In this document: in pieces, positions 1 through 60,712 of the stretch
How positions within the stretch are numbered: the first letter of the stretch is position 1
How the letters are laid out: each line of letters opens with the position of its first letter
Virus record (IMG/VR): IMGVR_UViG_3300045988_137581
Location: 1 to 60,712 of that record
Reading direction: 5' to 3' (one strand)
DNA: 60,712 nucleotides
DNA from: a virus
The notes under the pieces: model-generated
Seen by the model: the letters and a program-made list of their open reading frames with translations, nothing else
The model's database searches: none
Told to the model about the DNA's origin: nothing
Translations under genes and position numbers: made by a program

Positions 1-99
1 AAAAACAAAAAACAAGAAGTCATGAAAACACAAATCGAAGAACTTGAGACAATCGCACAAGATGTAAGAACCAGATTCGCATACACAAGTCGCGGAGAA
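1..99. repeat. End overlap identical to 60614..60712; unit length 60,613 bp, circular or terminally redundant
   Basis: Base-by-base comparison: aaaaacaaaaaacaagaagtcatgaaaac...cgcggagaa occurs at both ends. ORF 22..519 restarts at 60635. Confidence 0.9.
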
Positions 100-519
100 T
101 TAAAAGTAGTTATCGCAGACGGGACACCGATTATCATCGGATTCGATAATATCGAACAATTCGAATACGCGAAGAATAAGTATAATCTCAGAGGATATGA
201 GGTATCCGATTGCTATGGAAGGATATATATCGACGGGGAACGTGAGAAGCCTTATCCGAGAATCGCACGAGCTGGCGATGAAGTGTGGGCGAAAGGACAA
301 GAGGAGGAATTCCGTAGATACTATCTTGGAGATGAAGAGACGAATAATGATGTCTTCACACAAGAGATAACTCGCCTGCAGAATGAGATGACAAAAATGA
401 AAGAGTACGAGGTACTCGTAATGAATGAAGATAGAGACGATTATGTACCTGTCGAGCCTGCGGAAGTATTCTGTAATACAGAATCAGACATCAAGAGATA
501 TATAGGCTTAGGATTCTAA
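22..519 (+). CDS. hypothetical early protein (165 aa)
   Basis: ATG ORF. First gene downstream of the TTTG-N19-TATCTTTG promoter at 60552-60582 across the junction. No recognisable motif. Confidence 0.6.
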   Translation: MKTQIEELETIAQDVRTRFAYTSRGELKVVIADGTPIIIGFDNIEQFEYAKNKYNLRGYEVSDCYGRIYIDGEREKPYPRIARAGDEVWAKGQEEEFRRYYLGDEETNNDVFTQEITRLQNEMTKMKEYEVLVMNEDRDDYVPVEPAEVFCNTESDIKRYIGLGF

Positions 520-563
520 TTAGCGGAATGGTTGCAGCGGGGTTCGATTCCCCGCCCGCCGGC
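520..563 (+). ncRNA. tRNA-like acceptor/T-arm minihelix 1 (no D or anticodon arm); alternatively a tRNA 3' fragment or attP-type remnant
   Basis: Perfect T arm: CGGGG (538-542), TTCGATT (543-549), CCCCG (550-554). The 3' strand CCGCCGG (555-561) pairs imperfectly with TTAGCGG (520-526): 4 GC pairs, 2 GU pairs, 1 mismatch. An 11-nt linker separates them. Starts right after the stop of ORF 22..519. Confidence 0.35.
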
Positions 564-585
564 AAAGAACAAAAATTAAACAACA

Positions 586-1131
586 ATGACAAGAGAAGAA
601 TTAAACAGCAGAGTGTACTCTGCAATGAGAGCATCAGAAAAGAAAATGAATGAGCAAGTTGCTCGGTTCTTAGACAAACACAAAAACCTATGCGTGGAGT
701 ACCACGATTACGAACCCTCCTTGGAGGATTTTCTCTCCAACCTCGGAGAGGAAGTGAGAAAGGAACTTGTAGATGTTGACTACATCTTCTACAAGTGGGA
801 TAACGAGAGATTGCATACCGACTCCATCCAGCTTGCTACCTCCGCTGCTGCTTCTCGCAAAGTGGTGCGAGATTACGAGATACTCGATGCGGAGGAATAC
901 AACTCGACCGTATATGCTAATTGTGGCGTGCAAGCAGAGTACGATGGCTATGTCCTCGTGGTTGCTGTCGATGAATATGTCGTCGACCACGACGAGAGTT
1001 TCGTCGGCACGCCTCTGCAATGCATGGAGAGCATTGCAGAGCAAACGGGCAAGTACCTTATAAGTAACTTGTACGGTAAGAGTAGGAGTTTTTATGTAGA
1101 TGTAGAGGAGGACGAAGATGAAAAGCAGTAA
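586..1131 (+). CDS. hypothetical acidic protein (181 aa)
   Basis: ATG ORF with an acidic C-terminus (EEDEDEKQ). Overlaps the next gene by 14 nt. Confidence 0.6.
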   Translation: MTREELNSRVYSAMRASEKKMNEQVARFLDKHKNLCVEYHDYEPSLEDFLSNLGEEVRKELVDVDYIFYKWDNERLHTDSIQLATSAAASRKVVRDYEILDAEEYNSTVYANCGVQAEYDGYVLVVAVDEYVVDHDESFVGTPLQCMESIAEQTGKYLISNLYGKSRSFYVDVEEDEDEKQ

Positions 1132-1348
1132 AGACATCTATTTGGCTGTCGGCGAGCGTCTGTTGGCTCGCCGCCAAGAGCTGAATCTGACCCAGAGGGA
1201 GGTCGGAGAACGATTGGGAATTGGCTACAACCCTGTTTTGAAATGGGAAAAAGGCAAAATGGGCATGTCCGTCAGGACACTCAAAGCGTTGTGTGATGCC
1301 TTGGAGATGCCTATCGAACTCGGCGGGAAAGAGCTAAAAGGGAAATAA
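1118..1348 (+). CDS. XRE/Cro-family helix-turn-helix regulator (76 aa)
   Basis: LNLTQREVGERLGIGYNPVLKWEKGK is a classic XRE HTH. Clear paralog of 60245..60475. Confidence 0.75.
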   Translation: MKSSKDIYLAVGERLLARRQELNLTQREVGERLGIGYNPVLKWEKGKMGMSVRTLKALCDALEMPIELGGKELKGK

Positions 1349-1372
1349 TTTCCGAAATTTTTTCTCGGTGAG
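1343..1372 (+). repeat. 30-nt element AAATAATTTCCGAAATTTTTTCTCGGTGAG, identical copy at 60477..60506
   Basis: Perfectly conserved directly after both XRE paralogs, although the coding sequences themselves have diverged. Confidence 0.8.
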
Positions 1373-1396
1373 TGCAGCTTAGAAGCGAAAAAGAAA

Positions 1397-1672
1397 ATGA
1401 AACCAAAGAAGAAAAAAGAACCGGCACAGCCAATCGGTAGGAATCAAGCAATCACGACAATTAGAGAAATTGTCGCATCGATGCTCGATGGCTACTTCTC
1501 GACCGGTCAATACTTAGAAGACTTGCAATCGCTCGAACCCAAAGACAGGCTGTTAGTGATAGAAAAATTCTCCGCATACGTCATACCCAAACTACAAGCC
1601 ACCAACATAGATATGACCATGCAAGCGAAAGAAAAAACAATCGAAGACAGGCTCAAAGAACTGTCAGAGTAA
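1397..1672 (+). CDS. hypothetical protein (91 aa)
   Basis: ATG ORF with a Lys-rich N-terminus, followed by a strong terminator. Confidence 0.55.
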   Translation: MKPKKKKEPAQPIGRNQAITTIREIVASMLDGYFSTGQYLEDLQSLEPKDRLLVIEKFSAYVIPKLQATNIDMTMQAKEKTIEDRLKELSE

Positions 1673-1696
1673 TCAGGGAAAATATTAAACGAAAAA

Positions 1697-1732
1697 AGCG
1701 TCTGAAATTTCTTCATTTCAGACGCTTTTTTC
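1697..1732. terminator. Rho-independent terminator, bidirectional
   Basis: 12-bp perfect stem AGCGTCTGAAAT/ATTTCAGACGCT with loop TTCTTC. Flanked by an A-run upstream and TTTTTT downstream. Confidence 0.85.
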
Positions 1733-1911
1733 GTGTTCACTCGTGTACATTATTCTGTAACACATTCAATTTCAAGCACTTTTAGCGGAGAGAAAGGGAT
1801 TGATAATTAGCATATTGCACAAATCATTGAACGGTTAAATGGTATCAAAATCAGCAATTTGGATTTTTACCCTCTATCTTGGTGCGTCATGGAATTTCTC
1901 AAAATATCGCT

Positions 1912-1944
1912 CAATTCGTGTACAATTTTCGTGTACACGAATTG
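1912..1944. repeat. 13-bp inverted repeat CAATTCGTGTACA-N7-TGTACACGAATTG abutting the integrase stop codon
   Basis: Arms at 1912-1924 and 1932-1944 are exact reverse complements. The repeat contains TCGTGTACA at 1916-1924 and 1929-1937. Related copies lie at 1741-1749 and, degenerate, at 1731-1739. Confidence 0.8.
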
Positions 1945-1945
1945 C

Positions 1946-2644
1946 CTATAACTCGTCGAATTTTGTCATCGAGCGAGCCTTCAAATCATCAACTATTTTG
2001 ATATATGGCTTCATTGCCGAGTAGTTCGAGTGTCCTGTCCACTTCATGATTACCTCCGCAGGAATTCCGAGTTGCAGAGCGGTTACGACAAAAGTTTTGC
2101 GACCGCAATGCGTGGTGAGCAATTCCCACTTCTCTCTGACTTCTTCGCAGCGTTTATTGCCTTGAAAATATACGATGCGAATCGGTTCATCTATCTCGCA
2201 TAGTCTCCCGAGCTCTTTGAGATAAGCGTTCATTTTGACATTCGAGATAACCGGCAATGCCAACCCTTTTGCAATCTTTGTGTATTTATACTTATCAAGC
2301 AAAGCCCGAGAATGCTTGTTAAGTTCTATTCGCAGTTGGTCATTAGTCTTCTTCGTAATAACCTCTATGTACCCGTCCTTGACATCGCTCCGCAACAACT
2401 TCGCCACGTCGGAATACCGTAAGCTGGTGAAACAACAGAACAAGAACACGTCTCGCACCCGTTCGAGGTATCCCTGATTGGGAGCAAAAACAAATTGTTC
2501 AAGTCTTCTTAATTCCTCCTTAGTCAGATATATCACCTCTTTCAGTTCTCCTGACGAACCTTTGATTTTCGGCTTGAAAGTCTTATGAATCGAGCCATCA
2601 TAGTATTGGTTATCCGCAGCCCAGCTGATGAGGAAGTACAACAT
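1946..2644 (-). CDS. int: tyrosine recombinase/integrase, catalytic domain only (232 aa; no arm-binding or core-binding N-terminal domains)
   Basis: FTSLRYSDV (Arg box), HCGRKTF (HxxR) and GHSNYSAMKPY (His...Tyr nucleophile). Bacteroidota phage integrases are usually about 400 aa. The first 7 codons lie inside the 41-bp repeat. Confidence 0.8.
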   Translation of the reverse strand: MLYFLISWAADNQYYDGSIHKTFKPKIKGSSGELKEVIYLTKEELRRLEQFVFAPNQGYLERVRDVFLFCCFTSLRYSDVAKLLRSDVKDGYIEVITKKTNDQLRIELNKHSRALLDKYKYTKIAKGLALPVISNVKMNAYLKELGRLCEIDEPIRIVYFQGNKRCEEVREKWELLTTHCGRKTFVVTALQLGIPAEVIMKWTGHSNYSAMKPYIKIVDDLKARSMTKFDEL

Positions 2645-2664
2645 ACACTCCCCCTCAACGATTT
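2624..2664. repeat. 41-bp perfect direct repeat, copy 1
   Basis: GCTGATGAGGAAGTACAACATACACTCCCCCTCAACGATTT, identical to 3052..3092. Confidence 0.9.
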
Positions 2665-2813
2665 TGCTCTAATTTCTCAGACCCAATTCCCTTTCTAATT
2701 GCAGCTACATAACCATTCGACATTCCACATTGTTTTTCGAACGCCTGTACGCTAATGTCTTGGTGTTTAATGAATTGGTATAGTCTTTCTTTGACTTCCG
2801 ACTCTTTTCCCAT
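2655..2813 (-). CDS. small HTH protein (52 aa, below the ORF-track cutoff)
   Basis: Translated by eye: MGKESEVKERLYQFIKHQDISVQAFEKQCGMSNGYVAAIRKGIGSEKLEQNR. It looks like an XRE-type HTH. Its stop lies 11 nt before the int ATG. Confidence 0.5.
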   Translation of the reverse strand: MGKESEVKERLYQFIKHQDISVQAFEKQCGMSNGYVAAIRKGIGSEKLEQNR

Positions 2814-2852
2814 TGTTAATCTATGTTAAAGTTAGAAATTTCTCTATCCTTA

Positions 2853-2885
2853 TTGCTCTAATATTAGAATTTTGTTCTATCTTTG
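2853..2885 (+). promoter_or_regulatory. Bacteroidota-type promoter: -7 box TATCTTTG (2878-2885), weak -33 TTG (2853-2855)
   Basis: Matches the TAnnTTTG consensus 51 nt upstream of the ATG at 2936. The palindrome TAATATTA (2859-2866) lies between the two boxes. Confidence 0.5.
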
Positions 2886-2935
2886 CACCTGTATTCGATT
2901 ACAAATGCGAGCAAAAATACGAAAAAAAATCTGAT

Positions 2936-3127
2936 ATGGCACTAAGGACAGAATTTCAACAGAAAAAAGAAAGAAAGTACAAGAAGTTATACGATGAATT
3001 CATTTTGCTCTCCTCGGAGGAGGGAGCCTCGATAACAGAGATAACGAAACTGCTGATGAGGAAGTACAACATACACTCCCCCTCAACGATTTGGAAAATT
3101 CGCAAGCAATTCGAAGAAAATAATTAA
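2936..3127 (+). CDS. small HTH protein (63 aa; ATG inside track ORF 2813..3127, which starts at TTG)
   Basis: GASITEITKLLMRKYNIHSPSTIWKIRK is HTH-like. The upstream part of the track ORF is hydrophobic and overlaps the promoter. Confidence 0.5.
   Translation: MALRTEFQQKKERKYKKLYDEFILLSSEEGASITEITKLLMRKYNIHSPSTIWKIRKQFEENN
3052..3092. repeat. 41-bp perfect direct repeat, copy 2
   Basis: Identical to 2624..2664. Here it encodes LMRKYNIHSPSTI of the + strand HTH gene. Confidence 0.9.
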
Positions 3128-3132
3128 CCACA

Positions 3133-3471
3133 ATGGCACACGAGATAGACAGAAAAACGAGATTAATCGACCTGACGGTTGGCGAATTGATGGATGTAAT
3201 TCAAGAAGCCAAGAGAATAATGGTATCGGAACCGAAAGAAGCACCGGAACCGAAAGATGAATACAAATATGGTATAGCCGGAATAGCGAGCCTGTTCAAC
3301 TGTTCGATATCGACAGCGAACCGCATAAAAGCACAAGGCATAATAGACGCAGCCATAAGTCAACGAGGCAGAACAATGGTGATTAACTGTAAAAAAGCAT
3401 TGGAACTTTTCGATGCAAAAAGAGAACAAAGAAAAGCAGAACGAGAAAATGAACACAGCAGCATTAGATAA
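3133..3471 (+). CDS. DUF3853-like / excisionase-like HTH protein (112 aa)
   Basis: YGIAGIASLFNCSISTANRIKAQGIIDAAISQRGRTMVINCKKALELF resembles the Bacteroides mobile-element HTH family. Family name is recalled, not searched. Confidence 0.6.
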   Translation: MAHEIDRKTRLIDLTVGELMDVIQEAKRIMVSEPKEAPEPKDEYKYGIAGIASLFNCSISTANRIKAQGIIDAAISQRGRTMVINCKKALELFDAKREQRKAERENEHSSIR

Positions 3472-3880
3472 AATCAAGAAGCATCTTGTATTTCACGAAG
3501 TAATGAAAGAATTAACCGTCAAAGACGAAAGGGGAGGCTTGCGTTGGAAACGGGTACGTGTAGTAGAAGAAGTCGAGGATAAACCATTTTCAGAGGCAAT
3601 CCTCAACATGGTCGAGAAGCTCGAAAGATACGGATACTCCGTATTGCTAATCGAAGAAGGAGAAGGGGGTGAACCGATATATTGGTACGTCGAAAAAGAC
3701 AACGGCGAAGCAAAATGGTTTCGCAAGTTGCGACACCTCGCCGACGAATACCCGACAGCAGCGATAGACAGCCTCTGTGATTTCAGTGAAATCACGACAA
3801 GTTTCGAGACAAGAGCAATACTCGATTGCACACTGAGAATACTTAATTGCGAACCTGAGAAATCGCAAAGAACGACATGA
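3413..3880 (+). CDS. hypothetical protein (155 aa; alternative in-frame ATG at 3449)
   Basis: ATG ORF that overlaps the previous gene by 59 nt, or by 23 nt if it starts at 3449. Confidence 0.55.
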   Translation: MQKENKEKQNEKMNTAALDKIKKHLVFHEVMKELTVKDERGGLRWKRVRVVEEVEDKPFSEAILNMVEKLERYGYSVLLIEEGEGGEPIYWYVEKDNGEAKWFRKLRHLADEYPTAAIDSLCDFSEITTSFETRAILDCTLRILNCEPEKSQRTT

Positions 3881-3937
3881 TAGCTGATGTTTTTGTTTTG
3901 ATTATTTGACGGCACTGTCGTGAGACAGTAACCCGTA

Positions 3938-3983
3938 TCGGAGGCAGGAGCAACAGAGGGGTTCGATTCCTCTCCTCCGAGCA
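3938..3983 (+). ncRNA. tRNA-like acceptor/T-arm minihelix 2 (no D or anticodon arm)
   Basis: TCGGAGG (3938-3944) pairs 7/7 with CCTCCGA (3974-3980). T arm: AGGGG, TTCGATT, CCTCT (3957-3973). A 12-nt linker replaces the D and anticodon arms. Ends in GCA then AAA. The hairpin ACTGTC-GTGA-GACAGT (3914-3929) lies just upstream. Confidence 0.5.
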
Positions 3984-4040
3984 AAAGCCTGAGAAGCCGA
4001 GAAACGGCAGGTCCGCCAAGAACTTGTTAAAACGGTGGTT

Positions 4041-4097
4041 TTCGCAAGCAGGTTTGCACCCTCGAAAGGGTATCGGTTCAAGTCCGATTTGCGAGCA
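4041..4097 (+). ncRNA. tRNA-like element 3: acceptor plus T arm with two short internal hairpins and no 7-nt anticodon loop
   Basis: TTCGCAA (4041-4047) pairs with TTGCGAG (4089-4095): 6 Watson-Crick pairs and 1 GU. T arm: ATCGG, TTCAAGT, CCGAT (4072-4088). The internal hairpin ACCCT-CGAA-AGGGT has only a 4-nt loop. Confidence 0.5.
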
Positions 4098-4118
4098 AAA
4101 AAATCAAAAAATTGAATT

Positions 4119-4688
4119 ATGGAAGAATACAAAAAATTGAATGAAAAGTACACCGAGTTGAAAACAAAGTACACCGAATTACGGGAACGCTACCTTGAGC
4201 TGCAGCGATATGAGTTTCAAGAGAGAGCAAATTGGAATGTATTATTTGGGACTTGTCAAGATTTGAATATTGTGAATGAGGTGTTCAAGCTCTCACTCAA
4301 AGAGAAAGAAGAAAAATTCGAGAGTGAATTTCCACCAATAGAACAAAATCAAAAGATTATGAAAGACACAGAACAATTACTAACGATGATGTCCAATGTG
4401 CTGGACGCTATCAAGGAAGGACAGAAAGCCTCGCAAGAAGTAGCGAAGCAAGTCGAAGAATTAGCACAACTCAGGAGTAGTGATATGATGTTCCGGTCGC
4501 AGAAGGACGACACCTGTAAGACCCTTGCAGAACTCACCGAATGGCATGCATTCGACGGTGTGCGGAATGTGCTACTATTTAAAGATGGCACAATCCTTGT
4601 GGATAGGTGTGTGAATGACTTGCAAGCACTAATTGAGAATATCAAGGCGTCGCCCATCATTACTTACATTGTATGGAAGCAACTCTAA
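4119..4688 (+). CDS. hypothetical coiled-coil protein (189 aa)
   Basis: ATG ORF with a heptad-like N-terminus (KYTELKTKYTELRERYLELQ). Confidence 0.6.
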   Translation: MEEYKKLNEKYTELKTKYTELRERYLELQRYEFQERANWNVLFGTCQDLNIVNEVFKLSLKEKEEKFESEFPPIEQNQKIMKDTEQLLTMMSNVLDAIKEGQKASQEVAKQVEELAQLRSSDMMFRSQKDDTCKTLAELTEWHAFDGVRNVLLFKDGTILVDRCVNDLQALIENIKASPIITYIVWKQL

Positions 4689-4820
4689 CGAGTTATTAAG
4701 TAACGCTTAACAACTGAAATAACAACAAGAGAATAAGAATATTAGCAATGAAAGCAAAAACCAGCCTTTGCGACTGGTGCAAAAAATGCAATAGTCGAGT
4801 AAACAGAATAAAAAAGAAAT

Positions 4821-5060
4821 ATGATGTACAATATAACACTGATACAAGGAGATAGCACGACCACGTGCAAGGTAGTCGAGAATAAATATAAAGCTAAGGT
4901 ATGGATGCAAAATGAGATGCAGAGCATGAAGAAGAATGTCTATCCAAACGTAACGACCTACACGATAGCAGGAGAGGATACTTTGCTCCTCCTCAACAGA
5001 AAAAGCAATAACCTGCTCTGTGCGTGGATAATAACGAAAGTTGAATGTCTTGGCGAATGA
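4821..5060 (+). CDS. hypothetical protein (79 aa)
   Basis: The only sizeable + ORF in the 4689-5135 gap. No motif. Confidence 0.35.
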   Translation: MMYNITLIQGDSTTTCKVVENKYKAKVWMQNEMQSMKKNVYPNVTTYTIAGEDTLLLLNRKSNNLLCAWIITKVECLGE

Positions 5061-5135
5061 TTATGAAGTACTTTATTCACGGTGTGCAAGTAACAAGAAG
5101 ACAATGGAAACAATACATAAAAATTTGGAAGTAAT

Positions 5136-7094
5136 ATGAGACAAATCATTTTGAAATCACTAACGCTCCATAATTTCAAAGGAGCGAAAGAACTCACGGT
5201 TGAGTTCAACCCCGATGTTACGACCATATCGGGTCGCAATGCCAGCGGGAAGTCGAGATTATTCACTGCATTCCTGTGGTTGCTCACAGGTAAAGACGAG
5301 CAAGACCGCAAAGATTACGAAATAAAAACCCGTATCGATGGAGAAGTCCTGCATCATGCAGAATGCAGTGTAGAAGCTATATTATCGGTTGACGGAGAAC
5401 AGCTCACGCTCAAAAGGGCAATCGTTGAGAATTGGGTTAAACCGAGGGGGCAACAGGAACAAATCTATAAAGGAGATGTAACCGAATGCTGGTGGAATGG
5501 CACACCGGTTAAAGTAGGTGATTACACTGCAAGAGTCTCGGAACTAATCCCGTTGGAGGTGTTCAAACTTGTATCCAACCCCTCATATTTCGCTTCGCTC
5601 AATTGGACAATACAAAGAGAGCAACTATTCCGAATAACGGACATGGTAACAGATGTAGAATTTGCGGTACAACGTCCCGAGTTCGCAGACCTCGTCGATG
5701 TGCTATCGAATAAATCTCTTGAAGATTTCCGCAAAGAAGTTGCGGCGGCAAAGAAAAAATTGAAAGAGAAATTAGACCAGATAGAACCTCGCATCGACCA
5801 AACCCTCTCGATGAGACCGGAGAACCAAAATTGGGACAAGCTCGAAAAAGCCTTGCAAGCAGCAGATAAAGAGATAGCAGACATCGACACCTCCATGGCA
5901 GACATAACCGCCAGCCTCAAAAAGCAAAACAAAATCACACTAAAAAAACATGAGCAGATAAATTCGCTGAAAGCGACAGCTCAGAAAATAATCTTCGATG
6001 CCGAAGAGCAAGCGAGACAGACTGCTTTTGCTGCCAACGCACGGTACAACGAACTCTCCGATGAGATTATACAACTTGAGAGCAACATTCGCAATAAAGC
6101 CTACATCGCACAAACAACGGATACATTCCTAATCAATCTTATGAGTAATCTCACCCATAAGAAAACCGAGCAGGATACACTACGCAAGGAGTGGTTTGCG
6201 GAGAACGCCAAAGAATACTCCGGCGAAACCGTTTGCCCTACCTGCGGACAAACACTGCCGACGGAAAAAATCGAACATGCGAAAGAGGTATTCAATCAAG
6301 CCAAAATGCAGCGACTTTCAGAAATAACCGAGACAGGCAAGAGATTGAGTTCCCAAATCGCCGAACTTGAAAAGCAGGTGGCGGACAATCAAACACAACT
6401 CGATGGTTTGAACTCAGAGATAAAGCAAACGGAAGCCGCCGTTGAGGCAAAGAAAAAAGAGCTTGAACAAATGCCGGAAGTTAAACCTGTACCGGTTGTG
6501 CCGGAAGAATTATTCGAGTGGATAGCTATCCAAAAACAAATCGCCGACCTTGAAGCGACAATTCCTCCCGCAACCACCGACTCATCTGCAACAATGTTGC
6601 TGGCTCAAAGGAAAGAATTGACCGCACGCAGGGATTCAATCAAAAAAAATCTTGCCACGAGAGACATCATTGACCGTTGTTTCGAGGAGGTCGAGAAACT
6701 TAAAGAAACAGGCAAGCAACTTGCACAACAACTTGCAGACCTTGAAAAAAGAGAATTCACGATAACGCAATTCACGCAGGCAAAAGTTACGGCATGCGAG
6801 CAGCGTATCAATTCATTGTTCTCGACTGTGTCCTTCAAGTTATTCGACTACACACTCGAAGGCAATCTCGTCGAGACCTGTGTTGCACTCATTGACGGAG
6901 TACCTTACTATGCCGCTAATACAGCAGCGAAAGTAAACGCAGGATTGGACATCATCAACCAATTATGCAGGTACTACAATATCACGACACCTATATTCAT
7001 AGACAACTCCGAATCCATCAATACGATTACACCAACGAGCGGACAACAAATTCATTTAGCGGTAACCAACGACGAACAACTTATAATCAAATAA
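5136..7094 (+). CDS. SMC/Rad50/SbcC-like recombination ATPase (652 aa)
   Basis: N-terminal Walker A (ISGRNASGKS), long central coiled coil with a CPTCGQ zinc-hook-like motif, and C-terminal PIFIDNSESI (Walker B/D-loop). Confidence 0.8.
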   Translation: MRQIILKSLTLHNFKGAKELTVEFNPDVTTISGRNASGKSRLFTAFLWLLTGKDEQDRKDYEIKTRIDGEVLHHAECSVEAILSVDGEQLTLKRAIVENWVKPRGQQEQIYKGDVTECWWNGTPVKVGDYTARVSELIPLEVFKLVSNPSYFASLNWTIQREQLFRITDMVTDVEFAVQRPEFADLVDVLSNKSLEDFRKEVAAAKKKLKEKLDQIEPRIDQTLSMRPENQNWDKLEKALQAADKEIADIDTSMADITASLKKQNKITLKKHEQINSLKATAQKIIFDAEEQARQTAFAANARYNELSDEIIQLESNIRNKAYIAQTTDTFLINLMSNLTHKKTEQDTLRKEWFAENAKEYSGETVCPTCGQTLPTEKIEHAKEVFNQAKMQRLSEITETGKRLSSQIAELEKQVADNQTQLDGLNSEIKQTEAAVEAKKKELEQMPEVKPVPVVPEELFEWIAIQKQIADLEATIPPATTDSSATMLLAQRKELTARRDSIKKNLATRDIIDRCFEEVEKLKETGKQLAQQLADLEKREFTITQFTQAKVTACEQRINSLFSTVSFKLFDYTLEGNLVETCVALIDGVPYYAANTAAKVNAGLDIINQLCRYYNITTPIFIDNSESINTITPTSGQQIHLAVTNDEQLIIK

Positions 7095-7097
7095 TAT

Positions 7098-7868
7098 ATG
7101 GAACAACAAACAACGCCGATGCCGGCAAGCACAAATTCCTTAATCTCTGCCAAAGAGTGCAGGTACACCGTAGCAGGTGAAGAAGTGAAACTATCATTCG
7201 ACATAGTACGCAAGTACCTTGTCAGAGGTAACGCAAGCGTTACCGACCAAGAGATTGTACTATTTATTAATGTATGCAAGTTCAACCAGCTTAACCCGTT
7301 CTTGAACGAGGCTTATCTCATTAAATTCGGCAAAGATGCCGCACAGATGATTGTCTCCAAGGAAGCATACTTCAAGAGAGCGGAGGCATGTCCCGAATAT
7401 GACGGATTCAGGTCGGGCATCATCGTAATGCGGGATAATAAAGCGGTCGAATTAGACGGCTGCTTCAAGATCAAAGGCGATGTGCTCGTGGGAGGTTGGG
7501 CGGAAGTTTATCGCAGGGATAGGAAATACCCCGTCATAGCCAAGGTCAATCTCGATGAATACGACAAAGGACAGAGCATCTGGAACTCGAAGAAGGCTAC
7601 TATGATTAGCAAAATTGCGAAAGTACAAGCATTCCGAGAAGCTTTCCCCGCTCAACTCGGAGCAATGTACACCAGCGAAGAGACGAGTGTCGAGGAAGTG
7701 CCTTATTCCGAAGTAAAGGAAGAAGCCAATTCCAAGCTCATAACACTTACCGAGAGCGGTAAGCCTGAGGTGGTGGACACGGAAACGGGAGAAGTCAAAG
7801 AAAGCGAAGCTACCCCGCAACCCACAACTACCCCACAAGTGATGACTGCAAAAATGCCGGGATTCTAA
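7098..7868 (+). CDS. recT: RecT/Bet-family single-strand annealing protein (256 aa)
   Basis: CKFNQLNPFLNEAYLIKFG...MIVSKEAYFKRAE...GGWAEVYRRD...KIAKVQAFREAFP is typical of the RecT/Bet family. Confidence 0.8.
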   Translation: MEQQTTPMPASTNSLISAKECRYTVAGEEVKLSFDIVRKYLVRGNASVTDQEIVLFINVCKFNQLNPFLNEAYLIKFGKDAAQMIVSKEAYFKRAEACPEYDGFRSGIIVMRDNKAVELDGCFKIKGDVLVGGWAEVYRRDRKYPVIAKVNLDEYDKGQSIWNSKKATMISKIAKVQAFREAFPAQLGAMYTSEETSVEEVPYSEVKEEANSKLITLTESGKPEVVDTETGEVKESEATPQPTTTPQVMTAKMPGF

Positions 7869-7887
7869 ACATTCAAAGCTAACAATC

Positions 7888-8628
7888 ATGACATTGACAA
7901 TCCTTGGTTCGAGTTCTGCGGGAAACTGCTATCTGTTCGATGACGGTAACGACATTTTGATGTTGGAATGCGGCATTCCTTTCAGAAAGGTGCAACAATC
8001 CGTCGATTTCAACATCGGTCGCATCGTGGCATGCTTGGTCAGCCACGAGCACGGCGACCACGCAAAAGCCGCAAAAGATGTGCTGAAAGCGAGAATACCG
8101 ATTTATGCCTCGCAAGGTACAATCGATGCATTAGGATTGATTAGTCAGGATATTATCTACTCTGTCAAGGAGATGGAAGCGGTGAAACTTGAACGCTTCA
8201 CCGTCTTCCCGTTCTCCGTACAGCATGACGCAGCACAACCTTTCGGTTATCTGATTCAGCACCCGGATATGGGCTTGACCGTATTCGCCACAGATACTTA
8301 TTACCTTAAATATAAGTTCGCAGGACTGAACAACATTATGATAGAATGCAATTACCGCAAGGATATACTTGACGACAACATCGCAAAAGGTCTGATTCCC
8401 TCCGTTGTGAGAGACCGCACGTTGACAAGCCATCTCGAATTCGAGACCTGCAAAGAAATCCTCCTTGCCAACGATTTGACTGCTGTGAATAACATTATTC
8501 TGATGCATCTCTCAGGCAACAATTCGGACGCAAGAGCATTTCAAGCCGACATGCAACAAGCCGTAGCTCATAATGTCATGGTTGCGAGGAAGGGAATGGT
8601 TATAAACTTTGATAAAACCCCATTCTGA
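7888..8628 (+). CDS. metallo-beta-lactamase-fold hydrolase, probable recombination or processing nuclease (246 aa)
   Basis: HEHGDH matches the HxHxDH motif. Sits directly after recT. Confidence 0.8.
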   Translation: MTLTILGSSSAGNCYLFDDGNDILMLECGIPFRKVQQSVDFNIGRIVACLVSHEHGDHAKAAKDVLKARIPIYASQGTIDALGLISQDIIYSVKEMEAVKLERFTVFPFSVQHDAAQPFGYLIQHPDMGLTVFATDTYYLKYKFAGLNNIMIECNYRKDILDDNIAKGLIPSVVRDRTLTSHLEFETCKEILLANDLTAVNNIILMHLSGNNSDARAFQADMQQAVAHNVMVARKGMVINFDKTPF

Positions 8629-9491
8629 TGAAGAAATCACTATATTTTCCGCATGACTACAATGCCCGTAATGACATCAAACTTCAATCCTTGATGTCGG
8701 AGCAAGGTGTCGCCGGAATAGGTATCTATTGGTGTCTCGTAGAGATGCTCTACGAGCAAGGCGGGAAGCTGCCGTTATCGGCTTGTAAAGGCATCGCCTA
8801 CACCCTTCGTGTCGGATGCAAATGCATTGCAAATGTAATCCAAAAGCATGGTTTATTTGAGTACGATTCTGTGTGGTTTTGGTCTCCGTCAGTTGTTAAT
8901 AGAACTAAAACGCTAAAAAAACTTTCAGAGACGAGAAAGTTTTCTGCAATGCAAAGATGGAATAGGTTTCAAAATGACATTAAGCAAAGTATTGATAATC
9001 AGCAAGAAGACAAAAACCCGACCGATGCAAATGCATTGCACTTGCAATCCAAAAGCAATGCACTTGCTATGCATTCGCAATGCACTTGCTATGCAATAAA
9101 AATAAAAGAAAATAAAGAAAGTATCTCTAACGAGATACCAAAGAAAGCAGACGAGCTGCTTTCAGGTAGTGGTGATTTTTGCACCGTTAAAAAATCAAAA
9201 AAAATTGAGGCTATGCAGTCGGACGAAAAAAAACAATCCCCCCTTTTCCGTCCGCCATCGGTGGCGGACGTGCAGGCGTACATCGGCGAGAAAGGTTACC
9301 ATTTCTCCGCAGAGGAATTTTGCGACTTTTATGCGAGCAAGAACTGGTTCGTCGGGAAAAACAAAATGCGGGACTGGAAAGCCGCGGTGCGAAATTGGGA
9401 GCGACGCCGCAAGGAGCAAGCAACCATGCAGCAACAAAGACGTCAGACCGTGATAGCGATAAAACCGAATGACGAATGGCAACAAGGATAG
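8628..9491 (+). CDS. replication initiator / replisome organiser, DnaD-like with a DUF4373-like N-terminus (287 aa)
   Basis: YFPHDYNARNDIKLQSLMSEQGVAGIGIYWCLVEMLYEQGG. The C-terminus reads KNWFVGKNKMRDWKAAVRNWERRR. The gene contains iterons and overlaps the loader gene. Confidence 0.65.
   Translation: MKKSLYFPHDYNARNDIKLQSLMSEQGVAGIGIYWCLVEMLYEQGGKLPLSACKGIAYTLRVGCKCIANVIQKHGLFEYDSVWFWSPSVVNRTKTLKKLSETRKFSAMQRWNRFQNDIKQSIDNQQEDKNPTDANALHLQSKSNALAMHSQCTCYAIKIKENKESISNEIPKKADELLSGSGDFCTVKKSKKIEAMQSDEKKQSPLFRPPSVADVQAYIGEKGYHFSAEEFCDFYASKNWFVGKNKMRDWKAAVRNWERRRKEQATMQQQRRQTVIAIKPNDEWQQG
9024..9122. promoter_or_regulatory. Candidate replication origin: iterons plus an A/T-rich tract inside the initiator gene
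   Basis: TGCACTTGC occurs at 9037-9045, 9059-9067 and 9081-9089, with exact 22-nt phasing. The 19-nt unit GCAATGCACTTGCTATGCA occurs at 9055-9073 and 9077-9095. An A/T-rich tract follows at 9095-9122. A related 36-nt copy lies at 8815-8850. Confidence 0.55.
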
Positions 9492-10195
9492 ACATCGACA
9501 AGGTTCTCAAGCTCGTTAACGAGCGAGGCATGTACAAGGGCATGGCAAGAGTTGCGGCGACCAACTTCGAGTTTGCGGATTGCATGGCGTTGGTCGAAGC
9601 CATCGGAAAACAACGTAACCCGAATTTCACCATCGATGCGGAGAACCGCTTTGCGTACGAGAACTTCGTCAGATGGCTGCACGTCGATAAATCGATGCAA
9701 GCTCTCTCACCGGACGACCGACAGGTTATTGCAGGAGACCCGAACAAAGGCATCTACATCGCAGGTAACACAGGCAGCGGAAAATCGTGGTGCATGGAAG
9801 TCATGTCGATTTATGCGAACATCTTCGGCTTTCAAATCAGCTTCGGCAACAGAGAAAGCACAATCCGCTGGAAAGCCGCCAGAGCCGAGGAGATAGTGGC
9901 GAGTTATCTTGCCACGACCTCGATAGACGAGTTCAAGAAGTGCGACATCCTGTGCATTCAAGATTTCGGGGCGGAGCCGTTGGAGGCTGTGGCTATGGGC
10001 AACCGACAGAACGTCCTTCGCACTCTGCTTGAACACCGCGGCGATTACTGCGACAGATGTTTGACGCTGATAAGCTCGAATTATTCGCTCCGCAATCCTG
10101 CTTTGGTCGAGAGTTACGGAGAGCGGGTTGTCAGCCGTCTTCGACAGATGTGCAATTATTTCGAGATTAAAGGCAGAGATAGAAGACGAACCTGA
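9476..10195 (+). CDS. DnaC/IstB-like AAA+ helicase loader (239 aa)
   Basis: Walker A (GNTGSGKS) and Walker B (DILCIQDFG). Overlaps the initiator gene by 16 nt. Confidence 0.75.
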   Translation: MATRIDIDKVLKLVNERGMYKGMARVAATNFEFADCMALVEAIGKQRNPNFTIDAENRFAYENFVRWLHVDKSMQALSPDDRQVIAGDPNKGIYIAGNTGSGKSWCMEVMSIYANIFGFQISFGNRESTIRWKAARAEEIVASYLATTSIDEFKKCDILCIQDFGAEPLEAVAMGNRQNVLRTLLEHRGDYCDRCLTLISSNYSLRNPALVESYGERVVSRLRQMCNYFEIKGRDRRRT

Positions 10196-10216
10196 CCTTT
10201 GGAGGAAAAATCGAAA

Positions 10217-10699
10217 ATGAGGCGTATTTTCTCGCTCCTGCGGGCTTCAAAATCTAAAATAGTACAAGTTATCACACGAGCAGGAAAAAGCCTCTTAGAA
10301 TTGAGATATTTGAATTTAGAACGAACAAAAAAACAAAAAGCAATGAGAAAAGCGAAAATGAGAACCCTGAGAATTCGCCTCACGGAAAGCGATTACAGGC
10401 AGTTAAGCAAATTGAAACAGCAAGGCAAATCCTTGACCGATAGTCTTGTAGATGTGGCGTTAGCCACTATTGCGAGCAACGGGAAAGTTGAGACGATGCA
10501 ACATTACGAGAAGCTGATTACGAAGCTGCGAGAGAAACTCGATGCCTGTGCAGTGGACCAACGCAGATTGCGAGGAGAGCGAGATTTGCTCATAGCGAAG
10601 TACGAGCTCGAGAAGAATGTCAACAACGAGTTGCACAGTCGGCTTTTGGCAATTAAAACTTGGAAAGGAAGAATTAAAAACTTGTTAGGACTATGTTGA
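10217..10699 (+). CDS. hypothetical protein, possible ribbon-helix-helix (track ORF starts at TTG 10199)
   Basis: LRIRLTESDYRQLSKLKQQ is RHH-like, and the C-terminus is coiled coil. Confidence 0.5.
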   Translation: MRRIFSLLRASKSKIVQVITRAGKSLLELRYLNLERTKKQKAMRKAKMRTLRIRLTESDYRQLSKLKQQGKSLTDSLVDVALATIASNGKVETMQHYEKLITKLREKLDACAVDQRRLRGERDLLIAKYELEKNVNNELHSRLLAIKTWKGRIKNLLGLC

Positions 10700-11034
10700 G
10701 TACTCCGAGAGAAGAAGAAAAGAAACTCGAACACTTGAAGAAAAATCCGCAATGGAGAGCATTCTCGCAAAGCAAAGACCTTTCCCGCGTGAACAGGCTT
10801 ATAAGCATGGCATATCTGCTTCAAAGCATTGCGACTTCTTATACGGAAGAGGCTAATTCCTTACTTGAAAAGTATGGACTGATGCACCACGAAATCAAGT
10901 CCTTTTCGAGACATCTGACAAAAGCTTTCGATGCTTACGACAAACAACTTGACAGACTGATTTGCAATGAGAGTTCAAGAAAGCAACTGTGCGATGACTT
11001 GAGTACTTCGAGAATGTTTGCAGACAATTCATGA
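10693..11034 (+). CDS. hypothetical protein (113 aa)
   Basis: ATG ORF that overlaps the previous gene by 7 nt. Confidence 0.5.
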   Translation: MLSTPREEEKKLEHLKKNPQWRAFSQSKDLSRVNRLISMAYLLQSIATSYTEEANSLLEKYGLMHHEIKSFSRHLTKAFDAYDKQLDRLICNESSRKQLCDDLSTSRMFADNS

Positions 11035-11052
11035 ACAAAGACGAATAAAAAA

Positions 11053-11295
11053 ATGAGAAAGATTTTTAATTGGATTAAACAGAGTAACAGATACAAACAC
11101 TTAATCGGAGGTTGTATCATCGGTCTATTTGCGTGCGGTTGGTTTACCGCTGTATATGCCTCGGGATTGGTTGGTGTGGCTATGGAGTACAAAGACAAGG
11201 CACACGGAGGACAATTCGATTGGATAGATGCTGCAATGACCTTTTTAGGAGGCATTATTGGTCGAGGAATTGCAGTATTGAGTTGTAATATTTAG
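11053..11295 (+). CDS. small membrane protein (80 aa, 2 predicted TM segments)
   Basis: Hydrophobic segments LIGGCIIGLFACGWFTAVYASGLVGV and AAMTFLGGIIGRGIAVL. Confidence 0.5.
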   Translation: MRKIFNWIKQSNRYKHLIGGCIIGLFACGWFTAVYASGLVGVAMEYKDKAHGGQFDWIDAAMTFLGGIIGRGIAVLSCNI

Positions 11296-11312
11296 CAAAA
11301 CAAATCAAAAAA

Positions 11313-11723
11313 ATGAGTGCAATATTGATGACAAATGAGCTGCTTACACAACTATGCATTTGTAAATCTTGCAAGCATAAGCAGTGTAAAGGGTGCAATC
11401 CGAACAAGCGTAGATTGCTCCTACGACAAACAAGGCAACAACTGCCCCATGCCGTGGACGATGCGGAGTTATTCGTTGGCGAAAAAGGGGTGTATCTCAA
11501 TATGGTCGCAATGGAAATGCAAGAGCCTAAGTTTGGTGATACGCATTATATCAAGGTGTCTGTCGATAAAGACCGGTATAACAGCATGACAGAGGAAGAA
11601 CGCAAACAGCAGCCTATTCTCGGAGGTATGAGAATTTTAGAGCGAAATACTCTTCAACCGATGACACCAATGAGTACACTCGATGGTAGCAGCTTCATTG
11701 ATGACAATGATTTCCCATTTTAA
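11313..11723 (+). CDS. hypothetical protein (136 aa)
   Basis: ATG ORF with a Cys-rich N-terminus (CICKSCKHKQCKGC). Confidence 0.5.
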   Translation: MSAILMTNELLTQLCICKSCKHKQCKGCNPNKRRLLLRQTRQQLPHAVDDAELFVGEKGVYLNMVAMEMQEPKFGDTHYIKVSVDKDRYNSMTEEERKQQPILGGMRILERNTLQPMTPMSTLDGSSFIDDNDFPF

Positions 11724-11734
11724 TTTCCGGAGAA

Positions 11735-11914
11735 ATGAAGACAATATACATGGACATATTCCTTAACGGGAAATTTTATACGCAACAAGAATTGCGATAT
11801 TCACCACTTTTCCCCATCTCCGTAGATAGTGTAAAAAAAACAATAGAGGATAAATGGAGAACTCTTAAAGGTAAGGATTATACAATTAGGTTCAGTAATC
11901 AGAAAATCAAGTAA
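11735..11914 (+). CDS. hypothetical protein (59 aa, below the ORF-track cutoff)
   Basis: Translated by eye: MKTIYMDIFLNGKFYTQQELRYSPLFPISVDSVKKTIEDKWRTLKGKDYTIRFSNQKIK. It exactly fills the gap between its neighbours. Confidence 0.35.
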   Translation: MKTIYMDIFLNGKFYTQQELRYSPLFPISVDSVKKTIEDKWRTLKGKDYTIRFSNQKIK

Positions 11915-11916
11915 AC

Positions 11917-12162
11917 ATGGACACAACAGTAATCAAAGAAATTGTGGCATTCGTATTCGGAAGGAAATACTATGCCAATATAATTAACACGAAAGGAACA
12001 ACGAAACAGGAGATATGTTCTTTTATATTCACCTCTAAACAAGAGGCAAAACAGCATAGAAAAGAGCTTGATGATACTCTTTCTTTTCGCTTCATCGAGA
12101 CAATATCTTTTCGCTCCCGTAAGGTCAATGTTCATTTACTATCAAACAATCATACGATATGA
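11917..12162 (+). CDS. hypothetical protein (81 aa)
   Basis: ATG ORF, tightly packed, with a 4-nt overlap with the next gene. Confidence 0.45.
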   Translation: MDTTVIKEIVAFVFGRKYYANIINTKGTTKQEICSFIFTSKQEAKQHRKELDDTLSFRFIETISFRSRKVNVHLLSNNHTI

Positions 12163-12551
12163 CACAAAACATTATTCAACGTTGGATTGATAGGCATACC
12201 AGCTTTGTAATCCTCGACCCACGGGATAGCTCGGTAACGTTATCTCGCAAACTTTTCAATCACCTCCGCAAGAATTGCGATACTGCCGACCCGAATGTTT
12301 TTATGTTCAAGGAAGGAGCGACGAACCAATATGGATTTATGCTCAATCCGGACATAGAGCAACCAACGCACTATTGCAAGATACAACACAATGCGAAGTA
12401 TAAGTGTATAGGCTTTGAAACGTTATGTCCGACAGTAGAGCTGATTCTGTACACTTATGCTATTCCGTCAAGAATAACCAAACTTTCCGTTCAACATAAA
12501 AGATTGAACGGAAAGTCTTATTACTTAATCTTAAACCCAAACAAAAAATGA
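12159..12551 (+). CDS. hypothetical protein (130 aa)
   Basis: ATG ORF with ATGA-type overlaps on both sides. Confidence 0.5.
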   Translation: MTQNIIQRWIDRHTSFVILDPRDSSVTLSRKLFNHLRKNCDTADPNVFMFKEGATNQYGFMLNPDIEQPTHYCKIQHNAKYKCIGFETLCPTVELILYTYAIPSRITKLSVQHKRLNGKSYYLILNPNKK

Positions 12552-12922
12552 GAAACCTATCCCAATGCACACACAAAAGATTGCATGATATTAAATTCCA
12601 CAAGAATGGTAACATCGACATTTGCCAAAGTCTATCTAAATTGCTTGATTTGAGAGCAGGAGATGTGATAGACGTTGTGGAAGACAACGAGCAGCTGTAT
12701 ATCATTAAAAGATACAACGGTAAAGCAGGAAGACATCGTAACATGATACACCCGACGTACGGTAAGACGTATGGACATTGTAGAGTGTATTCGAAAGAGA
12801 TGTGTACCAATGTCCTCGAAGTGAAGAACGCAACACAATATATCAGTTTCTTCACTTCACACGAAGTAGTAGAATTGTACGGTTACAAAGCAGTATCTTT
12901 AATACCTCTGTCATGGAAATAG
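12548..12922 (+). CDS. hypothetical protein (124 aa), possibly with an AbrB/SpoVT-like fold
   Basis: ICQSLSKLLDLRAGDVIDVVEDNEQLYIIK resembles a swapped-hairpin barrel motif. The call is weak. Confidence 0.45.
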   Translation: MRNLSQCTHKRLHDIKFHKNGNIDICQSLSKLLDLRAGDVIDVVEDNEQLYIIKRYNGKAGRHRNMIHPTYGKTYGHCRVYSKEMCTNVLEVKNATQYISFFTSHEVVELYGYKAVSLIPLSWK

Positions 12923-15570
12923 ATGTACGATATAAAGGATATACCGCCAACACTTCGGATTATGATGCACCCGATGGCGATTTAGCGTTGTCGCTTAATG
13001 TCGGATTGAAAGCAGGAACTTTAAAGCCGATGTTGCTTCCGAAGCAGATAATAAAGTTAGATGAAGAAGAACATCTTGTTTATATAGATAATGACAGATA
13101 CATCTACTACGGAATAAATTCAGGCAGAGGAGGCTTATATTGGAAGAACAATGAAGGGAAGGAACACTATCTGTTTAGTAACAAGAACGACGAGGGTATT
13201 TACAACTATCTCGGTCTGCAATTCCAGACATTAGGTAATGTTTTGGTTTTGATTGACAGGATTGAACAAGGTCGTATATTTTATTTCTTGTGGACGGGCG
13301 AGGATTATAAATACCTTGGGCAACATTTGCCCGAAATAAACCTTTCGTTCGGATTGCAAAGACGACTGGGCTTGTCTTCTTCATGCGAACTTCAAGTAGG
13401 GGTTTTCCTCGGTACCGACTATAGCGAGAGCCCAGTGCTGGATGACACCAAAGTAGTAACAGTCTTAGGTTACGCGAACAAGCTCATTGCAGAAGCCACT
13501 AGTAAAGGATATTTTATATACCCATTTTTCGTGAGATACGCTTATCGGCTATATGATGGCTCTCTGATTATGCACTCAGCTCCTGTACTCATGATACCAT
13601 GCAGTGCAGCTACCCCCCGAATTGATTACCAAGTAGGCACAAGCGTTGTAGCAGAGTTAATTACCAAATCAGTCTTTGCTGATATTTTTTCACTTGATTT
13701 TGCGGTAACCACAGAAGACGAGATTGCCAACATACAAGCATTATCGGAGATAATACAGAGTGTGGACATCTTCATTTCAGCTCCTATATACACTTACAAT
13801 CAATCGAAGAATACTTTGTACTACGGGGAATATTCGACATTCGGGTATTACAAAGAGCCTTTGGCTAACGCAGATTATAAGCAACACATAACATCAAAGG
13901 CTCTTGCTTTATCAGTAGTAGGCTTCACAAAAGACGAAATATTGGAGAAAATAAAGAACACCTCTACGTTCTACTTCCTCAAATCAATCAAATTGGACGA
14001 ACTATCTACAGAAAGGAAGATTATAAATATTCAGAAAAACCACCTCACTAATCTGCTACAACAAGAAGTAATGTCCGATTGCTATCAAGACCATGACATT
14101 CTACGGGCAAAGTATCAGTATATATACAATAGTCGACTAAATGTAGCTAACATTACTCGGAAATTATTCGGAGGGTATTCCCCATCAGCACTCTTCACTC
14201 ATGTAACCACATCTCGTGTGAGTTATAACGATAACACCCAACAGAGCTTAACTTTCGATTGGGTTATCTTTGTCTTTATTATCAGAGAGAACAATAAAGA
14301 GTATATCGTTATGGCGGACAAAGCCGAGATAGGGAACGACACGCCCCTCTACTACTTCTATTATCCGAACATACACGCATATAAAGCCGTTCTAATCCAA
14401 ACGGAGGGATACACAGACAATAGCGATGGCGCGAGAACATACGCCCTCCGTCGCAAAATTGAGATTATTCTCGAACCTCACCCTTTTCTTAATGGAGCAT
14501 ATTACGCAAGGACTCTTGACGAAAGGGCGGAAGTTTGGTCGGATATAGATGGGAGTGGACCTATCCCTGACTCCGAAACCAATGATATTCCAACACCTAC
14601 TGCTGAGAATACTATATCAGACCATGGTAAAATATTTTCTTCCGAAGTGGATAATCCTTTCTTGTTTCTTCCGAGCAACATTAACACCATACAAGGAGAA
14701 ATTATTGGATTAGCAAGTGCAACGCAAGCAATATCGCAAGGGCAATTCGGTCAATTCCCATTGTATGCTTTTACTGATAATGGTATATGGACTTTGAACA
14801 TTTCTCCCGATAGTGGTAAGTTTATTTCGATACAGCCTGTAAGCAGAGAAGTTTGTGTTGAGCCTAATTCGATAACACAGATAGATAATGCTGTTCTGTT
14901 TATATCTCAAAGAGGTATTATAATGCTGGCAGGAGCAGCGACAAAATGTATATCTGATGAATTGATGCCACTTGGGGATAACTTCGACCTTTCATCTCTA
15001 CCTAATATTGACAGATTCACATCTGATTTGATTCCACTGCCAATCGTGTCGTTTAGGACTTATTTAGGTGGAGCAAGAATGATATATGACTACAAGAATA
15101 GAGAGTTGATAGTTTATAATGGTTCGGATTATTCGTACGTGTATCAATTTGAAACCATGACATGGGGGATATCATCTCGCAAAATCACATTCAATATTCC
15201 TCGATATACAGAAGCTCTTGCGGAAATAGGTAATGCTGTTTTCGATTTTTCGGAACGGCAAACAGAAAAAACCGTGTCTATCTTTATCATAACTCGACCA
15301 TTGAAACTCGACGCACCGGATGTATTCAAAACCATTCATAAAGTAATACAACGAGGCGTTTACTCCGAGATTAAGCAAATTCTGTATGGTTCCAATGACT
15401 TAATTCATTGGCATACTGTATGGAGTTCAACAAACGGTAGAATGCAAGGCTTTCGAGGCACTCCGTATAAGTACTATCGCATTGCTGTTTTTGGCGATAT
15501 GACATCTCAGGAAAGCATTTCTGCTGCGACAATAGTGTATAATCATAGATTGACTAATCAAGTACGATAA
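12913..15570 (+). CDS. large hypothetical protein (885 aa from ATG 12913; track ORF 12802..15570), possibly a virion or tail component
   Basis: ATG 12913 overlaps the stop of the previous gene. The sequence is beta-rich with no enzymatic motif. It is the largest gene of the + block. Confidence 0.65.
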   Translation: MEIDVRYKGYTANTSDYDAPDGDLALSLNVGLKAGTLKPMLLPKQIIKLDEEEHLVYIDNDRYIYYGINSGRGGLYWKNNEGKEHYLFSNKNDEGIYNYLGLQFQTLGNVLVLIDRIEQGRIFYFLWTGEDYKYLGQHLPEINLSFGLQRRLGLSSSCELQVGVFLGTDYSESPVLDDTKVVTVLGYANKLIAEATSKGYFIYPFFVRYAYRLYDGSLIMHSAPVLMIPCSAATPRIDYQVGTSVVAELITKSVFADIFSLDFAVTTEDEIANIQALSEIIQSVDIFISAPIYTYNQSKNTLYYGEYSTFGYYKEPLANADYKQHITSKALALSVVGFTKDEILEKIKNTSTFYFLKSIKLDELSTERKIINIQKNHLTNLLQQEVMSDCYQDHDILRAKYQYIYNSRLNVANITRKLFGGYSPSALFTHVTTSRVSYNDNTQQSLTFDWVIFVFIIRENNKEYIVMADKAEIGNDTPLYYFYYPNIHAYKAVLIQTEGYTDNSDGARTYALRRKIEIILEPHPFLNGAYYARTLDERAEVWSDIDGSGPIPDSETNDIPTPTAENTISDHGKIFSSEVDNPFLFLPSNINTIQGEIIGLASATQAISQGQFGQFPLYAFTDNGIWTLNISPDSGKFISIQPVSREVCVEPNSITQIDNAVLFISQRGIIMLAGAATKCISDELMPLGDNFDLSSLPNIDRFTSDLIPLPIVSFRTYLGGARMIYDYKNRELIVYNGSDYSYVYQFETMTWGISSRKITFNIPRYTEALAEIGNAVFDFSERQTEKTVSIFIITRPLKLDAPDVFKTIHKVIQRGVYSEIKQILYGSNDLIHWHTVWSSTNGRMQGFRGTPYKYYRIAVFGDMTSQESISAATIVYNHRLTNQVR

Positions 15571-15644
15571 ATTAGATGATGAACTTAGATGGAAGAGCTT
15601 GAAATGAAATCGATGGAGGAATAAGCAATAAAAACAATTCACAG

Positions 15645-16094
15645 ATGACACAATTTAAAGAATTTATTTCTACCCTCCCCGAATGGGACGGTAAAGATAG
15701 AATTGCAGAACTAACAAGGAGAATAAAAATAAATCTATCCCTGTACGACATGGACGATGAAACAGTTCAACGTTCTACTGTAATGGTCAACTTATTGAAA
15801 GCACTATTCCATAGAATAGATACAGTGATAGTTGGCAAACAAGGGATAGGCAAAAGTACCTTCATACGCTGGATATATCCTTTCATAGATGGAGAGAGAC
15901 TTCCGCAAGATAGGGAAGACGTTACGCTGTATATAATTGCAAACAAAGTTCTTATCTTGGAGTGCAACGAATTTATTCCCCTAAAAATTTCTGGTAAAGT
16001 TCTTATTTGTGAAATCATAGATATTGATTACTCTTACATAGACATTGACATCAAACAGTTATACGCCCAAGTGTTTGCGGAGGCAAAAGAATAG
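15645..16094 (+). CDS. VirE / primase-associated P-loop NTPase-like fragment (149 aa)
   Basis: LPEWDGKDRIAEL and VIVGKQGIGKSTFIRW resemble the VirE family, but the protein is far shorter than full-length members. Confidence 0.5.
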   Translation: MTQFKEFISTLPEWDGKDRIAELTRRIKINLSLYDMDDETVQRSTVMVNLLKALFHRIDTVIVGKQGIGKSTFIRWIYPFIDGERLPQDREDVTLYIIANKVLILECNEFIPLKISGKVLICEIIDIDYSYIDIDIKQLYAQVFAEAKE

Positions 16095-16287
16095 GATTGT
16101 ATTTGTTCAACATACAAATTTGTTATTTTCATTGATTGAACCGCTATTGTCGAGAGACAAGGGTGTTCTTTTCTTTCTAACCCTGCTCTAAATAATAGTA
16201 TAAGGAGGCAAAAGGCGGCAAACCGTTTAATGCTAATTTTGCGGTATATGCACAGGTTTTTACACGGAAGTAGAAACAGAATTGTAT

Positions 16288-16785
16288 CTAAAAAGGTTTG
16301 AGCGGTCGTTTTATCGCACTTCTTCTGAATAAGACTATTTTATTAATCTGTTCTTTCGAGGCAAGTCTTTTGCTTTCCCAATTAGGCTGACTATTCGGCT
16401 TGGTGATGCTCATCCAATCGGCAAGCACCCTGCTTACCATATACTCATGTATTAAGTCTTTAAGTAAATCTATTGTCGTTTCCGAGAACATATCAGGCAA
16501 TTTGAGTTTTATTTCATACTCATCGAAATTTTGTAGATGGTTATTTTTCTCGGCATAATTCACTGCTCTCTTTGTGTATGGGTAAAGCATCTCGATACAT
16601 TCATAATAAGCCAAGTTTAACACTCTTGTTACACGGTCGATATTGCCATTTTCCGCAATATCGAAGACCTGGTGTTTAGCGTGTTCCTCTTGTTCCTGCA
16701 TCAAATCTCCCTCAATGAATGAGCCGTTGGAGATATCATATAGCAACTCATCTCGCTTAAAGCGAAGTATTACTTTATTCTCCAT
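16288..16785 (-). CDS. virion-module protein, paralog 3 of 3 (165 aa)
   Basis: Shares ELLYDI...G at the N-terminus and H.Y.V...L..WMSI...RP at the C-terminus with the two upstream genes. Confidence 0.6.
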   Translation of the reverse strand: MENKVILRFKRDELLYDISNGSFIEGDLMQEQEEHAKHQVFDIAENGNIDRVTRVLNLAYYECIEMLYPYTKRAVNYAEKNNHLQNFDEYEIKLKLPDMFSETTIDLLKDLIHEYMVSRVLADWMSITKPNSQPNWESKRLASKEQINKIVLFRRSAIKRPLKPF

Positions 16786-17287
16786 TATGCATTGGTCTTG
16801 TTGGACGACTTCTCTTATATAGAGCTCTTAAGATATTTTCTAAACTAACCTTAGCATGAGCGATATATATTTCAGCATCTTCTTTATCTGTTATTGAGAA
16901 CCATTCAGAGAGAGCGGTGTCGACAAGATAAGCGTGGATGCTATTGCCAAGGCTGTCTGCAGATGGATTATTATAATTGCTTGGTAATTTAAACGATAAT
17001 ATCAATGTACCGTTATTATCTATCTCTTGCCCTATTGTATTATCGCTTGTAGTAGTATTCTCCGACAAGTACTCACCAAGCATACTTTTTAGAGCTGTAA
17101 AAGCATTAGCTAACGACCGTTTGAGTTGATAGCCCTCTTCCTCATCATCACTTGCTTGAATATTTGACGCAGCACCAAAATTCTTTGAGCCCTCAGCCTC
17201 TCTTGAAGCTCCGGTTAGGTATGCCTTATTCTGAATGTCATACATCAACTCTTGAACGAGTTGTTTAACAACGATTGTTTGTGTCAT
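16775..17287 (-). CDS. virion-module protein, paralog 2 of 3 (170 aa)
   Basis: QELMYDIQNKAYLTG...IHAYLVDTALSEWFSIT...LYKRSRPTRP. Confidence 0.6.
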   Translation of the reverse strand: MTQTIVVKQLVQELMYDIQNKAYLTGASREAEGSKNFGAASNIQASDDEEEGYQLKRSLANAFTALKSMLGEYLSENTTTSDNTIGQEIDNNGTLILSFKLPSNYNNPSADSLGNSIHAYLVDTALSEWFSITDKEDAEIYIAHAKVSLENILRALYKRSRPTRPMHNGE

Positions 17288-17292
17288 AACGA

Positions 17293-17739
17293 TTAATTGT
17301 TTTGGGGTCTAATTGGTTTCTTCTTAAAAAATATCTTTCGCAAAGTATCGTCTAAATGAATTTCGGCTTGAGCATTATATTCTTTGGCTTCTTCTTTGTT
17401 GGCTATCATGAACCATTTGCCTGTTATATTCATGACAAAAAAAGAAAACAAACTATTAGATATTGTAGCAGTGAGATTTGTATCAAATGCGTTAGATACT
17501 GAAAGTGTTAGTTTCCATAAGTCGTTCTCTTCATTCTCATCATGAAGTACTCTTTTTATGTTTGTACATACTGTATTTTTGCTCTCTTGCCAAAATCTCT
17601 CTAAAATATCTCTGTTTTCGTCTGTCGCAGGGATTCTCTCAAAAGCATCGTCTTCATTTATTTTAGCACCAGTGTAACTGCTGGTCTTTAGCACTTCATC
17701 AAAAACAGTCTCTTTGCTTATTTGTAAGGATATTTCCAT
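17293..17739 (-). CDS. virion-module protein, paralog 1 of 3 (148 aa)
   Basis: FFVMNITGKWFMIANKEEAKEYNAQAEIHLDDTLRKIFFKKKPIRP aligns with the paralogs. Confidence 0.6.
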   Translation of the reverse strand: MEISLQISKETVFDEVLKTSSYTGAKINEDDAFERIPATDENRDILERFWQESKNTVCTNIKRVLHDENEENDLWKLTLSVSNAFDTNLTATISNSLFSFFVMNITGKWFMIANKEEAKEYNAQAEIHLDDTLRKIFFKKKPIRPQNN

Positions 17740-17744
17740 GATAA

Positions 17745-18239
17745 CTATTTAATTAAACTATAAGTCAATCCAATCCCAACGTAAGGAACAAAACTTGGGT
17801 GTTGTTTTATGCTTACTCCATAACCTATTTGCAATCCTATATTCCACCTACGTTTCTTTACGATTGTTGGCGGAATGATGATAATACTATCAAGATTCGG
17901 GTTATATCCACTAATATAAGCTCTGTAAATACTATCCTCATACACCTTCTGTGTTATCGGCAATTCAACCTGCACACTATCCATTACCTCTGCTTCAATA
18001 ACGTTACTATCTCTGTCATCAAATTTCTCCGTCTTTGGAGGCTTTGGAGGCAATCGCACACTGATATATCTAATCACAGTACTATCTTTTGCAACGGGGA
18101 TACAATAACGTACCGTGTCCGTTATCTCTTTTGTCACCTCTACACCACTACGTGGAGCTAATAAGTGCCCAAGAACAACACCCACAGCAAATAAAATGAA
18201 AGTAAATAAAAATAACAACCTAAATGCTTTTGATGTCAT
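17745..18239 (-). CDS. membrane-anchored protein, possible spanin-equivalent (164 aa)
   Basis: N-terminal TM anchor LLFLFTFILFAVGVVLGHLL. Overlaps the amidase gene by 20 nt. Confidence 0.5.
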   Translation of the reverse strand: MTSKAFRLLFLFTFILFAVGVVLGHLLAPRSGVEVTKEITDTVRYCIPVAKDSTVIRYISVRLPPKPPKTEKFDDRDSNVIEAEVMDSVQVELPITQKVYEDSIYRAYISGYNPNLDSIIIIPPTIVKKRRWNIGLQIGYGVSIKQHPSFVPYVGIGLTYSLIK

Positions 18240-18819
18240 TGATGTAACTGATTATTCCGTCCACATGGGTTTTCACTATCGCTTGTTTGCCTTTCTCTGA
18301 CAATAGATACTCTATATCTTGCTTATTGTCCATGAAAAAATTCTCGGTCAACACTGCTACACATTTAGTTCGTTTTAATACATAGAAGTTCTCTTCCCAG
18401 TCAGGGTCGCCATCAGAATAATCTCGACGGATTGTTTGACCAATGAAGTTTTTCCCAGCCTCTGCGTAAAGTTTGGTTGCAAGATTATCGCTATTAGTGC
18501 CACCTTTCGTAGTGTAGGCACTCCAACCTCTTGCTGATTTCCATTCTCCTTTCCCCGCAGCGTTGCAATGAATAGAAAGGAATATCACGTTTTCCTTACC
18601 TATCTTGTCGCACACAGCATTTACACGCCTAACACGTTCTTCGAGAGTTATATCTTCCATCTCGGGGACTATACGTTCTGCGTCTATCCCTAAGGACTTC
18701 AATTCTTTCTCAATGGCTTCTGCAATTTCTCTTGTATATAGGTACTCTCTCAATTTTCCGTCAGGGCTTCTTTTGCCCGGTGTCTCCTTTCCGTGTCCGT
18801 TGTCAATTAGTATTTTCAT
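18220..18819 (-). CDS. N-acetylmuramoyl-L-alanine amidase (Amidase_3-type endolysin, 199 aa)
   Basis: IDNGHGKETPGKRSP and FLSIHCNAAG carry the zinc-ligand motifs of the family. Confidence 0.85.
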   Translation of the reverse strand: MKILIDNGHGKETPGKRSPDGKLREYLYTREIAEAIEKELKSLGIDAERIVPEMEDITLEERVRRVNAVCDKIGKENVIFLSIHCNAAGKGEWKSARGWSAYTTKGGTNSDNLATKLYAEAGKNFIGQTIRRDYSDGDPDWEENFYVLKRTKCVAVLTENFFMDNKQDIEYLLSEKGKQAIVKTHVDGIISYINDIKSI

Positions 18820-18831
18820 TTCTTATCTATT

Positions 18832-19434
18832 TTACTCAGTTAATCTGTGATAAAAGTCAAGCCTAATTCTTGAGTACACAGCCTCCACATTGATAAAAGC
18901 TCGTGAGTTATTAGGTGTCTCTGCATATACTTCACTACCTACGACCTCTGCAACCCAATCAATCCACTCCGGGGAGGTATATTGAGTAAGGGCTTTCCCT
19001 CTGTATCTATGATTATCAAAACGGCTGTTCCTATCCTCATGTAAGTTACAGAGCAATGTGTGAATCTTCGCTTTAGTTGCCTCTTTGTTGATGATATTGT
19101 TCTCTTCTCTCACTCTTTTGATAATACGGCAGACACGTTCAACAGCTAAGTCAAAATAAGCATTAGATATGTTCTTAACCTGTAATAGTGTTGCGGGTCT
19201 CATGCCGTCAGCAATATCATTCAGCAACTCATTCTGCTTGTTGGTCGTTTCTAATAGTTCTACTGTCATCTCGGTGTTGTTTTTGATTGAGCTATCAATA
19301 ATGCTCTTAAACCACTTGAATATTGCAACCCACATCAACAGAGACATGACAATGAATGCAGCACAGATAACTATCATCACGCCATAATCACTGATACCTT
19401 TTGCTACTTCCGTTACACTTTGTATCTCATTCAT
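18832..19434 (-). CDS. membrane protein, holin candidate (200 aa, one N-terminal TM)
   Basis: TM segment YGVMIVICAAFIVMSLLMWVAIF. Sits directly upstream of the endolysin. Confidence 0.45.
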   Translation of the reverse strand: MNEIQSVTEVAKGISDYGVMIVICAAFIVMSLLMWVAIFKWFKSIIDSSIKNNTEMTVELLETTNKQNELLNDIADGMRPATLLQVKNISNAYFDLAVERVCRIIKRVREENNIINKEATKAKIHTLLCNLHEDRNSRFDNHRYRGKALTQYTSPEWIDWVAEVVGSEVYAETPNNSRAFINVEAVYSRIRLDFYHRLTE

Positions 19435-19439
19435 ACTAC

Positions 19440-19916
19440 TTAGCTATTAAACACACTTAAATCAAGACTGTCTTTTTCTCTCCAACCATCATCAATCGCC
19501 TTCTGAATATGCTCCAATGATGTTATATAGAACTCTCGCAATTCATCAATCTCACTGAATGTGTGATACACAGGCTGCTCATCTGTGCCAAACTTAAACT
19601 TTACAGGCAACGATAGTCCGTTTGTCTGCACAGCAAGGTCGTATGCAGCCTTGTAGTTAATTTGGTTTTCTGTGGACAACCAAATAGGCATACCTTTCCA
19701 TATCAAGCTGCACAAAATCCTATCTTCGACATTGTGGTTAATCTGAGCAATTATGATACTCTTTATTTCGTCAAGCGTTGGTTTACGAGTAAAACGTTCC
19801 CTATATGTCCAGCCCGATATACCATCAGTGTCATAGCCGTATATTAGTTCCCATTTGTTGCGACCTATTTTCATTAAGCGGTCGTTTCTCTTGGTAGCTC
19901 CATATCTTTTCTCCAT
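19440..19916 (-). CDS. hypothetical protein (158 aa)
   Basis: ATG ORF preceded by a TATTTTTG box. Confidence 0.55.
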   Translation of the reverse strand: MEKRYGATKRNDRLMKIGRNKWELIYGYDTDGISGWTYRERFTRKPTLDEIKSIIIAQINHNVEDRILCSLIWKGMPIWLSTENQINYKAAYDLAVQTNGLSLPVKFKFGTDEQPVYHTFSEIDELREFYITSLEHIQKAIDDGWREKDSLDLSVFNS

Positions 19917-19937
19917 TGCAATGCATATAAATATCTA

Positions 19938-19945
19938 CAAAAATA
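19938..19945 (-). promoter_or_regulatory. -7 box TATTTTTG (minus strand) upstream of the lysis-cassette operon
   Basis: CAAAAATA on the + strand, 22 nt from ATG 19916. The same octamer precedes the two other minus-strand operon starts. Confidence 0.45.
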
Positions 19946-20090
19946 CCCTATCAGCTCTTTTCAGATTGTTTATCTTGTTACGCAACTATGTGAAACTATA
20001 TTTCACCTTGTTTCCATTAAAGCGTTCACTGACTATTACTGTCTCAAATGGAAAACCACCGTCTTCGACGTCCCTTCAGGGCGGAAATTG

Positions 20091-20135
20091 GAGAGTGAGC
20101 AGACCCATTGAAGGGTCTCTCACTCTTACGTTTTT
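20091..20135. terminator. Strong hairpin downstream of the fibre gene; the T-run is on the + strand side
   Basis: GAGAGTGAGCAGACCC-ATTGAA-GGGTCTCTCACTCT with one bulge, followed by ACGTTTTT. The orientation relative to the minus-strand gene is atypical. Confidence 0.4.
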
Positions 20136-20148
20136 CGCTTTCATCGCT

Positions 20149-23100
20149 TTACTCTATTTCTATTGGCCCGATGAAGGCGAGCCGAGAACCGCAGTACGTG
20201 GCCGAGTTCGAAGATGCGTTAAACGCGCGCGCACAAACGAGACCGAAGTACTCAGACGCATCGCTACCGCCACGACCAACGACACGGCATCTTTCCGCAG
20301 CATAAAAATAACTATCGGTATACCACTGATTGAAATTTGAACTATCTGTAGTAATTCTTGAAGCGATACAATCACAGTAACGACCGAAGCGAACACGACC
20401 AATATTGTAGTATGTCGAGAATGCTTCACAAGCCTGTACAGTACGTTCAGTATCTGTTGCAGGGTCGTAGATATGCCAATATCTATCAACCTTATCCGCT
20501 GTAATCGCAACACCTTTATTCTTTAAGTACGACTTGAAAGATACTACATTTACAGCAACATTGTCAGTCCATTCATAATTGCAGCCTACAAAATTCTGAA
20601 TGCCGAAGATTAAGTTCCCAATACGGCCTCCTCTTGGATATTGGCGAGTTTGATTTCCGTAAGTATTCAACGAGTTTGCCCCTGTTGTGTAACCCGCGTT
20701 GCTACCATAGCCTGCGTATGCCTGTATATCACGTGTCCCGACCAATGCCATTACAAGGTTTGCAATATCCTTGCTCATTTCGTAATCTACTAATTGATAG
20801 CCATTCTTGCGAAACATCGCAAGGTTTTGAAAATCTTTACACGTAAAGTTAGCTATAGCAGGAGCTGACAAATTGGTTACTTTACCATTTTCATCATACG
20901 TCCATTCGGTGCTTGTCTGTGATGTATCTGTACCGACTTTAGTCTTGACACCACTAATAGAGCGAATGCGCATCAGCCCATCAACCGATGCTCCATATAC
21001 ACCGACGAGACGGTCTGTTGTATGTACCCAATCAGGCTCAATAGCTTCAATAGCATTGCTATCGATAGCTATAGTTTCAAGGTCATCTAATCCTGTAAGA
21101 GATGAAAACACAAAACGTTTTGCTCCTTGTGGTACATCACAGAAAATGTACTCGCCGGGCGTGAAGTCAAAAAGCGCATGTGTAACGTGCATATTAAACA
21201 ATGATACGACATTGTCATTCTCGTCCACAAAAGCACCGCCGACAGTACTTGAATTTACGCCGGGGAAACGCACCTGTTTCATGCCCTCAACCTCTATTGA
21301 ATAGGTGTTGTGGTTAGCATTCTCGGTAATGACTAACGGATTTGCAACGCTATTACTATTGATGAATACAGATGACAACTCTTGCAAAAGAATATCGCTC
21401 AGTTTCTTTCTTGTTATCTTGTTGGCAGTACTAATAGGCTTGCCCTCCTGTGATGATGCAAAGAAGTGCTTCTGCTGATTTTTATAGTCGTTCACACCTT
21501 TGTACCAATATGGTTGCAAACGCTTCATAATGTCGAAGCCCTCGCCGGAGGTATCGCTTAAATCGAGTTCTGTTCCGTCCGCATAATAGTTGTAATTATC
21601 ATCACTTAACTGCCGACACTTCATTACTGCTTCATTTGCGTCCCAGATTGCCCTATAAGCATGACTATTTGCTTCTATGCGTGCAAAGTGTCCGCTCTTC
21701 TGATAAGTGTTTCCGAACAAATAGCCTGTTTTATTGTCCATGTTGCTAATGTTAGCACTATCTGCCTCTTCATCATTAAAGATGACCTGCGAGAATTGAG
21801 CATTATAGATATTCAATTCTTTAAAGTAATTTTGCAGTGATAACACCTCACTATCTTCAATAAGTTCCGTCAATATCCATCGTCCTGTAATACCGCTACA
21901 CTGTCCGATTTCATCGTATGCGTTGCCATTCGCATCAAGACCAATACAGCCGCTATTCTTGATACTGCGGAGCATATCAACGCTTGCCGATACATTAACA
22001 TTAGGAATACGTATTGTTTTTAATGCACTTGCCTCTGTAATCTGCTCCAATAAAGTCATGGTATTGATATATGGACAGTTGTTTAGATACACCTTTGCCA
22101 CCTTATCCATACCTGAAATGGTCAGTCCTCCGGGATAGGTTAATTTCGGAAGATTGTTAAGGATAATCTCAGTCATTGTATTAGGCAATGATAGTGTGTT
22201 GATAGGCGATGTCTCTGCAAGTGTGATAGTCGATAGAGATGTATTATCGGCAAACACAGCTACCAAGCGAGGACACTTAGATGCGTTTACCGTCTGCACC
22301 TCTGTATTGCGAATATCAAGTATCGTTAAGAACGGCATATCACCCAAATCAAGATTGGTCATATAACCTGTGTTGCCCGGTGACATCGTCCAATCTACGT
22401 GTGTCTCTCCTCCCAAATACAACTCCTGTAAGAGAGTCATTTTTGATAAGGTGTTACCGAATTGTGGGTCAATGCTTATTTCTTTCAAATCAATCATGCT
22501 CATTCTGTCTGCCTGATATATGTAGAGCATAATGTTCTCTCCGTGTTGGAAATTGCTGAATACGCCATCTTCACCTGCTTGCAGATAGATACCCTCAGTG
22601 ATATTACCGCTATCGTTACCGATACCGAAATATCCTGTCTTGGCAGCTCTGAAACGTATTACTGCACCGTCTTTTGCACCTATACGACCACCTATATAGC
22701 CACTTTCCGCCTTAAAGTCGCCACAACGATAGTAACCGTCTCTGATGCGCCAACGTTGCTCGATAAATGCAGGAAGAGAGGTTAAGCCGAGGCCTTGCAG
22801 AGCGTAGAAATAAATATCGCTATATCCTGTGTACTTGATATATTTGCGTTCTCCGTCAAAACTCGAAACGACTTTTTGCCATTTTTTCAGACGCTCACTA
22901 ACAAAGTAGTGATATGCTCCTTTTGGTGAAAATGGACCAGCACCTATACCAAGTGTATCAGGGAGTGAACGCATAGTATCAGCGATAGAAAGCAATGTAA
23001 TCGTGTTTCCGTTTTGGTCTATATCCATTGTCTGCTGACCCCTGATATTGTTCCAAAGCACTGAACCACGTCCTGCGTATGCACTATTTGTTAAGTCTCC

Positions 23101-26100
23101 CGGGTCAACTTCTGGGTCGATAGTCTGTCCTCCGTCGTTGTCTTTTCCGTTACAGGTATCGCAGTCATACACTTTATTACAATACATCCTTCGGGCGTTC
23201 ATACCATTCGCACCGCTATATACACCGTTTTTAACACTACAACCGTCCTCCAAGAACCACATCGGCTGCATATTCTTCGCCTGCTGGTCAACGGCAGCAA
23301 GATAGTCAGTAAACAGATAGTATGCAATAAGAGAATACGGATTAGCATACTTCCACATCTGCGTTTTCCAAATATTCTGCCATGTATCGGCAAGTTCCTC
23401 CTTGGAATAATCGCAACTATTACAGAATACAAGCATCTGATAAAGGTCGTATGGCACTTTGCGACCCATTGCCAAATCCACTTGTAATTGGTCATCGTCA
23501 ATCATGCACTCGAAATAGCGTGTCCACATCGGATATGTAGGCTGTCCGAGTTTCAGCTTGGTTACCCAAGATGCTTCGGCGGTGGTTGGCTCCATCATAT
23601 CGGCAATGCTACCAATGCCCTGCCACCAATTCAATCCGTCATAACTGAGCAGTTCGTAACCGCTCACAGGATTAAGCACTTTGCCTGTAATCTGCCACTT
23701 GCCGTTTACCTGCTTCATTTCGCCTTCTTGTGCTGTCCATTCGCCGCTTTCATATGCCATAAAGCGGTAGTTTTCTCCACAATAGAGCGACAACAGGTAT
23801 AGTTTATTCTTATTTGTAGTATTATCATTTTTGAAACGCATTTCTATCTCATCAAGCGTTTCGCCCTCTGTTCCGAAGTACTCAACAAATTCGCCATAGT
23901 TCACACAGCCTAAGTTGTACCCCGGTGTATTCTTAAAGCCAAGAGCAATTTGCTCGCCCTTATCCTCCTTCCAATTACCTTTTGCATGGAACCATGCATC
24001 TGTAAGGCTCTCCATCGTAGCACGAAATGCCGCAATAGGGTGATTGGCGGTAGAATGGTTCATCTGAAGCCCTGTCAAGTGAACATCTCCTTTTGTCCAA
24101 GTGCCGTCAAAAGCTCTCTGTGCCGGTGTCATATAGTTGCTGCCAAGCGCACGATAGGTGTCATTCATCATGTCGCAAACGCCGCAGTCGTTCGCCCCTG
24201 AACTATCAGAGTAATCCACTTTTACAGTGATAATGCTTACAGGTATTGAGTTTTCTTCCACTTTAACATATCCGAGTTGCATCAAGTTGTATGAAATCAA
24301 TGCATCGTCATTAGTGTATTCCGGATAAACAGGGGTAACAGCCCACCCACTATTCTTCCGCAAATAGAAGCGGTCATTCTTGATAGGCCGTTTTGCCGAT
24401 GTAGTACCTTGTCGTCTCCATTGAACATTTATCGCTTTAAAGCTACGCCACGGCATTGTCGGGTGGTAATAGTACAGCGTACAAGAAAACTTCTTGCTTG
24501 TGTCAATATCTCCGTCAAACGTATCAAATGTTTGTTGGTCTGCCACAACTACATAATACGGAATACCTCTCTCTGTTAGAGCGTCAAGTGTTGGTCTATT
24601 CTGGCTGTCAAGAACATTTTCTTTGTCAAACTCGGCAATCATGGCTGTGGTATCAGTAAGTTTGCACAAGTAGTTCTGAAAGGCTTGCGACCATTCATAG
24701 TGGCTGTCGTATGCAAGTACGTAATAAAGGTATAAGTCGCCGTCTGTCCCATTGAATTTAATAGTTTTACTGCTGAGGATTGCACCGCTGTTGCTGATGT
24801 AGCCGATACAACCGACCTCCTCACCGTCTAAGTACATCTTGATGCAAGAATAACTGCTTCCTCCACGAGTTACATAGATTGTGGACGGCTCAACAACTAT
24901 CGCCATAGTATGTTTCTCGCCGCAACGAAAACGCCGTTCTACTAATGCAGGCTGTCCTGTCTTGCAGAAGATAGTAGCACTATTGCCACACACATAGAAA
25001 CCAGCTCCGGTATCGGGGTCATAACACTCAATGAGTTTTGCATTCGCTGCTTTTATGTTCTTCGTTGCAAATGCGAATTGAAAAGCACATCCTGTGGTAC
25101 GTTCTACTGCTGAATTGCCAAATGGAGTATAGTCTGTTATCTCTGCCGTTACGTTCTCTGCTATTCTCAAACAACGCTCTCCAAGGTAGTCCACAAAACC
25201 ATTACTCGAATAGTTCGAACCATGCACAACCATTTCCACGCCATTGTTTTTAATAGTGTGGTCGCTCTCGCTGTTGCTACGGTTTGCAAAATCAAATCCG
25301 AACAAAGCACCGTCCTTTATGACAGCCCCGATAGCACTACCCATAACAGTTACTTTAATCTCATTTGTTGATACACTGCCGCTCTCGGCGTGTACAATAA
25401 TACTCTCAGTGCCATCAGTACGGTAGCCCTGTATCTGTTTGTTTACCTTGATTGTTTCAGCAATCATAGCATTTACCGAAGTTACAAGTTCATTACCATA
25501 ATACACATCGATGGGCGTTTCTGTCTTACCCGATGTGTATGCTGCAACCTCGACACTTAGGCTATCGTACAGACGTAAAGTACCGTTGTTGGTATCATTG
25601 AAACGGATAGCGACAATCGGAGTACTATTGTTTGCATCAACACACATGATAGTAGAGTAGATAGTGTTGCCTCTTACTCCCGATTTTATCTCCACTCCAT
25701 AGATACGTACAGGATAGGCACCATGCAAAAGCCTTTCTCCGCCACCAAACACATCGCTCGGATTTACAGAAATACTCTTAGTATAACTGTCGCTGACTGT
25801 AGCCTCGCCCAACTTCTTCCATTCGCCGTTATAGAGCATTTCAACGACTGCAAGTATAGAAGATGAGTTATTTGGGAACTTATAGAACTGACCTATGTTT
25901 TTAGACGAGCCGCCAACAGTCAATGCGGTACTGCTTGTGTAGTTGAGTGCCATAGGCTGCTCTACAGTTACATCAACAGCAACAATAGTAATAGCTTTCT
26001 TCTTTATGTTGCCGTCAGCATCACTTGCCTGCACAAAGAAACTCTTTGATGCTGCACTGCTGAAGTATTCAGTAAAGTTTAATTGAAATTTGTAATCAGT

Positions 26101-28092
26101 GGCACTTGCAGAACCAACTTCATTCATGTTTTCGCTGAATAATGTCAATCCAGTACTTGCATCAATAATCGCAAGACTTCGTATAACCCCCAATACCTCG
26201 TTACCATCAGGGTAGCTTACGCTTCTCAAAGCAACATTTACAAGAATATCAGAGCCGAATGCCACTGTAGGAGCAGCTTCCTCGAAATATATAGACAATG
26301 TGCTGCTCTCACTTGACCCACCACCTCCTGTGTTCTTCGGTATCTTGATTTGCACATCGAGAAGTTGAGTGCCGTTGAGGTTTACAGCTTTGTAATAAAT
26401 GTAATCCTCATCGCTTTCCTCATCAAAACCTCCTATTGCCTTTTGTTGCATCTCGTACGCCCCACCTGTCGAAAGAGCCTGTTTCCCGTTTTCTTCCGGA
26501 ACGTCTGATGTCTCAACTGAACTTCCACCATTAGCCGAACCGAACGCAACCCAAGGCTTTTCATCCGCAGGGTTGATGTCTGAAACCTCACGTGTAAACT
26601 GATATGCAAGCCATATAGGCGCACCGTTGCTATCAATGTCAGCTGTTTTAAAAGTCAGCACAACTCCACTCTTGAAGTACGATAATCCGCTCTCTCGCTC
26701 CAACTCCTGAACCGCCTGAATAGCTGTACCTAACGAATACTCAATATTATCGCAAAGTGAGTTTACATTGATTGTATTACCAATGCTTTCTCCATTTGTT
26801 CCGAAGTCAGTCCAATTGCTCTCTGTTGCCCAATCTGTAGTGTTTGTCCATTGCTTCGACTGCCAACCATTTTCAGAAAGGAACGTCAGCACAACCCCTG
26901 GTATCATAATAATCTCTGCACCACTGAGGTTTGCTATGCGGTCAAGTGCTACTGCAAAAGAAATTTCTCTATCCTTCAAGCCAAGCAACTCATTGACATT
27001 AACAATGCTTCGACTAATTATCTGTTGGGCTGCTATAGCTTGTTTAGTGTTGAGGTTAGAAATTTCATTCTTTGCAGTTTCCATTTCCTCTTGTAACAGC
27101 TTTCCATCGCTACCGGGGAAAGCTGTACTATCTGTATAACCCAAAGCAAGGTCAGAACCAATAGAGACAAGTGTGTCTCCACTCCAACGATAAGTAATGT
27201 TTTTTGACTTGTCCACATAAACTTTACCACTTTCCGGAATAACACCATTATTAGTTGCTGTTCCCCAAATGTTGCTGTCGCTCCACGATGGATAATAATA
27301 AGTTACAGCTTCCTCGTTATTATCTTCTGTTACTGTATGGGCAAGAAGGAATACATTATATTCCTTACTGTACACAACACTACATTGAGGGTCTGTTGAA
27401 TATAATTCTGATTGAGATTGTTGAATTACGATGTTTTCAACTGTTTTCTCAAACTCAATGACATCATCTACAAAACTTGGTAGGTAGTTTGCAGGTATCT
27501 TCCTATCACTATCCAATGGAGCAAGTCCACCTGCTGCACCTTTAGTGTTTTTTAACTCGGTAAGTTCATCACCAACTGCATTAGCCTTATCTTTCGCTTC
27601 GTTAGCGGTAGCCTCAACGCTATTGGTTTGAGCTTGAATAGAGTTGATATTGTTGCCTTGTGATGTCAGTTGCGTATCCTGTGCATTGTTTTTATCCTCA
27701 ATATTTTGAATATTTTGTTGCATCAAAGATATATCTCTTTGCAACTCTGCAACTGCTTCGTTATACTGCTCACTGTCAATAGTCGGATTGCCTCCTTCTT
27801 CTCCTGTGGCTACCCATTCACCGCCGTCACCGATATAAATCGGTCCGGGGAGAGTTCTGCCGACAATAGCCCACCACCCATCGTGAGGCAATGGGTAGGC
27901 TTCTCTCAATTTTTCTATTGTGGTGAATATACCTTTATTTGCACCTTTGATGTTCTTGGCATCAAGCCAACCTTCAACTTTTAAATTCCCTTTGAGTTGA
28001 GTGCTTCCTTGAACGGTTGCTTTGCCACCAACAGCTATGTTGCGACCAACGGAAACATCACCGTCAATCTGTGTTGCCTTTATTGAACTCAT
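20149..28092 (-). CDS. giant tail fibre / receptor-binding protein (2647 aa)
   Basis: The N-terminus is fibre-like (GAAGGLAPLDSDRKIPANYLPS after a coiled coil). Further along are a ConA/LamG-like block, a leucine-rich-repeat block and a lectin-like C-terminus. The start forms an ATGA overlap with the upstream gene. Confidence 0.8.
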   Translation of the reverse strand: MSSIKATQIDGDVSVGRNIAVGGKATVQGSTQLKGNLKVEGWLDAKNIKGANKGIFTTIEKLREAYPLPHDGWWAIVGRTLPGPIYIGDGGEWVATGEEGGNPTIDSEQYNEAVAELQRDISLMQQNIQNIEDKNNAQDTQLTSQGNNINSIQAQTNSVEATANEAKDKANAVGDELTELKNTKGAAGGLAPLDSDRKIPANYLPSFVDDVIEFEKTVENIVIQQSQSELYSTDPQCSVVYSKEYNVFLLAHTVTEDNNEEAVTYYYPSWSDSNIWGTATNNGVIPESGKVYVDKSKNITYRWSGDTLVSIGSDLALGYTDSTAFPGSDGKLLQEEMETAKNEISNLNTKQAIAAQQIISRSIVNVNELLGLKDREISFAVALDRIANLSGAEIIMIPGVVLTFLSENGWQSKQWTNTTDWATESNWTDFGTNGESIGNTINVNSLCDNIEYSLGTAIQAVQELERESGLSYFKSGVVLTFKTADIDSNGAPIWLAYQFTREVSDINPADEKPWVAFGSANGGSSVETSDVPEENGKQALSTGGAYEMQQKAIGGFDEESDEDYIYYKAVNLNGTQLLDVQIKIPKNTGGGGSSESSTLSIYFEEAAPTVAFGSDILVNVALRSVSYPDGNEVLGVIRSLAIIDASTGLTLFSENMNEVGSASATDYKFQLNFTEYFSSAASKSFFVQASDADGNIKKKAITIVAVDVTVEQPMALNYTSSTALTVGGSSKNIGQFYKFPNNSSSILAVVEMLYNGEWKKLGEATVSDSYTKSISVNPSDVFGGGERLLHGAYPVRIYGVEIKSGVRGNTIYSTIMCVDANNSTPIVAIRFNDTNNGTLRLYDSLSVEVAAYTSGKTETPIDVYYGNELVTSVNAMIAETIKVNKQIQGYRTDGTESIIVHAESGSVSTNEIKVTVMGSAIGAVIKDGALFGFDFANRSNSESDHTIKNNGVEMVVHGSNYSSNGFVDYLGERCLRIAENVTAEITDYTPFGNSAVERTTGCAFQFAFATKNIKAANAKLIECYDPDTGAGFYVCGNSATIFCKTGQPALVERRFRCGEKHTMAIVVEPSTIYVTRGGSSYSCIKMYLDGEEVGCIGYISNSGAILSSKTIKFNGTDGDLYLYYVLAYDSHYEWSQAFQNYLCKLTDTTAMIAEFDKENVLDSQNRPTLDALTERGIPYYVVVADQQTFDTFDGDIDTSKKFSCTLYYYHPTMPWRSFKAINVQWRRQGTTSAKRPIKNDRFYLRKNSGWAVTPVYPEYTNDDALISYNLMQLGYVKVEENSIPVSIITVKVDYSDSSGANDCGVCDMMNDTYRALGSNYMTPAQRAFDGTWTKGDVHLTGLQMNHSTANHPIAAFRATMESLTDAWFHAKGNWKEDKGEQIALGFKNTPGYNLGCVNYGEFVEYFGTEGETLDEIEMRFKNDNTTNKNKLYLLSLYCGENYRFMAYESGEWTAQEGEMKQVNGKWQITGKVLNPVSGYELLSYDGLNWWQGIGSIADMMEPTTAEASWVTKLKLGQPTYPMWTRYFECMIDDDQLQVDLAMGRKVPYDLYQMLVFCNSCDYSKEELADTWQNIWKTQMWKYANPYSLIAYYLFTDYLAAVDQQAKNMQPMWFLEDGCSVKNGVYSGANGMNARRMYCNKVYDCDTCNGKDNDGGQTIDPEVDPGDLTNSAYAGRGSVLWNNIRGQQTMDIDQNGNTITLLSIADTMRSLPDTLGIGAGPFSPKGAYHYFVSERLKKWQKVVSSFDGERKYIKYTGYSDIYFYALQGLGLTSLPAFIEQRWRIRDGYYRCGDFKAESGYIGGRIGAKDGAVIRFRAAKTGYFGIGNDSGNITEGIYLQAGEDGVFSNFQHGENIMLYIYQADRMSMIDLKEISIDPQFGNTLSKMTLLQELYLGGETHVDWTMSPGNTGYMTNLDLGDMPFLTILDIRNTEVQTVNASKCPRLVAVFADNTSLSTITLAETSPINTLSLPNTMTEIILNNLPKLTYPGGLTISGMDKVAKVYLNNCPYINTMTLLEQITEASALKTIRIPNVNVSASVDMLRSIKNSGCIGLDANGNAYDEIGQCSGITGRWILTELIEDSEVLSLQNYFKELNIYNAQFSQVIFNDEEADSANISNMDNKTGYLFGNTYQKSGHFARIEANSHAYRAIWDANEAVMKCRQLSDDNYNYYADGTELDLSDTSGEGFDIMKRLQPYWYKGVNDYKNQQKHFFASSQEGKPISTANKITRKKLSDILLQELSSVFINSNSVANPLVITENANHNTYSIEVEGMKQVRFPGVNSSTVGGAFVDENDNVVSLFNMHVTHALFDFTPGEYIFCDVPQGAKRFVFSSLTGLDDLETIAIDSNAIEAIEPDWVHTTDRLVGVYGASVDGLMRIRSISGVKTKVGTDTSQTSTEWTYDENGKVTNLSAPAIANFTCKDFQNLAMFRKNGYQLVDYEMSKDIANLVMALVGTRDIQAYAGYGSNAGYTTGANSLNTYGNQTRQYPRGGRIGNLIFGIQNFVGCNYEWTDNVAVNVVSFKSYLKNKGVAITADKVDRYWHIYDPATDTERTVQACEAFSTYYNIGRVRFGRYCDCIASRITTDSSNFNQWYTDSYFYAAERCRVVGRGGSDASEYFGLVCARAFNASSNSATYCGSRLAFIGPIEIE

Positions 28093-28727
28093 ATCAATAC
28101 AGATTTTACTAATTCATTAAATATTTTACTCTTATCGTAATCCCCAAAAGTCGCTAACACCAATGCAGCAATCATATATATTACCGCTGGATAGCACTTT
28201 TCGCAAACATCGATGGAGTTATTTTCTTCATTTATTATTGGATATGGAAGATATACAGCTCTTCTGACGTATGCTTCCGTACTCTTACTCGAATAAAACT
28301 CTAAAGCTTTCCCCTCTGGTCTGATGACAATAAAACATTTAGGATTTTGAATAGACCCTCGTATACCTTTGAATTTGGATCGCTGTTTTGCGTATTCGGG
28401 ACTATCCACAAATTCTGCATTAAAAACAGCTGTTTTCCAATCGCTCATTTCAAATACCAATAATCGCATAAAATCTTCCGGTAATAAGACCCATCCGCTT
28501 TCATGCTCTTGCCAATAGATAGCATCACCAAAATTATTGCCACTATCAAGTAGATGATGTGGAGCGGCAGAATGCACTCTTTTAACTGCTTCCTCTATCT
28601 TAGAGTGTATAATTTCGTTAACCGTGAGTGTATCTATATCGCCAATAGAAGAGAGATTGTCGTTAACCATATTTTGGTCAAGTGCAATTCTCACATCTCT
28701 CATGATGCTATCAATTAGATATATCAT
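28089..28727 (-). CDS. hypothetical virion protein (212 aa)
   Basis: Translationally coupled by 4-nt overlaps on both sides, between the capsid and fibre genes. Confidence 0.6.
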   Translation of the reverse strand: MIYLIDSIMRDVRIALDQNMVNDNLSSIGDIDTLTVNEIIHSKIEEAVKRVHSAAPHHLLDSGNNFGDAIYWQEHESGWVLLPEDFMRLLVFEMSDWKTAVFNAEFVDSPEYAKQRSKFKGIRGSIQNPKCFIVIRPEGKALEFYSSKSTEAYVRRAVYLPYPIINEENNSIDVCEKCYPAVIYMIAALVLATFGDYDKSKIFNELVKSVLI

Positions 28728-29113
28728 GACATTATGAATTTAATTCCATATTTGTCGGCTTCAGCTTCTATTGATTTTGGGTTGCGTAAGGCTGTTCTAC
28801 TAATTCCATATTTGTCGGCAAGATAATCTTTCGCCTCCTGCATGGAGTTTACTTTCACCTCGATTACCATTTTGTTCCCAATTTCAATTTCCTCTTCATG
28901 TGGTGTAGCGACAACCTCATATTCTTCTTTCAAAAAGAACAGCTTGCCAAAGTTATAATGTCTTTCAATCGCAATTTGAATATCTCTATCATCGGTTTTG
29001 AAAACACTGCCCTTGTTTGCAGAGTATGGTCTGAATGCAATGTGAACATTCTTTTTATTGGGGGTATGTACATTGATAGAAATGTCACTATAAGAAATAT
29101 ATGTCTTAATCAT
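28724..29113 (-). CDS. hypothetical virion protein (129 aa)
   Basis: First gene after the capsid terminator. It contains an internal 19-nt repeat (28741-28759 and 28801-28819) encoding ADKYGI twice. Confidence 0.6.
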   Translation of the reverse strand: MIKTYISYSDISINVHTPNKKNVHIAFRPYSANKGSVFKTDDRDIQIAIERHYNFGKLFFLKEEYEVVATPHEEEIEIGNKMVIEVKVNSMQEAKDYLADKYGISRTALRNPKSIEAEADKYGIKFIMS

Positions 29114-29133
29114 ATTTTTATTTACATTTGAAA

Positions 29134-29157
29134 AGAGGGGGACATTGCCCCCCCTCT
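29134..29157 (-). terminator. Rho-independent terminator after the capsid gene
   Basis: Stem AGAGGGGG/CCCCCTCT with A-runs and T-runs on both sides. This fits high capsid-transcript abundance. Confidence 0.75.
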
Positions 29158-29180
29158 ATGTTTTATACTGTCATCATTTT

Positions 29181-30620
29181 TTATTCCCCTATTTCTGCTG
29201 TTATCGGAGCTTGGGCAAGTCTCATTCTTGCATGAGCTTTGGCATATCTCAGATAAAGACAAGACACTTCTTGAATAACTACTGCATCTGTATTTCTTAT
29301 ACCTGCTTTTTTTAGGTCTAAGACATTCCTTGCCCAGCTCACATGAGTTTTTTTCGAGAGGTATTCCGGGTCCATAGCAAGACCATAATCACTCATTCCA
29401 TTTATGTCGAACAATTCATGGTGTATTGTCAAAACTTCGCCGAAATCCGTATCCCAAGATTTGAACTTCAAATTCCATACTTCGACAGTATCTTTAAGTC
29501 TGAACTTCTCGGATTTGATTTTGGAAAAAGCCGACAGCATATCTGAACCGCACAACAGAATTTTCCGTTTATTTCCGATACCTGTTCCTACGAATAAATC
29601 CTTGGTAATATCTACAAGGTTTTCGTCGGAGATGATAGCACATTTTTTCGTGGCATCCCATTCTCCGACTTCAATATCTTTACCTGCCATCCACCAGATA
29701 CCACCGGTAAACCAAGTATCCATTCCATCTTTTGAGACGTGATTGATTTTATTTCTTACGCCGAACAGATATGTGTTTTCCATTGCAAGCCTCATGTCAT
29801 AAATACCATCCTCTTCGATGTCAGAGAAATTCCAGTTGACTTCTTTCTTCGCAATCTTGTCGAACGTAGATTGTTCTATCTGTATCATGAAGTTCTGACA
29901 ATATTGTGTCTCAGGTGTAGGCAAGTTATTAAAACGACCTGTCTGTACATCCAATTCCCCACAAGCCTTTCCCATACGCACAAGAGTTGTTCCGTTAGGT
30001 ATTTCGGGGATAAGAATAGGCTGTCCGTTACTATCTTTTTTGCCATTCACGGCATACACAGTCGGCATATTGGTCGAGCTATCCTTGCCGCAAACGCACA
30101 GCACTAAGTCCGGGGTCAATTCACCACTCGTGTAAGCTGTACCATCAGGCTTGGTTATAGCCTTAACTCCGACAACTCTGATAGTGTCATCTAATGTGAA
30201 CATATTTACGTCATCAACCGGAAGCGACGTACTCGCTCCTGAGGCCATAGCGGTTAGTTTTGCATTCGTTGTGCATTTTATCTCTCTTGTGCCGACAGAG
30301 TAATACTTAACCTCGAACGAGCCTGTTTGTGAAGATTTGGCATAACGACTTATCTGGTCAATCGGGGTAGCCATCGGACGTATCTTGATGATACGCTTAT
30401 CGACATCGCTCAGGTATAGATTGTCATCCCCATTTTCCCTTCCGAATGTCTCAGTAGCGATACCAGCAGGCGGAGCTGTATTACCACCATTGCCACCTTC
30501 TGTTACACCGGCATCCGGTAATGCTGCTGCATCCGCCATGAATATACCACTGGACGCATTGAATACTGATGCTAATGCCAATAGCACCAATCCTCCCAAA
30601 AATTTGAAAACTTTTTTCAT
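29181..30620 (-). CDS. major capsid protein candidate (479 aa; possible true start at Met28, nt 30539)
   Basis: Based on size, position directly after the scaffold-like gene, and the strong terminator that follows it. The N-terminal 27 aa look like a signal peptide. Confidence 0.55.
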   Translation of the reverse strand: MKKVFKFLGGLVLLALASVFNASSGIFMADAAALPDAGVTEGGNGGNTAPPAGIATETFGRENGDDNLYLSDVDKRIIKIRPMATPIDQISRYAKSSQTGSFEVKYYSVGTREIKCTTNAKLTAMASGASTSLPVDDVNMFTLDDTIRVVGVKAITKPDGTAYTSGELTPDLVLCVCGKDSSTNMPTVYAVNGKKDSNGQPILIPEIPNGTTLVRMGKACGELDVQTGRFNNLPTPETQYCQNFMIQIEQSTFDKIAKKEVNWNFSDIEEDGIYDMRLAMENTYLFGVRNKINHVSKDGMDTWFTGGIWWMAGKDIEVGEWDATKKCAIISDENLVDITKDLFVGTGIGNKRKILLCGSDMLSAFSKIKSEKFRLKDTVEVWNLKFKSWDTDFGEVLTIHHELFDINGMSDYGLAMDPEYLSKKTHVSWARNVLDLKKAGIRNTDAVVIQEVSCLYLRYAKAHARMRLAQAPITAEIGE

Positions 30621-30645
30621 TGTGTAAAATTTAAAGATTAGAATA

Positions 30646-31434
30646 CTACTTATATGTTCTTCGTTTTTCGCCGCCTCTTTCCCAAATCGATTGAGAATTA
30701 TAGCTGTTATCGATAGCCCCTAAATCGGGCATTCTCTTATCCCCGCCACCATTCTTTCCGCCAAGATTTGCTGTGCCATCATTCCTATTGCGTTTTCTTA
30801 GTTTCTCTTCTATTTTGGTATTTTTGCCTCTCAATTCACCCTCCGTTTCAGCATTTTGAATCGAAGCATCATAATTGAGAGCTTTGAGAGCCATATCGAT
30901 GCTCTCCTCCGAGAATTTACCAAGAATCCCATCTCTTATAATACTCAACAAGAACTCCATTGCTTCATCGATATCATCATCGGTTAACCCTCTGTCGGAT
31001 TGCATCTTTTCTATTGTAGATAAAGTCTGAGTTATATTCTGTTGATATTGCTCTTCAAAATCTTTTTCTTTTGCAATTTGTTCTGCAAACTCCTTATTCG
31101 CTTGTGCGATTGCTTCTTGTTTAGATGGGTCTTCGAGAGCCTCCTTAAAATCATCTCCGAATTTTCGTATCAAACCGACGATAGGGTCTTCTCCGTTTTT
31201 CCAATCTATAAGGAATGCCGCAGAGCGAGGATTGCTCGCAAATAAATCAGAAAGAGCCTTTTCTCTTGACTTATACCCCTCTATTTCTCCCTCATAAACC
31301 CCATAATCATCATCGATTTGTCCGAACAAATCATCATCCGTTGCGAATTGTTTATCGGGGTATTTTTTCTTCAATCTTTGCAGATATTTTTCCCTGTTGG
31401 TTGTAACATTTTGATTTTCAGCGTTATTTGCCAT
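30646..31434 (-). CDS. scaffolding protein candidate (262 aa)
   Basis: Acidic, helical and low in complexity. Sits directly upstream of the capsid candidate and is the first gene of the operon. Confidence 0.5.
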   Translation of the reverse strand: MANNAENQNVTTNREKYLQRLKKKYPDKQFATDDDLFGQIDDDYGVYEGEIEGYKSREKALSDLFASNPRSAAFLIDWKNGEDPIVGLIRKFGDDFKEALEDPSKQEAIAQANKEFAEQIAKEKDFEEQYQQNITQTLSTIEKMQSDRGLTDDDIDEAMEFLLSIIRDGILGKFSEESIDMALKALNYDASIQNAETEGELRGKNTKIEEKLRKRNRNDGTANLGGKNGGGDKRMPDLGAIDNSYNSQSIWERGGEKRRTYK

Positions 31435-31469
31435 AAGTGTAAGGTATTATCGTTAGAATGAACCAATTA

Positions 31470-31477
31470 CAAAAATA
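31470..31477 (-). promoter_or_regulatory. -7 box TATTTTTG (minus strand) upstream of the scaffold/capsid/fibre operon
   Basis: CAAAAATA on the + strand, 36 nt from ATG 31434. Confidence 0.45.
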
Positions 31478-31517
31478 TTGCCATCGAATTATATATTGGG
31501 TTTATCTTGTTACTTAC

Positions 31518-31525
31518 TAACTTTG
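31518..31525 (+). promoter_or_regulatory. -7 box TAACTTTG for the + packaging block
   Basis: Matches TAnnTTTG 25 nt upstream of ATG 31550, in a divergent intergenic region. Confidence 0.5.
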
Positions 31526-31549
31526 TAGGAGCTAATAATTTGTTGTACT

Positions 31550-31975
31550 ATGAAAACAAAAGGTGCAGTAATGGAGCTATCCGAGGAAAGAATTGACGAT
31601 ATAATGAGGTGTTATAAGGAGTACCTGCATAATTGCAATTATATCAATACACAAGAATTATATTCGACTATTGCGAACATGCCATCAAGACGGTTTTGGG
31701 TAAGCGATAAACGAGCATTCGTTGTAGTATCTCTCCTTATTAAAGGAGAAGAAGAAATTCTGAATAAAATGCGACCGCTAAAAAGAGAGATGTACCGAGA
31801 AATACATAAGAGAGTAATAACCCTAAGAAACGAAAATCGAATAACCTCTGTCGCTAAATTATGCTCTTATGTAATCAATCAACCTGCACCAAAATTCTAT
31901 TTGGCACCGGGTTCGATTAAAATGATAGTATCAAAATCAAGAAGAAGGTGGTATCAAAAACAACAAAAACAATAA
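31550..31975 (+). CDS. hypothetical protein (141 aa); position is compatible with a small terminase or DNA-binding protein
   Basis: First gene of the terL operon, with a basic C-terminus (KSRRRWYQKQQKQ). Confidence 0.5.
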   Translation: MKTKGAVMELSEERIDDIMRCYKEYLHNCNYINTQELYSTIANMPSRRFWVSDKRAFVVVSLLIKGEEEILNKMRPLKREMYREIHKRVITLRNENRITSVAKLCSYVINQPAPKFYLAPGSIKMIVSKSRRRWYQKQQKQ

Positions 31976-32430
31976 CCCTGATACTATCAATCGGGATAAT
32001 GATAACATCATTCTTACCCATCGATTTTTATATTGTTGGAATATCTAAGAATTGTTCCTTGGAGCAAAGGTTGGTATATCACTTTTTTCATGTCGGATTT
32101 TTCCATGCACTGACTAATTCGATAGCTTTATTATCTATTTCTTTTTCTCGCAATCTCTATTGCTGGCAACTCATAGCAGCCTATGCAATAGCAATAACAA
32201 TACCACAACTATGCTTATACGACAAACCGACCGTAGGGCTATCCGCAATCATATACGCTTTATTCGGCATAATTTCATTGTCCGCTAAGCGAAAAGTAAT
32301 ATATAATATCTTTATCGTTGTGTGTATTTCGATAGGTTTTTTGTTTCCTTATAGTAATGCATTGATACACCTATATTGTTATATAGGAGGCTTTGTCGTA
32401 TCTGTGCTGACGACTCCAATCAAAATATGA
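31948..32430 (+). CDS. rhomboid-family intramembrane serine protease-like protein (about 160 aa, 6 TM; start uncertain, GTG 31948 or ATG 31999)
   Basis: FFHVGFFHALTNSIAL fits the TM2 H..xH...N motif. VGLSAIIYALFGI fits the TM4 GxSx motif (E. coli GlpG has GLSGVVYALMGY). ALIHLYCYIGGF fits the TM6 histidine. The stop overlaps the terL ATG (ATGA). Confidence 0.7.
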   Translation: MVSKTTKTITLILSIGIMITSFLPIDFYIVGISKNCSLEQRLVYHFFHVGFFHALTNSIALLSISFSRNLYCWQLIAAYAIAITIPQLCLYDKPTVGLSAIIYALFGIISLSAKRKVIYNIFIVVCISIGFLFPYSNALIHLYCYIGGFVVSVLTTPIKI

Positions 32431-34508
32431 ACCCGATTGATAAACTCATAGAGGAGAATAACAAAAGGAAAGAAACAGTTTATTCCGAGTTTAAACCGAT
32501 AACAGGTTTCGGGTCCATCGGAGAAAGGGAAGAATTGTACATTAAAGATTTCCCTTTACAAACACAATACCTCCCAAAAGAGATGCTTGAAGTACCTTTG
32601 GTGCGGGCAATACAAGAAGAAGGTTCGCTAAGTAATTACGCGAAAAAAATAGCATTCTCGGCAGGCACATACAAGGAAGATAGAATAAAAGTAATAGACG
32701 CTTTTACAAGGATACGATGTAAATACGATTTTGCTTTCTGGGCGGCATTGCTCGTTTACATCAAAAACAAGGGTGGTGGCGAAGATGTACATTTCCGTCT
32801 AAATAGTCCTCAACGAAAACTCATTGCAAAACTCGAGTGTATGAGATTGCAAGGCATGCCTATACGTCTCATACTACTAAAAGCTCGTCAATGGGGAGGC
32901 AGCACAGCGACACAAATATATATGGCGTGGTTACAACTCGTACATAAAGTAGGTTTGAATAGTCTTATTGTAGGGCATGTAAAAGATGCATCTACCGAAG
33001 TTAAAGATATGTTTGACAAGCTCATTAGAGGGTATCCTATCGAAATGCTCTACGGGATTGGCGAGCCATACAATGATAACGAGCCTAAAATAGTAGGAGT
33101 AGGACAGAGCGGAAACATTCACCGCATACCTCAAAGGAATTGCAAGATTAAAGTCGGTTCAGCCGAGAGACCGAACTCTGCAAGAGGCGGGGATTACAAT
33201 CTCGTGCATTGCACAGAAGTCGGACTGTGGGTGACTACGGAAGGGAAGACCCCTGAAGATATTGTCAGGTCTGCCTGTTCCGGTGTACTTTTAAAGCCTT
33301 ATACCATGATTGTATACGAGAGTACAGCTAATGGAACAGGGAATTTTTTCCACAGGGAATACGAAGCTGCAAAAAACGGAATATCACAATTCGACAATCT
33401 ATTTATTTCGTGGTTCGAAATTGAACAATACACAGCAGGAATAGATAACATACAAGATTTTGCCACTAAACTATGGGAAAACAGAAATAACGAGAGCATA
33501 GTTAGCGACCGTGAGGAAAGTGGGAAGTATCTGTGGTGGTTGTGGGAAAAAGGAGCAACTCTCGAAGCCATCAAGTGGTATATCTTGGAGAGAAGCAAGT
33601 ACACCAACCATGGAGACATGGCAAGCGAGTACCCAAGCGACGACATCGAGGCTTTCGTGCATTCTGGAACGATGATATTCGACAAATACAAAGTAGAACA
33701 ATTTAAACCGACCTGTCGTCCGGCTCGATATATAGGGGATATATATGCAGATGGAGATAGCGGAAAAACTGCATTAAGTAATTTGAGATTTTCGGAAGAC
33801 AAGCAAGGTCTTTTGCATATATGGGATATGCCGGAAATATATGAGGACGAAATTGTAACAAATAGATATATTGTTGTGGTGGATATAGGTGGACGTTCTC
33901 GCAAAGCAGACTTTTCCGTTATTCTTGTTATAGATAGGCTGTTTATGATATATGGCGACAAGCCTGTTGTTGTCGCTCAATGGTATGGACATATCGATAT
34001 GGATATTCTTGCGTGGAAAGCAGTTCAAGTTGCCACATTTTACGATAAAGCATTGCTCGTTATAGAGAGCAATACGCTCGAAACCCGAGACAAAGAGCGT
34101 CAGGTTGATGGAGACCAATCACATTTTATTCTAAACCAAATCAAAGATGTATATCCAAACTTATATGCAAGAAAACAATCAGAAGAAGCAATCCGTGAAG
34201 GATTACCACAAAAGTACGGCTTCCACACGAACATTGCGACAAAACCGATGATTATATCAACTCTTATAAAGGTTATCAGAGACAATCTTTATATCGAACG
34301 AGACGAACGCTGTCTTGATGAATATCTGTATTACGAGAAAAAGAAAAACGGAGCTTTTGGGGCAATAGATGGGAAACATGATGACTTATTGATGACAAGA
34401 GCAATAGGTCTTCATATTTGTTTTTTCGAGATGGACATGCCCGCAATACATCCTCGCCTAAAGTTTCGCAATGAGAAAAGCAAACCGATAACAGAAGCAA
34501 CAATTTAA
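32427..34508 (+). CDS. terL: terminase large subunit (693 aa from ATG 32427; track ORF starts at TTG 32376)
   Basis: ATPase motifs KARQWGGSTA (Walker A-like) and GGDYNLVHCTEVG. Nuclease motifs VVVDIGGRSRKADFSV and GKHDDLLMTRAIGLH. Confidence 0.85.
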   Translation: MNPIDKLIEENNKRKETVYSEFKPITGFGSIGEREELYIKDFPLQTQYLPKEMLEVPLVRAIQEEGSLSNYAKKIAFSAGTYKEDRIKVIDAFTRIRCKYDFAFWAALLVYIKNKGGGEDVHFRLNSPQRKLIAKLECMRLQGMPIRLILLKARQWGGSTATQIYMAWLQLVHKVGLNSLIVGHVKDASTEVKDMFDKLIRGYPIEMLYGIGEPYNDNEPKIVGVGQSGNIHRIPQRNCKIKVGSAERPNSARGGDYNLVHCTEVGLWVTTEGKTPEDIVRSACSGVLLKPYTMIVYESTANGTGNFFHREYEAAKNGISQFDNLFISWFEIEQYTAGIDNIQDFATKLWENRNNESIVSDREESGKYLWWLWEKGATLEAIKWYILERSKYTNHGDMASEYPSDDIEAFVHSGTMIFDKYKVEQFKPTCRPARYIGDIYADGDSGKTALSNLRFSEDKQGLLHIWDMPEIYEDEIVTNRYIVVVDIGGRSRKADFSVILVIDRLFMIYGDKPVVVAQWYGHIDMDILAWKAVQVATFYDKALLVIESNTLETRDKERQVDGDQSHFILNQIKDVYPNLYARKQSEEAIREGLPQKYGFHTNIATKPMIISTLIKVIRDNLYIERDERCLDEYLYYEKKKNGAFGAIDGKHDDLLMTRAIGLHICFFEMDMPAIHPRLKFRNEKSKPITEATI

Positions 34509-34520
34509 AGCAATAACACT

Positions 34521-34811
34521 ATGAACATTTTTTCAAAGTTAAAATTCACGGTAACGCTAATCCGAGCCACAAAGATGGCAGACGAGAAGCATAAAGAAAA
34601 TGGTGATACATATTATGTAGTACCAATGATTGACAAAAGGTTAATGGTCATCAACCGTCGAGATTTCAAGGTACTGAAAAGAAAGAATTATATACCGAAG
34701 CAAGCTACACTATCGGACTTAAAACGAGAGTGTTTTTACGCAACAGACATTCCGGAATCGAAAGTCAAGGAGAAAAAGAAGCAATTCATGAAATGGATTA
34801 CTTCCGAATAA
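34521..34811 (+). CDS. hypothetical protein (96 aa)
   Basis: ATG ORF followed by a 12-bp hairpin. Confidence 0.5.
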   Translation: MNIFSKLKFTVTLIRATKMADEKHKENGDTYYVVPMIDKRLMVINRRDFKVLKRKNYIPKQATLSDLKRECFYATDIPESKVKEKKKQFMKWITSE

Positions 34812-34814
34812 AAA

Positions 34815-34855
34815 CTAAGCCAATCCACAAAACCAATACAAAAGGATTGGCTTAG
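34815..34855 (+). terminator. Intergenic hairpin (12-bp perfect stem, 17-nt loop), terminator or processing site
   Basis: CTAAGCCAATCC ... GGATTGGCTTAG. There is no clear U-run. Confidence 0.4.
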
Positions 34856-34871
34856 AATAGATAAAGGCATA

Positions 34872-35219
34872 TTGAATAAGGCTCTATCATATAAGAGTAA
34901 CAATCAATATGTCTTTATGTTTATGGATTTATTAGAAAAAGTATATGCCATTGTAGAGGAGGCAACCATAGCAACACTTGGTATCGGGTGTGAAAATTGG
35001 CGTAAGTGCAAATGCGAAGATTGTGTTTTGCTTCGCAAAATGATTATTAAGACGTTGCAACGATTGGGTTATAATCGTCGGCAAATGACACTTTATACAG
35101 GGTTGAGCAAGTCTGCTGTTGGTCGCTATTTATCTGATTATGAAGATAGCCCTATTATTTCCAAAATTCGTATCGAAATTAGCCGCAAACTCTCCGAAAG
35201 AGGCATTTCGTTGCGATAA
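34872..35219 (+). CDS. hypothetical HTH-like protein (TTG start in the track; in-frame ATG at 34917)
   Basis: LYTGLSKSAVGRYLSDY resembles a sigma-70 region 4 or LuxR-type HTH. Confidence 0.5.
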   Translation: MNKALSYKSNNQYVFMFMDLLEKVYAIVEEATIATLGIGCENWRKCKCEDCVLLRKMIIKTLQRLGYNRRQMTLYTGLSKSAVGRYLSDYEDSPIISKIRIEISRKLSERGISLR

Positions 35220-35310
35220 GGTAATAGTAATTTTGCTTCGTAACAAACGAAGTACAAGGGAGTTACCGCAATGCCGAAAGCGGTAAGACGGCAATTAAAT
35301 ACAAATTGTT

Positions 35311-35844
35311 ATGGAAATTGAAAACAATGGACGTAAACAACGTGTCACAAGTCAAGCCCAAGGCAATTTCAACACTGTCGGCAGTGCAGCAGGCATCGCC
35401 TCTTTTCTTGGCTTGAACCTACCGAATGTATTCGGTACCAGAAGTAATGGTGTCGATGGCTGTACTTGTAATGGGTCATCTGATAATGACCTCATAACGA
35501 AGTATGAAGCAAATTTGCTACTTGCTTTGACGGCAAAAGATGCAGAGATTGCGAACCTTAAATCCGACCAATACACCGACCGCAAGTTGGTGGAGGTAAC
35601 GCAATATCTTGACGGTAAGTTTAGTGCAATGGCAGCAGAAATGCGAAAGAACAAAGAAGAGCAACAGGGCATTAACATGCAACAAGCTGTTTACAATGGA
35701 GCGAACACTGCAACAATTCAATGTATGCAATCCCAAGTGCAGCAATTGCTCAATTTGGCAAAATTGGTTATACCGAACAGTTCGGTTTGTCCGGGTTGGG
35801 GTAACGTAAACAACACCCCCTCCACTACGCCGGCAACAGCGTAA
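35311..35844 (+). CDS. hypothetical protein (177 aa)
   Basis: ATG ORF preceded by two adjacent hairpins (35236-35252 and 35263-35286). Confidence 0.5.
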   Translation: MEIENNGRKQRVTSQAQGNFNTVGSAAGIASFLGLNLPNVFGTRSNGVDGCTCNGSSDNDLITKYEANLLLALTAKDAEIANLKSDQYTDRKLVEVTQYLDGKFSAMAAEMRKNKEEQQGINMQQAVYNGANTATIQCMQSQVQQLLNLAKLVIPNSSVCPGWGNVNNTPSTTPATA

Positions 35845-35939
35845 GACGCCAAAACGTAAAAGGAAGTCAACTGTGAAGAACAACTGACAGAAACCAAGAA
35901 GGAGTGGAGCATTCCGCTCCTTCTATCAAAATTCGATAT

Positions 35940-36335
35940 ATGAATAATATAGAGACATTAAGCGGTATCATAATCGACTGGGCAAAGCCTATGATTGACG
36001 ATATTGCAAGCCAGTTGATAGGAGGTAATGGTGGTGTAACGAGAGTAAACTCTTGGATAAAGAAATACTTTCCCGTATCGGAAAGCTACACAATTTGGAA
36101 TGATATATCATTCCTCGCAATACCACTGTTTAGCTTGACTATCACACCTTTGTTGCAACAAGGACTTGACAAAATAGGTGTGTCCGAAGAAATGATACCA
36201 ACGTATATTCGTGAAGTTGCAGATGCCATGTATAAAGAAGCGGAAAGCAAAGGTCAGGTTAAATTCTTGGAACGTTACACATTTTCTCTTGATGACATGC
36301 AACGATTGAAAGATTTAATTGAAGAAAGGTTGTAG
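35940..36335 (+). CDS. hypothetical protein (131 aa from ATG 35940; track ORF starts at GTG 35904)
   Basis: ORF in the packaging block. No motif. Confidence 0.5.
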   Translation: MNNIETLSGIIIDWAKPMIDDIASQLIGGNGGVTRVNSWIKKYFPVSESYTIWNDISFLAIPLFSLTITPLLQQGLDKIGVSEEMIPTYIREVADAMYKEAESKGQVKFLERYTFSLDDMQRLKDLIEERL

Positions 36336-36337
36336 AT

Positions 36338-36799
36338 ATGTATAAAGAAATAGTAAAGAAGAATTGGAACAGCGGCAACAAGGAAATAATGCACAAAAGT
36401 GTTGATATGATTGCCGACTTATTGGAAGAAATAAAAGAAGAACATCCCGAGAAATATTGGTTGTTTATCCGCCAACAACAAGGTTTGATGAGTAGCGGAC
36501 ACTACAATGAAGAATTTGCACGCTATGACGTGGAAAAAATGTGGCATTTGTCAAAGGATGGAAAAAAACACGAGGGAGAACATTGGACGATTAAACAGGC
36601 AAAACAAGTAATGCAGAATTACAACTTGGCATCACCTATTAACGAGTATGATGTCTATGTTGCCCTAAATGCTTTTTGGCACGACTTGGAATGTGTGATA
36701 CCTGACGAAGATACACTTATTGAGGCTGCTGTTGCATTTTGGTTTAAGGATTGTGATTTCGATGAACACAATAAGGTATGGAGGTATTTCTGCATGTAG
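36338..36799 (+). CDS. hypothetical protein (153 aa)
   Basis: ATG ORF 3 nt after the previous stop, followed by a bidirectional terminator. Confidence 0.55.
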   Translation: MYKEIVKKNWNSGNKEIMHKSVDMIADLLEEIKEEHPEKYWLFIRQQQGLMSSGHYNEEFARYDVEKMWHLSKDGKKHEGEHWTIKQAKQVMQNYNLASPINEYDVYVALNAFWHDLECVIPDEDTLIEAAVAFWFKDCDFDEHNKVWRYFCM

Positions 36800-36804
36800 A
36801 ACAA

Positions 36805-36831
36805 AGAGGCTGAGCTGGATACTCAGCCTCT
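36805..36831. terminator. Bidirectional terminator between convergent genes
   Basis: 10-bp stem AGAGGCTGAG/CTCAGCCTCT with a 7-nt loop, flanked by A-rich and T-rich sequence. Confidence 0.75.
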
Positions 36832-36834
36832 TCT

Positions 36835-38805
36835 TTATTGTTTCATTGCATTGTATAATTGATTTACCGCTTCCGAATTCGCTCCTTGTTGAACTTGTTT
36901 CATCAATTCTGGCGATAAACCGTTTGGCGTTTCCCCGCGGGAAATCTCCTCTTCTTGTGCATTGATTGATTGCAACAGTTCATCTGCGAACGGGAAATTG
37001 CCAAATTCAAGTAATTGTTTTACCGAGATAGCTTGTGATTGCCATAATTGTAATAATACATCGTTTGCCAATTGTCTATAGGCAGGTGTAGAAGTATTTT
37101 CACTAATGGATAAATCAAACTCTACATCTCTTATTTTTTGAGGGTCATACTCAATCATTGCTCTATTCTTGCCTGCTATATTAAACACCCTTTTATCATC
37201 ATAAAACTGCTGGATATTCTTGACATCTTTATATGCTGCATCTATAATAAATCCGCTAAAGCTATCCAGAATATCTAACAAAGTCATTGTGGCGTTCTGC
37301 GTTTGTTGATTGTAATGAGCCGCACTCTCTCCGCTATATCCGGGTTTCCCTTGTAACGCTCCTGTAACCCCTGAAATATCTTCAAACATTTTCAGTTGCA
37401 AGTTAAGCAATTCGGATATGCCTATATTAGTAGAATTATTCGCTACTTGCTGAGGAATTTGACCGGACTTGCTTGGTGTATACATAATCACTCCATTAAA
37501 CTCTGTCCATCTTTCAGCGATTTCGTCTATTGACATAGAATTTTCAGAGATACAATCCGAAGGAACCATCAACACACCTTTAGCACTTGCTCGCATTATC
37601 CAGTCATACAGAGTTATCAGCCTGTTAGTATAGCGTTGTTGGTCTATTATATCTGCAACAAACGAATGTATTTCACCATCAATGAACGGATACGCCTTGA
37701 AGACATAAGGGTGGCTTTTATGTTCGTATGGTGTTTCACCCTCTTTAAGAATATCTCCGAACGGTGTCAGATAGTAAAAGTACCAATAGTCATCGATAAA
37801 CCAAGTAGTCTTGATTATCGGCACTTCTTCTTCATCCATACCATTTTCTTTTGCCATATTCATTCGTTCTTCATTTACCGAAGTAACCGTGTCATATAAA
37901 TCCTCTACATCTACTTTGAAAATCTCTCCGGTCAGATAATCATGACATCTGTATCGAGGTTTCTGTTCTTTCCTCCATACCTCTATAACCCTACATCTTC
38001 CCGGATTACTGGTAAACAGAAAATCATAATTTTCTAAACGACTATATCCGAATCGTTCTGCAAAACTTGTTATGGTGTCTCTTTGTGCTGCAAGATGATA
38101 TATATCTCGAAGTCTTTTGTAGTCTTCTGCCGTTTCTGCGAATTGCTCGCACAGTTGTCCGAAAGATATATCATGCACTTCGCCTAATATAGACACATCC
38201 CACCCTCTGAAATCCCTCATGTTGTTATCAATGAAGAAATTATTAGGTTGCACATAATCAGTCCAACAATCTTCCTTATTATTTCGCCAACAGAAAGATT
38301 TTCTGTGTACAATGAATCCACTTATCAGGAATTCTTCCATCGTTCTTGCATATATTTCCGACATTCGGTTTATCTGCATATTGCATTGCAATACGATACT
38401 CATGGTCTCACTATACTTTTGCTCATCTCTGTCTCTCGCAGTACAAGTAGGCTCTTTCATCTGACTGCGATATACGCCAAGAACACTCTTTATGAGACGG
38501 CGGATAAGGTTGTTTTTCAGAGGCACATTTCCTTGCTCTTTGATATAATCTTCTTCGGTCATAGAGGAACCATCAACAACTATCGTGTCGCCCCATTGGT
38601 CGCCGTATGTATATCGTTTATTCCTTTCTCTATCTCGCCGGAAAGAGTCCATCTGATTCCAATAGAACTGGGCTTGCATTAAAATATCGAATGCACGTCT
38701 ATTGCCGAAGTTACGTTTAGAAAACTCAACGCTGTCAATATCATCTCGTTTCGGAGCAATACGACTCATCGGATACAATAACTTCTTTTTTCTGTTCGTC
38801 TGCAT
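36835..38805 (-). CDS. portal protein (656 aa)
   Basis: Based on size, position, and the N-terminal region FRRDRERNKRYTYGDQWGD, which is typical of portal proteins. Confidence 0.7.
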   Translation of the reverse strand: MQTNRKKKLLYPMSRIAPKRDDIDSVEFSKRNFGNRRAFDILMQAQFYWNQMDSFRRDRERNKRYTYGDQWGDTIVVDGSSMTEEDYIKEQGNVPLKNNLIRRLIKSVLGVYRSQMKEPTCTARDRDEQKYSETMSIVLQCNMQINRMSEIYARTMEEFLISGFIVHRKSFCWRNNKEDCWTDYVQPNNFFIDNNMRDFRGWDVSILGEVHDISFGQLCEQFAETAEDYKRLRDIYHLAAQRDTITSFAERFGYSRLENYDFLFTSNPGRCRVIEVWRKEQKPRYRCHDYLTGEIFKVDVEDLYDTVTSVNEERMNMAKENGMDEEEVPIIKTTWFIDDYWYFYYLTPFGDILKEGETPYEHKSHPYVFKAYPFIDGEIHSFVADIIDQQRYTNRLITLYDWIMRASAKGVLMVPSDCISENSMSIDEIAERWTEFNGVIMYTPSKSGQIPQQVANNSTNIGISELLNLQLKMFEDISGVTGALQGKPGYSGESAAHYNQQTQNATMTLLDILDSFSGFIIDAAYKDVKNIQQFYDDKRVFNIAGKNRAMIEYDPQKIRDVEFDLSISENTSTPAYRQLANDVLLQLWQSQAISVKQLLEFGNFPFADELLQSINAQEEEISRGETPNGLSPELMKQVQQGANSEAVNQLYNAMKQ

Positions 38806-38822
38806 AGTTCAATATTTTGAAG

Positions 38823-38865
38823 AAGGTGCTTATGAAGTAGGCAAAGATAACAACATAAGCACCTT
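38823..38865 (-). promoter_or_regulatory. 12-bp perfect hairpin between the polyvalent gene and the portal gene
   Basis: AAGGTGCTTATG-N19-CATAAGCACCTT. No U-run on either strand. Confidence 0.35.
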
Positions 38866-38881
38866 TACTCGGTATAACTTA

Positions 38882-41800
38882 TTATAGAGCATCTATCAAT
38901 CTCACCTTTTTTACTACCTGCTTCTTCAACTCGTTGAGTTCTTTCTTTAACTTATCCTCTTCTTCCTTGGTTGTTGCCTCTTTCAACATTTTCTTGCTCT
39001 TTTTAATCTTGGAATAAAGATTCTTGTCGTCGAATGCAGCCAAATGAGCATATTCTTTCGACTTTTTTATTTCTTGCAATCTCTTAACCGCTTTTTTGTC
39101 GCCTTGGGCTTTATCTTTTTCATAGGCTTTTATCAAACGCATTGTCTCCTTATATTCTTCCTCTAATTGAAAGAACTCGTTATTCAAAGCTCTATTCTTC
39201 GTTCGTTCGTCTCCATTGGTTACGAACCTATTCACAAGAGGTATGTTTCGCCAATCAAAGTCTTTCCCAACCCCTGCCTCATACAACTTAACAAGTTGAT
39301 TTGGTAACGTCCAAAAGCCACCTCCATACGACCTTAACAAGTACTCTATTTCCGCAGGATTCAAATCTACCTTTCCTTTCTCATATCTTGTACCACCGCT
39401 CATTTCATTCAAATAAGCACACAAATCGACAATCTTAGTATTCGCATTCTTATACGCTTTCGTCCATTCCGGCATATTTTTATTGAATGGAGTGTCCTTA
39501 TATATCGGTAATCCGTACCATGAACGATTTTTCTGCACTTCAAGCATTGGCTTTATCGCACTCGGAGTAAACGGAGCTAACAAATCAAGCCCATCTTTAT
39601 TGTTTGTCTGCCCCTCCATTATATCGATAGGAGTAAGCTTCGATATTTGAGAAGCAAACTCCGCAACACTCAATGGCTCATTGTGGAACATTTTACCTCC
39701 TAACAATTCCCCCATTCCATAAATGGCTTGATATTCGATAGGCAAAGGTACTTTAATCCAACTCTTACCCGGACCCGGGAATACGAAGTTATTTCTCCTT
39801 ATGGTTTCGGGCAAGTCATAATAGCTGCCTCTTTTATCATCATCTCCGTCATCTCCATCACTAACCAATTTCTGTATAAACATTCCGAGAACGAACAATG
39901 CAGATGCAACACTTAACGACCTTCCGGGGTGTTGCGACAAAGCTTTACCGAAGTTACCGAACGTACCCTGTATCGCTGCATTCCAGAAGATAAACAGCGT
40001 ACGTCCGGCACCGCTGACGAAAGCACCGCTCTTGCCCAATAGAGTTTGACCCTGCGACTTCAAAAAACGGTCTCCCGCTCCTTTCTTGTTGAAGTTTACA
40101 CTTATTTCTTTTGCGTCGAATATCGAACGACCTATATCTCGTCCCAAACTGCGAGAGGTCATAAACGCAGCGAAACGAGCTTTCGTTTCGACAGAACGCC
40201 CTATTTCATCAAGCCAATTAGCGAAGTGTTTTCTCCATTCCTCAAAAGGCATCTTTTTATTCAACGTCTTTAATGCTTTCTCAATCTCTTTCTTATGTTC
40301 CTCCACGTCGAGCATTCGCCTGTAACCGGTCTCGCCTCCGTTGTCAAGGAATTGTTTGAACATAGCTTCCACTCTGTTGTTTGTATCAAGTGTACCTTTT
40401 CTGTACTTGGCAAACAACCCTTTCAACGACCACGCATTAACGAAGTAGTTTAACGCAAAACGTCTCCAATAATCAGCACCCTCTTTAACGAAAGCCATAC
40501 TGTTGGAATAGATTAAATCTCGCAAGAAGTTACTTGCAATGAAGTCCGGTTGAAGTGTGGTATATAATGCACTCAAAGTCCTGTTAACGTCTCCAACCAA
40601 TGAAATAATCGAACCGATAGAACCCCTCATATCGTTATTATCGGGATTTGTCAATCCATTTAACGCTTGTGCTGCTCTCGGATTTCCGTTGATTGTAATG
40701 ACTACATTTTTACCTCTACGCTTTACGATTACTTGATGCTGGTGCAAATCGCTATTATTCACAACCCTGTATGGGATATTGTCAGCCTCTCTGCCTCTCT
40801 TGTATTTTTCAGGCTCTTCTTCTGCCAATTGCATGAGTTTGTCATTGAACTCGGCTAATTTCCGCTCAACCTCTTCCGGAGTATCGCTCTCGTTCAATGT
40901 TGGCAACAACGGTTTCCATTCCCCGGCAACATCATCATATTGCAACCACAAATCGCTAATACTATATGCATCACTCGGGTGGTTGAGAACAAATGTCAAG
41001 AAACGATTTTTAACGAACCTATTCCTGTTACCCTGCATAATCGTACTCTCTGCCATTGATTGCAGATAAGCAAGAGGATTATCCGCCTTTGACCTACGAC
41101 CGTTCGCCTTCTTAATCGGAGCATTGAATGTCCCGTGGCGTTCGTTCAGGTACGCATACTCTTCATCGGCAGTTTTCTCGTCAAAACCTCTCAAAGGTAT
41201 GTAGTAATTGTACATACTCGATATAGCCTCGTAAGTCTCCTTGCTTATAAGACCGCACTCCAACGACTTGGATAAGATTGCATCATTTATCTCTTTCAAT
41301 AAATCCCATATAGGCTCGGTCTCGTGCATACTCTCGTATTCCGCCACCATTCGTTCCGCTTCCAACTCGGCTTCCGCAACGTCTTCTATTCCCGTCAATG
41401 CTGTAAGTCCGGCATAATCCCTTTGCCTGTTCTTCTCAATCATCTTTTCCAACTCCTCCTCGGATTTTCCTGATTTTTCGAGTTTAGACTTCGCATCTCG
41501 TTCAGCCATATAAACATTTCTTTCCAAGCCGTGCTTAGCCATCATGTATTCTATCAGTTCATCTCTTTCGTCGGCAGTTGTTGCCAATTTTGAAATAACT
41601 ACGTTCAACGGTTGGAAGAAAGTACGGTTGAACGCCTCCACCTCTTTTTCGTTAATACTCGACAGAGCGTTCTCTCCTGTATAAGCATTCTCGAAAGTAG
41701 GCACATCTGCAATATTGAAATCTTTCTTACCATTCGCCTCATACACAGACCCCATAAGCTCCTTCAATCCAAGCATACTATCCTGCATAGCCTCCTTGAA

Positions 41801-44800
41801 TTGATACATGCCTCCCTTTACTCTTTGGTTGTATATATGGGCAGCATACGCACGGTCTTTGACAACGAATTCGTTGTCAGGGTCGATATCGCGGAACATC
41901 AACTCGTCTTCTTTCTCGGCAGCCTTGTCCGAAAACTCTTTCGTTTCAGCATAGTCGCCCACCTTCAAGTCATACTGCTTTGCTATGTCCTCCGCCTCGC
42001 CCAAAATACTTTTATACTTACCCGGAGAAACGAGGTTCTGATAACTCCTCCACAAAATATAGCGAAGCTCATTATCGGAGAGAGCAACACCGCCGAAACC
42101 ATCGAAGCCAATCTTATGAAGCAAATCCATGAAAAGCTGCTTTATCTTGCTCCACCACCCCGCATTGAGGTTCTCGAAATTGGTATTCTCCGCAAGAGAT
42201 GCAAGATATTCCTCCGTAGCCGTTCGGAAATCCCAACCGTTCCTTGTTGCAAGAGCAACAATCTGCTCTCTTACCTGCATGTCGGCATTTGTAAACACAT
42301 TGTCAAGGAACGTATCAAAGTGTTCTCCGAACAACTGACGCAAACCATAGTGAGCTACCGCCTCGTGCAACAACGTCTGTTCGGCATCGAATGTGCTTGT
42401 ATGGTTAGGAATAACAATCGTTATCTTGCCCGTACTCTTACTGTAAAAACCTTTCGCACGCTTTTTCTTACCCTCCAAAGCATCTGCATCCGTAACAATC
42501 TCCACATTACCAAGATGCAGTTTCTCTGCAAGTTCATTGACCCTGTCAACCATTCTTCGACGCTCTTTCCTTGCAAACTCCTTGCGTTGGAACTGCGTGC
42601 GAAGAGGTCTACCTGCCAACTTCGACCACGGGTCGTTCTCAAACGACAACTCATCATCAGTGTATGATGCAACACCATCACGAGCAGAAATATCCGTGTT
42701 TATAGGATTCACTTCATTTAATAAATCCCTCATTACCCTATCCGCAACCTCTGTTGCAGAAGTATAATGAATATGTAAGAAGTCTGCAATACCTTTCCAA
42801 AACTTCTCCAAAGCTCGTTTCACTCGCTGCAAAGCATTTACCGCTTCTGCTTTCTCGAATACACTGTTTTCTCCCTCTGTCGCTTTGCGTGTCTCTTCTC
42901 TCAAACGTTCTGCACCTCGTCTTCCAGAGTACAACGCTATTACCTCCTCCGCAATCTCATCATCACTCTTCAATTCGGGATAACGCTTCGTTACCTCTTC
43001 CCAAACAGACGTGCCTTTCATCAACCCCACGACATTATTCCACTCTTTCGCATTACCGTTACGCAAAGCCTCAGCCCACAAATGGGCATACTCGTGGATA
43101 GGAGTTTCGGTATTTGCAATTCTCGTGTCGATGTATATCTTGCCATCGACAGTGAAGCCGTAAGCCTCGCCGTTCGCACCCTTGAAGAACCGAACATGGT
43201 CAACTATCTGTAAATCCCTTTCATTGAAGACAACATAGTTTTTCGCACCATCGGCACGACCGCCACGCAGATTGTCCGCAGGATATTTGATGCCGACATA
43301 ACCGAGAGAAGCAAGTAGTTCGCTCGCCTCTTTTTCTCCTATATATAAACTGATAGTCCTGTATAGAGTACGTCCGTTATAAACTTCGTCGAGGGAATCC
43401 GACAAATCTTTCTCCAACATCTCGTTTTCTGTTTCATCATCTATTCTTTTCTCACGCATGATGAATTCACCAACAGCCCCCATGTCGAAATCCTTTGGTA
43501 AAGGCTCGTTCCATTCCAAGTAGTTATTTCCGTTGTCCTCAGGGATTTCTACGGTATATAGGTGGCGTATCCGTCCTTGGCGTGAACGCTCCTCATTATA
43601 TTGTTCCTCCCTCATTGCTCTAAGAGCATCAAGTGCCGCTTTGTTTCTTTCAATAGCCGCCTTACGAAGAGCGGTCATTGTTTCGTCTTCTTTCTCGTTT
43701 CTCAGTATATTTTCATTTATTTTTATATTGGTTTCAAGGTCAGCGATAGCTGCTTCTTTTCGCTGTTCAAAAGAAACAGCTTGCAAATTATAGTTTTCTT
43801 GGTGTATAATAGCACCAACCGCCATAGAAACAGGAGTCGCTTTTCTACTACTTCTTCTTTTTTCCTCTGCAATTAGAAAACTTGTTTTTGCGTAATATTC
43901 GCCGATACCTTCTACCTCTGTAACATACGTACCCCAACCGTACGCTTGCTGCCCTTCACCCTCGCCCATATATGAATGGTCGAAAGCCTCGAACTCCGCA
44001 CCGCTGCCATGATACACTCTGTGTTCACGAAGATTATCGGCATTCACCTCTTGCCTTTCCGCAAGCCCCGTAGTATCTTTGAACTCGCCGCTATACAATG
44101 CTTGCTGAATGGAACGGACAATCTCAGCCAAAGGCTTACCCTCTGCCTTACGCAACTTAATAGCGTCATAGTAATACTCGACAATGTGAGCGTCTCCGTC
44201 ATTTGTCATACCGGTATTCACCTTTGGCGAAACAACAATACTGATTCCGCTCAATTCGTTTCTGCGGTCAAAGTTTGAGACCTTTGCATTGTGGTCTGCA
44301 AGGCGTATCGTAACGACCTTTCCGTTCTTTGTCTCGAATGTAGCGTATTCACTCTTGCTTCCATCTCGTGTTGCACCGAGAGCTTGGGCTACTTTACCTA
44401 CAAATGTTTTCGGTTGAGAAACACTTTCTGTTAACTCATTTGCAAGTTCTTCAATATTTTGTAGTATCTTTGCACCATCTGCACTTGAAATGACAGTTAA
44501 TGACCTCGGAGTTGCTCTGAGAGAGGCGGTTTCAAGTGCTCTTTTCTTTTTAGCCTGTTCCTTTGCATTGCCATTAGCCATATCGAGCACTCTTTGACCG
44601 ACCGCAGGGTCGTCGATAACCTCTATTCCGCTCCTGCGAATACGGTCTATAACAGCATCTCGAAGAACTTTCTCCTCTTTCGTCAAAGGAACTCTGTTTT
44701 TATCTTCCTTTCCGAACTTGATGCCTAAATCGCTTTCAACATTCTTGGCTTCAATGAATGGTACAGCTTCGACAAAAGTATCACCGTTCTCATCTTGAAA

Positions 44801-47800
44801 CTCTATGTGATGATATTCGCCATCCAAGCCCGAATATTTATGTCCCGGTTTAGGAACAAAACCACGTTCAATCGCATGTTTTGCACCGCTTGAAGCACTT
44901 ATCAATTCTCCACCATAATACTTTTCCAAGCTATCTATCAATTCATAAGCACCAAAACTGTATGACGAATACTCATTAAGCAGGTCGAATAAATCATCTG
45001 CATTTATACCGTTAAAGAATCTGTCGCCCCCTCTGAACCTGATATCGTCGGTATTTGTTGGGTTTTCAAAATCTTTTACTATCTTTGCAACAGAATCCAA
45101 ATCCAAATAGTCCACGTCAGCGAGATTGGTTCGCTGTTGGTCTATCAGGGTTTGGATTTTTTCTTTGTTCAGATATTCAGCTTTTCCTTGTACTATCCAG
45201 TTAAGCCATTTCGCATTGGTTTTAGGGAAAACGCCTCTGATACTTGAAATATCCAAACCATTTCGTTCTTGATTGAAATGTACGCCTACAAGGAATTGTT
45301 TCCCGTTGTGTTCGATACCTATGATAACATTCTTGGCATTGTCACCGTAGCGGAATACAGCCAACGGATTATTCAACTCCTTTACAAGGTCTTTGACTTC
45401 CGAAATATCAAATATGTGATTTTCCTGTGATGCCTTCTTTGAAAGTCGTGTAGAGGACAGTTCGATAGGGAGATGTGGGAAACCTGCACTTTGCAATATA
45501 AAGCCCGGCATACCTATTTGGTAAATATGTCCCTGTGGCAATGTACCGTCAATCTGTTGTTGTAGTTCTTCGTTAAACTTCTCGTTGACAGTTTCAATAG
45601 TATAATCTTCATCGCTTCTATACAGCGTATCCCCATTGTTCTCTTCCTCGTCCTCTTCCGTGCTTGTTATGCCGTCTGCCGTCTCGACGGAAGCGTCCAT
45701 ATCCGCATACTTAGCCTCCTTTTCCTCCAACTCTTTCTTCATCAATTCGGAGTACTCTTCGTATTGAGCCTGTGCCTGCTTCAATTCTTTCTCATACTCG
45801 AACGGTTTGCCCTCTCTCGAAAGCATTTGCTCCAATTCAGCCTCATTATGTCTCTTGCTTCGTTGTGCAGCTTCCAACTGTTCCGAAAAATCTTTACCCG
45901 TAAGTACGTTCGTGGTTATATCCTCCACGGCATTGCGGAGCAGGTTCTGTTTAACAGGTGTGTTCTCTATGCCGAGTTCCGGACATGAATAAGTCATCTT
46001 CCTTTCCGCCTGTGTAAACAGTGTTCTTCCCTCGCTTGCCGTCTTTCTCGACAAGTCGGTTGTAACGACAAAATCGAAATCACCTATCCTGATGGTCAGC
46101 TCTCGTCTTTGGTCTCCCGTTATCTCGCCGCTCTTTATCTTCTGCATATCGGCGAGGGCTTTCTTGTTATAGTCCTTGAAGAAGTCCTCCATTGCCTCGA
46201 CGGACGCAAAGCGTTGTTTGCCGACCGAAATCTCACCGAACCTGCCATTCTGGAACGCACTCTGCACAGCTTTCAAATAAGAACCATTGTCCTCGATACG
46301 TTGTTCCGCCTCCCTGATAAGCCCTTTCAGTTTTGGTTTCGCATTATGAATATACGTTTGGTCTGCCTCATACTGCTTCTTACGACTTGCATACTTACGC
46401 ATATTCTTCTCGGCATTGTTTTTCAGCATTGCATACTCGCTACCAGAGAGCTGGGCAATAGTATCTCCGAACACATCCTCCTCTTCTTCAAGAACACGGT
46501 TCACCATACTGTTTTCCATCATCTGCCTACCCCTCATGATGCTATCCGCAATAGCACCCTTGGTTTTTAGACGTTGGTATGCAGTAACGTCCAAACTATC
46601 CTCGACCCCGAAACGCAATACACGAACAGGCTTACCCATCTCCTTATGTATGTTGCCTTGTCGCAAAATACGACCGTTCCGCTGAGTGTAATCCATCGGA
46701 CGATTCGGAGCATCGAGATGAATCAAAGTGTGCAAGCGTTCCTGAATATTCACACCCGTACCGAGAGTAAAGGTAGAACCGAGTAAGACACGCACCTCGC
46801 CATGATTGAACTTATCAAAGATTGCAGCTTTCTTCTTGACTGTCATTCCGGACTTTATCACCACAATCTCGTCAGCCGGAACACCCTCCGCAATAAGCTT
46901 TGCACGAATATCCTCGTACAGGTTGAAGCCGCTTGCCTTGTTCTGATAGTTGTCTGCGAATATCGCAACAGTACCATTGTAGTCGGCAGTCTCTTTGAGA
47001 GAACGCAACGTTTGTCGCACAGCCTCATTCGTCTTGCTGTTCGGGTCGTCCTCTGCGTCAGCCTGCACCAATCGGGCATCGACGGCAGCAGCCTTGGCAA
47101 TACCGTACATGGTAAGCGGAATATGACTGTTCGCTTTTTTCTCTTTGCCGCTCATGTTATCGAACCTTTCGAGTTCAGACTTGACGAACTTCATTACGCT
47201 ACGCAAAGCACGTGTCTGCGGCAAATAGATGTCTTGTGCCTTTCCTCCCTCTAATTCGGGTATCTTCTCCATCACCTCCGGAGCTTCCTCCGTGAGGACG
47301 GTATCGGACACACCAGACCATATACGAACCAATTCAGGAAGATTGACATATCCTGCAAAACGGTTATTCTCCTTGAACTTGCCGCTTGTTGTGAACTCCA
47401 ACATCTGCTGAATGTTGCCGAAGTTACGGACAAAGTCGTCAAAGTAATAAATGCCGTACTCTTTCATGGTGTCGGCAGGCATAAGATAACGCATGAACGT
47501 CCAAATCTCTGCGGCAGTGTTACTGATAGGCGTACCCGTTGCGAAGACAACATTACGACCGTTATTCTTTTCCATTACCGCCTGAGCTTTCAAGAACACG
47601 CCTTGCGACTTCTTGCTGTATGACGGGTCGACACCCTTGACACCACGTTGCATGGCAGTGGCAAAACCGAGATGCTTATACTCATGAGCTTCATCGACAA
47701 GCAAGGCATCGATACCCATATCATCGAAGTTCTCCACATCATCAGTCATGCGGTCGAGCATTTCCATCGCTCTAACCTCTGCATTCTGCTTTGCTACGGC

Positions 47801-50800
47801 TCGTTTCTTCTCTTCGGCAGCAGTATTTTTCTTCACTGCAACAGAAGATAATTCCGCAAGCTCTTCCTCTAATCGCTCGACCTCTTGTTCAGCTTGTTTT
47901 ACAATCAAGCTGTCTCCGTATGGGTCTTGTTCTTTCATCTGCAAGATGGAAGTTACCTTCTCATCAATCTTCTCCTTGATGTATTGATACTGTCTGTCCT
48001 CACTATCCGGAATGCGTTCAAAGACCGATTGAGGTACAATAATCATATCCCAATCGTTGTAACGTATCTTTGCGTAGAAGTTCTTTCTACCCTCAACATT
48101 GCGGTCGTTATCTTCAAGCATCAATATCTTTGCATTAGGATAGAGTTCTTTTGCATCTGCAACGAATTGTCCGACGGTGGCATTCTGCACTACAATCATA
48201 GGCTTTCTTGCCGTACCCAAACGTCGCATTTCCATTGCAGTGGAGATTAGTGTGAACGTCTTTCCTGTTCCCACCTCGTGAGCAAGCAACACCGACTGCT
48301 GCGTTCCCCTCACTATCGCCTTGCTTTGGTGAGGACGCATCGTGTATCGTGGATTGGCTCCCGCAAAATGCTCCGGAGCAAACTCATCCGGTATGCTCAT
48401 CGGCACAAAATTGTTGAATGTATCGTTATAGACACGTTCCATCTTTGCCGACATATCGGGGTCGCTCTGCATTTTCTGTTTTGCCCAATCCTTGAAGTCC
48501 TGACGTATCTCGTCTATCTTGTTGGCACACGCCTGCGTAGCGTCCTTATCGGTAATCGTTTCAGATTTACCGTCCCAATTCTTACGAGTAGTGGAAACCG
48601 TGATGGTCTTGTTTTGAATTGCCGCTTCAATGAGTTCATGCCCCATGGTGGTACTGTTTAGCACTTTGCTCTTCACACCCATTGCACGGTTCTTCTCGTA
48701 GTCGGTGGAGGAAGGTTCTTTCATGAACCATGTACCGCCTACCAAAGTGAACTTCGCATCGACACCCGTACGCTCCTTTACATATTCATCGTACAATTCG
48801 GGGTCTATCCAAGAACTGCCGAGAGTAAAGTCTATCAAGTGTGCCGGAATATCCATCGGGATTTTCTCCTGCAATGCCTTGATGTTGCGGTCGAACTCTC
48901 CGTTCTCGTTGTTTGCCTCCGCTTGACTGAGTTTCTCACGAACATTGCCACTCAAATACTGATATGAAGCTTCTACTTTTCTTGTAACAGGGTCTTCAAA
49001 GCCGTATCCGTTTTCTATGATTTCATTCTTTACGTCATCGATGCTTCTTCCGAGACGCTCCGCAATGTATGGAACATCGACATGTCCGAATTTGAATACG
49101 CTTGCAACAATTCCTTCCTTTACATTCGTAGGATTAGGTTCTTTCACTTTCTCGACAACACGTTTGTCCATCACATCAGCCTTGCCGAATAATTTATTCA
49201 CTCCGCCTTTTCCGTCCCCCTGTTCCTTATAGGTCTCGACAGACGACACGTTGGCATAGTCCACATCATTACGAAGAAAGGCAATGGCAGTATTCTTATT
49301 GAAGTGTCCGTATGTCTCCACGAAATCATCATACGCCTTATTGAGTTTGTCTAACAACGGCTTCAACCCGTCATCGCTTTCGTTTTCGGTCTGATAGGCG
49401 AGTACATCTGCAAGTGCTTTCTTGATTGCCGAGTACGCCTCGAAGCATTCAGCCTTTGTATGTCCTTTTACCTTGTTGCTGTTCACATCGAGAAGTTGGG
49501 CATTTGATATAGAGTTAATGTACAGTTTGCCGTCCTTGACGAACATTTCGCCCACCTTTTTATCAGGAGCGACCTCGTCGTTTTTCTTTTCTTCTGTACT
49601 GCGTTCTCCAACCTCCTCTTGCGTGAATGATTTTACGAACTCCGACAACAACTCTTTCTGGTTCGTGCCTTGCTTAGGGTACAATCCCTTGCTCGTAGGA
49701 CGGTATCTGTTGCCCTCCTCGAATCCGAAACGCATTTCACCTGCCATACGTTCGGGGTGTTCCATGAAATACGTGTTGTAATCCATGGAAAGGTTCTTGA
49801 CAACAGGTTCGTATTGTCCCTTAACCTTACGTTTCTCGCCTGTGTCGTATTCCGCAACACGTTCTCCTGTTACGGTGCTTACGTCTATGGCTTGTGCTGA
49901 CTTCCGACCGTTCACACGTTTGCGGATTACAATGATGTCGGAGGTTACTCCCGTACCGCCGAATGTCTTGTTGTTCATACGGAAAGCTCCGACGAAGTCG
50001 GCTTCGCCCTCGTTTACGACCCAGTCTCGTAGTTTCCGACTGTTATCTAACGTACCGCTCGATGTGATGAAGATACCCAAACCGCCTTCTCGCAGTTTAC
50101 GTACGTTCTTTGCGATACAGAAGTCATGTATGTTATGGAATTTCTTGGATAGGTCATTGTCGCCTGTCGTGTCGTTGACTCTTAACCCCGTAACGAAAGG
50201 CACATTGGTAACAGCCAAATCGACGCTGCCGTTCGGCACACGTGTCTGCTCGAAGCCTTGTATCTCTACTTTTGCATCGGGATAGAGGAGTGAGAGTATA
50301 GCACCCGATATGCCGTCAATCTCTACTGCTTGAATATCGCTGTTGGCACTGATACTTGCAGGCATTTGCCCCAAGATGTTACCGATGCCGGCAGAACCTT
50401 CAAGTATGTTTCCGCCCTTGAAGCCCATTTGTTCGGCTATATCCCAAAGGGTATCGATAACGTATGCAGGGGTGTAGTACGCACTGTTGGCACTCATCAG
50501 TGCTTGTTGGTACTCCTCTTCGCTGAGCAGTTCACGAAGTCTCTTGTTTTCCAATGTCGGTTCATTGTAATAGGAACGACCGTTGTGTGAATAATTTGCA
50601 TGCTCATCGAAAACCTTGCCTAATCCACCCCAACCGCTGAACTTGCGAAGAACTTCCTTTTGCTCCTCGGTGGCTTCTTCGCCGCTTTCGAGCAACTGTT
50701 TCGCCAACTCGACTGCCTTGAAGTTAGCTTCTATGCGGGCATCGACAGAAGTAGGGGCGTGGTCTTTGCCACGCTCCGAATGATTGTTGCGAGAGTTCTT

Positions 50801-53800
50801 GCCCTCTAACTGCTGTAAAGGTCGTACGAAGACTCCGTCGCTCTGCGTTTTCCCCGAGCCAGCTCTTCCATTTCCGTTTTCTCCTCGTCTGTCAACTCTT
50901 CCGGTGTCTTGTTGTACTTCTTGCAGATTTCCTGTTCTGCTTCCTGCTCCGGCGTTCCTATCACTGTCGGCTGACAATCCTTTGGAGCGTAACGCAGCAT
51001 CATCTCTTTGTAATCCATCTTTGTTATTTTTTATTGAACCATCAGACAAGCTCAATTCGCCTGTCTGCTGCAAAGGTAGAGATTTTTCCTTTGACTGCTT
51101 TTCTCCCGATTTTGTTTTGTTCTCAACAGGCTTGATATCACTCCATTCAACCGTTTCATATAGGATAGGAGCAAGCCCTGTATCGAGAATAGGATTATGG
51201 TCTCCGTAGTCTTCAAAATCGTAGATGGTTGCTTCGACAGTCTTTTTATTTCTGCCTTGCGGAGTAAACAAGACTTTATCGCCACGCTTGAAACCATTAT
51301 AACCCTCATTGGCTTTTCTCTCGCTGTTACGTTGGCTTATGATTTCCTGCTTTGCCTGTTCGGCTTCTTCTTGGTGGGCTTGTTCGGCAACGACAACCTC
51401 CGCCGTAGTCATCGGTTCGTTGTGTTCCTTACCGAATGTGGCTATATCGAACTCTTGCACCTCGTTGTATGGTGTCAAATCGGTTGCAAAATCGCTGCTT
51501 TCCACCTCGGGCAAATCTCTCGCTCCATTGTAGAACGCTTTGAGGTACGGACGCACCACATCTCCCAAATCTGCAATCATGGCTGTTGCGTAATCGGCAA
51601 ACTTGCGTGAACCTTTCTCCAAATGATACACTGCCATCTCGATACCGATTGAAAGGATTTCGGGGTCTATGCCCACATTCAAGTTGTTCAATTTCTTACG
51701 CAAACGCTCACGCAGTTCTGCATAACGCTCATCGGTAACGAGCTTGTTGCCGCTCGGATTGCTTTTCGGTTTCTTCTTTTGCTTGGATAGACGTTCCCTC
51801 TCCACTTCGGCGGCAATACGCTCCGCCTGTGAGAATATATCGTCTTCCTTCGCTGTTTTCGCTTCTTGTTCTTCTATAAGTGCTTTTAGTATCGCAGCCT
51901 CGTTTTCCGACAACATAATCTTGTCGTTCTCGTATGCGTTCCATGCCCCGACAAATCCGCCATACATATCCGACACGGTTTCGATTAAATCTCGCTCCGC
52001 TCTGGTGCTTCCGTAGAGTTGCTTACCTATCTTCCATTTGACATCGCGGCTGTCGGCTCTGTTCCTTGCGTTAGCCTTGAACTTTTCAGGTTTTCCTGTC
52101 TTCTCCCATTTTTCACCTTTCAGAATTCTAACCTCCGACTGTCCAGCTTCTTTTGTTTGTTGTTCTGCTGTTTCTGTCTGTCGGGTTTCGGTAACCTTAT
52201 TGATGTCCGCAAGTGAAACAGGCTGAGCGTCTGCCACTGCTTCTTTATTGCCGACGACTGTTTCTGCCAACTGCCTCGCACTCTCTTCGCTACGCATCAT
52301 GAAGCCGCCCTGCTTTGCATCGTACCAACCTCGCTCGGCTTTGGCAAGTTCTTTTGCAGCTCTGTACTGCTCCTTGCTCAATGTATCCGCAAATTTCACA
52401 AGGTGCATATCAAGAACCTTGCCTCTTTTGGTGGTATATTGTGCCGGTTCTATGGTGTAAGTTGCAGGATTATTTGCAACAGTCTCTTTTTTTACTTTTT
52501 TGTATTCAGAAAACTCCTTTGTCTTGCGATTGCTGCTGTCTATCCACTTCTCGAACTCTTCGAGAGAAGCCTGCGTTATACGCAACGTGTGTTTGTCTGC
52601 CCAACCGTTTTCATAGTTGCTAAGGTATGCTTTATAAGCTTCATTGATGTCGTTGAAGCCAAGCATAACCTTATGTTCATCAAAACTGCCGTCCTCATTG
52701 TACTGGTCAACGACAAAGACCTTTTGTCCGTCCCAATTGTCTATATCATCCGACAAGAATACATCTATATGGTCTCCGTCCACACTCTCCGTCCCACGAA
52801 TATAGCCGTAGGTGTTGTTCATCTTCGTTTCCCATGTCCTACCGTTGGCATCTACACCTCTGCGTACAGAGCCTTTCGGTTGCTCAATGCTTATGTCGAA
52901 CTTGCCAATCCGAACATGTCCTTTCTTGTAGTTGCCTGCTTCTTTCTGCTTTTCGGTGGGGTCGGTATCGACTTCTGCCTCTGCTTGTGCGATTTTTTCG
53001 CCTAATTCATCGCCATTTCCTGTTTTTGTCGTACCTTTGTCGTCGGATAATTCCTGACCAGTCGGATATTGAACGAAATTGGGTCGTTCCAGAAGTGACG
53101 ATTGTTCAGGAGTTATTTTTTTACTCCTGTATATCACCTCTTCATTCTTTGATAGATTTGCATTATTCCTACGTCCAAAAACAGTAGAAATAGCATTTAC
53201 TTCTATTTCACGACCAGCGTTTTTTACATCAACTCCAACAACGACATACTCGCTGTTTTCGGTTTCAAGTGTAGTATAAATACGATAGGAATCCTCTCTA
53301 TCTGTAATTCTGGAAACGGCAAACGGATTTTGAAGAGCTTGGGGGAGTTGCTCCCAAACCTGTTCGGAAAGCGAATGAGAATTATCCTTACTAATATGTC
53401 GTGCAATAACTCCATATTTGATAGTAAATTTATCGCCACGCAATCCAAGTTCTTGCATAAACCTTGGAGTTTGTGCAATATCAAAAAAAGACCGCTGGAA
53501 TAATTTTGAAGCGACCTCTTTACCTTTTGAATATAGAGTTCGTACTACATCAAGAAAAGATTGTGATTCGACTACTTCTCCATTGCCTTGGCTATCTCCG
53601 CCAACTCTTCCTCCACTGTCGGTTTGTGGTTCAGTACCCTTACTATGTTCTCTTCCTCCAACGTCTCCATTGCTTCCTCGTCGCCCTCTTTCGCTCTTCT
53701 GAGTATCGATACCCACACCATTATTTCCAGCTTGTCCATTCCTATTTTCATTGTAGTCTATATTTAATACTTCTTTGATAGCCTGAGCAAGTGTTCTCGG

Positions 53801-56800
53801 CGTATTGTCGGGTGTCCCGAACAAATCCCCCTTCCTCGTCCCTTGAATCAGGTCGTACATGTCGGTGAACGAATCCTGAACGAACTTTTGGGTACGCCCC
53901 TTGTACATCGCCGCAAGAACGAGTGCAAAGTTACTGAATTTCTCCGCAGGGAGGTAACTTTCTCCCGTGGCATCGTCGTATTGATACTGCTTAGCCCAAT
54001 TTTCAACCGCTTTTCTTGCTGCCTCATAGTTTCTTGCATTGGCGAACTCATCATACTGCATTAAAGCATGGAATGCACGGACGGAGTTCTGTATCTCCGT
54101 CATCATACGCTCGCTTTCCGGGCTTGCATTATCCCTGTATGCAGTAGCGAGGATAGCTTTTTGAGCTTTTGCAGGCATGGCATTGAACATTTCTTCGAGA
54201 CGACTGTTTCCATTTTGGAAAATGTGGCTGACAACAATACCTCTCAAATCATTCTTCGCCTCCGCAGTGAGATTACCCTTGGAATCGAATGCACTCTTAT
54301 ATTGAGTGTCGGTGATATACCCTTTACGATTCAAGTAAGCCAACACCTCCGCTCCGTTCTTGTCTATAAGTTCTGCCAAAGACAAATCCTCCTCATTGGA
54401 AGCAAACAACGTGTTGAAGAACGTTCCTATATCCGTACCCATCTTCTGCACGGTGTTCTTCGGCTTAATCCTCTCTACGCCTCCGCTCTCCGTATCCTTT
54501 GCCTCGTACTGACCGAGATTGACTGCTTCCTCATCGCTCACATCGACCATATTGACAAGCACAGGATTTTTCATTGCTTCTATTTCCGCCCTGTCGAGAC
54601 CCAATCTCTCGGCATTGTCGAGAAGATACTGTTTGTATTTCTCGGCTTGGTCTTTGTGCTGTGCATACATCGCTTTCAATGCACCGCTTCGGTTATTGCC
54701 CTGTATGACCTCACCACGAGCATTGACGGTCGGAGCTCCGGTATAAGCCGTTACAGAGGAAGTAATTTCCTCCGGTCTTATATGTGCAGCCATACGGTTT
54801 AGTGCAGCTCTGCTTGCATTATCCACTCTCTCTTTCGGTTGTGCTTCGTCGATGAAGTGTACGGGGTTTCTTTGACCTCCTTGGTGGCTTGGTTGCAATT
54901 CGTCGGCTTCTATAAGCACGGCTCTACCTTTCACCGTCTTATCGTTGGAGAACTTCACCTCCACCTCTCTACCGGTTGAATGGGCGACAGGTTCTTGACG
55001 CTCCACCTTATGACCGTTCACACGCCTGTAACCTCTTGCCCGTGCCTCCTGCGGAGTGTCGTCTATCACATCGGGAACACCGTTAAGCGTACCATCGGCA
55101 ACAACCTCGGGTGCAACCGCAGCCTGACGAGAACCCATTGCCTGTGCAGCTTGTCTTATTTTGCCTGCCTCCACGATAGCTTGCCAAGCCTCGACATCTT
55201 TCTTTGCCTGTTCGATGGCAGCCATACGTTCTTTCTCCGCCGCAATCTTCTCCGCAACGGTTTCCCCGCCTTTCGACTTCGCTTTCTCTACCGCTTTCAA
55301 TGCCTTCACCTTATCGGCAAGCATACTCTCGGCAACGGACATGGCAACCTCGACATTACCCTCGCACTGCTCTGTGATGGCATCGAAAGCAACAGCAGGT
55401 TCTCCCTGCTCATATATAGGATTGCCATCGATATCATGAGGCAACATGCTGACGGCACTGTGCTGTTCGGTTTGTGCAATTTCCTCGTTTGACCCATTGC
55501 CGTTTTCCTGCTCGGATAAAGGAGCTGCAAACAGTCCGCCGTCTGCATCTTTCGCACTCTGCTGCGGTTCTCGTCTTTCCAACTCCCTGCCGTTATGACT
55601 GACAGCCATAGAGGCAAGCTCTTCGGGGGTAATGGCAATAGTGTATTTCCCATTGATGGGTTTGTCCAAATCGATGATTAACGTATCATCTTCCGGTATG
55701 TAATCCTGCACCACGCCATTGATGGACACTCCATCGACCTCCAAAACCACTTCATCATCGACCCTATAATTCTCTGCTACTTCTACATCTTCTAATGGCA
55801 TTGCGGAAGTTTCCGCTTCGTCCTGCTTCTGCAATTCTGCATACTTCGCCCGCACCTTTGCCTTTCTCGCTTCATCGACATTCGCCTGCAACTCTTCAAG
55901 AGACGCAAACGGAACGACTTCACCCGTTGCAGTCTTAATGATATAACTACCATCTTCATGCTGCATTTGTCCGTCTTCCGTCGACTGCAACTCTGCCTCC
56001 ATCAGTTCGCCGGTAGTCGGAGAAACAAACGGATACATCACACCGCTTACAGGCTCGACCTTCCCATCGAAATCCCTCTGCCTGTCCATCATGCTCTGTT
56101 GCTCGGTTAAAGAAAGTTCAAGGTCGATAAGCGGCTCGACCCCCTGCACATCATCAAGCAAAAGCAACTCCTTCGGCGAAATCTGCGAACGATTACCCTC
56201 CTCATCTGCAACTATGATGGAATCATCGGAGTTGGAAACATCGACACCTGTACTATCGCTATATGATGCAACCACATTGCCACTTATTATATATACACGC
56301 TTACCACCGATGGTTGTCGCAGCGTGAACCATTCCGTCACCCGTGTGAGTAATACTTCCATACTTCGCCCTAACCATTTCCTCGGTGAAAGACGCAGTAT
56401 CCTTATACTTCTGTTCCACACCGTTATACGACTGCTTTGCAGTCAGGTAATCCATTGCAGCGGTACGTGCGTCGCCGCTGTACGAGTTCGCAATTCCGAT
56501 AGCAGTGGCAACATCTGCATTATCCAATCTATCGAAATCATCGCCCAACACATTTCTCGCACGCTCCGCAAAGAACTGCAACTCCGCCTGTATATCCGCC
56601 TTGTCTGTACCCTGTGCATTATAACCACGAGAAAAGCTTGTATTCAATTTTGCAAGCTCTGAACTCTGTTCCTCACCCGTTCTTGCGGCAGAAAGGTTGA
56701 AGCCTCGCAACGTCATGGACTTGGTGATATAGTCAGCCGCAGCCATCTTTTCACGCTCATTCATCGTACCATCATTCGCAATGGCATTGAACAAAGCACC

Positions 56801-58720
56801 CATATCTTCGTTGGTGGTGTTGTCGATAGTGTTCTTTATGCCTTGCCACTCCTGCTGTCCGAATACCTCGCCGCATCTTGCATCAGCTTTATTGACATCA
56901 TGATTGTACTTCGCATAACTCGCAGCTGTCAATCCGCCTTTCGCCGCACCCATCACACCCATAGATAGAGCCATGCCGACAAGTATATCCTTATTAAAGT
57001 CCTTGGTGAACAAAAGATTAACCCTCTTACCGTCGGCATCTACGGTATAAGCGTCATCGAGATTGAACGCTGTACGGAGTAATTGACCTGCATACTCTTC
57101 TCCGACCTCTCCGAAATAGTCGCTGATACCCATCTGCTCGAATACCTTGCCTACGCCTCCGTATAGGTTCTTAACGCTCTGCATCTTGCCTGTCGATAGC
57201 ACAGACGTGAGCCACTTGGGCGAGAAAACCTTGCTCAACTTATCACCGATTACCCTCTCGATGCCCCCGAAGTGACCTCCTAACATCTCGGAATACACCT
57301 CGATAAGATTGCTCATGCCTGCTTGCCATGCAGCCTCACCTATATCCTTGCCTTTCGCAATCTTGAATCTGCCATCTCCCGTTTGCGTAACCCCACCTGT
57401 CATTCTGCCCAACGCATCGGCAGCAACGCTACCTGCACCAAGAGTTGCATTGGTGATTGCAGCCTTACCTATATCGTCGGCAACTATGCCAAGATTTTTG
57501 ACAAGCACATTGCCCGCACCTTTGACACCGTTCGCCTTGATGTACTTCCTGACACCTTGCTCGCCAATCTCTTTAATCGTCTGCTTGCCGACAATCTTCG
57601 CCGCGCCTTTGCTGCCGGCAGAGAATAGAGACCCCGGCGACAAGCCAATTTCCAACATGAATGGAAACATCTCTCCCGTCATGTTCCCGTACTTATACCA
57701 ACTGCTGTAATTCTGACCGTAGAGATTATCGAAGTTCCTCCTCGTTGCCATTGCGTTAACGAACTCTTGCTCCGCATCACTCTCCGCAACTCCCTTATTC
57801 TTGCTCGCAATATCGTATGCTGTTATACCCTTGTTGATGTCCTCATACGACATCGTAAGGAATGACTTCATGCCATCGGAAAGCCCGTCCCATATACCTT
57901 TCCAGAAGCCCGGGCTTGTGTTGCCCCGAGTATCCTCGACAGTCTTGATTGCATTATTCAGTTCGCTGATGGCAGCCATGTAAGCATTCGCTTCCTTGTC
58001 TTGTCCGAGAACATCCTCCGGAAAGAACGAACCGTGCTGTTCTGCACGATTCAAGCTCTCGACCCAACGCACGAATGGAGATTTCTCCTCTCTATCCTTA
58101 TTATATTGTTCCCTTACCGCAGTTTCCCGTTCATTCAGTTTGCGTACAAGCCTGTCTCGCTGCATCTTCAACTGAACAATAGACAGTTCGGAATTATCAT
58201 ATTGCGACACTGCCTCTGCAACCTCCTTATTGCGACCACGTTGTGCGGTAAAGCCTAATTGCCCGTACACAGAGGGGTCATCACGTTGTGCTGCAAAGCC
58301 TAGTTGTCCGTACGTAGAGGGGTCTTTACCCAGACTTGCTGCCTCAGGATTAAACGAGTATCCCATCTCCGTAATTCGATTGCCTGCGTTGTGCAATTCA
58401 TCCGCAGCTTTCGCTATGTCTCTCTGTTGCCCGAACAACTGCGGTCGTCGCTTTGCAAAAGCCTTGCTGTAATCATCGGCAAGACTGCGTTCGTAGCTCT
58501 CATAATCTCCAAGGTCAAACTCTCCTGCTTGCGAAATAGCATCATATACTTTCTTCCTATTATCGGGAGAACCGAGTTTATCAACGAACTCAGCTTCATC
58601 TTTTACTCCTAACTCATCAGGAGTATATCCGAAATCTGTAAGATTTTTATATAGACTTTTAGCAACTCCGTATTCCTCGGCTTGCTCGTGTGCTTTTCTC
58701 TTTTCTGGGTTATCTTGCAT
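38882..58720 (-). CDS. giant multidomain polyvalent virion protein (6612 aa): ParB-like, pyrophosphatase-like, N6-adenine methyltransferase, SNF2/DEAH helicase, duplicated nuclease-like modules, metallopeptidase motifs, Gly-rich and TM segments
   Basis: Uninterrupted 19,839-nt ORF in the standard code. The motifs read by eye are listed in the findings. Confidence 0.9.
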   Translation of the reverse strand: MQDNPEKRKAHEQAEEYGVAKSLYKNLTDFGYTPDELGVKDEAEFVDKLGSPDNRKKVYDAISQAGEFDLGDYESYERSLADDYSKAFAKRRPQLFGQQRDIAKAADELHNAGNRITEMGYSFNPEAASLGKDPSTYGQLGFAAQRDDPSVYGQLGFTAQRGRNKEVAEAVSQYDNSELSIVQLKMQRDRLVRKLNERETAVREQYNKDREEKSPFVRWVESLNRAEQHGSFFPEDVLGQDKEANAYMAAISELNNAIKTVEDTRGNTSPGFWKGIWDGLSDGMKSFLTMSYEDINKGITAYDIASKNKGVAESDAEQEFVNAMATRRNFDNLYGQNYSSWYKYGNMTGEMFPFMLEIGLSPGSLFSAGSKGAAKIVGKQTIKEIGEQGVRKYIKANGVKGAGNVLVKNLGIVADDIGKAAITNATLGAGSVAADALGRMTGGVTQTGDGRFKIAKGKDIGEAAWQAGMSNLIEVYSEMLGGHFGGIERVIGDKLSKVFSPKWLTSVLSTGKMQSVKNLYGGVGKVFEQMGISDYFGEVGEEYAGQLLRTAFNLDDAYTVDADGKRVNLLFTKDFNKDILVGMALSMGVMGAAKGGLTAASYAKYNHDVNKADARCGEVFGQQEWQGIKNTIDNTTNEDMGALFNAIANDGTMNEREKMAAADYITKSMTLRGFNLSAARTGEEQSSELAKLNTSFSRGYNAQGTDKADIQAELQFFAERARNVLGDDFDRLDNADVATAIGIANSYSGDARTAAMDYLTAKQSYNGVEQKYKDTASFTEEMVRAKYGSITHTGDGMVHAATTIGGKRVYIISGNVVASYSDSTGVDVSNSDDSIIVADEEGNRSQISPKELLLLDDVQGVEPLIDLELSLTEQQSMMDRQRDFDGKVEPVSGVMYPFVSPTTGELMEAELQSTEDGQMQHEDGSYIIKTATGEVVPFASLEELQANVDEARKAKVRAKYAELQKQDEAETSAMPLEDVEVAENYRVDDEVVLEVDGVSINGVVQDYIPEDDTLIIDLDKPINGKYTIAITPEELASMAVSHNGRELERREPQQSAKDADGGLFAAPLSEQENGNGSNEEIAQTEQHSAVSMLPHDIDGNPIYEQGEPAVAFDAITEQCEGNVEVAMSVAESMLADKVKALKAVEKAKSKGGETVAEKIAAEKERMAAIEQAKKDVEAWQAIVEAGKIRQAAQAMGSRQAAVAPEVVADGTLNGVPDVIDDTPQEARARGYRRVNGHKVERQEPVAHSTGREVEVKFSNDKTVKGRAVLIEADELQPSHQGGQRNPVHFIDEAQPKERVDNASRAALNRMAAHIRPEEITSSVTAYTGAPTVNARGEVIQGNNRSGALKAMYAQHKDQAEKYKQYLLDNAERLGLDRAEIEAMKNPVLVNMVDVSDEEAVNLGQYEAKDTESGGVERIKPKNTVQKMGTDIGTFFNTLFASNEEDLSLAELIDKNGAEVLAYLNRKGYITDTQYKSAFDSKGNLTAEAKNDLRGIVVSHIFQNGNSRLEEMFNAMPAKAQKAILATAYRDNASPESERMMTEIQNSVRAFHALMQYDEFANARNYEAARKAVENWAKQYQYDDATGESYLPAEKFSNFALVLAAMYKGRTQKFVQDSFTDMYDLIQGTRKGDLFGTPDNTPRTLAQAIKEVLNIDYNENRNGQAGNNGVGIDTQKSERGRRGSNGDVGGREHSKGTEPQTDSGGRVGGDSQGNGEVVESQSFLDVVRTLYSKGKEVASKLFQRSFFDIAQTPRFMQELGLRGDKFTIKYGVIARHISKDNSHSLSEQVWEQLPQALQNPFAVSRITDREDSYRIYTTLETENSEYVVVGVDVKNAGREIEVNAISTVFGRRNNANLSKNEEVIYRSKKITPEQSSLLERPNFVQYPTGQELSDDKGTTKTGNGDELGEKIAQAEAEVDTDPTEKQKEAGNYKKGHVRIGKFDISIEQPKGSVRRGVDANGRTWETKMNNTYGYIRGTESVDGDHIDVFLSDDIDNWDGQKVFVVDQYNEDGSFDEHKVMLGFNDINEAYKAYLSNYENGWADKHTLRITQASLEEFEKWIDSSNRKTKEFSEYKKVKKETVANNPATYTIEPAQYTTKRGKVLDMHLVKFADTLSKEQYRAAKELAKAERGWYDAKQGGFMMRSEESARQLAETVVGNKEAVADAQPVSLADINKVTETRQTETAEQQTKEAGQSEVRILKGEKWEKTGKPEKFKANARNRADSRDVKWKIGKQLYGSTRAERDLIETVSDMYGGFVGAWNAYENDKIMLSENEAAILKALIEEQEAKTAKEDDIFSQAERIAAEVERERLSKQKKKPKSNPSGNKLVTDERYAELRERLRKKLNNLNVGIDPEILSIGIEMAVYHLEKGSRKFADYATAMIADLGDVVRPYLKAFYNGARDLPEVESSDFATDLTPYNEVQEFDIATFGKEHNEPMTTAEVVVAEQAHQEEAEQAKQEIISQRNSERKANEGYNGFKRGDKVLFTPQGRNKKTVEATIYDFEDYGDHNPILDTGLAPILYETVEWSDIKPVENKTKSGEKQSKEKSLPLQQTGELSLSDGSIKNNKDGLQRDDAALRSKGLSADSDRNAGAGSRTGNLQEVQQDTGRVDRRGENGNGRAGSGKTQSDGVFVRPLQQLEGKNSRNNHSERGKDHAPTSVDARIEANFKAVELAKQLLESGEEATEEQKEVLRKFSGWGGLGKVFDEHANYSHNGRSYYNEPTLENKRLRELLSEEEYQQALMSANSAYYTPAYVIDTLWDIAEQMGFKGGNILEGSAGIGNILGQMPASISANSDIQAVEIDGISGAILSLLYPDAKVEIQGFEQTRVPNGSVDLAVTNVPFVTGLRVNDTTGDNDLSKKFHNIHDFCIAKNVRKLREGGLGIFITSSGTLDNSRKLRDWVVNEGEADFVGAFRMNNKTFGGTGVTSDIIVIRKRVNGRKSAQAIDVSTVTGERVAEYDTGEKRKVKGQYEPVVKNLSMDYNTYFMEHPERMAGEMRFGFEEGNRYRPTSKGLYPKQGTNQKELLSEFVKSFTQEEVGERSTEEKKNDEVAPDKKVGEMFVKDGKLYINSISNAQLLDVNSNKVKGHTKAECFEAYSAIKKALADVLAYQTENESDDGLKPLLDKLNKAYDDFVETYGHFNKNTAIAFLRNDVDYANVSSVETYKEQGDGKGGVNKLFGKADVMDKRVVEKVKEPNPTNVKEGIVASVFKFGHVDVPYIAERLGRSIDDVKNEIIENGYGFEDPVTRKVEASYQYLSGNVREKLSQAEANNENGEFDRNIKALQEKIPMDIPAHLIDFTLGSSWIDPELYDEYVKERTGVDAKFTLVGGTWFMKEPSSTDYEKNRAMGVKSKVLNSTTMGHELIEAAIQNKTITVSTTRKNWDGKSETITDKDATQACANKIDEIRQDFKDWAKQKMQSDPDMSAKMERVYNDTFNNFVPMSIPDEFAPEHFAGANPRYTMRPHQSKAIVRGTQQSVLLAHEVGTGKTFTLISTAMEMRRLGTARKPMIVVQNATVGQFVADAKELYPNAKILMLEDNDRNVEGRKNFYAKIRYNDWDMIIVPQSVFERIPDSEDRQYQYIKEKIDEKVTSILQMKEQDPYGDSLIVKQAEQEVERLEEELAELSSVAVKKNTAAEEKKRAVAKQNAEVRAMEMLDRMTDDVENFDDMGIDALLVDEAHEYKHLGFATAMQRGVKGVDPSYSKKSQGVFLKAQAVMEKNNGRNVVFATGTPISNTAAEIWTFMRYLMPADTMKEYGIYYFDDFVRNFGNIQQMLEFTTSGKFKENNRFAGYVNLPELVRIWSGVSDTVLTEEAPEVMEKIPELEGGKAQDIYLPQTRALRSVMKFVKSELERFDNMSGKEKKANSHIPLTMYGIAKAAAVDARLVQADAEDDPNSKTNEAVRQTLRSLKETADYNGTVAIFADNYQNKASGFNLYEDIRAKLIAEGVPADEIVVIKSGMTVKKKAAIFDKFNHGEVRVLLGSTFTLGTGVNIQERLHTLIHLDAPNRPMDYTQRNGRILRQGNIHKEMGKPVRVLRFGVEDSLDVTAYQRLKTKGAIADSIMRGRQMMENSMVNRVLEEEEDVFGDTIAQLSGSEYAMLKNNAEKNMRKYASRKKQYEADQTYIHNAKPKLKGLIREAEQRIEDNGSYLKAVQSAFQNGRFGEISVGKQRFASVEAMEDFFKDYNKKALADMQKIKSGEITGDQRRELTIRIGDFDFVVTTDLSRKTASEGRTLFTQAERKMTYSCPELGIENTPVKQNLLRNAVEDITTNVLTGKDFSEQLEAAQRSKRHNEAELEQMLSREGKPFEYEKELKQAQAQYEEYSELMKKELEEKEAKYADMDASVETADGITSTEEDEEENNGDTLYRSDEDYTIETVNEKFNEELQQQIDGTLPQGHIYQIGMPGFILQSAGFPHLPIELSSTRLSKKASQENHIFDISEVKDLVKELNNPLAVFRYGDNAKNVIIGIEHNGKQFLVGVHFNQERNGLDISSIRGVFPKTNAKWLNWIVQGKAEYLNKEKIQTLIDQQRTNLADVDYLDLDSVAKIVKDFENPTNTDDIRFRGGDRFFNGINADDLFDLLNEYSSYSFGAYELIDSLEKYYGGELISASSGAKHAIERGFVPKPGHKYSGLDGEYHHIEFQDENGDTFVEAVPFIEAKNVESDLGIKFGKEDKNRVPLTKEEKVLRDAVIDRIRRSGIEVIDDPAVGQRVLDMANGNAKEQAKKKRALETASLRATPRSLTVISSADGAKILQNIEELANELTESVSQPKTFVGKVAQALGATRDGSKSEYATFETKNGKVVTIRLADHNAKVSNFDRRNELSGISIVVSPKVNTGMTNDGDAHIVEYYYDAIKLRKAEGKPLAEIVRSIQQALYSGEFKDTTGLAERQEVNADNLREHRVYHGSGAEFEAFDHSYMGEGEGQQAYGWGTYVTEVEGIGEYYAKTSFLIAEEKRRSSRKATPVSMAVGAIIHQENYNLQAVSFEQRKEAAIADLETNIKINENILRNEKEDETMTALRKAAIERNKAALDALRAMREEQYNEERSRQGRIRHLYTVEIPEDNGNNYLEWNEPLPKDFDMGAVGEFIMREKRIDDETENEMLEKDLSDSLDEVYNGRTLYRTISLYIGEKEASELLASLGYVGIKYPADNLRGGRADGAKNYVVFNERDLQIVDHVRFFKGANGEAYGFTVDGKIYIDTRIANTETPIHEYAHLWAEALRNGNAKEWNNVVGLMKGTSVWEEVTKRYPELKSDDEIAEEVIALYSGRRGAERLREETRKATEGENSVFEKAEAVNALQRVKRALEKFWKGIADFLHIHYTSATEVADRVMRDLLNEVNPINTDISARDGVASYTDDELSFENDPWSKLAGRPLRTQFQRKEFARKERRRMVDRVNELAEKLHLGNVEIVTDADALEGKKKRAKGFYSKSTGKITIVIPNHTSTFDAEQTLLHEAVAHYGLRQLFGEHFDTFLDNVFTNADMQVREQIVALATRNGWDFRTATEEYLASLAENTNFENLNAGWWSKIKQLFMDLLHKIGFDGFGGVALSDNELRYILWRSYQNLVSPGKYKSILGEAEDIAKQYDLKVGDYAETKEFSDKAAEKEDELMFRDIDPDNEFVVKDRAYAAHIYNQRVKGGMYQFKEAMQDSMLGLKELMGSVYEANGKKDFNIADVPTFENAYTGENALSSINEKEVEAFNRTFFQPLNVVISKLATTADERDELIEYMMAKHGLERNVYMAERDAKSKLEKSGKSEEELEKMIEKNRQRDYAGLTALTGIEDVAEAELEAERMVAEYESMHETEPIWDLLKEINDAILSKSLECGLISKETYEAISSMYNYYIPLRGFDEKTADEEYAYLNERHGTFNAPIKKANGRRSKADNPLAYLQSMAESTIMQGNRNRFVKNRFLTFVLNHPSDAYSISDLWLQYDDVAGEWKPLLPTLNESDTPEEVERKLAEFNDKLMQLAEEEPEKYKRGREADNIPYRVVNNSDLHQHQVIVKRRGKNVVITINGNPRAAQALNGLTNPDNNDMRGSIGSIISLVGDVNRTLSALYTTLQPDFIASNFLRDLIYSNSMAFVKEGADYWRRFALNYFVNAWSLKGLFAKYRKGTLDTNNRVEAMFKQFLDNGGETGYRRMLDVEEHKKEIEKALKTLNKKMPFEEWRKHFANWLDEIGRSVETKARFAAFMTSRSLGRDIGRSIFDAKEISVNFNKKGAGDRFLKSQGQTLLGKSGAFVSGAGRTLFIFWNAAIQGTFGNFGKALSQHPGRSLSVASALFVLGMFIQKLVSDGDDGDDDKRGSYYDLPETIRRNNFVFPGPGKSWIKVPLPIEYQAIYGMGELLGGKMFHNEPLSVAEFASQISKLTPIDIMEGQTNNKDGLDLLAPFTPSAIKPMLEVQKNRSWYGLPIYKDTPFNKNMPEWTKAYKNANTKIVDLCAYLNEMSGGTRYEKGKVDLNPAEIEYLLRSYGGGFWTLPNQLVKLYEAGVGKDFDWRNIPLVNRFVTNGDERTKNRALNNEFFQLEEEYKETMRLIKAYEKDKAQGDKKAVKRLQEIKKSKEYAHLAAFDDKNLYSKIKKSKKMLKEATTKEEEDKLKKELNELKKQVVKKVRLIDAL

Positions 58721-58731
58721 AATTCCAAAGT

Positions 58732-59589
58732 TTACATGTTTATCTGCACTCGCTTCGTTCTCTTTTTAGGCTTTTGTTCTTGCGGTGTCCTCGCATAGCC
58801 TCCCGATGAGACACGCTGTTTTGTTCCTTCCTCGTCGAGCTTATATCCGGTGGAAGAGCTGTATTCCCACGTACCATGTTGCTTTGCGAACTGCTCTTGT
58901 GCAGCCTTGAAGGTAAAGTAATGAGGATTATCGTTCTCGTCGTAAGCTACATATTCTGCACGTTTTCCACCACTTCCGCTTCCGCCACTGCCTTTTTTCT
59001 CCGCCACTTCTTTCTTCGTAGCGTTATTCATTCCCGCAATCTCTTTTTTTGCTTCCCTATCTTTATCTTTTTCTTCCGCTTTCCGTCTTGCTTCCTTGTC
59101 CCTCCGCAGAGCGTCTAAGTATGTCTTATAGTTAGACCGAATATTGATATTATCTCTATTGTCTGCAGCGGCTTGTAAAGCAAGTAACCTCGCATAGCTG
59201 TTGTAGTAATCCTTTTTATTGGCGTCGAACTCACCCAGCAACTTATCATATCTTGCATTGGTGCGAGCTGTACTCGACTTGTTTCCATCGTAAGTGGGAG
59301 GAGCGTACTGCGTAGTGAAGTAGAGAGACGACAAGGCTGACACCCCGTCACCTATTGCGGAAAACAACTTATCACGTTTCTTTTTTCTCTCGATTTTGCG
59401 TCTCTCTTCGTCCGAGTAGTCGGCTTCTTTGGATTTAAGCTTCTCTATAAGGCTATCGTACCCCGTAGAAGTCTTCTTTATTTGCGGAGGTGCAGGCATC
59501 GCCTGCTCTTTCTCTCCGCTCGTATTCCCTTGCTGTTCTTTCTCTCCGCTGCTCGTCCCTTGCTGCTCTTTCTTCTCTTCTTCCGTCAT
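58732..59589 (-). CDS. basic low-complexity virion or ejection protein candidate (285 aa)
   Basis: N-terminal tandem SGEKEQQG repeats, K/E/R-rich sequence and a GSGGSGSGG linker. Lies 11 nt upstream of the giant ORF. Confidence 0.55.
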   Translation of the reverse strand: MTEEEKKEQQGTSSGEKEQQGNTSGEKEQAMPAPPQIKKTSTGYDSLIEKLKSKEADYSDEERRKIERKKKRDKLFSAIGDGVSALSSLYFTTQYAPPTYDGNKSSTARTNARYDKLLGEFDANKKDYYNSYARLLALQAAADNRDNINIRSNYKTYLDALRRDKEARRKAEEKDKDREAKKEIAGMNNATKKEVAEKKGSGGSGSGGKRAEYVAYDENDNPHYFTFKAAQEQFAKQHGTWEYSSSTGYKLDEEGTKQRVSSGGYARTPQEQKPKKRTKRVQINM

Positions 59590-59592
59590 ACT

Positions 59593-60072
59593 CTAAAAAT
59601 CAATTTGGCTTGCCGCATTAGCTGTGTCTTTTGCCGCTTGTGCTATTGCCGCAGCACGTTTTTCCTCTATCTGATTGAGCTGTTCTTGGTACTTATCGTC
59701 GTTATCCATGTACGCAGCTTCAATTCCCTCTTTTCTCTTCTCCGCATCCAAAGCTGCATTACTCATCATCGTCGCAACAGCATCGTTCGCTCCTGCTTTT
59801 TCCGCTGCCAAAGCCTCGTTGCTTCCTCCCGTTACGACTTGTGCCGCAGCAGCATTCTTCGCTCTGTTCTTCAACAATTCCTGCGTCTTCGTCAGAATGT
59901 TTTGGAAATCTGCTCTCTGTGTAGCGTCTTCGTTGTATCTCCTGTTGTACCAAGCCTCATTCTTCGCTCGCTGTTGTTCAATTCCTTTCTTTGCTTCTTT
60001 CGCCGCTTTTGATGCTTGATAGCCTCCAAAGATGGATGCTGCTGCACCTAATGCATTACCAATTATTCCCAT
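59593..60072 (-). CDS. Gly/Ala-rich coiled-coil protein resembling DNA-pilot or ejection proteins (159 aa from ATG 60072; track ORF extends to 60153)
   Basis: MGIIGNALGAAASIFGGYQASKAAKEAKK, followed by an Ala-rich helix. A TATTTTTG box at 60091-60098 lies inside the longer ORF, which favours the internal start. Confidence 0.55.
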   Translation of the reverse strand: MGIIGNALGAAASIFGGYQASKAAKEAKKGIEQQRAKNEAWYNRRYNEDATQRADFQNILTKTQELLKNRAKNAAAAQVVTGGSNEALAAEKAGANDAVATMMSNAALDAEKRKEGIEAAYMDNDDKYQEQLNQIEEKRAAAIAQAAKDTANAASQIDF

Positions 60073-60090
60073 AACAATATATATTATTGC

Positions 60091-60098
60091 CAAAAATA
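60091..60098 (-). promoter_or_regulatory. -7 box TATTTTTG (minus strand) for the ejection-protein/polyvalent/portal operon
   Basis: CAAAAATA on the + strand, 19 nt upstream of ATG 60072. Confidence 0.45.
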
Positions 60099-60184
60099 AG
60101 GAGAAGCAAAAAGAACTAAGGGTTATCTTTATCCTTTCCCGCAAAACACACATGATTTCGGGATAATTAGTCCCTAAAAATCAG

Positions 60185-60192
60185 TAACTTTG
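60185..60192 (+). promoter_or_regulatory. -7 box TAACTTTG for the XRE gene and early block
   Basis: Matches TAnnTTTG 53 nt upstream of ATG 60245. Confidence 0.5.
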
Positions 60193-60212
60193 CAAACCAA
60201 GAAAGCAGCAAT

Positions 60213-60234
60213 GTAATATTCTAATAAATATTAC
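60213..60234. promoter_or_regulatory. Inverted repeat GTAATATT-N6-AATATTAC, candidate operator
   Basis: Perfect 8-bp arms between the -7 box and the XRE start codon. Confidence 0.4.
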
Positions 60235-60244
60235 TAATAAAACG

Positions 60245-60475
60245 ATGAAAAGCGATAAGAGAATTTACGATGAACTCGGAAAACGACTGAAAGCACGTCG
60301 AATCGAATTAGGGCTGACTCAAACAGAAGTAGGTGAACGAATTGGCGTGAATTACACCATGATTTTGATGTGGGAGAAAGGCAAAAAAGGCATGTCCGTA
60401 AGGACGCTGTCCGCCCTCTGCGATGCCTTGGAACTAAGATTAGAACTCGTCAAGATTTTCCATTTCAAGCACTAA
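60245..60475 (+). CDS. XRE/Cro-family helix-turn-helix regulator (76 aa), paralog of 1118..1348
   Basis: LGLTQTEVGERIGVNYTMILMWEKGKKGMSVRTLSALCDALE. Confidence 0.75.
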   Translation: MKSDKRIYDELGKRLKARRIELGLTQTEVGERIGVNYTMILMWEKGKKGMSVRTLSALCDALELRLELVKIFHFKH

Positions 60476-60476
60476 A

Positions 60477-60506
60477 AAATAATTTCCGAAATTTTTTCTC
60501 GGTGAG
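60477..60506 (+). repeat. Second copy of the 30-nt element found at 1343..1372
   Basis: Identical 30-mer immediately after the XRE stop codon. Confidence 0.8.
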
Positions 60507-60551
60507 AAACAGCGAGTTAGAGACAAAGGCGAAAAATAATTGCGAAAATAT

Positions 60552-60582
60552 TTTGCACGTGTCGAAAAAGGTTGTATCTTTG
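60552..60582 (+). promoter_or_regulatory. Bacteroidota-type promoter TTTG-N19-TATCTTTG driving the early genes across the junction
   Basis: TTTG at 60552-60555 and TATCTTTG at 60575-60582. The spacing matches the consensus. Confidence 0.6.
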
Positions 60583-60613
60583 CAACGTCAAACAACAAAA
60601 GAAGTAAACAATC

Positions 60614-60712
60614 AAAAACAAAAAACAAGAAGTCATGAAAACACAAATCGAAGAACTTGAGACAATCGCACAAGATGTAAGAACCAGATTCGCATACACA
60701 AGTCGCGGAGAA
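60614..60712. repeat. Second copy of the 99-bp end overlap
   Basis: Identical to nt 1-99. Confidence 0.9.

Follow-up and report, generated by a model that had tools for sequence, protein, structure and literature searches.

Conserved anticodon-less tRNA mimics inside phage operons, candidate signals for transcript processing

The genome of a temperate phage in IMG/VR (record IMGVR_UViG_3300045988_137581, the whole 60,712 nt of which are referred to here as the window) carries two adjacent minihelices, A and B, which are real, conserved RNA structures selected on the + strand. They are anticodon-less tRNA mimics, composed of an acceptor stem, a T arm and an elbow only, and are not decodable. 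On the basis of their comparative analysis, we propose that the minihelices may be cutting or end-protection signals for host tRNA-processing enzymes (RNase P and/or RNase Z), a reading to which we give about an even chance. Of the functions suggested in the initial annotation of this DNA, which were transcript-processing punctuation, decoys and attP-type tRNA mimics, punctuation appears most consistent with the data.

The window is a complete circular genome of 60.6 kb with a terminal direct repeat of 99 nt, and encodes a P22-like portal, a terminase, a small tyrosine recombinase, an SbcC/RecT-type recombination module and two giant ORFs. Its promoters are of Bacteroides type (−7 box consensus TAnnTTTG, window version TATCTTTG) and its genes lack Shine-Dalgarno sequences, as is typical of Bacteroidota, therefore the host almost certainly lies within this phylum. 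The minihelices, together with a hairpin (E1) and a linker (L), occupy a gap of 238 nt between ORF 3413-3880 and ORF 4119-4688 in the order E1-A-L-B, ~1 kb into the rightward early operon, without a promoter box of their own, and we found no + strand terminator-like site between the 2878 promoter and position 5200 (Table 1). In IMG/VR, neither the upstream gene (3413-3880) nor the SbcC-like gene has close relatives. The downstream protein had no match in Pfam, PHROG or the PDB and only 11 relatives among 1.8 billion representatives, and its AlphaFold model (pLDDT 60.8) was too poor for a fold search. The gap had initially been described as free of ORFs. Mechanical minus-strand ORFs do overlap it, whilst in the window and its homologues nearly every frame of either strand is interrupted by stops. 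Just two frames are free of stops, one on the minus strand of locus L005 and a different one in L052 (handles of this kind denote relatives), and neither recurs in any other sequence. A coding reading of either strand was rejected, as no stop-free frame is common to the window and its homologues.

Table 1 Coordinates of the RNA elements, promoters and neighbouring genes in the window
Feature	Position	Strand	Description
Bacteroides-type −7 box	near 60575	+	Read by eye from the sequence
Third, single minihelix	521..567	+	Between ORF 22-519 and ORF 586-1131; acceptor 521-526/556-561; linker AAUGGUUGCAG; T arm 538-554; then GCAAAG
Terminator hairpin, bidirectional	1689-1734		20 bp; closes the second + strand operon, which carries the 521-567 copy
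Tyrosine recombinase gene	1946-2644		1.3 kb from the minihelix elements
Bacteroides-type −7 box	2878..2885	+	Heads the rightward early operon containing E1-A-L-B
Bacteroides-type −7 box	2919	-	Divergent
U-rich block	3886..3908	+	GATGTTTTTGTTTTGATTATTTG; upstream of the structured region
Hairpin E1	3909..3936	+	Outer 4-bp stem 3909-3912/3933-3936; inner 6-bp hairpin 3914-3919/3924-3929; GNRA loop GUGA
Minihelix A	3938..3983	+	Acceptor TCGGAGG (3938-3944) with CCTCCGA (3974-3980), 7/7 paired; linker 3945-3956, GG at 3947-3948; T arm 3957-3973; T stem AGGGG (3957-3961) with CCTCT (3969-3973), 4 Watson-Crick pairs and 1 G-U; G3981, C3982, A3983, then A-run
Linker L	3984..4040	+	~57 nt; CCUGAGAA 3988-3995; small hairpin 3996-4008; stem 4013-4017/4034-4038, its loop opening with conserved AAGAAC (4018-4023)
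Minihelix B	4041..4097	+	Acceptor TCGCAA (4042-4047) with TTGCGA (4089-4094); linker CAGGUUUGCA 4049-4058; hairpin CCCT-CGAA-AGGG 4059-4070; T arm 4072-4088; T stem ATCGG (4072-4076) with CCGAT (4084-4088); G4095, C4096, A4097, then A-run
A-rich leader	4098..4118	+	Unstructured; 21 nt up to ATG 4119
Downstream gene	4119-4688	+	ATG 4119; 189 aa

The canonical T arms reported for the two elements, with the loops TTCGATT in A and TTCAAGT in B, were confirmed, as were the fully paired acceptor and the 12-nt linker of A and the GCA followed by an A-run which ends both. Two details of B (folding z −2.7) needed revision. Its acceptor has six Watson-Crick pairs as described, however the seventh pair claimed for it (G4048-T4088) clashes with the 5-bp T stem, and an optional T4041-G4095 pair is the alternative. 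Similarly, of the two mini-hairpins claimed to replace the D and anticodon arms, the 12-nt hairpin at 4059-4070 is an addition at the variable-arm position, whilst CAGGTTTGCA is homologous to the plain linker of 11–13 nt. The D stem and the anticodon arm are missing from both elements. What is kept is the T loop (UUCRANY), the G53-C61 pair and a stack of acceptor on T stem of 11–13 bp, and, 3–4 bases past the acceptor, an invariant GG in the linker, which measures 11–13 nt in plain copies. In Porphyromonas phages, the D loop of the fuller tRNA-like elements reads AAAUGGUA and is matched by the linker motif (C/A)AUGGU, which is why we read the GG as probably G18G19, closing a tRNA elbow against the T loop. 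The T loop does not share the free sequence drift of the acceptor, whose first pair is nearly always U1-A72; the discriminator is followed by an invariant C and then A's (N-C-A-A-A), with no CCA encoded. The anticodon-arm position behaves as a free insertion site, holding 0 nt in A, the 12-nt hairpin in B, ~45 nt of U-rich sequence in L001, L002 and L053, and 16 vs. 66 nt in Porphyromonas phages. Acceptors split around the ~45-nt insert still covary (CGGAGGGG/CCCCTCCG vs. GGAGAG/CTCTCC).

The window contains the strict T-arm motif GGTTCRANNCC three times, compared with 0.6 times in shuffled sequences, each time on the + strand and with a fully paired T stem (5/5). A covariance model built from relatives only (R2), with the window sequences excluded, recovered A at 56.4 bits (E = 1.2e-11) and the 521-567 copy at 26.7 bits (E = 2e-4), with no further significant match within the 60.7 kb. 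The initial view of the two elements as acceptor/T-arm minihelices that cannot decode held, since no standard tRNA or tmRNA model in ARAGORN or Rfam fits them, even with flanks included: ARAGORN called 0 tRNA and 0 tmRNA genes in the window, Rfam returned no match at gathering thresholds, and at E ≤ 10 its sole match was the 17-nt T arm. A canonical tRNA gene was rejected on these results, although a T arm on an acceptor stem is present, and a one- or two-piece tmRNA was rejected likewise, the beta_tmRNA model matching the T arm only (10.4 bits vs. a gathering score of 84). A bacterial Y RNA (YrlA-like) was rejected as well, with no Rfam match and no Ro-like domain in the 30 window ORFs scanned.

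Conservation and covariation of the stems in relatives had been named as the check on the minihelices, and it came out in their favour. Across 16 distinct copies (a separate hand-made alignment comprised 12), 98.2% of pair cells were paired, and eight of the 11 pairs had changed on both sides, including all six of the acceptor. None of 500 shuffles matched the observed pairing and covariation values, registers slid by one to three columns were 50–70% paired, and G-U pairs arise solely when the + strand is read. For example, the acceptor of B is TCGCAA/TTGCGA in the window, TCCCAA/TTGGGA in L001 and TCCAAA/TTTGGA in L002. Because of this pairing, the compensatory changes and the lack of a conserved ORF, we regard the elements as RNA structures under selection on the + strand. 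The idea that the RNA is far more conserved than its flanks was dropped: identity is 85–94% in the core RNA and 83–96% in the conserved stretch of the gene downstream. By blastn, neither the region nor L004 had a match among 50,697 phage records, and exact or degenerate DNA patterns in IMG/VR returned the L001 contig only or nothing. In JGI metagenomes and GTDB genomes, the pattern GGTTCGAYTCC-N12-42-CCGCCAAGAAC matched at 43 loci; apart from L016 and L028, these were chance matches beside real tRNAs or within coding sequence.

Homologues of the downstream gene came from one IMG/VR contig and from ENA/Logan assemblies, for the most part of human gut samples, Hadza among them. Every homologue found was preceded by the E1-A-L-B region, ending 20–25 nt ahead of the start codon, and the equivalent operons of L001, L002, L004, L005, L052 and L053 are headed by the same −7 box. 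B lacks the extra hairpin in L005, L052 and L051 and there fits the plain minihelix model. Other genes of these contigs are also preceded by single minihelices, in L053 and L051 by near-identical copies of A. Every copy lies on the coding strand, in an intergenic position inside an operon and 15–35 nt upstream of a start codon; the elements also sit at mosaic junctions between relatives.

The left ends of Mu-like transposable prophages are represented by L004, L005, L051 and L052, in the order bacterial genes, repressor, ner-like gene, the RNA, a 668-aa MuA-like transposase (phrog_310) and an AAA+ protein. In L004, L005 and L006 the bacterial genes stop 0.9–2 kb upstream of the RNA and the flanks differ (YchF vs. 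MatE), and in L004, L005 and L052 a single minihelix lies 25–30 nt upstream of the transposase gene. Relatives of this transposase detected by tblastn all belong to phages of Bacteroides, Porphyromonas and Elizabethkingia, at 25–31% identity, and tRNA-like elements recur in their early operons. In Elizabethkingia phage TCUEAP3, a minihelix lies 15 nt upstream of the MuA gene (TCCAA, a 12-nt linker with GG, TCAGG-TTCGAGT-CCTGA, TTGGA, then G-CAA). Five P. gingivalis phages carry a tRNA-like element 16 nt upstream of the transposase gene, which the Rfam tRNA model matches over the acceptor, D and T arms (43–50 bits); the anticodon arm escapes alignment, four of the phages having 16 nt there and the fifth an insert of 66 nt, and the trailer is A-CAAAA. 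In Hankyphage p00, an 84-nt ‘tRNA-Arg’, whose anticodon region is over-long, occupies the position of E1-A-L-B. The aberrant tRNA-like elements of Bacteroidota Mu-like phages are probably evolutionary relatives of the minihelices. The elements at these conserved operon sites, shortly ahead of start codons, grade from tRNA-like forms that are almost complete, by way of minihelices, into bare hairpins. Our literature searches returned no description of such elements in Bacteroidota phages, those of Hankyphage and the P. gingivalis phages included; as far as we searched, the set in Bacteroidota temperate phages is thus new, whilst the principle of a tRNA-like processing signal was already known (organelles, MALAT1, P1 C4).

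The acceptor stem, T arm and elbow form the part of a tRNA that is read by RNase P, RNase Z and the CCA-adding enzyme, and an acceptor/T-arm minihelix suffices for RNase P, the CCA-adding enzyme and some synthetases. We favour processing because the processing-related parts of a tRNA have been kept and the decoding part discarded, because the position is operon-internal and start-proximal and recurs across distant phages directly upstream of a MuA-like transposase gene, and because there are precedents in the t-elements of plant mitochondria and in bacterial RNase P, which cleaves operon mRNAs and the precursors of phage regulatory RNAs. In the mechanism proposed, the minihelices would be transcribed within polycistronic phage operons and each transcript copy would fold, the acceptor stacking on the T arm and the GG of a D-loop remnant closing the elbow. 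RNase P would then make a flush cut on the 5′ side, possibly joined by RNase Z cutting behind the discriminator, so that the operon transcript would be split at defined points and the upstream cistron would receive a structured 3′ end. Two variants can be envisaged: cuts on both sides would free the minihelix and leave a 20-nt A-rich leader, or a single RNase P cut at the 5′ side would leave a flush 5′-terminal helix to shield the downstream mRNA. In the A-L-B tandem, the same cuts may also release the conserved ~60-nt segment L. RNase Z might read the invariant C that follows the discriminator as an anti-determinant, in line with work on B. subtilis, and RNase P alone would then act. The occurrence of cutting, the identity of the enzyme and the effect on expression are what we infer here. 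Against processing stand the first pair, U-A and not the usual G-C, a −1 base that is not conserved, a plain UUCG hairpin at one site in two relatives (L064 and L066, described below), and E1 and the conserved linker L, which simple punctuation does not explain.

The 521-567 copy bears on how much of the tRNA likeness matters. It was absent from the initial annotation, as were the linker GG, the GNRA hairpin E1 (3909-3936) and the wider Bacteroidota phage family. Its acceptor is weak, with four Watson-Crick pairs, one G-U and one mismatch. In L063, which encodes a 51%-identical homologue of ORF 586-1131, a minihelix lies at the equivalent upstream site, and its acceptor differs in sequence and is perfectly paired (UGCUGU/ACAGCA). 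In L064 and L066, where the homologues are 94% identical, a plain UUCG-loop hairpin occupies the minihelix site ahead of the same leader, and at this site a stable stem-loop without tRNA features may suffice. This exchange, and a distance to the start codon that is always short, would fit a role for structure alone, without cleavage: a stable helix would keep the A-rich start free of upstream pairing or block exonucleases, and the tRNA-like detail would reflect ancestry and not function. A generic hairpin would not, however, retain the T loop, the G53-C61 pair and the linker GG, which are conserved across phages of Bacteroidales and Flavobacteriales whose transposases share 25–31% identity, nor would it hold the T loop fixed while the acceptor drifts. 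We consider this explanation unlikely, if the most serious of the alternatives to processing.

A function in trans after excision has also to be weighed. As a general proposition, that the elements form a dedicated class of mimics, either CCA-tagged decoys against toxins of the tRNA acceptor or an L RNA which regulates lysis-lysogeny or transposition through its CCAAGAAC loop, it strikes us as rather improbable. In its decoy form, the released minihelices would be stable small RNAs, possibly CCA-added, which act as decoys or sponges for host factors that bind tRNA acceptor ends or elbows (for instance tRNA-targeting defence toxins, nucleotidyltransferases or modification enzymes). Their origin in early operons, the retention of the acceptor/T-arm/elbow module and the presence of several copies per genome would suit such a role, yet the acceptor sequences vary widely, which is odd for the mimic of one target tRNA, the copy number is low and the positions are tied to gene starts. 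No gene for a tRNA-related enzyme or an anti-defence function was found nearby among the 30 window ORFs scanned, a subset of the whole, and altogether we hold the decoy form to be improbable.

In its second form, A-L-B would be a delivery cassette excising L, with its loop motif CCAAGAAC, as a small regulatory RNA in the manner of C4 of P1/P7. L is almost invariant among the window, L001, L004 and L053, and its GCCAAGAAC core is retained in every relative, even in L051 where L is only 27 nt long; phage regulatory RNAs matured by RNase P provide a precedent. L folds no better than shuffled sequences, however, a search for antisense targets in the window gave 10-mers at chance level only, the relatives being represented by partial loci, and single minihelices without L occur at other sites. 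The cassette must be rated as improbable as the decoy. A motif, CCTGAGAA, occurs three times in the window, two of them at 3854 and at 3988. The A-rich leader is complementary to the U-rich block (TTTTGATT/AATCAAAA) and the MFE fold pairs both; the sequence is low-complexity, and any role is putative. All relatives have a T-rich homologue of the block, upstream of E1 in L004, L005 and L052 and within minihelix A in L001, L002 and L053, so that its place shifts between relatives.

Hairpin E1 (−13.2 kcal/mol, z −3.45) exists in four unrelated sequence versions of one shape, in which an outer stem encloses a GNRA hairpin: L001, L002 and L004 have wholly different sequences at its site, with GCGA or GUGA loops. 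A shape conserved in this way, at an early operon site following repressor and cro/ner-like genes, could mark a nut/put-like antitermination or other transcription-control site, in which the GNRA hairpin would be the element bound by a protein or the polymerase. The lack of a + strand terminator-like site downstream as far as 5200 argues against this, as does the existence of single minihelices without E1, and the tRNA features would be left unexplained; we regard such a site as very unlikely. Another suggestion, that attP cores or tRNA-gene scars from integration or recombination account for the elements, which would then have no RNA function, is scarcely tenable. A tyrosine recombinase gene does lie 1.3 kb off and the elements sit at mosaic junctions, but the 3′ acceptor strand is accompanied by a covarying 5′ strand, for which an attP core would have no use, three copies occur in one phage, and the same elements lie in Mu-like prophages with different host flanks, ~0.9–2 kb from the host junction.

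If the processing reading is correct, temperate phages of a dominant gut phylum would shape their early operon mRNAs by means of the host's tRNA-maturation enzymes, with processing placed right before key genes such as the transposase, by a mechanism known from organelles which, as far as we searched, has not been described for Bacteroidota phages. Some annotated phage ‘tRNA genes’, the Hankyphage tRNA-Arg for example, would then not be decoders. The minihelices mark mosaic junctions and may aid the exchange of modules between unrelated phages; being short, modular and portable, they could also serve to control operon expression in Bacteroides.

Several known systems resemble the minihelices in part. 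The tRNA-like domain of tmRNA and minihelix substrates share with them an acceptor stem, a T arm and a D-loop analogue. The window elements have no tag reading frame, pseudoknots, G3-U70 pair or encoded CCA, and are embedded in mRNAs and not stand-alone genes. Elements of the mascRNA/MALAT1 type are tRNA mimics used by RNase P and RNase Z to define the ends of a longer transcript, but in eukaryotic nuclear lncRNAs, as a cloverleaf with an anticodon-like stem and in an unrelated sequence and context. C4 RNA of phages P1/P7 and CI RNA of P4 are phage RNAs whose tRNA-like features let host RNase P excise them from operon transcripts; for the minihelices, such cutting is putative. C4 is an antisense RNA which acts through its loop sequences and has no canonical T arm, and the Rfam C4 model did not match the window elements.

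The elements of Hankyphage p00 and the P. gingivalis phages agree with those of the window in operon position (after the ner-like gene or upstream of the transposase), strand and T loop, and the N-CAAAA trailer is common to the window elements and the P. gingivalis phages but not to Hankyphage p00; they differ in keeping the D arm and in passing the Rfam tRNA threshold (43–50 bits). In the t-elements of plant mitochondria, GGTTCRANYCC is combined with an acceptor stem, 5′ and 3′ ends of mRNAs fall at their borders, and processing by RNase P and RNase Z has been proposed (Forner et al. 2007, PMC1920247). The minihelices are likewise non-decoding, combine this T-arm motif with an acceptor stem and lie in long polycistronic transcripts beside ORFs. 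They differ in belonging to a bacterial virus and not an organelle, in sharing no sequence homology with t-elements, and in that mRNA ends are mapped there, whilst processing is putative in the window phage. The minihelices are also further reduced, with neither D stem nor anticodon arm, and hold a fixed place 15–35 nt before start codons.

Sequence exchange has occurred within the RNA locus itself, which consists of the GNRA-capped hairpin E1, the anticodon-less minihelices A and B, and the linker L between them. In the Mu-like prophage left end L004 the locus is a mosaic, in which E1 and A match two other such left ends (L005 and L052) whilst L and B match the window and the related contig L001; recombination has therefore taken place inside the locus. 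The locus is also the point at which, on the upstream side, homology of the window to every one of its relatives breaks off. The ~80-aa N-terminal extension (MEEYKKL...) of the window's 189-aa protein, the product of the downstream gene, appears in contig L053 as a separate gene, where it is preceded by its own minihelix and then the same leader, and where the core protein starts directly after B.

The window contains three copies of the motif CCTGAGAA, two of them flanking the start of the RNA region, and in relatives the motif is present where the upstream gene ends and within linker L. A U-rich block and the A-rich leader of the downstream gene are complementary to each other (TTTTGATT / AATCAAAA), and in L001, L002 and L053 this block lies within minihelix A rather than upstream of E1. 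Such pairing could sequester the translation start of the downstream gene, although the sequence is of low complexity.

A third tRNA-like minihelix was found between ORF 22-519 and ORF 586-1131, with a weak acceptor stem (four Watson-Crick pairs, one GU and one mismatch). It is kept upstream of a 51%-identical homologue of the latter ORF, where the acceptor is fully compensated. In close relatives (94% identity) the site instead holds a simple hairpin with the sequence AGCAGG-GU-GGG-UUCG-CCC-GU-CCUGCU, and the A-rich leader after it is the same as that after the minihelix in the window and L063. The operon containing this minihelix is headed by a Bacteroides-type -7 box, and a perfect 20 bp hairpin bordered by A- and T-runs, resembling a bidirectional terminator, separates the + strand operon from the integrase operon. 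A 99-nt direct repeat is present at both ends of the window, which therefore represents a complete circular phage genome of ~60.6 kb. Two giant ORFs, one of 6612 aa and the other of 2647 aa, lie in its structural/late region.

Coordinates of RNA elements, genes and associated features
Feature	Window	Relatives
E1, outer stem and inner GNRA-capped stem	3909-3936	L001:3724-3756; L002 ~2750-2785; L004 ~2781-2812
Mosaic locus		L004:2741-3000
N-terminal extension	4119-4358	L053:3983-4345
CCTGAGAA flanking RNA-region start	3854-3861; 3988-3995	
U-rich block / A-rich leader	3886-3908 / 4098-4113	L001 ~3800-3838; L004 ~2762-2795
Third minihelix	521-567	L063:4920-4966
Plain hairpin at third minihelix site		L064:5931-6000; L066:1312-1381
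-7 box TATCTTTG	near 60575	
20 bp hairpin	1689-1734	
Terminal direct repeat	1-99; 60614-60712	
6612-aa ORF	38882-58720 (-)	
2647-aa ORF	20149-28092 (-)	
Hankyphage 'tRNA-Arg'		L057:1767-1850
P. gingivalis phage tRNA-like elements		L056:2425-2495; L058-L061
Non-coding region		L005:1300-1900

In L005, ~600 nt of non-coding, G-rich, repeat-laden sequence (for example GGGGGGACAGTT, present three times) lie between a bacterial gene and a repressor gene, and probably represent the left end of a transposable prophage with transposase-binding repeats. Among known transposable phages, the annotated 'tRNA-Arg' of Hankyphage (Bacteroides phage p00) has a non-alignable anticodon arm, as do the unannotated tRNA-like elements of P. 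gingivalis phages, and one of the P. gingivalis elements carries a 66-nt insert. In L058 and L060 the start annotated for the transposase CDS overlaps with the tRNA-like element, and is probably wrong. E1 directly adjoins minihelix A on its 5' side, and folding of four unrelated sequences gave the same E1 shape, which resembles boxB in form only.

Follow-up and report, generated by a model that had tools for sequence, protein, structure and literature searches.

The window, by which we mean the whole 60,712-nucleotide stretch analyzed here, DNA of a gut Bacteroidales phage, carries a capsid gene group on the minus strand next to a packaging gene group on the plus strand, and in the latter a short gene for a membrane protein follows a small gene and precedes the large terminase gene, TerL (Table 1). 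The coordinates, strand and length of 160 aa of this open reading frame (ORF), which the original prediction had described as a rhomboid protease of about 160 aa with six hydrophobic helices, were confirmed, and six transmembrane (TM) helices were predicted in an N-in/C-in arrangement by our own positive-inside reading of the sequence. The homologs align from residue 1, with M1, K4, K7 and L11 invariant, which supports the GTG start codon.

Table 1. Features of the window considered in this work, with positions in nucleotides of the window.
Feature	Position	Strand	Details
Two-TM protein, 80 aa	11053..11295		candidate alternative substrate
DUF6808 single-TM protein	17745..18239		candidate alternative substrate
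129-aa gene adjoining MCP	28724..29113	-	changes together with MCP type
Major capsid protein (MCP), 479 aa	29181..30620	-	SU10_MCP family; PF17236 E=7.6e-30 from residue 66; phrog_26635
MCP N-terminal leader, residues 1-38	30507..30620	-	maintained as coding sequence throughout leader-type relatives
Scaffold-like acidic protein, 262 aa	30646..31434	-	phrog_22323; between MCP and packaging genes
Upstream 141-aa gene	31550..31975	+	phrog_27246; position usual for small terminase
Minimal rhomboid intramembrane serine protease gene (predicted)	31948..32430	+	160 aa; GTG start; ORF, Pfam and AlphaFold2
TM2 motif H48-x4-H53-x3-N57	32089..32118	+	aligned with GlpG HxxxxHxxxN segment
Catalytic serine motif G97-L98-S99 (GxS), predicted	32236..32244	+	start of TM4; codons ggg-cta-tcc
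TM6 catalytic H141 (predicted), then C144, G148	32368..32391	+	H-x2-C-x3-G, variant of rhomboid H-x2-G-x3-G
ATGA overlap, rhomboid stop/TerL start	32427..32430	+	TGA 32428-32430; ATG 32427-32429
Large terminase subunit TerL, 693 aa from ATG at 32427	32427..34508	+	phrog_2, E=4.9e-17
96-aa gene directly after TerL	34521..34811	+	no TM segment; no Pfam family
T7-gp14-like protein	59593..60153		candidate alternative substrate

The protein matched the Pfam Rhomboid family PF01694, to which MEROPS S54 corresponds, over residues 42-155 with 25.1 bits against a curated gathering cut-off of 22.6 (E=2.2e-5), and its AlphaFold2 model (pLDDT 82.6, pTM 0.79), made of six long helices and a short L1 element, was compared with the PDB by Foldseek: the best nine matches were all GlpG or iRhom structures (probability 0.94-1.00, TM-score 0.57-0.69), and the matches after these had a probability of ≤0.06. 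Both the rhomboid HMM and the superposition on GlpG, by which the original prediction had proposed to check the assignment, therefore spoke for it. A profile of 30 divergent family members matched solved GlpG structures with E=6.6e-8 and with the motifs aligned; GlpG was reached by this family profile only, a single-sequence phmmer search against the PDB having returned nothing. In the PHROGs neither a rhomboid-matching family nor a head-protease match was found, and megablast against phage records gave no match. Among the 686 representative homologs that a profile search collected, 100 had E≤1e-30, and homologs in the hundreds are equal in length. The ORF is beyond what chance would produce, because the Pfam score lies above its cut-off, 686 homologs exist and the motif residues are invariant; its dN/dS of 0.15 reflects purifying selection.

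Placement in a narrower or a different class was also considered. The window protein scored 20.2 bits against a cut-off of 84 for rhombosortase (TIGR03902), for which three other family members scored 14-24 bits, and it had no match to the GlpG equivalog (NF008155), where the best family member reached 16.6 bits against a cut-off of 335. Membership in a prohead protease family was rejected, since sequence and fold matches were exclusively to rhomboid membrane proteins and the PHROG head proteases gave none. The iRhom/derlin class of pseudoproteases was set aside because the catalytic serine and histidine are conserved, although iRhoms were among the fold matches.

The three motifs quoted in the original prediction were located in the translation, FHVGFFHALTN at residues 47-57, GLSAIIYALFG at 97-107 and IHLYCYIGG at 140-148. 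H48, H53 and N57 were invariant in 146 of 146 diverse homologs and likewise in the most divergent set, and their TM2 segment aligned with HLSNLHILFN and HFSLMHILFN of solved GlpG; in rhomboids the TM2 HxxxN residues serve the oxyanion hole. G97 and S99 were found in all 146 homologs and aligned to GLSG of GlpG. H141, present in 144/146 homologs and invariant in the divergent set, aligned to the TM6 histidine of H. influenzae GlpG, so that the predicted conservation of the catalytic pair was borne out. G148 was kept in 134/146 homologs and position 144 is C, A or S, not the first Gly of GxxxG; R41 was kept in 129/146, the position before it is variable (Q in the window) and L1 is short. The WR motif of the L1 loop (Trp before Arg) and the GxxxG packing motif of TM6 are common, not universal, in rhomboids. 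H48, H53, N57, G97, S99 and H141 are among only eight invariant columns, the divergent set having a mean column identity of 33%. On this evidence the ORF is a genuine rhomboid intramembrane serine protease of minimal size, with ~160 aa and six TM helices, and in all likelihood a catalytically competent one.

The ATGA overlap between the rhomboid stop codon and the TerL start codon, noted in the original prediction, is real, and relatives retain a tight arrangement: an overlap was counted at 114 of 131 non-redundant junctions, ATGA being the commonest type (32), and gaps of 1-21 nt at the rest. The translational coupling that had been claimed along with the overlap is suggested by this gene arrangement. 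At its other end, the rhomboid start is overlapped over 28 nt (31948-31975) by the 3′ end of the 141-aa small protein gene, which is common to rhomboid-bearing and rhomboid-less relatives and which in the latter abuts or overlaps TerL directly. TerL was conserved in all related loci, and the scaffold-like gene was found in both groups as well; the label "scaffold" for this phrog_22323 protein is deduced from its position and composition only. Two further genes co-varied with the rhomboid. The 96-aa gene after TerL was present in 172/199 rhomboid-bearing and 0/43 rhomboid-less loci, and the 129-aa gene in 184/199 and 0/43, respectively, with a diverged counterpart of 175-179 aa in phages whose major capsid protein (MCP) is leaderless.

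The same five-gene module was found in two isolated phages, in nine Bacteroidales genomes and in all IMG/VR loci that were long enough, 160 loci that had been fetched with rhomboid queries; the locus search used a tighter subgroup of the rhomboid family and not the 30-sequence divergent alignment. The survey of related phage contigs, which the original prediction had proposed as a check, thus found the rhomboid conserved across them: among Bacteroidales phages and prophages it belongs to the core genes of one lineage, always placed between the small protein gene and TerL.

The MCP starts with a leader in which a basic stretch (MKKVFK) is followed by a hydrophobic one (FLGGLVLLALASVF), the small-residue stretch NASSG, I-F-M-A-D-A-A-A and LPDAG. 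Across 69 non-redundant sequences the motif reads G-A-S-S-G-V-x-M-A-x-A-S-x-LPDAGKT, and the dN/dS of the leader was 0.30. The end of the leader fits the published rhomboid recognition motif, with a hydrophobic V at P4, a small A at P1 and a hydrophobic A at P2′, and M28-A29|D30-A31|A32 is a candidate processing site. The leader also ends in a textbook A-x-A site of signal peptidase I, so a host enzyme could cut it. Its flanks, basic on the N-terminal and acidic on the C-terminal side, predict from the charge distribution an N-in orientation, as in a Sec signal peptide. A 66-aa ORF specific to rhomboid-less phages was examined as a detached leader and rejected, being polar and resembling a remnant duplication of the MCP N-terminus.

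The rhomboid co-varies with this type of capsid protein. Rhomboid and leader were found together in 135 loci, neither in 47, and the rhomboid alone in a single contig (L131). In the leaderless group (the 47 loci, from sister phages), examined over ~7 kb on each side, the slot between the small gene and TerL was covered and empty; beyond that span these genomes may carry a relocated rhomboid. Sampling from the MCP side gave the same picture, as 109 of 109 leader-type MCPs were accompanied by a rhomboid where the slot was covered; the close-family loci scored as having a leader but no rhomboid proved to be contigs that end before the slot. One apparent case of a rhomboid with a non-hydrophobic MCP N-terminus (L071) proved an artefact, caused by an ORF that continues in frame far upstream, and the leader is present. 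The only exception was L131, a mosaic contig with a leaderless MCP and yet an intact rhomboid, in which the 129-aa gene had been swapped together with the MCP and the 96-aa gene after TerL was also found. Farther away, two remote phages (L342 and L343) have hydrophobic MCP N-termini and no rhomboid within 11-13 kb of sequence.

On the TerL tree, the rhomboid required 4-6 changes in 100/100 bootstraps compared to 13.6 for random labels, with 1 discordant taxon of 43. Of the switches counted, rhomboid and MCP type changed together in 6/6 on this tree, in 5/6 when the tree was built from the small protein and in 3/4 with that of the scaffold, so the association survives recombination in the intervening and adjoining genes. 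The mirror-tree approach was non-discriminating, with correlations of 0.85-0.96 between the pairwise distances of the rhomboid and those of leader, MCP core, scaffold, small protein and TerL alike; the partial correlation between rhomboid and leader was weak (0.37, from pairs that are non-independent).

The co-occurrence of rhomboid and leader suggests a membrane-linked step in capsid protein maturation that was previously unreported. We infer an active rhomboid and a leader that enters the membrane and serves as its direct substrate. The MCP is made with a signal-peptide-like hydrophobic leader ending in V-x-M-A-x-A-S, then LPDAG; the rhomboid would remove this leader, or release the MCP from it, at the membrane, and the mature MCP, freed of the leader, would assemble. 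To the proposal that the rhomboid processes the leader in this manner and stands in for a conventional prohead protease we give about an even chance; no such protease was seen among those genes of the window that were scanned, and the annotation of BS-TP4, a related isolate, lists none. With distinctly less assurance, the HK97-type MCP may at first be a precursor tethered to the membrane through its leader, with the rhomboid as the enzyme of capsid maturation or release. The original prediction had offered three roles, cleavage of a host membrane protein, control of lysis timing and processing of a phage protein with a TM-like N-terminus (30540-30620, which is the MCP), and among these the comparative data support the last, the MCP being its putative substrate.

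The geometry of the leader speaks against this role. Bacterial rhomboids canonically act on N-out substrates whose motif precedes the TM segment, whereas the leader is predicted to be N-in, an orientation that is reconciled only by a loop-back model as proposed for Star, and most of the MCP would still have to reach the cytoplasm. The mosaic contig, which keeps its rhomboid despite a leaderless MCP, and the two remote phages with hydrophobic MCP N-termini and no rhomboid weigh in the same direction. Besides, the MCP is not the sole co-varying partner, because the 96-aa gene is also specific to rhomboid-bearing genomes.

Several of these observations would be accounted for if the rhomboid were active on another membrane protein, either of the phage (lysis or ejection) or of the host, and its link with the MCP reflected lineage cassettes inherited together. 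An intact rhomboid after replacement of the MCP by a leaderless type, a 96-aa gene that is also specific to rhomboid-bearing genomes and a leader in non-canonical orientation speak for such a case, and the window does hold several single-TM phage proteins, three of which are shared with BS-TP4. Candidate substrates of the phage are given in Table 1. Against it, rhomboid and MCP type switched together 4-6 times on the TerL tree with one discordant taxon despite the intervening recombination, and the rhomboid gene is part of the head and packaging region, apart from the lysis block. Searches with the DUF6808 protein and the 80-aa two-TM protein, which reach close relatives, brought forward no alternative partner with demonstrated co-variation. 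We consider a different substrate possible but rather unlikely. A holin-like protein (18832..19434), the only candidate with the canonical N-out orientation, was discarded as a conserved partner, having no homolog in the rhomboid-bearing BS-TP4.

A coupling of an indirect kind can also be envisaged, in which the rhomboid alters the membrane-protein machinery of the host and the leader is cut by host signal peptidase I at A-x-A. The phage would then need the rhomboid because its MCP carries a true signal peptide: it could act by cutting some part of the secretion, insertion or quality-control apparatus, or by removing leaders that have stalled, the MCP being tethered at the membrane and not exported. 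The leader has all the features of a Sec-type signal peptide including the conserved A-x-A, the co-occurrence would be explained without a substrate in reversed orientation, and bacterial rhomboids act on polytopic or orphan membrane proteins, as a report on YqgP and MgtE indicates (PMC7231995). However, this explanation is purely inferential, with no candidate host target identified, and the strictly conserved M-A-x-A and LPDAG would fit a dedicated recognition site for a phage enzyme as well, so that we hold it to be improbable.

Inactive proteins of the rhomboid fold such as iRhoms and derlins exist, and iRhom structures were among the fold matches, so the protein could be a structural factor that inserts or extracts the MCP leader with no cutting; this class is, however, defined by loss of the catalytic residues, and here the serine and the TM2 His and Asn residues are invariant and the TM6 histidine is nearly so at ~30% identity elsewhere, which makes such a pseudoprotease very hard to credit. 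A functionless ORF, arisen as a chance frame or decaying from a host-derived fragment, might be read from the marginal single-sequence Pfam score and the lack of a PHROG family, but is already refuted by the conservation data, namely hundreds of homologs of equal length, a fixed gene position, purifying selection and a confident fold.

Among characterized rhomboids, the structural prototype is GlpG of E. coli and H. influenzae, whose core of six TM helices the phage protein resembles in fold (TM-score up to 0.69). The two also align at the serine of GxS, at the histidine of TM6 and over H-x4-H-x3-N in TM2, and the predicted N-in/C-in topology, in which the active site would face the periplasm, is that of GlpG as well. 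The phage protein differs from GlpG in its length of ~160 aa, its short L1, the C/A/S in place of Gly in TM6 and a phage gene that adjoins the terminase.

For the proposed processing of the capsid leader, a close precedent is the pair AarA-TatA of Providencia stuartii, in which TatA is activated by AarA cleavage. There, too, a dedicated rhomboid trims a short N-terminal extension, and the end of the MCP leader (V-x-M-A|x-A) fits the recognition motif described for the pair, hydrophobic at P4, small at P1 and hydrophobic at P2′ (PMC2941825). TatA differs in being N-out and in keeping its TM segment after cleavage, whereas the MCP leader is predicted to be N-in and has its motif after the hydrophobic segment, which would be lost entirely.

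In the rhombosortase/GlyGly-CTERM system, a rhomboid subfamily was tied to a sorting signal through genomic co-occurrence. The logic applied here is the same and TIGR03902 is the best NCBIfam neighbour of the phage protein; the phage signal, however, sits at the N-terminus instead of the C-terminus, and it is carried by a capsid protein.

Prohead proteases such as HK97 gp4 and T4 gp21 offer another parallel, as N-terminal trimming of the MCP during head assembly is what we propose and the rhomboid gene lies among head and packaging genes. Prohead proteases, as far as they are known, are soluble and become packaged within the procapsid, whereas head assembly would have to pass through a membrane-bound intermediate if the enzyme is intramembrane. 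Capsid proteins with signal peptides, comparable with the signal-peptide-like leader of this MCP, occur in Porphyromonas gingivalis phages (Nixviridae) and in filamentous phages, where the capsid protein of M13 is made as a procoat whose signal peptide can be cleaved off; the protease in those systems is a prohead protease (proposed) or the host leader peptidase, not a rhomboid. In M13 the coat protein has another TM segment besides and is assembled at the membrane; nothing comparable is seen in this MCP.

The bare identification of a phage rhomboid is not new, because public records already contain annotated examples. Gp8 of BS-TP4, of the same family and in the same position, is annotated as "rhomboid domain-containing protein", BFVD holds "GlpG-like protein" entries of 155-160 aa from uncultured gut Podoviridae (TM-score 0.73-0.74), and the Stenotrophomonas phages DLP3 and DLP5 list a "rhomboid membrane protein" (PMC7326821), the gene of DLP3 lying among moron and LPS-modification genes and not among head genes. 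These are automatic or passing annotations without functional analysis. The paper describing BS-TP4 makes no mention of the rhomboid, and our search of the literature found no paper on the function of a phage rhomboid or on a link between rhomboid and capsid protein. The annotation of BS-TP4 gp5 as "YajC", a Sec accessory subunit that would suit a signal-peptide leader, is spurious, as this protein has no TM segment and only a weak SH3-like similarity.

Only few bacterial rhomboids have been matched with a natural substrate, and the present analysis offers a large family of compact phage rhomboids (~160 aa) together with a specific candidate substrate from comparative genomics. If the MCP leader is indeed processed by the rhomboid, tailed-phage capsid assembly would include a membrane-linked step, and an intramembrane enzyme, a kind not described for tailed phages, would be added to the capsid maturation proteases. 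The pair would be a minimal and genetically tractable enzyme and substrate for studies of rhomboid recognition, defined and of unusual geometry (N-in, motif after the TM segment). Since two cultured carriers, BS-TP4 and BKO1-TP3, are available, the leader-processing hypothesis is directly testable. Phages carrying the rhomboid are common in the human gut, BS-TP4 having been detected in 31% of 930 viromes (PMC12694917).

The rhomboid ORF carries a GTG start that is supported by the alignment of its homologs from residue 1, with M1, K4, K7 and L11 invariant. Its first 28 nt overlap the 3′ end of the upstream 141-aa gene (small protein), and at its 3′ end the stop codon (32428-32430) and the ATG of TerL, the large terminase gene (32427-32429), form the ATGA overlap of the original prediction, as read directly from the sequence; the three rhomboid motifs listed there lie at residues 47-57, 97-107 and 140-148. 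Of 131 non-redundant rhomboid/TerL junctions, 114 are overlaps; in the others the two genes are 1-21 nt apart. This conserved, tight operon-style packing is consistent with, rather than proof of, a translational coupling of the two genes. Taken as a whole, the window has the appearance of a phage genome of some 61 kb.

Features of the window considered in this analysis
Feature	Position	Strand	Remarks
80-aa two-TM protein	11053..11295	+	outside lysis block
DUF6808 protein, single-TM	17745..18239	-	lysis block
Amidase_3 endolysin, soluble	18220..18819	-	lysis block
Holin-like single-TM protein, 200 aa	18832..19434	-	lysis block; N-out by charge (canonical)
Giant ORF, 2647 aa	20149..28092	-	69% identical to BS-TP4 gp14
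Major capsid protein (MCP), SU10_MCP family	29181..30620	-	Pfam E=7.6e-30
Scaffold-like acidic protein	30646..31434	-	adjoins MCP
Small protein, phrog_27246, 141 aa	31550..31975	+	PHROG match
Rhomboid ORF	31948..32430	+	160 aa, GTG start
TerL	32427..34508	+	phrog_2, E=4.9e-17
96-aa basic protein, phrog_22658	34521..34811	+	directly after TerL; no Pfam family
Giant ORF, 6612 aa	38882..58720	-	
T7-gp14-like protein, 186 aa, hydrophobic N-terminus	59593..60153	-	Pfam PF24072 E=2.4e-5, just below cut-off

In the HMM search, the window protein scored above the curated cut-off of Pfam PF01694 (25.1 against 22.6 bits). A single-sequence search of PDB sequences with it gave no match; a profile of 30 divergent family members matched GlpG of H. 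influenzae (E=6.6e-8) and of E. coli (about 2e-7), with H-x4-H-x3-N, GLSG and the TM6 His aligned to the counterpart GlpG residues. An AlphaFold2 model built from seven sequences (pLDDT 82.6, pTM 0.79) showed six long helices, and its top nine Foldseek matches in the PDB were all GlpG or iRhom structures (probability 0.94-1.00, TM-score up to 0.69), in agreement with the proposed likeness to GlpG; beyond these the probability fell to ≤0.06. Searching 1.84 billion representative proteins with the rhomboid profile yielded 686 relatives at E≤1e-3 and 100 at E≤1e-30, nearly always 155-175 aa long. In the window protein and 145 of these relatives, H48, H53, N57, G97 and S99 were present in 146 of 146 and H141 in 144 of 146, so that the predicted catalytic Ser and His are conserved, and in a subset with 33% mean column identity the sole invariant columns were M1, H48, H53, N57, P86, G97, S99 and H141. 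The median dN/dS was 0.15, compared to 0.04-0.05 for TerL and the MCP core. Since all these tests agree, the window protein, as judged from sequence and modelled fold, belongs to the rhomboid protease family and has its full catalytic set maintained under selection, and the original identification held by HMM, profile, fold and conservation alike. A pseudoprotease is effectively excluded by this catalytic set, and a chance ORF by the conservation. Membership was rejected for the rhombosortases (20 bits, cut-off 84) and for the GlpG subfamily (score far below threshold). Unlike GlpG, the phage protein has just 160 aa, a short L1 region keeping only the Arg of the usual WR motif, and C/A/S where the TM6 GxxxG would have its first Gly. 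A GlpG-like N-in/C-in topology with a periplasm-facing active site is predicted from the Lys/Arg distribution.

Among 50,697 phage records a homolog was found in only two, those of the isolated Bacteroides phages BS-TP4 and BKO1-TP3 (42-44% identity), where it occupies the same gene position. It is annotated as "rhomboid domain-containing protein" in one and, wrongly, as "glycoside hydrolase" in BKO1-TP3, and the paper on these isolates makes no mention of a rhomboid (PMC12694917). This is one of several misleading product names in the isolate records (L001, 6428-8524 and 8880-9101; L002, 5920-6438; GenBank PQ571277, PQ571269): TerL is labelled "tail spike protein", and the name "Sec translocon accessory complex subunit YajC" was given to BS-TP4 gp5, a protein devoid of TM segments whose SH3-like similarity is weak. 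In IMG/VR, 160 and 146 stretches were confirmed using two different query alignments, and every sufficiently long locus had the order MCP(-), scaffold(-), small protein(+), rhomboid(+), TerL(+), the gene being conserved and fixed in position across related contigs. The same module was present at nine loci in GTDB genomes, all Bacteroidales (Phocaeicola, Bacteroides, Prevotella, Alloprevotella, Butyricimonas, Muribaculaceae, Cryptobacteroides); two of these lie inside megabase-scale contigs and are therefore prophages. Within the module the rhomboid evolves fastest, its mean pairwise distance being 0.50 compared to 0.28 for TerL and 0.20 for the MCP core.

The TM-like N-terminus at 30540-30620, indicated in the original prediction as a possible substrate, proved to be that of the MCP (MKKVFKFLGGLVLLALASVFNASSGIFMADAAALPDAG...). 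This signal-peptide-like leader (residues 1-38) is real coding sequence, in-frame in every relative with a leader-type MCP, with a dN/dS of 0.30. It opens with a basic segment, continues with a hydrophobic stretch in which substitutions are conservative and with a series of small residues, and ends in LPDAG and a Gly/Thr/Asp-rich linker; next comes the conserved DVDKRI core, at which the Pfam match sets in. Its end has the consensus G-A-S-S-G-V-x-M-A-x-A-S-x-L-P-D-A-G-K-T in 69 non-redundant sequences, with M(-6) in 65, A(-5) in 68 and A(-3) in 62 of them and LPDAG almost invariant. The segment V-x-M-A|x-A matches the published rhomboid recognition motif of a large hydrophobic P4, small P1 and hydrophobic P2′ residue (PMC2941825).

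The rhomboid co-varies with this type of MCP. In searches with the window MCP and with the leader-type MCP that diverges most, we found the rhomboid in 109 of 109 loci in which leader-type MCP, small gene and TerL were all present; apparent cases of a leader without rhomboid in the close family are contigs that stop short of the interval between the small gene and TerL. The MCP of L131, a rhomboid-bearing contig with a leaderless 543-aa MCP (26% identity), retrieved 52 loci, examined over about 7 kb either side of the MCP, and only L131 itself carries the rhomboid. In the remaining 51, MCP, scaffold, small protein and TerL are all present and the small gene abuts or overlaps TerL, so that the interval is covered and empty. 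The MCP N-termini of rhomboid-less loci are uniformly polar. Among loci with full-length TerL, rhomboid and leader were both present in 135 and both absent from 47, and a single contig (counted twice) had a rhomboid but no leader.

The two states do not simply form two clades: neighbour-joining trees interleave them, and rhomboid and leader switch together, the two characters needing 6 and 6 (TerL), 5 and 6 (small protein) and 3 and 4 (scaffold) parsimony changes. On the TerL tree the rhomboid requires 4-6 changes in 100 of 100 bootstraps, against 13.6 for random labels, and one of 43 scorable taxa is discordant for rhomboid and MCP type. The scaffold and small genes sit between MCP and rhomboid and their trees also mix both states, so simple block inheritance fails to explain the association, for which selection against mismatched rhomboid/MCP combinations is the more economical reading.

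A scan of neighbouring genes identified a backbone common to both groups (212-aa gene, scaffold, small protein, TerL, portal). Besides the leader-type MCP, three genes were specific to rhomboid-bearing genomes: the rhomboid was found in 198 of 199 rhomboid-bearing vs 0 of 43 rhomboid-less loci, the 129-aa gene adjoining the MCP in 184 vs 0, with a diverged counterpart in the rhomboid-less group, and the 96-aa gene after TerL in 172 vs 0. The latter is retained in L131, and in rhomboid-less phages such as L174 the portal gene directly follows TerL; the rhomboid may have a second partner in the 96-aa protein. A 66-aa ORF between scaffold and MCP (L174, 6788-6988, +), with an equivalent in 40 of the 43 rhomboid-less loci, resembles the polar N-terminal region of the following MCP (PSQGSAGLRTHIGGACTTVS vs PSAGSAGLQTQLGGAPTTVS) and looks like a remnant partial duplication of it. 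Contig IMGVR_UViG_3300045988_074564 (77,791 bp; L142 and L195) carries two head modules, one with rhomboid and leader-type MCP near one end and a leaderless, rhomboid-less one near the other; possible explanations are a chimeric assembly, tandem prophages and a co-integrate.

Taken together, the initial observation was confirmed and its interpretation supported. We give an even chance to a minimal rhomboid that is active and functionally linked to the leader-type MCP, the likeliest link being that it processes the leader at the membrane. The geometry poses a difficulty: the basic N-flank and acidic C-flank predict N-in insertion like a Sec signal peptide, the canonical substrates of bacterial rhomboids being N-out with the recognition motif ahead of their TM segment (PMC2941825), and the MCP body would have to stay in, or return to, the cytoplasm. 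It is possible, but we hold it for the less probable case, that the rhomboid acts on another membrane substrate and is associated with the MCP through co-inheritance as a cassette, against which the mixed trees of the intervening genes argue. A function beyond the leader is allowed by L131, a mosaic contig. For its 221-aa gene, scaffold, small protein, rhomboid, TerL and 96-aa gene, the nearest relatives are in rhomboid-bearing phages (74-88% identity), and exactly two adjacent genes, the MCP (89% to L204) and a 175-aa neighbour, come from the rhomboid-less group. Its rhomboid is intact, with the ATGA overlap with TerL, and either the MCP swap was too recent for decay or the rhomboid has a function beyond the leader. 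The holin-like N-out protein was rejected as the conserved partner because it has no homolog in BS-TP4, where rhomboid and leader are present; the DUF6808, two-TM and T7-gp14-like proteins are common to the window and BS-TP4. That the coupling is indirect and runs by way of the host's secretion or quality-control machinery, the leader being cut by host signal peptidase, appears improbable; the leader end fits the signal peptidase I A-x-A|S rule equally well.

Phage rhomboids are not new at the annotation level, since databases hold viral examples. BFVD contains two "GlpG-like" proteins of uncultured gut Podoviridae (155-160 aa, TM-score 0.73-0.74, 24-27% identity) and further rhomboid folds from siphoviruses, uncultured Caudovirales and an algal giant virus. 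For the Stenotrophomonas phages DLP3 and DLP5, a "rhomboid membrane protein" is listed, without functional study, among moron genes beside LPS-modification genes (PMC7326821). In Porphyromonas gingivalis phages, cleavage of MCPs with a signal peptide is ascribed to prohead proteases (PMC10367356); the BS-TP4 annotation includes none. Our literature search returned no paper linking a rhomboid to capsid maturation, a prohead protease or a terminase operon, and we found no earlier report of a phage rhomboid gene that is core and fixed in position throughout a widespread lineage of gut phages, of a catalytic set invariant over a large dedicated family, or of co-variation with a capsid protein that bears a leader. 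With two cultured phages available, this unexpected system, which is widespread in the human gut, can be tested directly.

Hydrophobic MCP leaders among these gut-phage contigs may extend beyond the window's lineage: the remote phages L342 and L343 encode MCPs (about 6001-7440 in each; 27-29% identity to the window's) with strongly hydrophobic N-termini, e.g. MKRFTKFYPVFAIIAVIVCAFVM..., in a different gene order and with no rhomboid within the 11-13 kb examined. The BS-TP4 homolog of the 80-aa two-TM protein lies near the BS-TP4 endolysin, and this protein may be the true holin, displaced in the window genome. BS-TP4 gp14, the homolog of the 2647-aa ORF, is shown in the paper on that phage as a target of a diversity-generating retroelement (PMC12694917); no window gene matches the BS-TP4 reverse transcriptase or integrase regions, and the phage may be devoid of both, or the window incomplete. 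The 186-aa protein is weakly similar to the T7 internal virion protein gp14 and, together with the adjoining giant ORF, hints at a podovirus-like ejection apparatus.

Follow-up and report, generated by a model that had tools for sequence, protein, structure and literature searches.

A prediction made in 2017 holds that polyvalent proteins are payloads of several enzymes that arrive in the host together with phage DNA (Iyer et al., PMC5512222); very few of them have so far been put to the test. [quoted passage not shown] In the myovirus P1, DarB (2,255 aa), whose family protects entering DNA against type I restriction, and DdrB (995 aa) are separate proteins that depend on DarA, Hdf and other partners for packaging, and darB adjoins the portal gene. 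Bcep22-like podophages (Lessievirus) and podophages of Ralstonia and Klebsiella encode giants (phrog_10089) annotated 'DarB-like antirestriction protein' or 'PLxRFG domain protein'; one of these, gp69 of Burkholderia phage JC1 (4,515 aa), accounts for 22% of the genome of that phage and is associated with the virion: mass spectrometry of CsCl-purified particles detected it through 51 unique peptides (PMC9144972). The virion RNA polymerase of phage N4 (gp50, 3,500 aa) is likewise a giant that is encapsidated and ejected, and its C-terminal region, with a zincin-like motif, is needed for encapsidation. In two cultured temperate phages of Bacteroides, gp55 of BKO1-TP3 (PQ571269, 5,553 aa) is annotated 'DarB-like antirestriction' and gp3 of BS-TP4 (PQ571277, 5,391 aa) 'hypothetical', and the Gut Microbes 2025 paper on these phages leaves the giants undiscussed (PMC12694917).

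The window analysed here, a stretch of viral DNA of 60,712 nucleotides, has ends that share a 99-nt overlap, giving a circular phage genome of 60,613 bp. A single ORF (hereafter, the giant) makes up 32.73% of this genome and, together with a neighbouring ORF of 2647 aa, 45.8%, in agreement with the 32.7% and approximately 46% put forward by an earlier, sequence-only reading. We considered whether a DGR acts on the neighbouring 2647-aa gene and set the idea aside when no TR/VR-like repeat was found.

Comparison with described giants

The giant shares with the proteins of Iyer et al. (PMC5512222) the joining of many unrelated effector domains in one polypeptide, the InPase, DdrB-ParB, LPD38, MuF-C/PBECR, H-Y-D ART, HExxH and HExxxH peptidase markers, and the portal-terminase context. 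We see no categorical difference from those proteins and no new kind of system; as a representative from gut Bacteroides phages the giant is very long, and it is a large member of the known polyvalent or DarB-like family, which would be packaged and would act against host defence. The sequence-only reading had proposed this kinship with polyvalent proteins and DarB, and it is borne out by strong matches to InPase, DdrB-ParB and LPD38 (all above Pfam gathering scores) and to MuF_C at two places, by collinearity with P1 and by the neighbouring portal gene.

That portal gene lies 76 nt from the giant, which is directly upstream on the same strand, and its product is 77% identical to the portals of BKO1-TP3 and BS-TP4. 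Both cultured phages have the genes in this arrangement, with two small genes ahead of the giant and the portal gene behind it, and the giant-portal pair recurs in metagenomic contigs. TerL and MCP genes are near the giant; the portal is of the P22 type and the capsid protein of the SU10 type. The giant sits in the head-morphogenesis region, among the virion and packaging genes of a portal-terminase phage.

Relative to the giant, those of BKO1-TP3 and BS-TP4 align over aa 241-1706 at 41-44% identity and over the C-terminal anchor at 54-56%, and the InPase of BKO1-TP3 is 71% identical. The methyltransferase-helicase block is likewise 71% identical but in BKO1-TP3 only, BS-TP4 having another central block instead of the DarB-like core. 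Both proteins are shorter than the giant, by ~1,060-1,220 aa, lack its 975-aa PBECR-ART-HExxH cassette and carry a different insert at aa 1707-1905. The Bcep22-type giants, encoded in genomes of ~60 kb as here, have a collinear methyltransferase-helicase core and anchor: phrog_10089 matched the giant in the core (E=0) and in the anchor (8e-77, with PLRGF at 5842), residues 1473-3099 of JC1 gp69 align to aa 2613-4322 (E 1.5e-160), aa 2323-2408 are common to the two proteins, and the anchors share the peptidase motif, the hydrophobic helix and LPD38. However, identity is only 23-28%, and the N-terminal lytic transglycosylase of the Bcep22-type giants is not in the present protein, which adds ParB, InPase, two PBECR modules and ART, has HExxxH where they have HExxH, and is encoded directly upstream of the portal gene, whereas the JC1 giant is encoded at the far end of the virion module.

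P1 DarB has LPD36-like, methyltransferase and SF2 helicase segments in the same order as the giant, three collinear blastp segments tracing the succession of LPD36, gamma-class N6A methylase and SF2 helicase, and the N-terminus of P1 DdrB matches the giant's ParB domain, although identity to the P1 proteins is only 22-31%. We found no P1 DarA homolog within the giant (profile E 0.018; none by blastp or phmmer), and Pfam gave no match to Phage_Mu_F, the N-terminal, portal-binding domain of MuF, matching MuF_C alone. N4 gp50 differs in having an RNAP module, of which the giant has none, and a relationship between the anchor and the C-terminal 1,400 aa of gp50 was rejected (hhalign E 0.21, probability 0.3%; hmmsearch not significant).

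Domains along the giant protein

Table 1 Features of the giant and its neighbours (positions in the window; aa numbering of the giant).
Feature	Position	Strand	Details
Portal gene	36835..38805	-	PHROG 156, E 9.6e-98
Giant ORF, 6612 aa + stop	38882..58720	-	ATG start; 741.7 kDa, pI 5.3
Two small conserved genes (285 aa, 186 aa), immediately upstream of giant	58732..60153	-	Common to cultured relatives
aa 1-240, N-terminal region	58001..58720	-	Poorly conserved vs BKO1-TP3; kept in near-identical relatives
aa 241-1250, conserved N-proximal region of clade	54971..58000	-	42-45% identity to cultured and IMG/VR relatives
aa 1259-1391, DdrB-type ParB (GNNRS at 1341)	54548..54946	-	Pfam PF18763, E 7.7e-27
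aa 1707-1905, variable region 1, holds MuF_C/PBECR copy 1	53006..53602	-	Not alignable with BKO1-TP3
aa 1923-2060, InPase (type I inorganic-pyrophosphatase-like; DGDHIDV at 1981)	52541..52954	-	Pfam PF18823, E 3.4e-53
aa 2078-2690, linkers and helical segments	50651..52489	-	LPD36-like GxGU motif (GWGG at 2696) at end
aa 2691-2990, N6-adenine methyltransferase	49751..50650	-	P1 DarB residues 72-274, 31% identity, E 1.7e-20
aa 3280-4140, SF2/SNF2 helicase	46301..48883	-	GTGKT 3484, DEAH 3676, Helicase_C 3913-4022
aa 4372-5346, inserted 975-aa cassette	42683..45607	-	Absent from BKO1-TP3; GC3 0.38-0.43
aa 4428-4523, MuF_C/PBECR copy 2	45152..45439	-	Pfam PF18819, E 2.1e-18
aa ~4690-4890, conserved module before ART in homologs	44051..44653	-	A1 consensus; no Pfam match
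aa 4895-5175, ART-PolyVal-type ADP-ribosyltransferase-like module	43196..44038	-	Via homologs
aa 5190-5346, HEYAH module	42683..43153	-	Canonical HExxH; H5209 invariant, E5210 and H5213 >=90% conserved
aa 5347-6612, conserved C-terminal anchor	38885..42682	-	Pfam LPD38, E 2.3e-33; PHROG 14770, E 1.6e-251

For ~40% of the giant, made up of aa 4531-4890 and 5480-6290 together with the N-proximal region, no domain is assigned (Table 1). The N-proximal region is carried by 601 cluster representatives, always at residue ~230-450 of giants, and gave no PHROG match over aa 241-1250; no SLT/lysozyme domain was matched in aa 1-1250 in Pfam, PHROGs or NCBIfam. The Gly-rich and hydrophobic segments that had been read at 330-620 held up in part: a Gly-rich, LPD14-like stretch at aa 472-607 gave a weak match (E 4e-4) that is significant in a relative, P0375 (E 3.5e-14), but just one segment, aa 579-597, is hydrophobic, and moderately so.

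Further along, the ParB-like call at 1255-1355 and the inorganic-pyrophosphatase-like call at 1926-2044 correspond to the DdrB-type ParB and InPase domains of Table 1. The former also matches P1 DdrB residues 60-164 (E 2.3e-12), and the latter the C-terminus of a solved portal (PDB 9b41_L, residues 637-761, E 5.5e-24). The two modules previously described as nuclease-like are copies of MuF_C/PBECR, a predicted RNase, the first of which spans aa 1777-1868 (PF18819, E 7e-12); a self-blastp of the giant detected no internal repeats, the MuF_C copies being too diverged. Pfam gave no match in aa 2078-2690.

For the central region, a PHROG annotated 'DarB-like antirestriction' spans about 2,500 aa. 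The methyltransferase, called earlier at 2691-2935, is supported by homology to P1 DarB, by a match to PHROG 11801 (E 2e-59) and by its motifs (TP at 2750-51, motif I EGSAGIG at 2774 and motif IV N-V-P-F at 2839-2842, the last in place of NPP(Y/F)); in Pfam nothing exceeded threshold, Eco57I reaching only E 0.059. The SNF2/DEAH helicase called at 3457-4057 is likewise confirmed, both by Pfam (SNF2-rel 2e-8, ResIII 1.6e-5, Helicase_C 7e-12) and by P1 DarB residues 654-1200 (E 2.5e-17) and 1483-1632 (E 1.9e-5). NCBIfam gave helicase similarities only, weak and sub-threshold (e.g. DISARM DrmD).

Within the inserted cassette, the segment earlier singled out by its YHGS...GWGTY...NYVVF pattern is a module that appears, through its homologs, to be of the ART-PolyVal type. 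PF18760 (ART-PolyVal; Tox-ART-HYD2 clade) is matched by 29 of the 32 aligned homologs, the best at 2.8e-30; the giant's own copy, at 20.6-21.9 bits, stays under the gathering score of 31.2 and matches over the first third of the profile only. In the A1 homolog alignment H4904 and Y4932 are invariant and E5167 and D5169 at least 90% conserved, and in the AF2 model (pLDDT 69.8) these His, Tyr and acidic residues sit at or just after predicted strands. A helical insert of ~115 aa (aa ~4937-5050) divides the module and dominated a Foldseek search against the PDB, which returned no hit at E <= 0.001. The HEYAH motif noticed at 5209 is a canonical HExxH, conserved among homologs, and copies of its module that are 74-79% identical occur in many Bacteroidales proteins. 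Its assignment as SprT-like or DUF6782 was rejected, as those matches in homologs map to another module.

The C-terminal anchor holds, in order, a peptidase-like domain with HEAVAH (5452-5457), an invariant PLRG(F) (5842-5846), a hydrophobic helix (6268-6286), an acidic run, LPD38 (6299-6496) and a terminal coiled coil (6517-6606). HEAVAH had been recognised as a motif, and it is at least 90% conserved in the A2 alignment, but its pattern is HExxxH. Of the 'tail with TM helices' proposed from about 5500, one strongly hydrophobic segment (the helix at 6268-6286) was found and no others. The AF2 model of the anchor has a modest pLDDT of 61.6; around HEAVAH, where pLDDT is 75-89, it shows a helix and three strands followed by the motif helix, an arrangement that, with the conserved HExxH and HExxxH motifs, is zincin-like. 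No peptidase family was matched by either motif-bearing module in Pfam (best, SprT-like for the HEYAH module, E 0.084) or in the PDB, and peptidase matches in homologs fall in other modules. The anchor is collinear with the C-terminus of JC1 gp69 (E 4.9e-38), and hhalign aligned the two with 99.95% probability over 976 columns, with HEAVAH opposite HEAFH. All 66 structural matches to the anchor in BFVD at E <= 1e-3 are C-terminal pieces of phage giants; neither profile searches of PDB sequences with the A1 and A2 alignments nor Foldseek of the AF2 model returned a PDB match.

Proposed role during infection

Taken together, the Pfam and PHROG domain calls, the homology to P1, the presence of JC1 gp69 in virions, the portal context, the InPase at the C-terminus of a solved portal, the modular exchange described below, the widespread anchor and the intact catalytic motifs (EGSAGIG, N-V-P-F, GTGKT, DEAH, DGDHIDV, ART H/Y/E-D and HExxH) lead us to think that the giant is probably a phage-type polyvalent protein of the DarB-like/'PLxRFG'-LPD38 kind that is loaded in the procapsid, ejected with the DNA and active early in infection. 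By analogy with its collinear homolog JC1 gp69, found in CsCl-purified virions (PMC9144972), the giant would be packaged: it would be made late, loaded in few copies into the procapsid beside the portal, ejected together with the DNA and active during the first minutes of infection. The modules themselves are present, and the activities suggested here are those predicted from their families. The LPD36-N6A-methylase-SNF2 block and the DdrB-type ParB domain may, like the two separate Dar proteins of P1, guard the entering DNA from restriction; the PBECR RNase-like pair, InPase and ART could be directed at the host, damaging or reprogramming its RNA, its nucleotide pools or signals, and its proteins; and the HExxH and HExxxH zincin-like modules might cleave the polyprotein within its disordered linkers or have host proteins as substrates. 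A constant chassis with packaging and ejection functions would be formed by the N-proximal region and the anchor. Against this reading we count the sub-threshold score of the ART copy, the N-V-P-F form of motif IV, the lack of a Pfam peptidase match, the modest confidence of the anchor model, the single clearly hydrophobic helix as support for a membrane role, and the negative results for DarA, Phage_Mu_F and the N4 gp50 C-terminus.

It is unlikely, though compatible with the polyvalent reading rather than exclusive of it, that the giant is primarily a structural ejection protein (an ejectosome or internal-core protein), in which the conserved ends form or line a DNA conduit across the envelope like T7 gp15/gp16 or P22 gp7/16/20 and the enzymes are secondary passengers. 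The N-proximal region and anchor are indeed conserved across hundreds of giants among which the enzymes vary, the hydrophobic helix and following acidic run are kept in Bacteroides phages and in Burkholderia phage JC1 alike, lytic transglycosylase or L,D-transpeptidase domains occur in some BFVD relatives, and in coliphage PTXU04 a polyvalent protein of 2,198 aa is encoded by a fitness gene and is thus more than accessory (PMC11879866). The giant itself, however, yielded no peptidoglycan hydrolase domain and no structural match to any solved ejection protein, and has one strong hydrophobic segment only.

We give still less credence to the possibility that the protein stays unpackaged and acts in the cell that makes it (methylating progeny DNA ahead of packaging, for instance, and manipulating the host late in infection) or from the prophage. 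The phage is of the temperate type, with an integrase-like gene, and we found no recognised capsid-targeting domain (MuF-N, or a DarA partner); set against this are the occurrence of JC1 gp69 in virions, the conserved place of the gene beside the portal gene in the head-gene block, and the ties of InPase, DdrB-ParB and LPD38 to virion contexts.

Relatives, integrity of the frame and exchange of cassettes

It is scarcely credible that the ORF is artefactual, the product of a chimeric assembly or of an overlooked frameshift that fuses several real genes: although the frame is interrupted in 5 of 80 IMG/VR relatives and on contigs from several further metagenome samples, it is kept whole in the other 75, an independent public contig of 60,668 bp encodes the identical 6612-aa product, a second is 99.995% identical across 22 kb, the exact portal protein of the present phage occurs on at least 23 contigs, and a public protein fragment, P0242, which is 91-96% identical over aa 912-1916 and 2061-5939, spans the inserted cassette and both of its junctions. 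The single ~20-kb ORF claimed earlier is one stop-free frame of 6,612 aa, with its terminal stop codon as the only stop, reproduced by independent assemblies and not chimeric; given the base composition of the coding strand, such a run of codons would arise by chance with a probability of ~1e-181. The interruptions in relatives stem from frameshifts or nonsense changes, and at least one falls within a methylase domain (between motifs I and IV), which argues that they are not gene boundaries and led us to reject natural gene fission at linkers as a general rule. Short matches are no sign that giants are usually split, many being contig-end truncations; a common 5,644-aa 'short allele', found with the identical portal, is likewise such a truncation, with 99.97% identity over the last 3,307 aa. 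Antisense ORFs of 150-351 aa within the giant contain stops in relatives and were dismissed as chance ORFs.

Comparison of related contigs, suggested earlier as a check for module swapping, revealed a conserved backbone and cassettes that differ at predicted disordered linkers. Exchange junctions coincide with these linkers (variable region 1, for example, is bordered by those at aa 1653-1723 and 1884-1917), GC3 sets the 975-aa cassette apart (0.38-0.43, and 0.25 in variable region 1, vs 0.48-0.56 in the backbone), and this cassette occurs in some and not in others of the proteins that are more than 90% identical elsewhere. P0241 is 93% identical to the giant over aa 1-1072; P0242 has the PBECR-ART-HExxH cassette at 91% identity, whereas P0243, 95% identical elsewhere, largely lacks it (aa ~4459-5344), and the whole cassette was found in none of the 80 IMG/VR relatives examined. 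This comparison thus shows that effector cassettes lying between parts of the chassis are exchanged among related phages at linkers. Our analysis adds the contrast between a conserved backbone and linker-bounded cassettes, the lower GC3 of the 975-aa cassette and the 95%-identical relative without most of it.

More tentatively, and with less confidence than doubt, the giant could be a plug-and-play injection platform, in which a constant chassis serves encapsidation, self-processing and passage of the Bacteroides envelope, and effector cassettes are swapped through recombination at the disordered linkers on short evolutionary time-scales, as in polymorphic toxin systems. The chassis could then consist of the LPD14-containing N-proximal region and the anchor with its HExxxH peptidase, PLRGF, hydrophobic helix and LPD38, and the PBECR-ART-HExxH cassette could be a recent acquisition, given that its GC3 is lower and that proteins otherwise more than 90% identical either have it or lack it. 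Were this so, the cassette repertoire of this abundant gut clade could be read as an inventory of counter-defence activities fitted to the immune systems of Bacteroides. The module map, with its constant chassis, linker-bounded cassettes and an ART cassette that comes and goes, indicates where to cut and what to compare, and the cultured BKO1-TP3 and BS-TP4 open packaging, processing and anti-restriction to experiment in Bacteroides.

The clade is common in human-gut data, with relatives on 217 IMG/VR contigs, and one such gene accounts for a quarter to a third, or even more, of the genome. The size and module number of the giant had been called exceptional, which overstates the case: with sizes taken from IMG/VR loci and a search of cluster representatives, relatives reach 7,236 aa, syntenic giants of 5,391-5,553 aa occur in the cultured Bacteroides phages, and up to 15 domains were already on record. 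Closed ORFs on the IMG/VR contigs reach 6,269 aa, plus one of 6,938 aa, and among the best 150 cluster representatives sharing the N-terminal region, 14 have at least 6,000 aa and two (6,743 and 7,236 aa) exceed the giant.

Domain content of the giant

The giant, a polyvalent DarB-like ORF, begins with ATG and runs for 6612 codons with 0 internal stops, as seen in the ORF listing and its translation, giving a product of 741.7 kDa with a pI of 5.3. Because 99 nt are repeated at both ends of the window, the window represents a circular assembly of 60,613 bp, of which the giant takes up 32.7% and the giant together with a neighboring 2647-aa ORF takes up 45.8%, in line with the 32.7% and the roughly 46% put forward in the sequence-only reading. 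That reading also interpreted the giant correctly; the ORF is a real feature and a very large instance of the phage-type polyvalent DarB-like giants.

Profile searches recovered the SNF2/DEAH helicase, ParB-like and inorganic-pyrophosphatase-like modules that had been proposed (see the table). The label "nuclease-like" given to two further modules is apt, since both match MuF_C, which is the PBECR predicted RNase domain of Iyer et al. (PMC5512222). The N6-adenine methyltransferase likewise stands. It shares homology with PHROG 11801 (E 2e-59) and, at 31% identity (E 1.7e-20), with the methylase of P1 DarB, and it carries the motifs GxGU (LPD36-type), TP, EGSAGIG and N-V-P-F; the best Pfam match to this region (Eco57I, E 0.059) falls below threshold. 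The helicase is collinear with P1 DarB in two further segments, and the ParB module aligns to the N-terminus of P1 DdrB. As the helicase and methylase match DarB whereas ParB matches DdrB, the giant fuses homologs of two separate P1 Dar components. Of about 300 tblastn matches in Pseudomonas phages, most are probably due to the InPase domain. This domain aligns to residues 637–761 of a solved portal (PDB 9b41 chain L, "gp19 Portal"; E 5.5e-24), and thus also occurs on portal C-termini inside capsids.

Features of the giant (aa positions) and of the surrounding genome (nucleotide positions, strand in brackets)
Feature	Position	Evidence or character
Giant ORF	38882..58720 (-)	6612 aa
LPD14-like, Gly-rich	aa 472-607	weak here, E 4e-4; in a diverged relative, E 3.5e-14 at the equivalent position
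DdrB-type ParB	aa 1259-1391	E 7.7e-27
MuF_C/PBECR copy 1	aa 1777-1868	E 7e-12
InPase	aa 1923-2060, 52541-52954 (-)	E 3.4e-53
N6A methylase	aa 2691-2990	P1 DarB and PHROG homology, motifs
SNF2/ResIII + Helicase_C	aa 3459-4022	Pfam
MuF_C/PBECR copy 2	aa 4428-4523	E 2e-18
ART-PolyVal-type	aa 4895-5175	through homologs
HEYAH module	aa 5190-5346	conserved HExxH
HEAVAH	aa 5452-5457	HExxxH variant
LPD38	aa 6299-6496	E 2.3e-33
2647-aa ORF	20149..28092 (-)	sole match PHROG 14959 (unknown function, E=0)
Portal	next to giant	PHROG 156, E 1e-97
Capsid-protein homolog		SU10_MCP assigned in identical gene of public contig
Large terminase, RecT, SbcC-like nuclease, replication initiator, DnaC-like loader, integrase-like gene		other window genes
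285-aa gene	within 58732-60153 (-)	low-complexity, K/E-rich
186-aa gene	within 58732-60153 (-)	hydrophobic stretch at N-terminus

The module with the pattern YHGS...GWGTY...NYVVF reaches only 21–22 bits with the ART-PolyVal profile, short of its gathering score of 31.2, and 29 of its 32 aligned homologs match that profile (best 2.8e-30). In the homolog alignment H4904 and Y4932 do not vary, and conservation is at least 90% at E5167 and D5169; this pattern fits the H-Y-D active site described for polyvalent-protein ARTs (PMC5512222). Here a helical insert of some 115 aa interrupts the module, and its AF2 model had no significant Foldseek match against the PDB. The HExxH at HEYAH (5209) is canonical and conserved. 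HEAVAH (5452) is an HExxxH that is at least 90% conserved, aligns to the canonical HEAFH of gp69 of Burkholderia phage JC1, and in the AF2 model occupies a helix that follows a three-stranded sheet (pLDDT 75–89); a variant of this very kind was described by Iyer et al. (PMC5512222). Neither of these two modules matched a peptidase profile or structure.

Some 40% of the giant has no assigned domain (most of aa 1–1250, 4531–4890 and 5480–6290). Just two hydrophobic segments stand out, a moderate one at aa 579–597 and a strong one at aa 6268–6286, which precedes an acidic run and whose conservation extends to JC1; the tail with TM helices proposed earlier therefore gains little support. The C-terminal anchor (aa 5347–6612) is the most widely shared part of the giant: identity is 54–56% to the cultured Bacteroides phages and falls to 23% for JC1. 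All of its 66 BFVD structural matches at E <= 1e-3 are C-terminal pieces of phage giants with differing upstream enzymes (lytic transglycosylase, RelA/SpoT, methylases and L,D-transpeptidase). Neither sequence nor fold searches linked the anchor to a solved structure, and it has no significant similarity to the N4 vRNAP encapsidation region.

Relatives and exchange of modules

Comparison with 82 relatives divides the giant into a conserved backbone (aa 241–1706, 1906–2077, about 2294/2535–4371 and 5347–6606) and variable inserts (aa 1707–1905, about 2078–2535 and 4372–5346). Predicted disordered low-complexity linkers (1653–1723, 1884–1917, 2174–2205, 2297–2327, 2533–2609 and 4342–4373) coincide with the backbone/insert junctions, and cassettes are exchanged at linkers. 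The two regions without a counterpart in the Bacteroides phage BKO1-TP3 each start with a PBECR module and have a GC3 of 0.25 and 0.38–0.43, compared with 0.48–0.56 in the backbone. The 975-aa cassette (aa 4372–5346) consists of PBECR, an unassigned module, the ART module and the HEYAH module; the whole cassette was found in none of 80 IMG/VR relatives, and its ART and HEYAH unit is shared with 73 other Bacteroidales proteins, in which the neighbors differ. The swapping of modules that the sequence-only reading suggested looking for was observed: inserts differ at linkers across related contigs, and aa ~4459–5344 are missing from P0243, a protein 95% identical elsewhere, and present in the public protein P0242. 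In Bacteroides phage BS-TP4 the whole DarB-like core is replaced by other sequence.

Close relatives of the giant are already deposited and partly annotated, and equal or larger ones are present in metagenomes. PHROGs already hold giant families covering this protein, as phrog_10089 ("DarB-like antirestriction", 4647 columns) spans aa ~1904–4387 and the C-terminus, and phrog_14770 covers the C-terminus. The nearest cultured relatives are the temperate Bacteroides phages BKO1-TP3 and BS-TP4, with portals 77% identical and the same gene order around the giant. Each encodes its giant immediately upstream of the portal: BKO1-TP3 gp55 has 5,553 aa, takes up 25.7% of the genome and is annotated "DarB-like antirestriction", and BS-TP4 gp3 has 5,391 aa and takes up 25.2%. 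The paper on these isolates (PMC12694917) makes no mention of the giants in its discussion of them. Giants of Bcep22-like, Ralstonia and Klebsiella podophages are more distant relatives.

Relatives of the helicase block, at 78–84% identity, are encoded on 217 IMG/VR contigs. Among 80 loci taken from these contigs, closed single frames of 4,880–5,770 aa are common, one reaches 6,269 aa, and many are still open at 6,100–6,515 aa or more; one open locus, when extended, gave a 6,938-aa ORF on a 50.9-kb contig (41% of the contig). A search with the N-proximal region (aa 241–1250) against 1.84 billion cluster representatives returned 601 relatives, and among the best 150 of these 88 are at least 4,000 aa, 54 at least 5,000 aa and 14 at least 6,000 aa in length, with two (6,743 and 7,236 aa) longer than the giant. 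The giant, whose size had been called exceptional, is thus near the top of its class without being unique. The 6,938-aa frame (loci L079 and L087 of IMGVR_UViG_3300045988_098753, 3621–24434 on a 50,897-bp contig) is uninterrupted, has an N-terminus different from that of the giant and no C-terminal anchor alignable by blastp, and may represent a distinct sub-lineage.

Proposed role of the giant and alternatives

The catalytic motifs of the giant are intact, and the protein is homologous to a virion-associated one. JC1 gp69 (4,515 aa, 22.1% of its genome) yielded 51 unique peptides from CsCl-purified virions (PMC9144972), and the giant is collinear with it both in the core (E 1.5e-160) and in the anchor, for which E is 4.9e-38 and hhalign gives 99.95% over 976 columns. 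We infer that a few copies of the giant would be packed into the procapsid and be ejected along with the DNA, and that packaging and ejection functions would reside in the N-proximal region and the C-terminal anchor. The DarB-like block and the ParB domain would guard the incoming DNA against restriction, host RNA, nucleotides and proteins would be the targets of the PBECR, InPase and ART modules, and the zincin-like modules may release units at linkers. The value of the giant lies in its module map and in its cultured relatives, through which the polyvalent-protein hypothesis of 2017 can be put to the test in gut Bacteroides phages.

A less likely reading, compatible with the proposed mechanism, gives the giant a mainly structural role in an ejectosome. 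Alternatively, the giant would not be packaged and would have an intracellular role; its gene is adjacent to that of the portal, and its JC1 homolog was found in virions. That the giant is an assembly artefact is excluded, as at least 23 public contigs carry exact copies of the neighboring portal protein, one of them (60,668 bp) encoding the identical 6612-aa product and another matching the window with 99.995% identity over 22 kb, and as P0242, a separate public protein fragment, is 91–96% identical across aa 912–1916 and 2061–5939. The single uninterrupted frame recurs in independent assemblies. The chance of 6612 non-stop codons in a row, given the base composition of the coding strand, is about 1e-181.

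Opposite the giant lie antisense ORFs of 150–351 aa, one at 41612–42667 (+) and six others. Stops interrupt them in most relatives compared (3–14 in the 351-aa one), so they are chance ORFs and no nested genes, unlike iddB, which is nested in P1 ddrB.

Interrupted giants occur among the relatives. In L004–L006, from several samples, the break separates motif I from NPPF within a methylase domain. A single frameshift is present in each of L015 and L058, three are present in L038, a prophage of an isolate genome, and an in-frame stop interrupts L076 and L078. We read these frameshift and nonsense interruptions as lesions or sequencing errors and not as designed gene boundaries.

Genome context

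The remaining genes identify the source genome, as judged from sequence, as that of a tailed phage. Two small genes adjoin the giant upstream and are kept in BKO1-TP3 (gp56/gp57) and BS-TP4 (gp2/gp1). The two genes upstream of the JC1 giant encode virion-associated proteins, and by analogy the two small genes could be packaging partners. The 2647-aa ORF had been called a fiber gene; its homolog, BS-TP4 gp14, is a reported target of a diversity-generating retroelement. Since no TR/VR-like direct repeats of at least 50 nt were found in window 1–38900, the window phage may lack such an element. The integrase-like ORF (1946–2644, minus strand) is only 232 aa, aligns to the C-terminal part of integrase profiles, and may be truncated, which would bear on the capacity to lysogenise. 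A promoter -7 motif of the Bacteroides type, TAnnTTTG (TATCTTTG here), precedes the first ORF (22..519) at 60575–60582 (+) and is consistent with a Bacteroidota host.

Follow-up and report, generated by a model that had tools for sequence, protein, structure and literature searches.

Internal virion (ejection) proteins of podophages are encoded in cassettes in which a gp14-like gene lies by a gp15-like gene, followed by the larger gp16 gene, and membrane elements are found in the gp14 and gp16 homologues (PMC8954989). The N4-like phages (Schitoviridae) have an operon composed of gp73/gp52 (a membrane protein of ~154 aa), gp72/gp51 (~570 aa), and gp71/gp50, the virion RNA polymerase (~3400 to 3500 aa), and Cys is nearly absent from all three proteins (PMC11445570). 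Giant proteins of the LPD38 type are encoded by phi24B (gp47) and Stx phage 86 (gp35), by Bcep22 (gp75), JC1 (gp69), and DC1 (gp67), and by Ralstonia phage GP4, where the protein is called "DarB-like." In JC1, gp67 (196 aa), gp68 (510 aa), and gp69 (4515 aa) were all present in CsCl-purified virions (PMC9144972). The phi24B gp47 protein is abundant in virions but invisible by cryo-EM, and its authors propose that it is an ejection protein (bioRxiv 10.64898/2026.04.10.717836). The Dar proteins of P1 (DarB, DdrB, and partners) are head-internal proteins that protect incoming DNA (PMC5512222).

We analyzed a 60,712-nucleotide stretch of viral DNA (IMG/VR record IMGVR_UViG_3300045988_137581; here called the window), which is essentially the whole ~60.7-kb genome of a temperate, gut-derived Bacteroides podophage. 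We conclude that the minus-strand genes from 60072 to 38882 are probably an internal-virion (ejection) protein cassette. A sequence-only reading of this DNA had proposed such a cassette, and the layout it described was confirmed: a TATTTTTG box is followed by a 159-aa protein, a basic 285-aa protein, a 6612-aa ORF, a hairpin, and a P22-type portal gene. The gaps along this minus-strand block are 3 nt (small/middle), 11 nt (middle/giant), and 76 nt (giant/portal). A terminase gene (phrog_2) and a capsid protein gene, the latter putatively identified from SU10_MCP found in relatives, lie less than 10 kb away, and the portal gene adjoins the giant ORF. Three adjacent co-oriented genes with gaps of 3 and 11 nt fit the cassette definition of PMC8954989, although the middle protein is too short for a gp15-like protein and shows no similarity to T7 gp15. 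Four independent lines, namely gene order, the family of the small protein, the presence of homologues in virions, and Cys content, favor the ejection-cassette reading, while the expected homology of the middle and giant proteins to gp15 and gp16 was not found. When the region was compared by blastn with 50,697 phage records, no match was obtained.

The small protein (59593 to 60072, minus strand) has 159 aa, none of them Cys, and is assigned to the T7 gp14 (internal virion/core protein) family. It is 24% Ala and 6% Gly with a Gly/Ala-rich N terminus (MGIIGNALGAAASIFGG), as had been described from the sequence, and this N terminus is followed by two long helices that an AF2 model folds into a helical hairpin. 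The N-terminal hydropathy is moderate (~0.95 over 19 aa, computed by hand). A longer form of 186 aa (59593 to 60153, minus strand), starting at the ATG at 60153, had also been considered. That start is not conserved: among the 120 homologues listed out of 1201 found, nearly all are 159 aa long and start with MG(I/L)IG. The homologues therefore identify the 159-aa form as the real one, and the 186-aa form, whose extension contains the promoter-type box, was ruled out.

The family assignment of the small protein comes mainly from its relatives. The window protein scored 24.7 bits against Pfam T7_gp14 (E = 2.4e-5), below the cutoff of 27, and the 159-aa form gave no T7_gp14 match at E = 0.01. A precomputed T7_gp14 assignment (PF24072) exists for almost every relative at 58% identity, and P0041 aligned end to end with the model at 29.2 bits, above the cutoff; T7 gp14 itself scores 160 bits. 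Matches to T7_gp14 were obtained for 10 of 14 close family members and for 29 of 89 diverse members. Profiles built from these 14 and 89 members found no T7 gp14 chain among all PDB sequences and nothing at E = 10, hhalign of the family against T7 gp14 gave a probability of only 0.15 to 0.3, and Foldseek with the hairpin model returned only generic coiled coils. At 159 aa, the protein is also shorter than the gp14-like proteins of the published cassette definition (~181 to 240 aa; PMC8954989).

The middle protein (58732 to 59589, minus strand; 285 aa) belongs to no known family and has no Cys. The earlier description of it as basic and low in complexity holds (pI 9.3, 20% Lys plus Arg). Its conserved core consists of a basic stretch and FSAIGDGVSALSSLYFTTQYAP (aa ~62 to 100), and beyond this core, a GSGGSG linker connects a charged helical region to a small C-terminal domain. 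There was no functional Pfam or PHROG match and nothing useful in NCBIfam, and hhalign against T7 gp15 gave a probability of 0.04. The protein is shorter than every gp15-like protein reviewed in PMC8954989 (285 aa, with relatives of 345 to 441 aa, versus 431 to 982 aa).

The giant ORF (38882 to 58720, minus strand) encodes a large polyvalent protein of 6612 aa (741.7 kDa, pI 5.3) and takes up 32.7% of the genome. The sequence-only reading had called it an enzyme cargo, and the domains found agree with an enzymatic protein. From the N terminus, all on the minus strand, these are a ddrB-type ParB domain (aa 1259 to 1391, positions 54548 to 54946; PF18763, 3e-26), a MuF-C (PBECR) domain (aa 1777 to 1867, 53120 to 53392; PF18819, 2.6e-11), an InPase domain (aa 1923 to 2060, 52541 to 52954; PF18823, 3e-53), a DarB-type adenine methylase plus SNF2 helicase dyad (aa ~2650 to 4022, 46655 to 50773; phrog_10089, phrog_11801, and Pfam SNF2-rel_dom, ResIII, and Helicase_C), and a second MuF-C domain (aa 4428 to 4523, 45152 to 45439; PF18819, 7e-18). 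An ART-PolyVal match (aa 4901 to 4945) and a zincin motif, HEYAH (aa 5209 to 5213), within 43082 to 44020 are both weak. Several unrelated enzymatic domains in one chain, encoded among virion genes in a phage with a portal-terminase packaging system, are what Iyer et al. (2017, PMC5512222) describe for large polyvalent proteins. A relaxed Pfam scan of the giant revealed no peptidoglycan hydrolase, and none was found in the cassette; a PHROG "endolysin" match covers the InPase domain only and was dismissed. With the first 1250 aa as the query, phmmer had no match in the PDB.

Hydrophobic strings had been pointed out near both ends of the giant, at aa 351, 579, 6242, and 6268. With a threshold of a Kyte-Doolittle mean of 1.4 over 19 aa, the segments at aa 579 to 597 and 6268 to 6286 stand and the other two fall below. 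The first of these, the Gly-rich ILVGMALSMGVMGAAKGGL (56930 to 56986, minus strand), lies inside a weak LPD14 match (E = 0.005). The N-terminal hydrophobic segments are kept in gp55 of the cultured phage BKO1-TP3, where the core GMALSMGVMGA is identical.

The C-terminal ~970 aa of the giant (aa 5640 to 6612; 38885 to 41803, minus strand) form a conserved module that is the sole part common to all homologous giants. Pfam LPD38 (PF18857) matches aa 6299 to 6496 at 114.5 bits against a gathering cutoff of 27, and the module is shared with the giants of Burkholderia phages JC1 and DC1, Stx phage 86, Ralstonia phage GP4, and Vibrio phages. It also matches 73 BFVD models, in which it is mostly the last segment of polyvalent proteins with other effectors; a seemingly free-standing copy at one related locus (L008) was dropped because the split there is a frameshift. 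The hydrophobic helix at aa 6268 to 6286 (39863 to 39919, minus strand) is followed by an acidic run, GDDGDDD, and in each of the seven giants compared (that of the window and six homologues), both fall at the same place in the alignment, a position conserved across phyla. Comparisons of the module with T7 gp15 and gp16 by hhalign showed no similarity, phmmer against the PDB gave nothing, and Foldseek with a model of the module (pLDDT 74) reached a best E of 0.31 against the PDB, with the T7 core at E = 5.9.

Gene order is well conserved, which the sequence-only reading had offered as a check on its proposal. Among 72 parsed related IMG/VR loci, 69 have the order small (159 to 171 aa), middle (345 to 433 aa), giant (>2400 aa or open-ended), and the cultured phages BKO1-TP3 (PQ571269; gp57, gp56, and gp55) and BF1-TP2 agree with it. 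The three proteins are also almost devoid of Cys (0/159, 0/285, and 8/6612, or 0, 0, and 0.12%), whereas the other 38 ORFs of the window have 170 Cys in 11631 residues (1.46%; binomial P = 1e-31 for the depletion in the cassette). Neither the portal protein, the capsid protein, nor the product of a 2647-aa ORF (1.47% Cys) is depleted. Across 43 distinct loci, the counts for the small, middle, and giant proteins are 0/6928, 1/16453, and 79/124669, and the proteobacterial giants have no Cys in 2783 to 4650 aa.

Compared with the systems described above, the cassette resembles the N4-like operon in its overall plan, with three genes that encode a small membrane protein, a highly divergent middle protein, and a giant enzyme. 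In both, conservation within the giant is highest in the C-terminal part, and in DEV this part binds the middle protein; the near absence of Cys from all three proteins that marks the N4-like operon (PMC11445570) is likewise found here. No sequence similarity was detected, however, and the DEV gene order is reversed on its strand, with the giant first. The window giant is about twice as long and carries a multi-effector array instead of an RNA polymerase, and the window phage is temperate with a Bacteroides host. The LPD38-type giants of other podophages share a homologous C-terminal ~900-aa module with the same helix and acidic run, have variable effectors N-terminal to it, and are preceded directly by genes for at least two small Cys-free proteins. 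The giants of JC1 and phi24B have been shown to be virion associated. Identity to the window in the module is only 22 to 25%, and unlike some of these giants, which carry a lytic transglycosylase as T7 gp16 does (DC1 annotation; BFVD LT_GEWL matches), the window giant lacks this domain and has extra ParB, InPase, and MuF-C domains. For the small proteins encoded upstream, no homology was detected: none of those scanned matches T7_gp14, HMMs of the small and middle families had no significant match upstream of the giants in JC1, DC1, Stx phage 86, or Vibrio phages, and NCBIfam offered nothing useful for the proteobacterial neighbors.

The likeness to T7 gp14-gp15-gp16 lies in the small-middle-large order with tight spacing, in the Pfam filing of the small family with T7 gp14, in putative membrane segments of the small and giant proteins (a lone hydrophobic segment likewise lies near the C terminus of T7 gp16), and in the lack of Cys in T7 gp15 and gp16. 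The window differs in that its middle and giant proteins show no detectable homology to gp15 and gp16 and no hydrolase domain, and the giant has no fold similarity to gp16; at 285 and 6612 aa, they lie outside the known ranges of 431 to 982 and 609 to 1337 aa, the giant being five times longer than any gp16 in PMC8954989. The portal is of the P22 type, not the T7 type. This portal and a temperate podophage lifestyle are shared with P22, but none of the three cassette proteins matched Pfam P22_gp7 or Inj_translocase (gp20), profiles on which P22's own proteins score 405 to 428 bits, the small and middle family HMMs had no significant match to P22 gp7, gp14, gp16, or gp20, and the giant likewise showed no similarity to P22 gp20 or gp16. 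With the P1 Dar system, the cassette shares the DarB-type methylase-helicase dyad and the ddrB-type ParB domain. P1, a myovirus, makes these proteins separately and does not need a conduit that extends its tail, whereas in the window a single chain combines the domains on an LPD38 module, beside a gp14-family gene.

The Dar likeness raises the question of whether the cassette proteins are cargo only, packed and delivered as in P1, with the conduit made of other virion proteins such as parts of the 2647-aa ORF product. The Dar-type domains of the giant, the missing sequence or fold link of the cassette to gp15 and gp16, and the missing peptidoglycan hydrolase would suit this explanation, and the unannotated 2647-aa ORF is a free candidate for the conduit. 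We nevertheless consider it rather unlikely. The small protein falls in the family of the T7 gp14 pore or core protein, the module shared across phyla has a conserved hydrophobic helix, and a gp16-like lytic transglycosylase occurs in some homologous giants; moreover, the 2647-aa ORF has ordinary Cys content, and its version in relatives looks like a DGR-targeted surface protein. It is more doubtful still that the giant is loaded into procapsids with the help of the small and middle proteins, which would then be assembly factors or chaperones comparable to Hdf and DarA of P1 and would not themselves be ejected. Ordered loading of this kind is known from P1, whose Dar proteins enter the head by an ordered pathway, and both the tight linkage to the giant in the related loci and a middle protein that is mostly low-complexity with one short conserved motif would be in keeping with it. 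Against this, both proteins are essentially Cys free across the 43 loci, which fits passage through the periplasm, the small-protein family is assigned to gp14, and the proteins at the same position in JC1, gp67 and gp68, are present in mature virions.

The occurrence of homologues in virions of two phage groups makes it very improbable that these are not virion proteins at all but an intracellular anti-defense or early-function operon that merely sits beside the portal gene and the lysogeny region. The location did suggest such a role, since the cassette begins at a divergent promoter region in common with an HTH regulator gene and is ~2.5 kb from the integrase gene at one related locus (L010), and the enzyme domains could equally work inside the producing cell. 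P22 and the Stx phages, however, also place ejection genes or the giant at the prophage end by immunity or int genes, and the suppression of Cys is specific to the cassette.

If the three genes are an ejection cassette, the proteins would be packed in the head during assembly and expelled via the tail ahead of or together with the DNA; their presence in virions is taken by analogy from the papers on homologues, and we infer the ejection, the membrane insertion, and the role of each partner. The small protein would act as a T7-gp14-family core protein, and its Gly/Ala-rich N terminus and helical hairpin would suit insertion into the outer membrane, a role suggested by its family. The middle protein, in which a single amphipathic segment is conserved and a helical stretch is charged, may be a fast-evolving second component whose position would make it a periplasmic or bridging partner. 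The giant occupies the "gp16 position," and its Cys-poor module of ~970 aa, with a single conserved hydrophobic helix, could be the chassis that takes the whole chain into the head and later into or across the envelope. The preceding 5600 aa would then be a swappable effector array, with MuF-C domains of the nuclease type and a pyrophosphatase (InPase) among its parts, directed at the incoming DNA and at host targets, with restriction protection and host takeover as likely functions. That the giant also forms a channel, as the sequence-only reading had suggested, is a reading based on the one conserved helix and on analogy. We tentatively suggest, as somewhat less than an even possibility, that the LPD38 module represents a distinct class of ejectosome subunit, which would dock near the portal in the head, place its helix in the inner membrane, and thread the N-terminal effectors into the cell, with a gp14-family pore partner in Bacteroidota. 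If true, this would join the literatures on polyvalent proteins and on ejectosomes in one mechanism and would explain the oversized (T=9) heads of such ~60-kb podophages.

The arrangement is real, but its kind is already described in other short-tailed phages, and since both the placing of a giant enzyme at the gp16 position and the packing of polyvalent proteins in heads have been published, the gain is incremental. Should the cassette be ejection machinery, it would tie large polyvalent proteins to the ejectosome, in a phage that devotes one third of its genome to a single, putatively delivered protein. Prophages of this type are very common in human-gut Bacteroides, with single protein variants on ~900 to 1000 contigs, and the cultured relatives BKO1-TP3 and BF1-TP2 are open to experiments. 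In uncultured podophages, ejected proteins could be screened for from sequence alone by a near absence of Cys.

The TATTTTTG box (60091 to 60098, minus strand) is a candidate Bacteroides -7 promoter box for the cassette, 18 nt upstream of the ATG at 60072. The window has 56 occurrences of the TAnnTTTG motif (50 expected), which is not above chance, and the box by itself is therefore weak evidence; BKO1-TP3 and BF1-TP2 have none at the corresponding place. The hairpin noted between the giant and the portal genes was borne out by folding (38823 to 38865, minus strand; 12-bp stem, 19-nt loop; dG of -24.1 kcal/mol, z = -2.9). On the alignment of portal-upstream sequences, RNAalifold predicted zero consensus pairs because the stem positions are shifted between lineages, and it was replaced by a per-sequence search and a count of the named structure. 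The hairpin loop contains a second -7 promoter-type box, TATCTTTG (38842-38849, minus strand), and the portal gene (36835 to 38805, minus strand; 656 aa, P22_portal 5e-38, phrog_156 1e-97) probably has its own promoter there. The cassette and the portal gene are thus probably not one transcription unit, contrary to the single operon that had been proposed, and in BF1-TP2 the portal gene is not beside the cassette at all. Directly past the portal stop codon, a terminator-like palindrome with an 11-bp stem (36804 to 36832) marks the end of the minus-strand block, which converges there with plus-strand genes.

The arrangement that the sequence-only reading had described, a box followed by small, middle, and giant genes, a hairpin, and the portal gene, was present on the minus strand with tight spacing. 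The four-ORF run from 60153 to 36835 comprises a small ORF (59593-60153; 186 aa from the ATG at 60153, or 159 aa from the ATG at 60072), a middle ORF (58732-59589; 285 aa), the giant ORF (38882-58720; 6612 aa), and the portal ORF (36835-38805; 656 aa; Pfam P22_portal, 5e-38; phrog_156, 1e-97), with gaps of 3, 11, and 76 nt between successive ORFs. The giant ORF makes up 32.7% of the genome and encodes a 741.7-kDa product. The closest cultured relatives of the window are the Bacteroides phages BKO1-TP3, BS-TP4, and BF1-TP2, which are temperate and were isolated from sewage (PMC12694917). Relatives of the window carry an SU10-type capsid protein, and we infer their terminase from synteny. In the metagenomic contig L010, whose small protein is 95% identical to the window copy, the SMC-like, RecT, and metallo-beta-lactamase fold genes found at the window's start are on the upstream side of the cassette, with an HTH gene and an integrase in between. 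Because of this arrangement, and because a middle protein identical to the window's is recorded on a 60,732-bp contig, we take the window to be approximately one complete, circularly permuted genome.

Comparison of related loci favored the proposal that the three genes form an ejection-protein cassette. Of 72 IMG/VR loci, 69 retained the small-middle-giant order, as did the cultured relatives, and proteobacterial giants likewise have several small proteins encoded just before them. The layout fits a published definition of such cassettes, in which a gp14-like gene lies beside gp15, a larger gp16 comes next, and the first and third proteins have membrane elements (PMC8954989). Virion proteomics of homologues points the same way: CsCl-purified virions of Burkholderia phage JC1 contained gp67 (196 aa), gp68 (510 aa), and gp69 (4515 aa) (PMC9144972). 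The Stx phage phi24B protein gp47, which contains LPD5, LPD1, LPD38, and MuF-C, is abundant in virions and invisible in cryo-EM maps, and its authors proposed it to be an encapsidated ejection protein (bioRxiv 2026.04.10.717836). Both phi24B (bioRxiv 2026.04.10.717836) and Ralstonia phage GP4 (PMC9698820) are ~60-kb podophages with LPD38-type giants and T=9 capsids; capsids of this size would give these two phages space for a large protein load.

The cassette proteins are nearly devoid of cysteine, with 0 of 159 residues in the small protein, 0 of 285 in the middle protein, and 8 of 6612 in the giant (0, 0, and 0.12%), versus 170 of 11631 (1.46%) in the other 38 ORFs of the window (binomial P = 1e-31). 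There was no depletion in the portal (1.22%), the capsid protein (1.67%), or a 2647-aa ORF (1.47%). Across 43 distinct IMG/VR loci, the small, middle, and giant proteins had 0/6928, 1/16453, and 79/124669 cysteines, respectively; proteobacterial giants have none in 2783 to 4650 residues, and T7 gp15 and gp16 also lack cysteine. The same suppression in the N4-like gp73-gp72-gp71 operon was attributed to passage through the periplasm (PMC11445570). Near-absence of cysteine may offer a way to recognize ejected proteins from sequence alone.

Directly upstream of proteobacterial giants is a gene for a small Gly-zipper protein of 77 to 83 aa without cysteine, at 4752-5003 in Stx phage 86 (gp33; locus L005) and 3606-3839 in Vibrio phage 1.205.O (gene 18; locus L006), the Vibrio copy weakly matching the C terminus of Pfam P22_gp7. 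A "bacteriocin homologue" detected in phi24B virions was set aside as a contaminant (bioRxiv 2026.04.10.717836); it may be this Gly-zipper protein and a true ejection protein.

By its predicted domains, the giant belongs with the large polyvalent proteins described by Iyer et al. (PMC5512222). The earlier suggestion that it is an enzyme was borne out by Pfam and PHROG matches to a multidomain array: a ddrB-type ParB domain (aa 1259-1391), two MuF-C copies (aa 1777-1867 and aa 4428-4523), InPase (aa 1923-2060), a DarB-type methylase with SNF2 helicase (aa ~2650-4022), a weak ART-PolyVal match with a HEYAH zincin motif, and LPD38 (aa 6299-6496). We compared it with six other giants (BKO1-TP3 gp55, BF1-TP2 gp68, Burkholderia JC1 gp69 and DC1 gp67, Stx phage 86 gp35, and Vibrio 1.205.O gene 20). 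Their enzyme arrays differ, and aa ~5640-6525 is the only part common to all. An AF2 model of this C-terminal module (aa 5640-6612; pLDDT, 74; pTM, 0.67) had no solved relative among PDB structures (best match, E = 0.31; T7 core, E = 5.9) and matched 73 BFVD models. Most of these represent the final segment of polyvalent proteins that also have lytic transglycosylase, RelA/SpoT, or methylase domains, and one is a free-standing 955-aa LPD38 protein. At locus L009 (1-7710), the module is a separate 1098-aa ORF adjoining the portal gene, and that ORF is preceded by a D12 methylase gene, an AAA ATPase gene, and a strong hairpin. An apparent split before the module at locus L008 (9700-10100) was rejected as a free-standing module, being a frameshift.

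Four strings in the giant, at aa 351, 579, 6242, and 6268, had been singled out as hydrophobic or transmembrane. Those at 579-597 and 6268-6286 reached a Kyte-Doolittle mean of 1.4, and the other two fell below it. The helix at aa 6268-6286, followed by an acidic run, aligned in all seven giants, and four of the six homologues have no strongly hydrophobic segment other than its equivalent. Conservation of the N-terminal hydrophobic segments is limited to the Bacteroides clade.

The small protein had been given as 159 to 186 aa. A search found 1201 homologues, and nearly all of the 120 that were listed have a length of 159 aa and an MG(I/L)IG start. Because of these lengths and starts, we conclude that the 159-aa form from the ATG at 60072 is the real product, the 186-aa form is not, and the TATTTTTG box (60091-60098, minus strand), 18 nt before this ATG and so within the 186-aa reading, is correctly placed for a Bacteroides -7 element. 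The box at this position is not conserved in BKO1-TP3 or BF1-TP2, and TAnnTTTG occurs 56 times in the window versus 50 expected; alone, the box is weak evidence of a cassette promoter. Between the cassette and an XRE-type HTH gene (60245-60475, plus strand) is a divergent intergenic region of 172 nt (60073-60475 with the adjoining gene). The HTH gene has a TAACTTTG box of its own at 60185-60192, and farther out on this side L010 has two HTH genes and the integrase.

The small protein probably belongs to the gp14 family, an assignment made through Pfam's model. The 186-aa reading scored E = 2.4e-5 and 24.7 bits against T7_gp14 (PF24072), under the curated cutoff of 27; nearly all 58%-identity relatives carry a precomputed PF24072 assignment, and the homologue P0041, present on 868 contigs, scored 29.2 bits (residues 2-155 versus profile positions 5-163). 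T7 gp14 itself scored 160 bits against this model. Within the small-protein family (1263 clusters at 50% identity), 10 of 14 close and 29 of 89 diverse members matched T7_gp14. Profile searches of PDB with the family recovered none of the T7 gp14 chains, hhalign against T7 gp14 gave a probability below 0.3, and an AF2 model (helices 3-81 and 85-155; pLDDT, 73) retrieved generic coiled coils only.

The middle gene holds an almost invariant place between the small and giant genes across related loci. Its product (pI 9.3; K+R, 20%) was unnamed by the Pfam, PHROG, and NCBIfam libraries and showed no similarity to T7 gp15. We found 31 homologues, 20 of which share a short core alone. The alignment runs from a variable P/Q/T-rich N terminus through a conserved basic stretch and FSAIGDGVSALSNLYFTTQYAP to a charged helical region whose length varies; after a GSGGSG linker come a small C-terminal domain and a basic tail. 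The first ~160 residues of the 564-aa protein P0300 match the small-protein family, and P0300 may unite the small and middle proteins in one chain.

The giant may form part of a conduit, a role we infer from its conserved helix, its gp14-family neighbor, the lytic transglycosylase that certain homologues carry, and the parallels with T7 gp16 and the N4 polymerase. Because this role is inferred, the middle protein is shorter than every listed gp15 homologue, and we found no hydrolase in the cassette, a credible though less likely alternative is that the proteins are cargo only, delivered like the Dar proteins of P1 with no conduit built.

The hairpin between the giant and portal genes proved real (38823-38865, minus strand; 12-bp stem; dG, -24.1 kcal/mol; z = -2.9). 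Its loop contains TATCTTTG (38842-38849), a match to the Bacteroides -7 consensus, and the window has no other strong example of a boxed -7 motif. We examined ~100 nt upstream of the portal start in 80 IMG/VR relatives (L093-L172) and BKO1-TP3, which gave 47 distinct regions; 43 had a 7- to 16-bp inverted repeat enclosing TAnnTTTG, with stem sequences varying by lineage. In a 25-sequence alignment, TAnnTTTG was invariant and a 13-pair helix was 72% paired versus 63% in shuffles (0/500 reached 72%), with 11 pairs changing on both sides (1/500 shuffles) and the correct register scoring best. The simplest reading is that the hairpin is where the cassette transcript terminates or undergoes processing, and that a separate promoter in the loop drives the portal gene; the hairpin data would fit equally well with a palindromic operator covering the portal promoter. 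If the transcript stops at the hairpin and the portal has its own promoter, the portal gene, which had been placed in the operon, is adjacent as described and is a neighbor rather than a member. The minus-strand block ends after the portal gene at a terminator-like perfect 11-bp palindrome (36804-36832). This palindrome, flanked by the portal stop codon and by the end of a convergent plus-strand gene (36338-36799), is probably a bidirectional terminator.

No element of the cassette is new in kind. T7 gp14-16 supplies the gene-order template, the N4-like ejection operon, whose giant third protein is an enzyme, is the nearest functional precedent, and the LPD38-type giants of Stx, Burkholderia, Ralstonia, and Vibrio podophages are the nearest relatives by descent. 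Relatives of the small protein were already filed under gp14 in Pfam, packaging and injection of polyvalent proteins were predicted in 2017 (PMC5512222), and the phi24B homologue was already termed an ejection protein in a 2026 preprint (bioRxiv 2026.04.10.717836). Our analysis adds the finding that a gp14-family gene is paired with an LPD38 giant throughout a gut Bacteroides prophage clade that is very common, the extension of the cysteine signature to the whole class with all enzyme domains included, the delineation of the C-terminal module as a conserved chassis, and the conserved hairpin with its probable promoter at the portal junction.

The window contains a second very long ORF (20149-28092, minus strand; 2647 aa), whose only match was the unnamed PHROG phrog_14959, with none in Pfam; no reverse transcriptase was seen beside it in the window. 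Its homologue BKO1-TP3 gp44 adjoins a reverse transcriptase, and DGR targets of ~2000 aa were reported in the BKO1-TP3, BS-TP4, and BF1-TP2 phages (PMC12694917).
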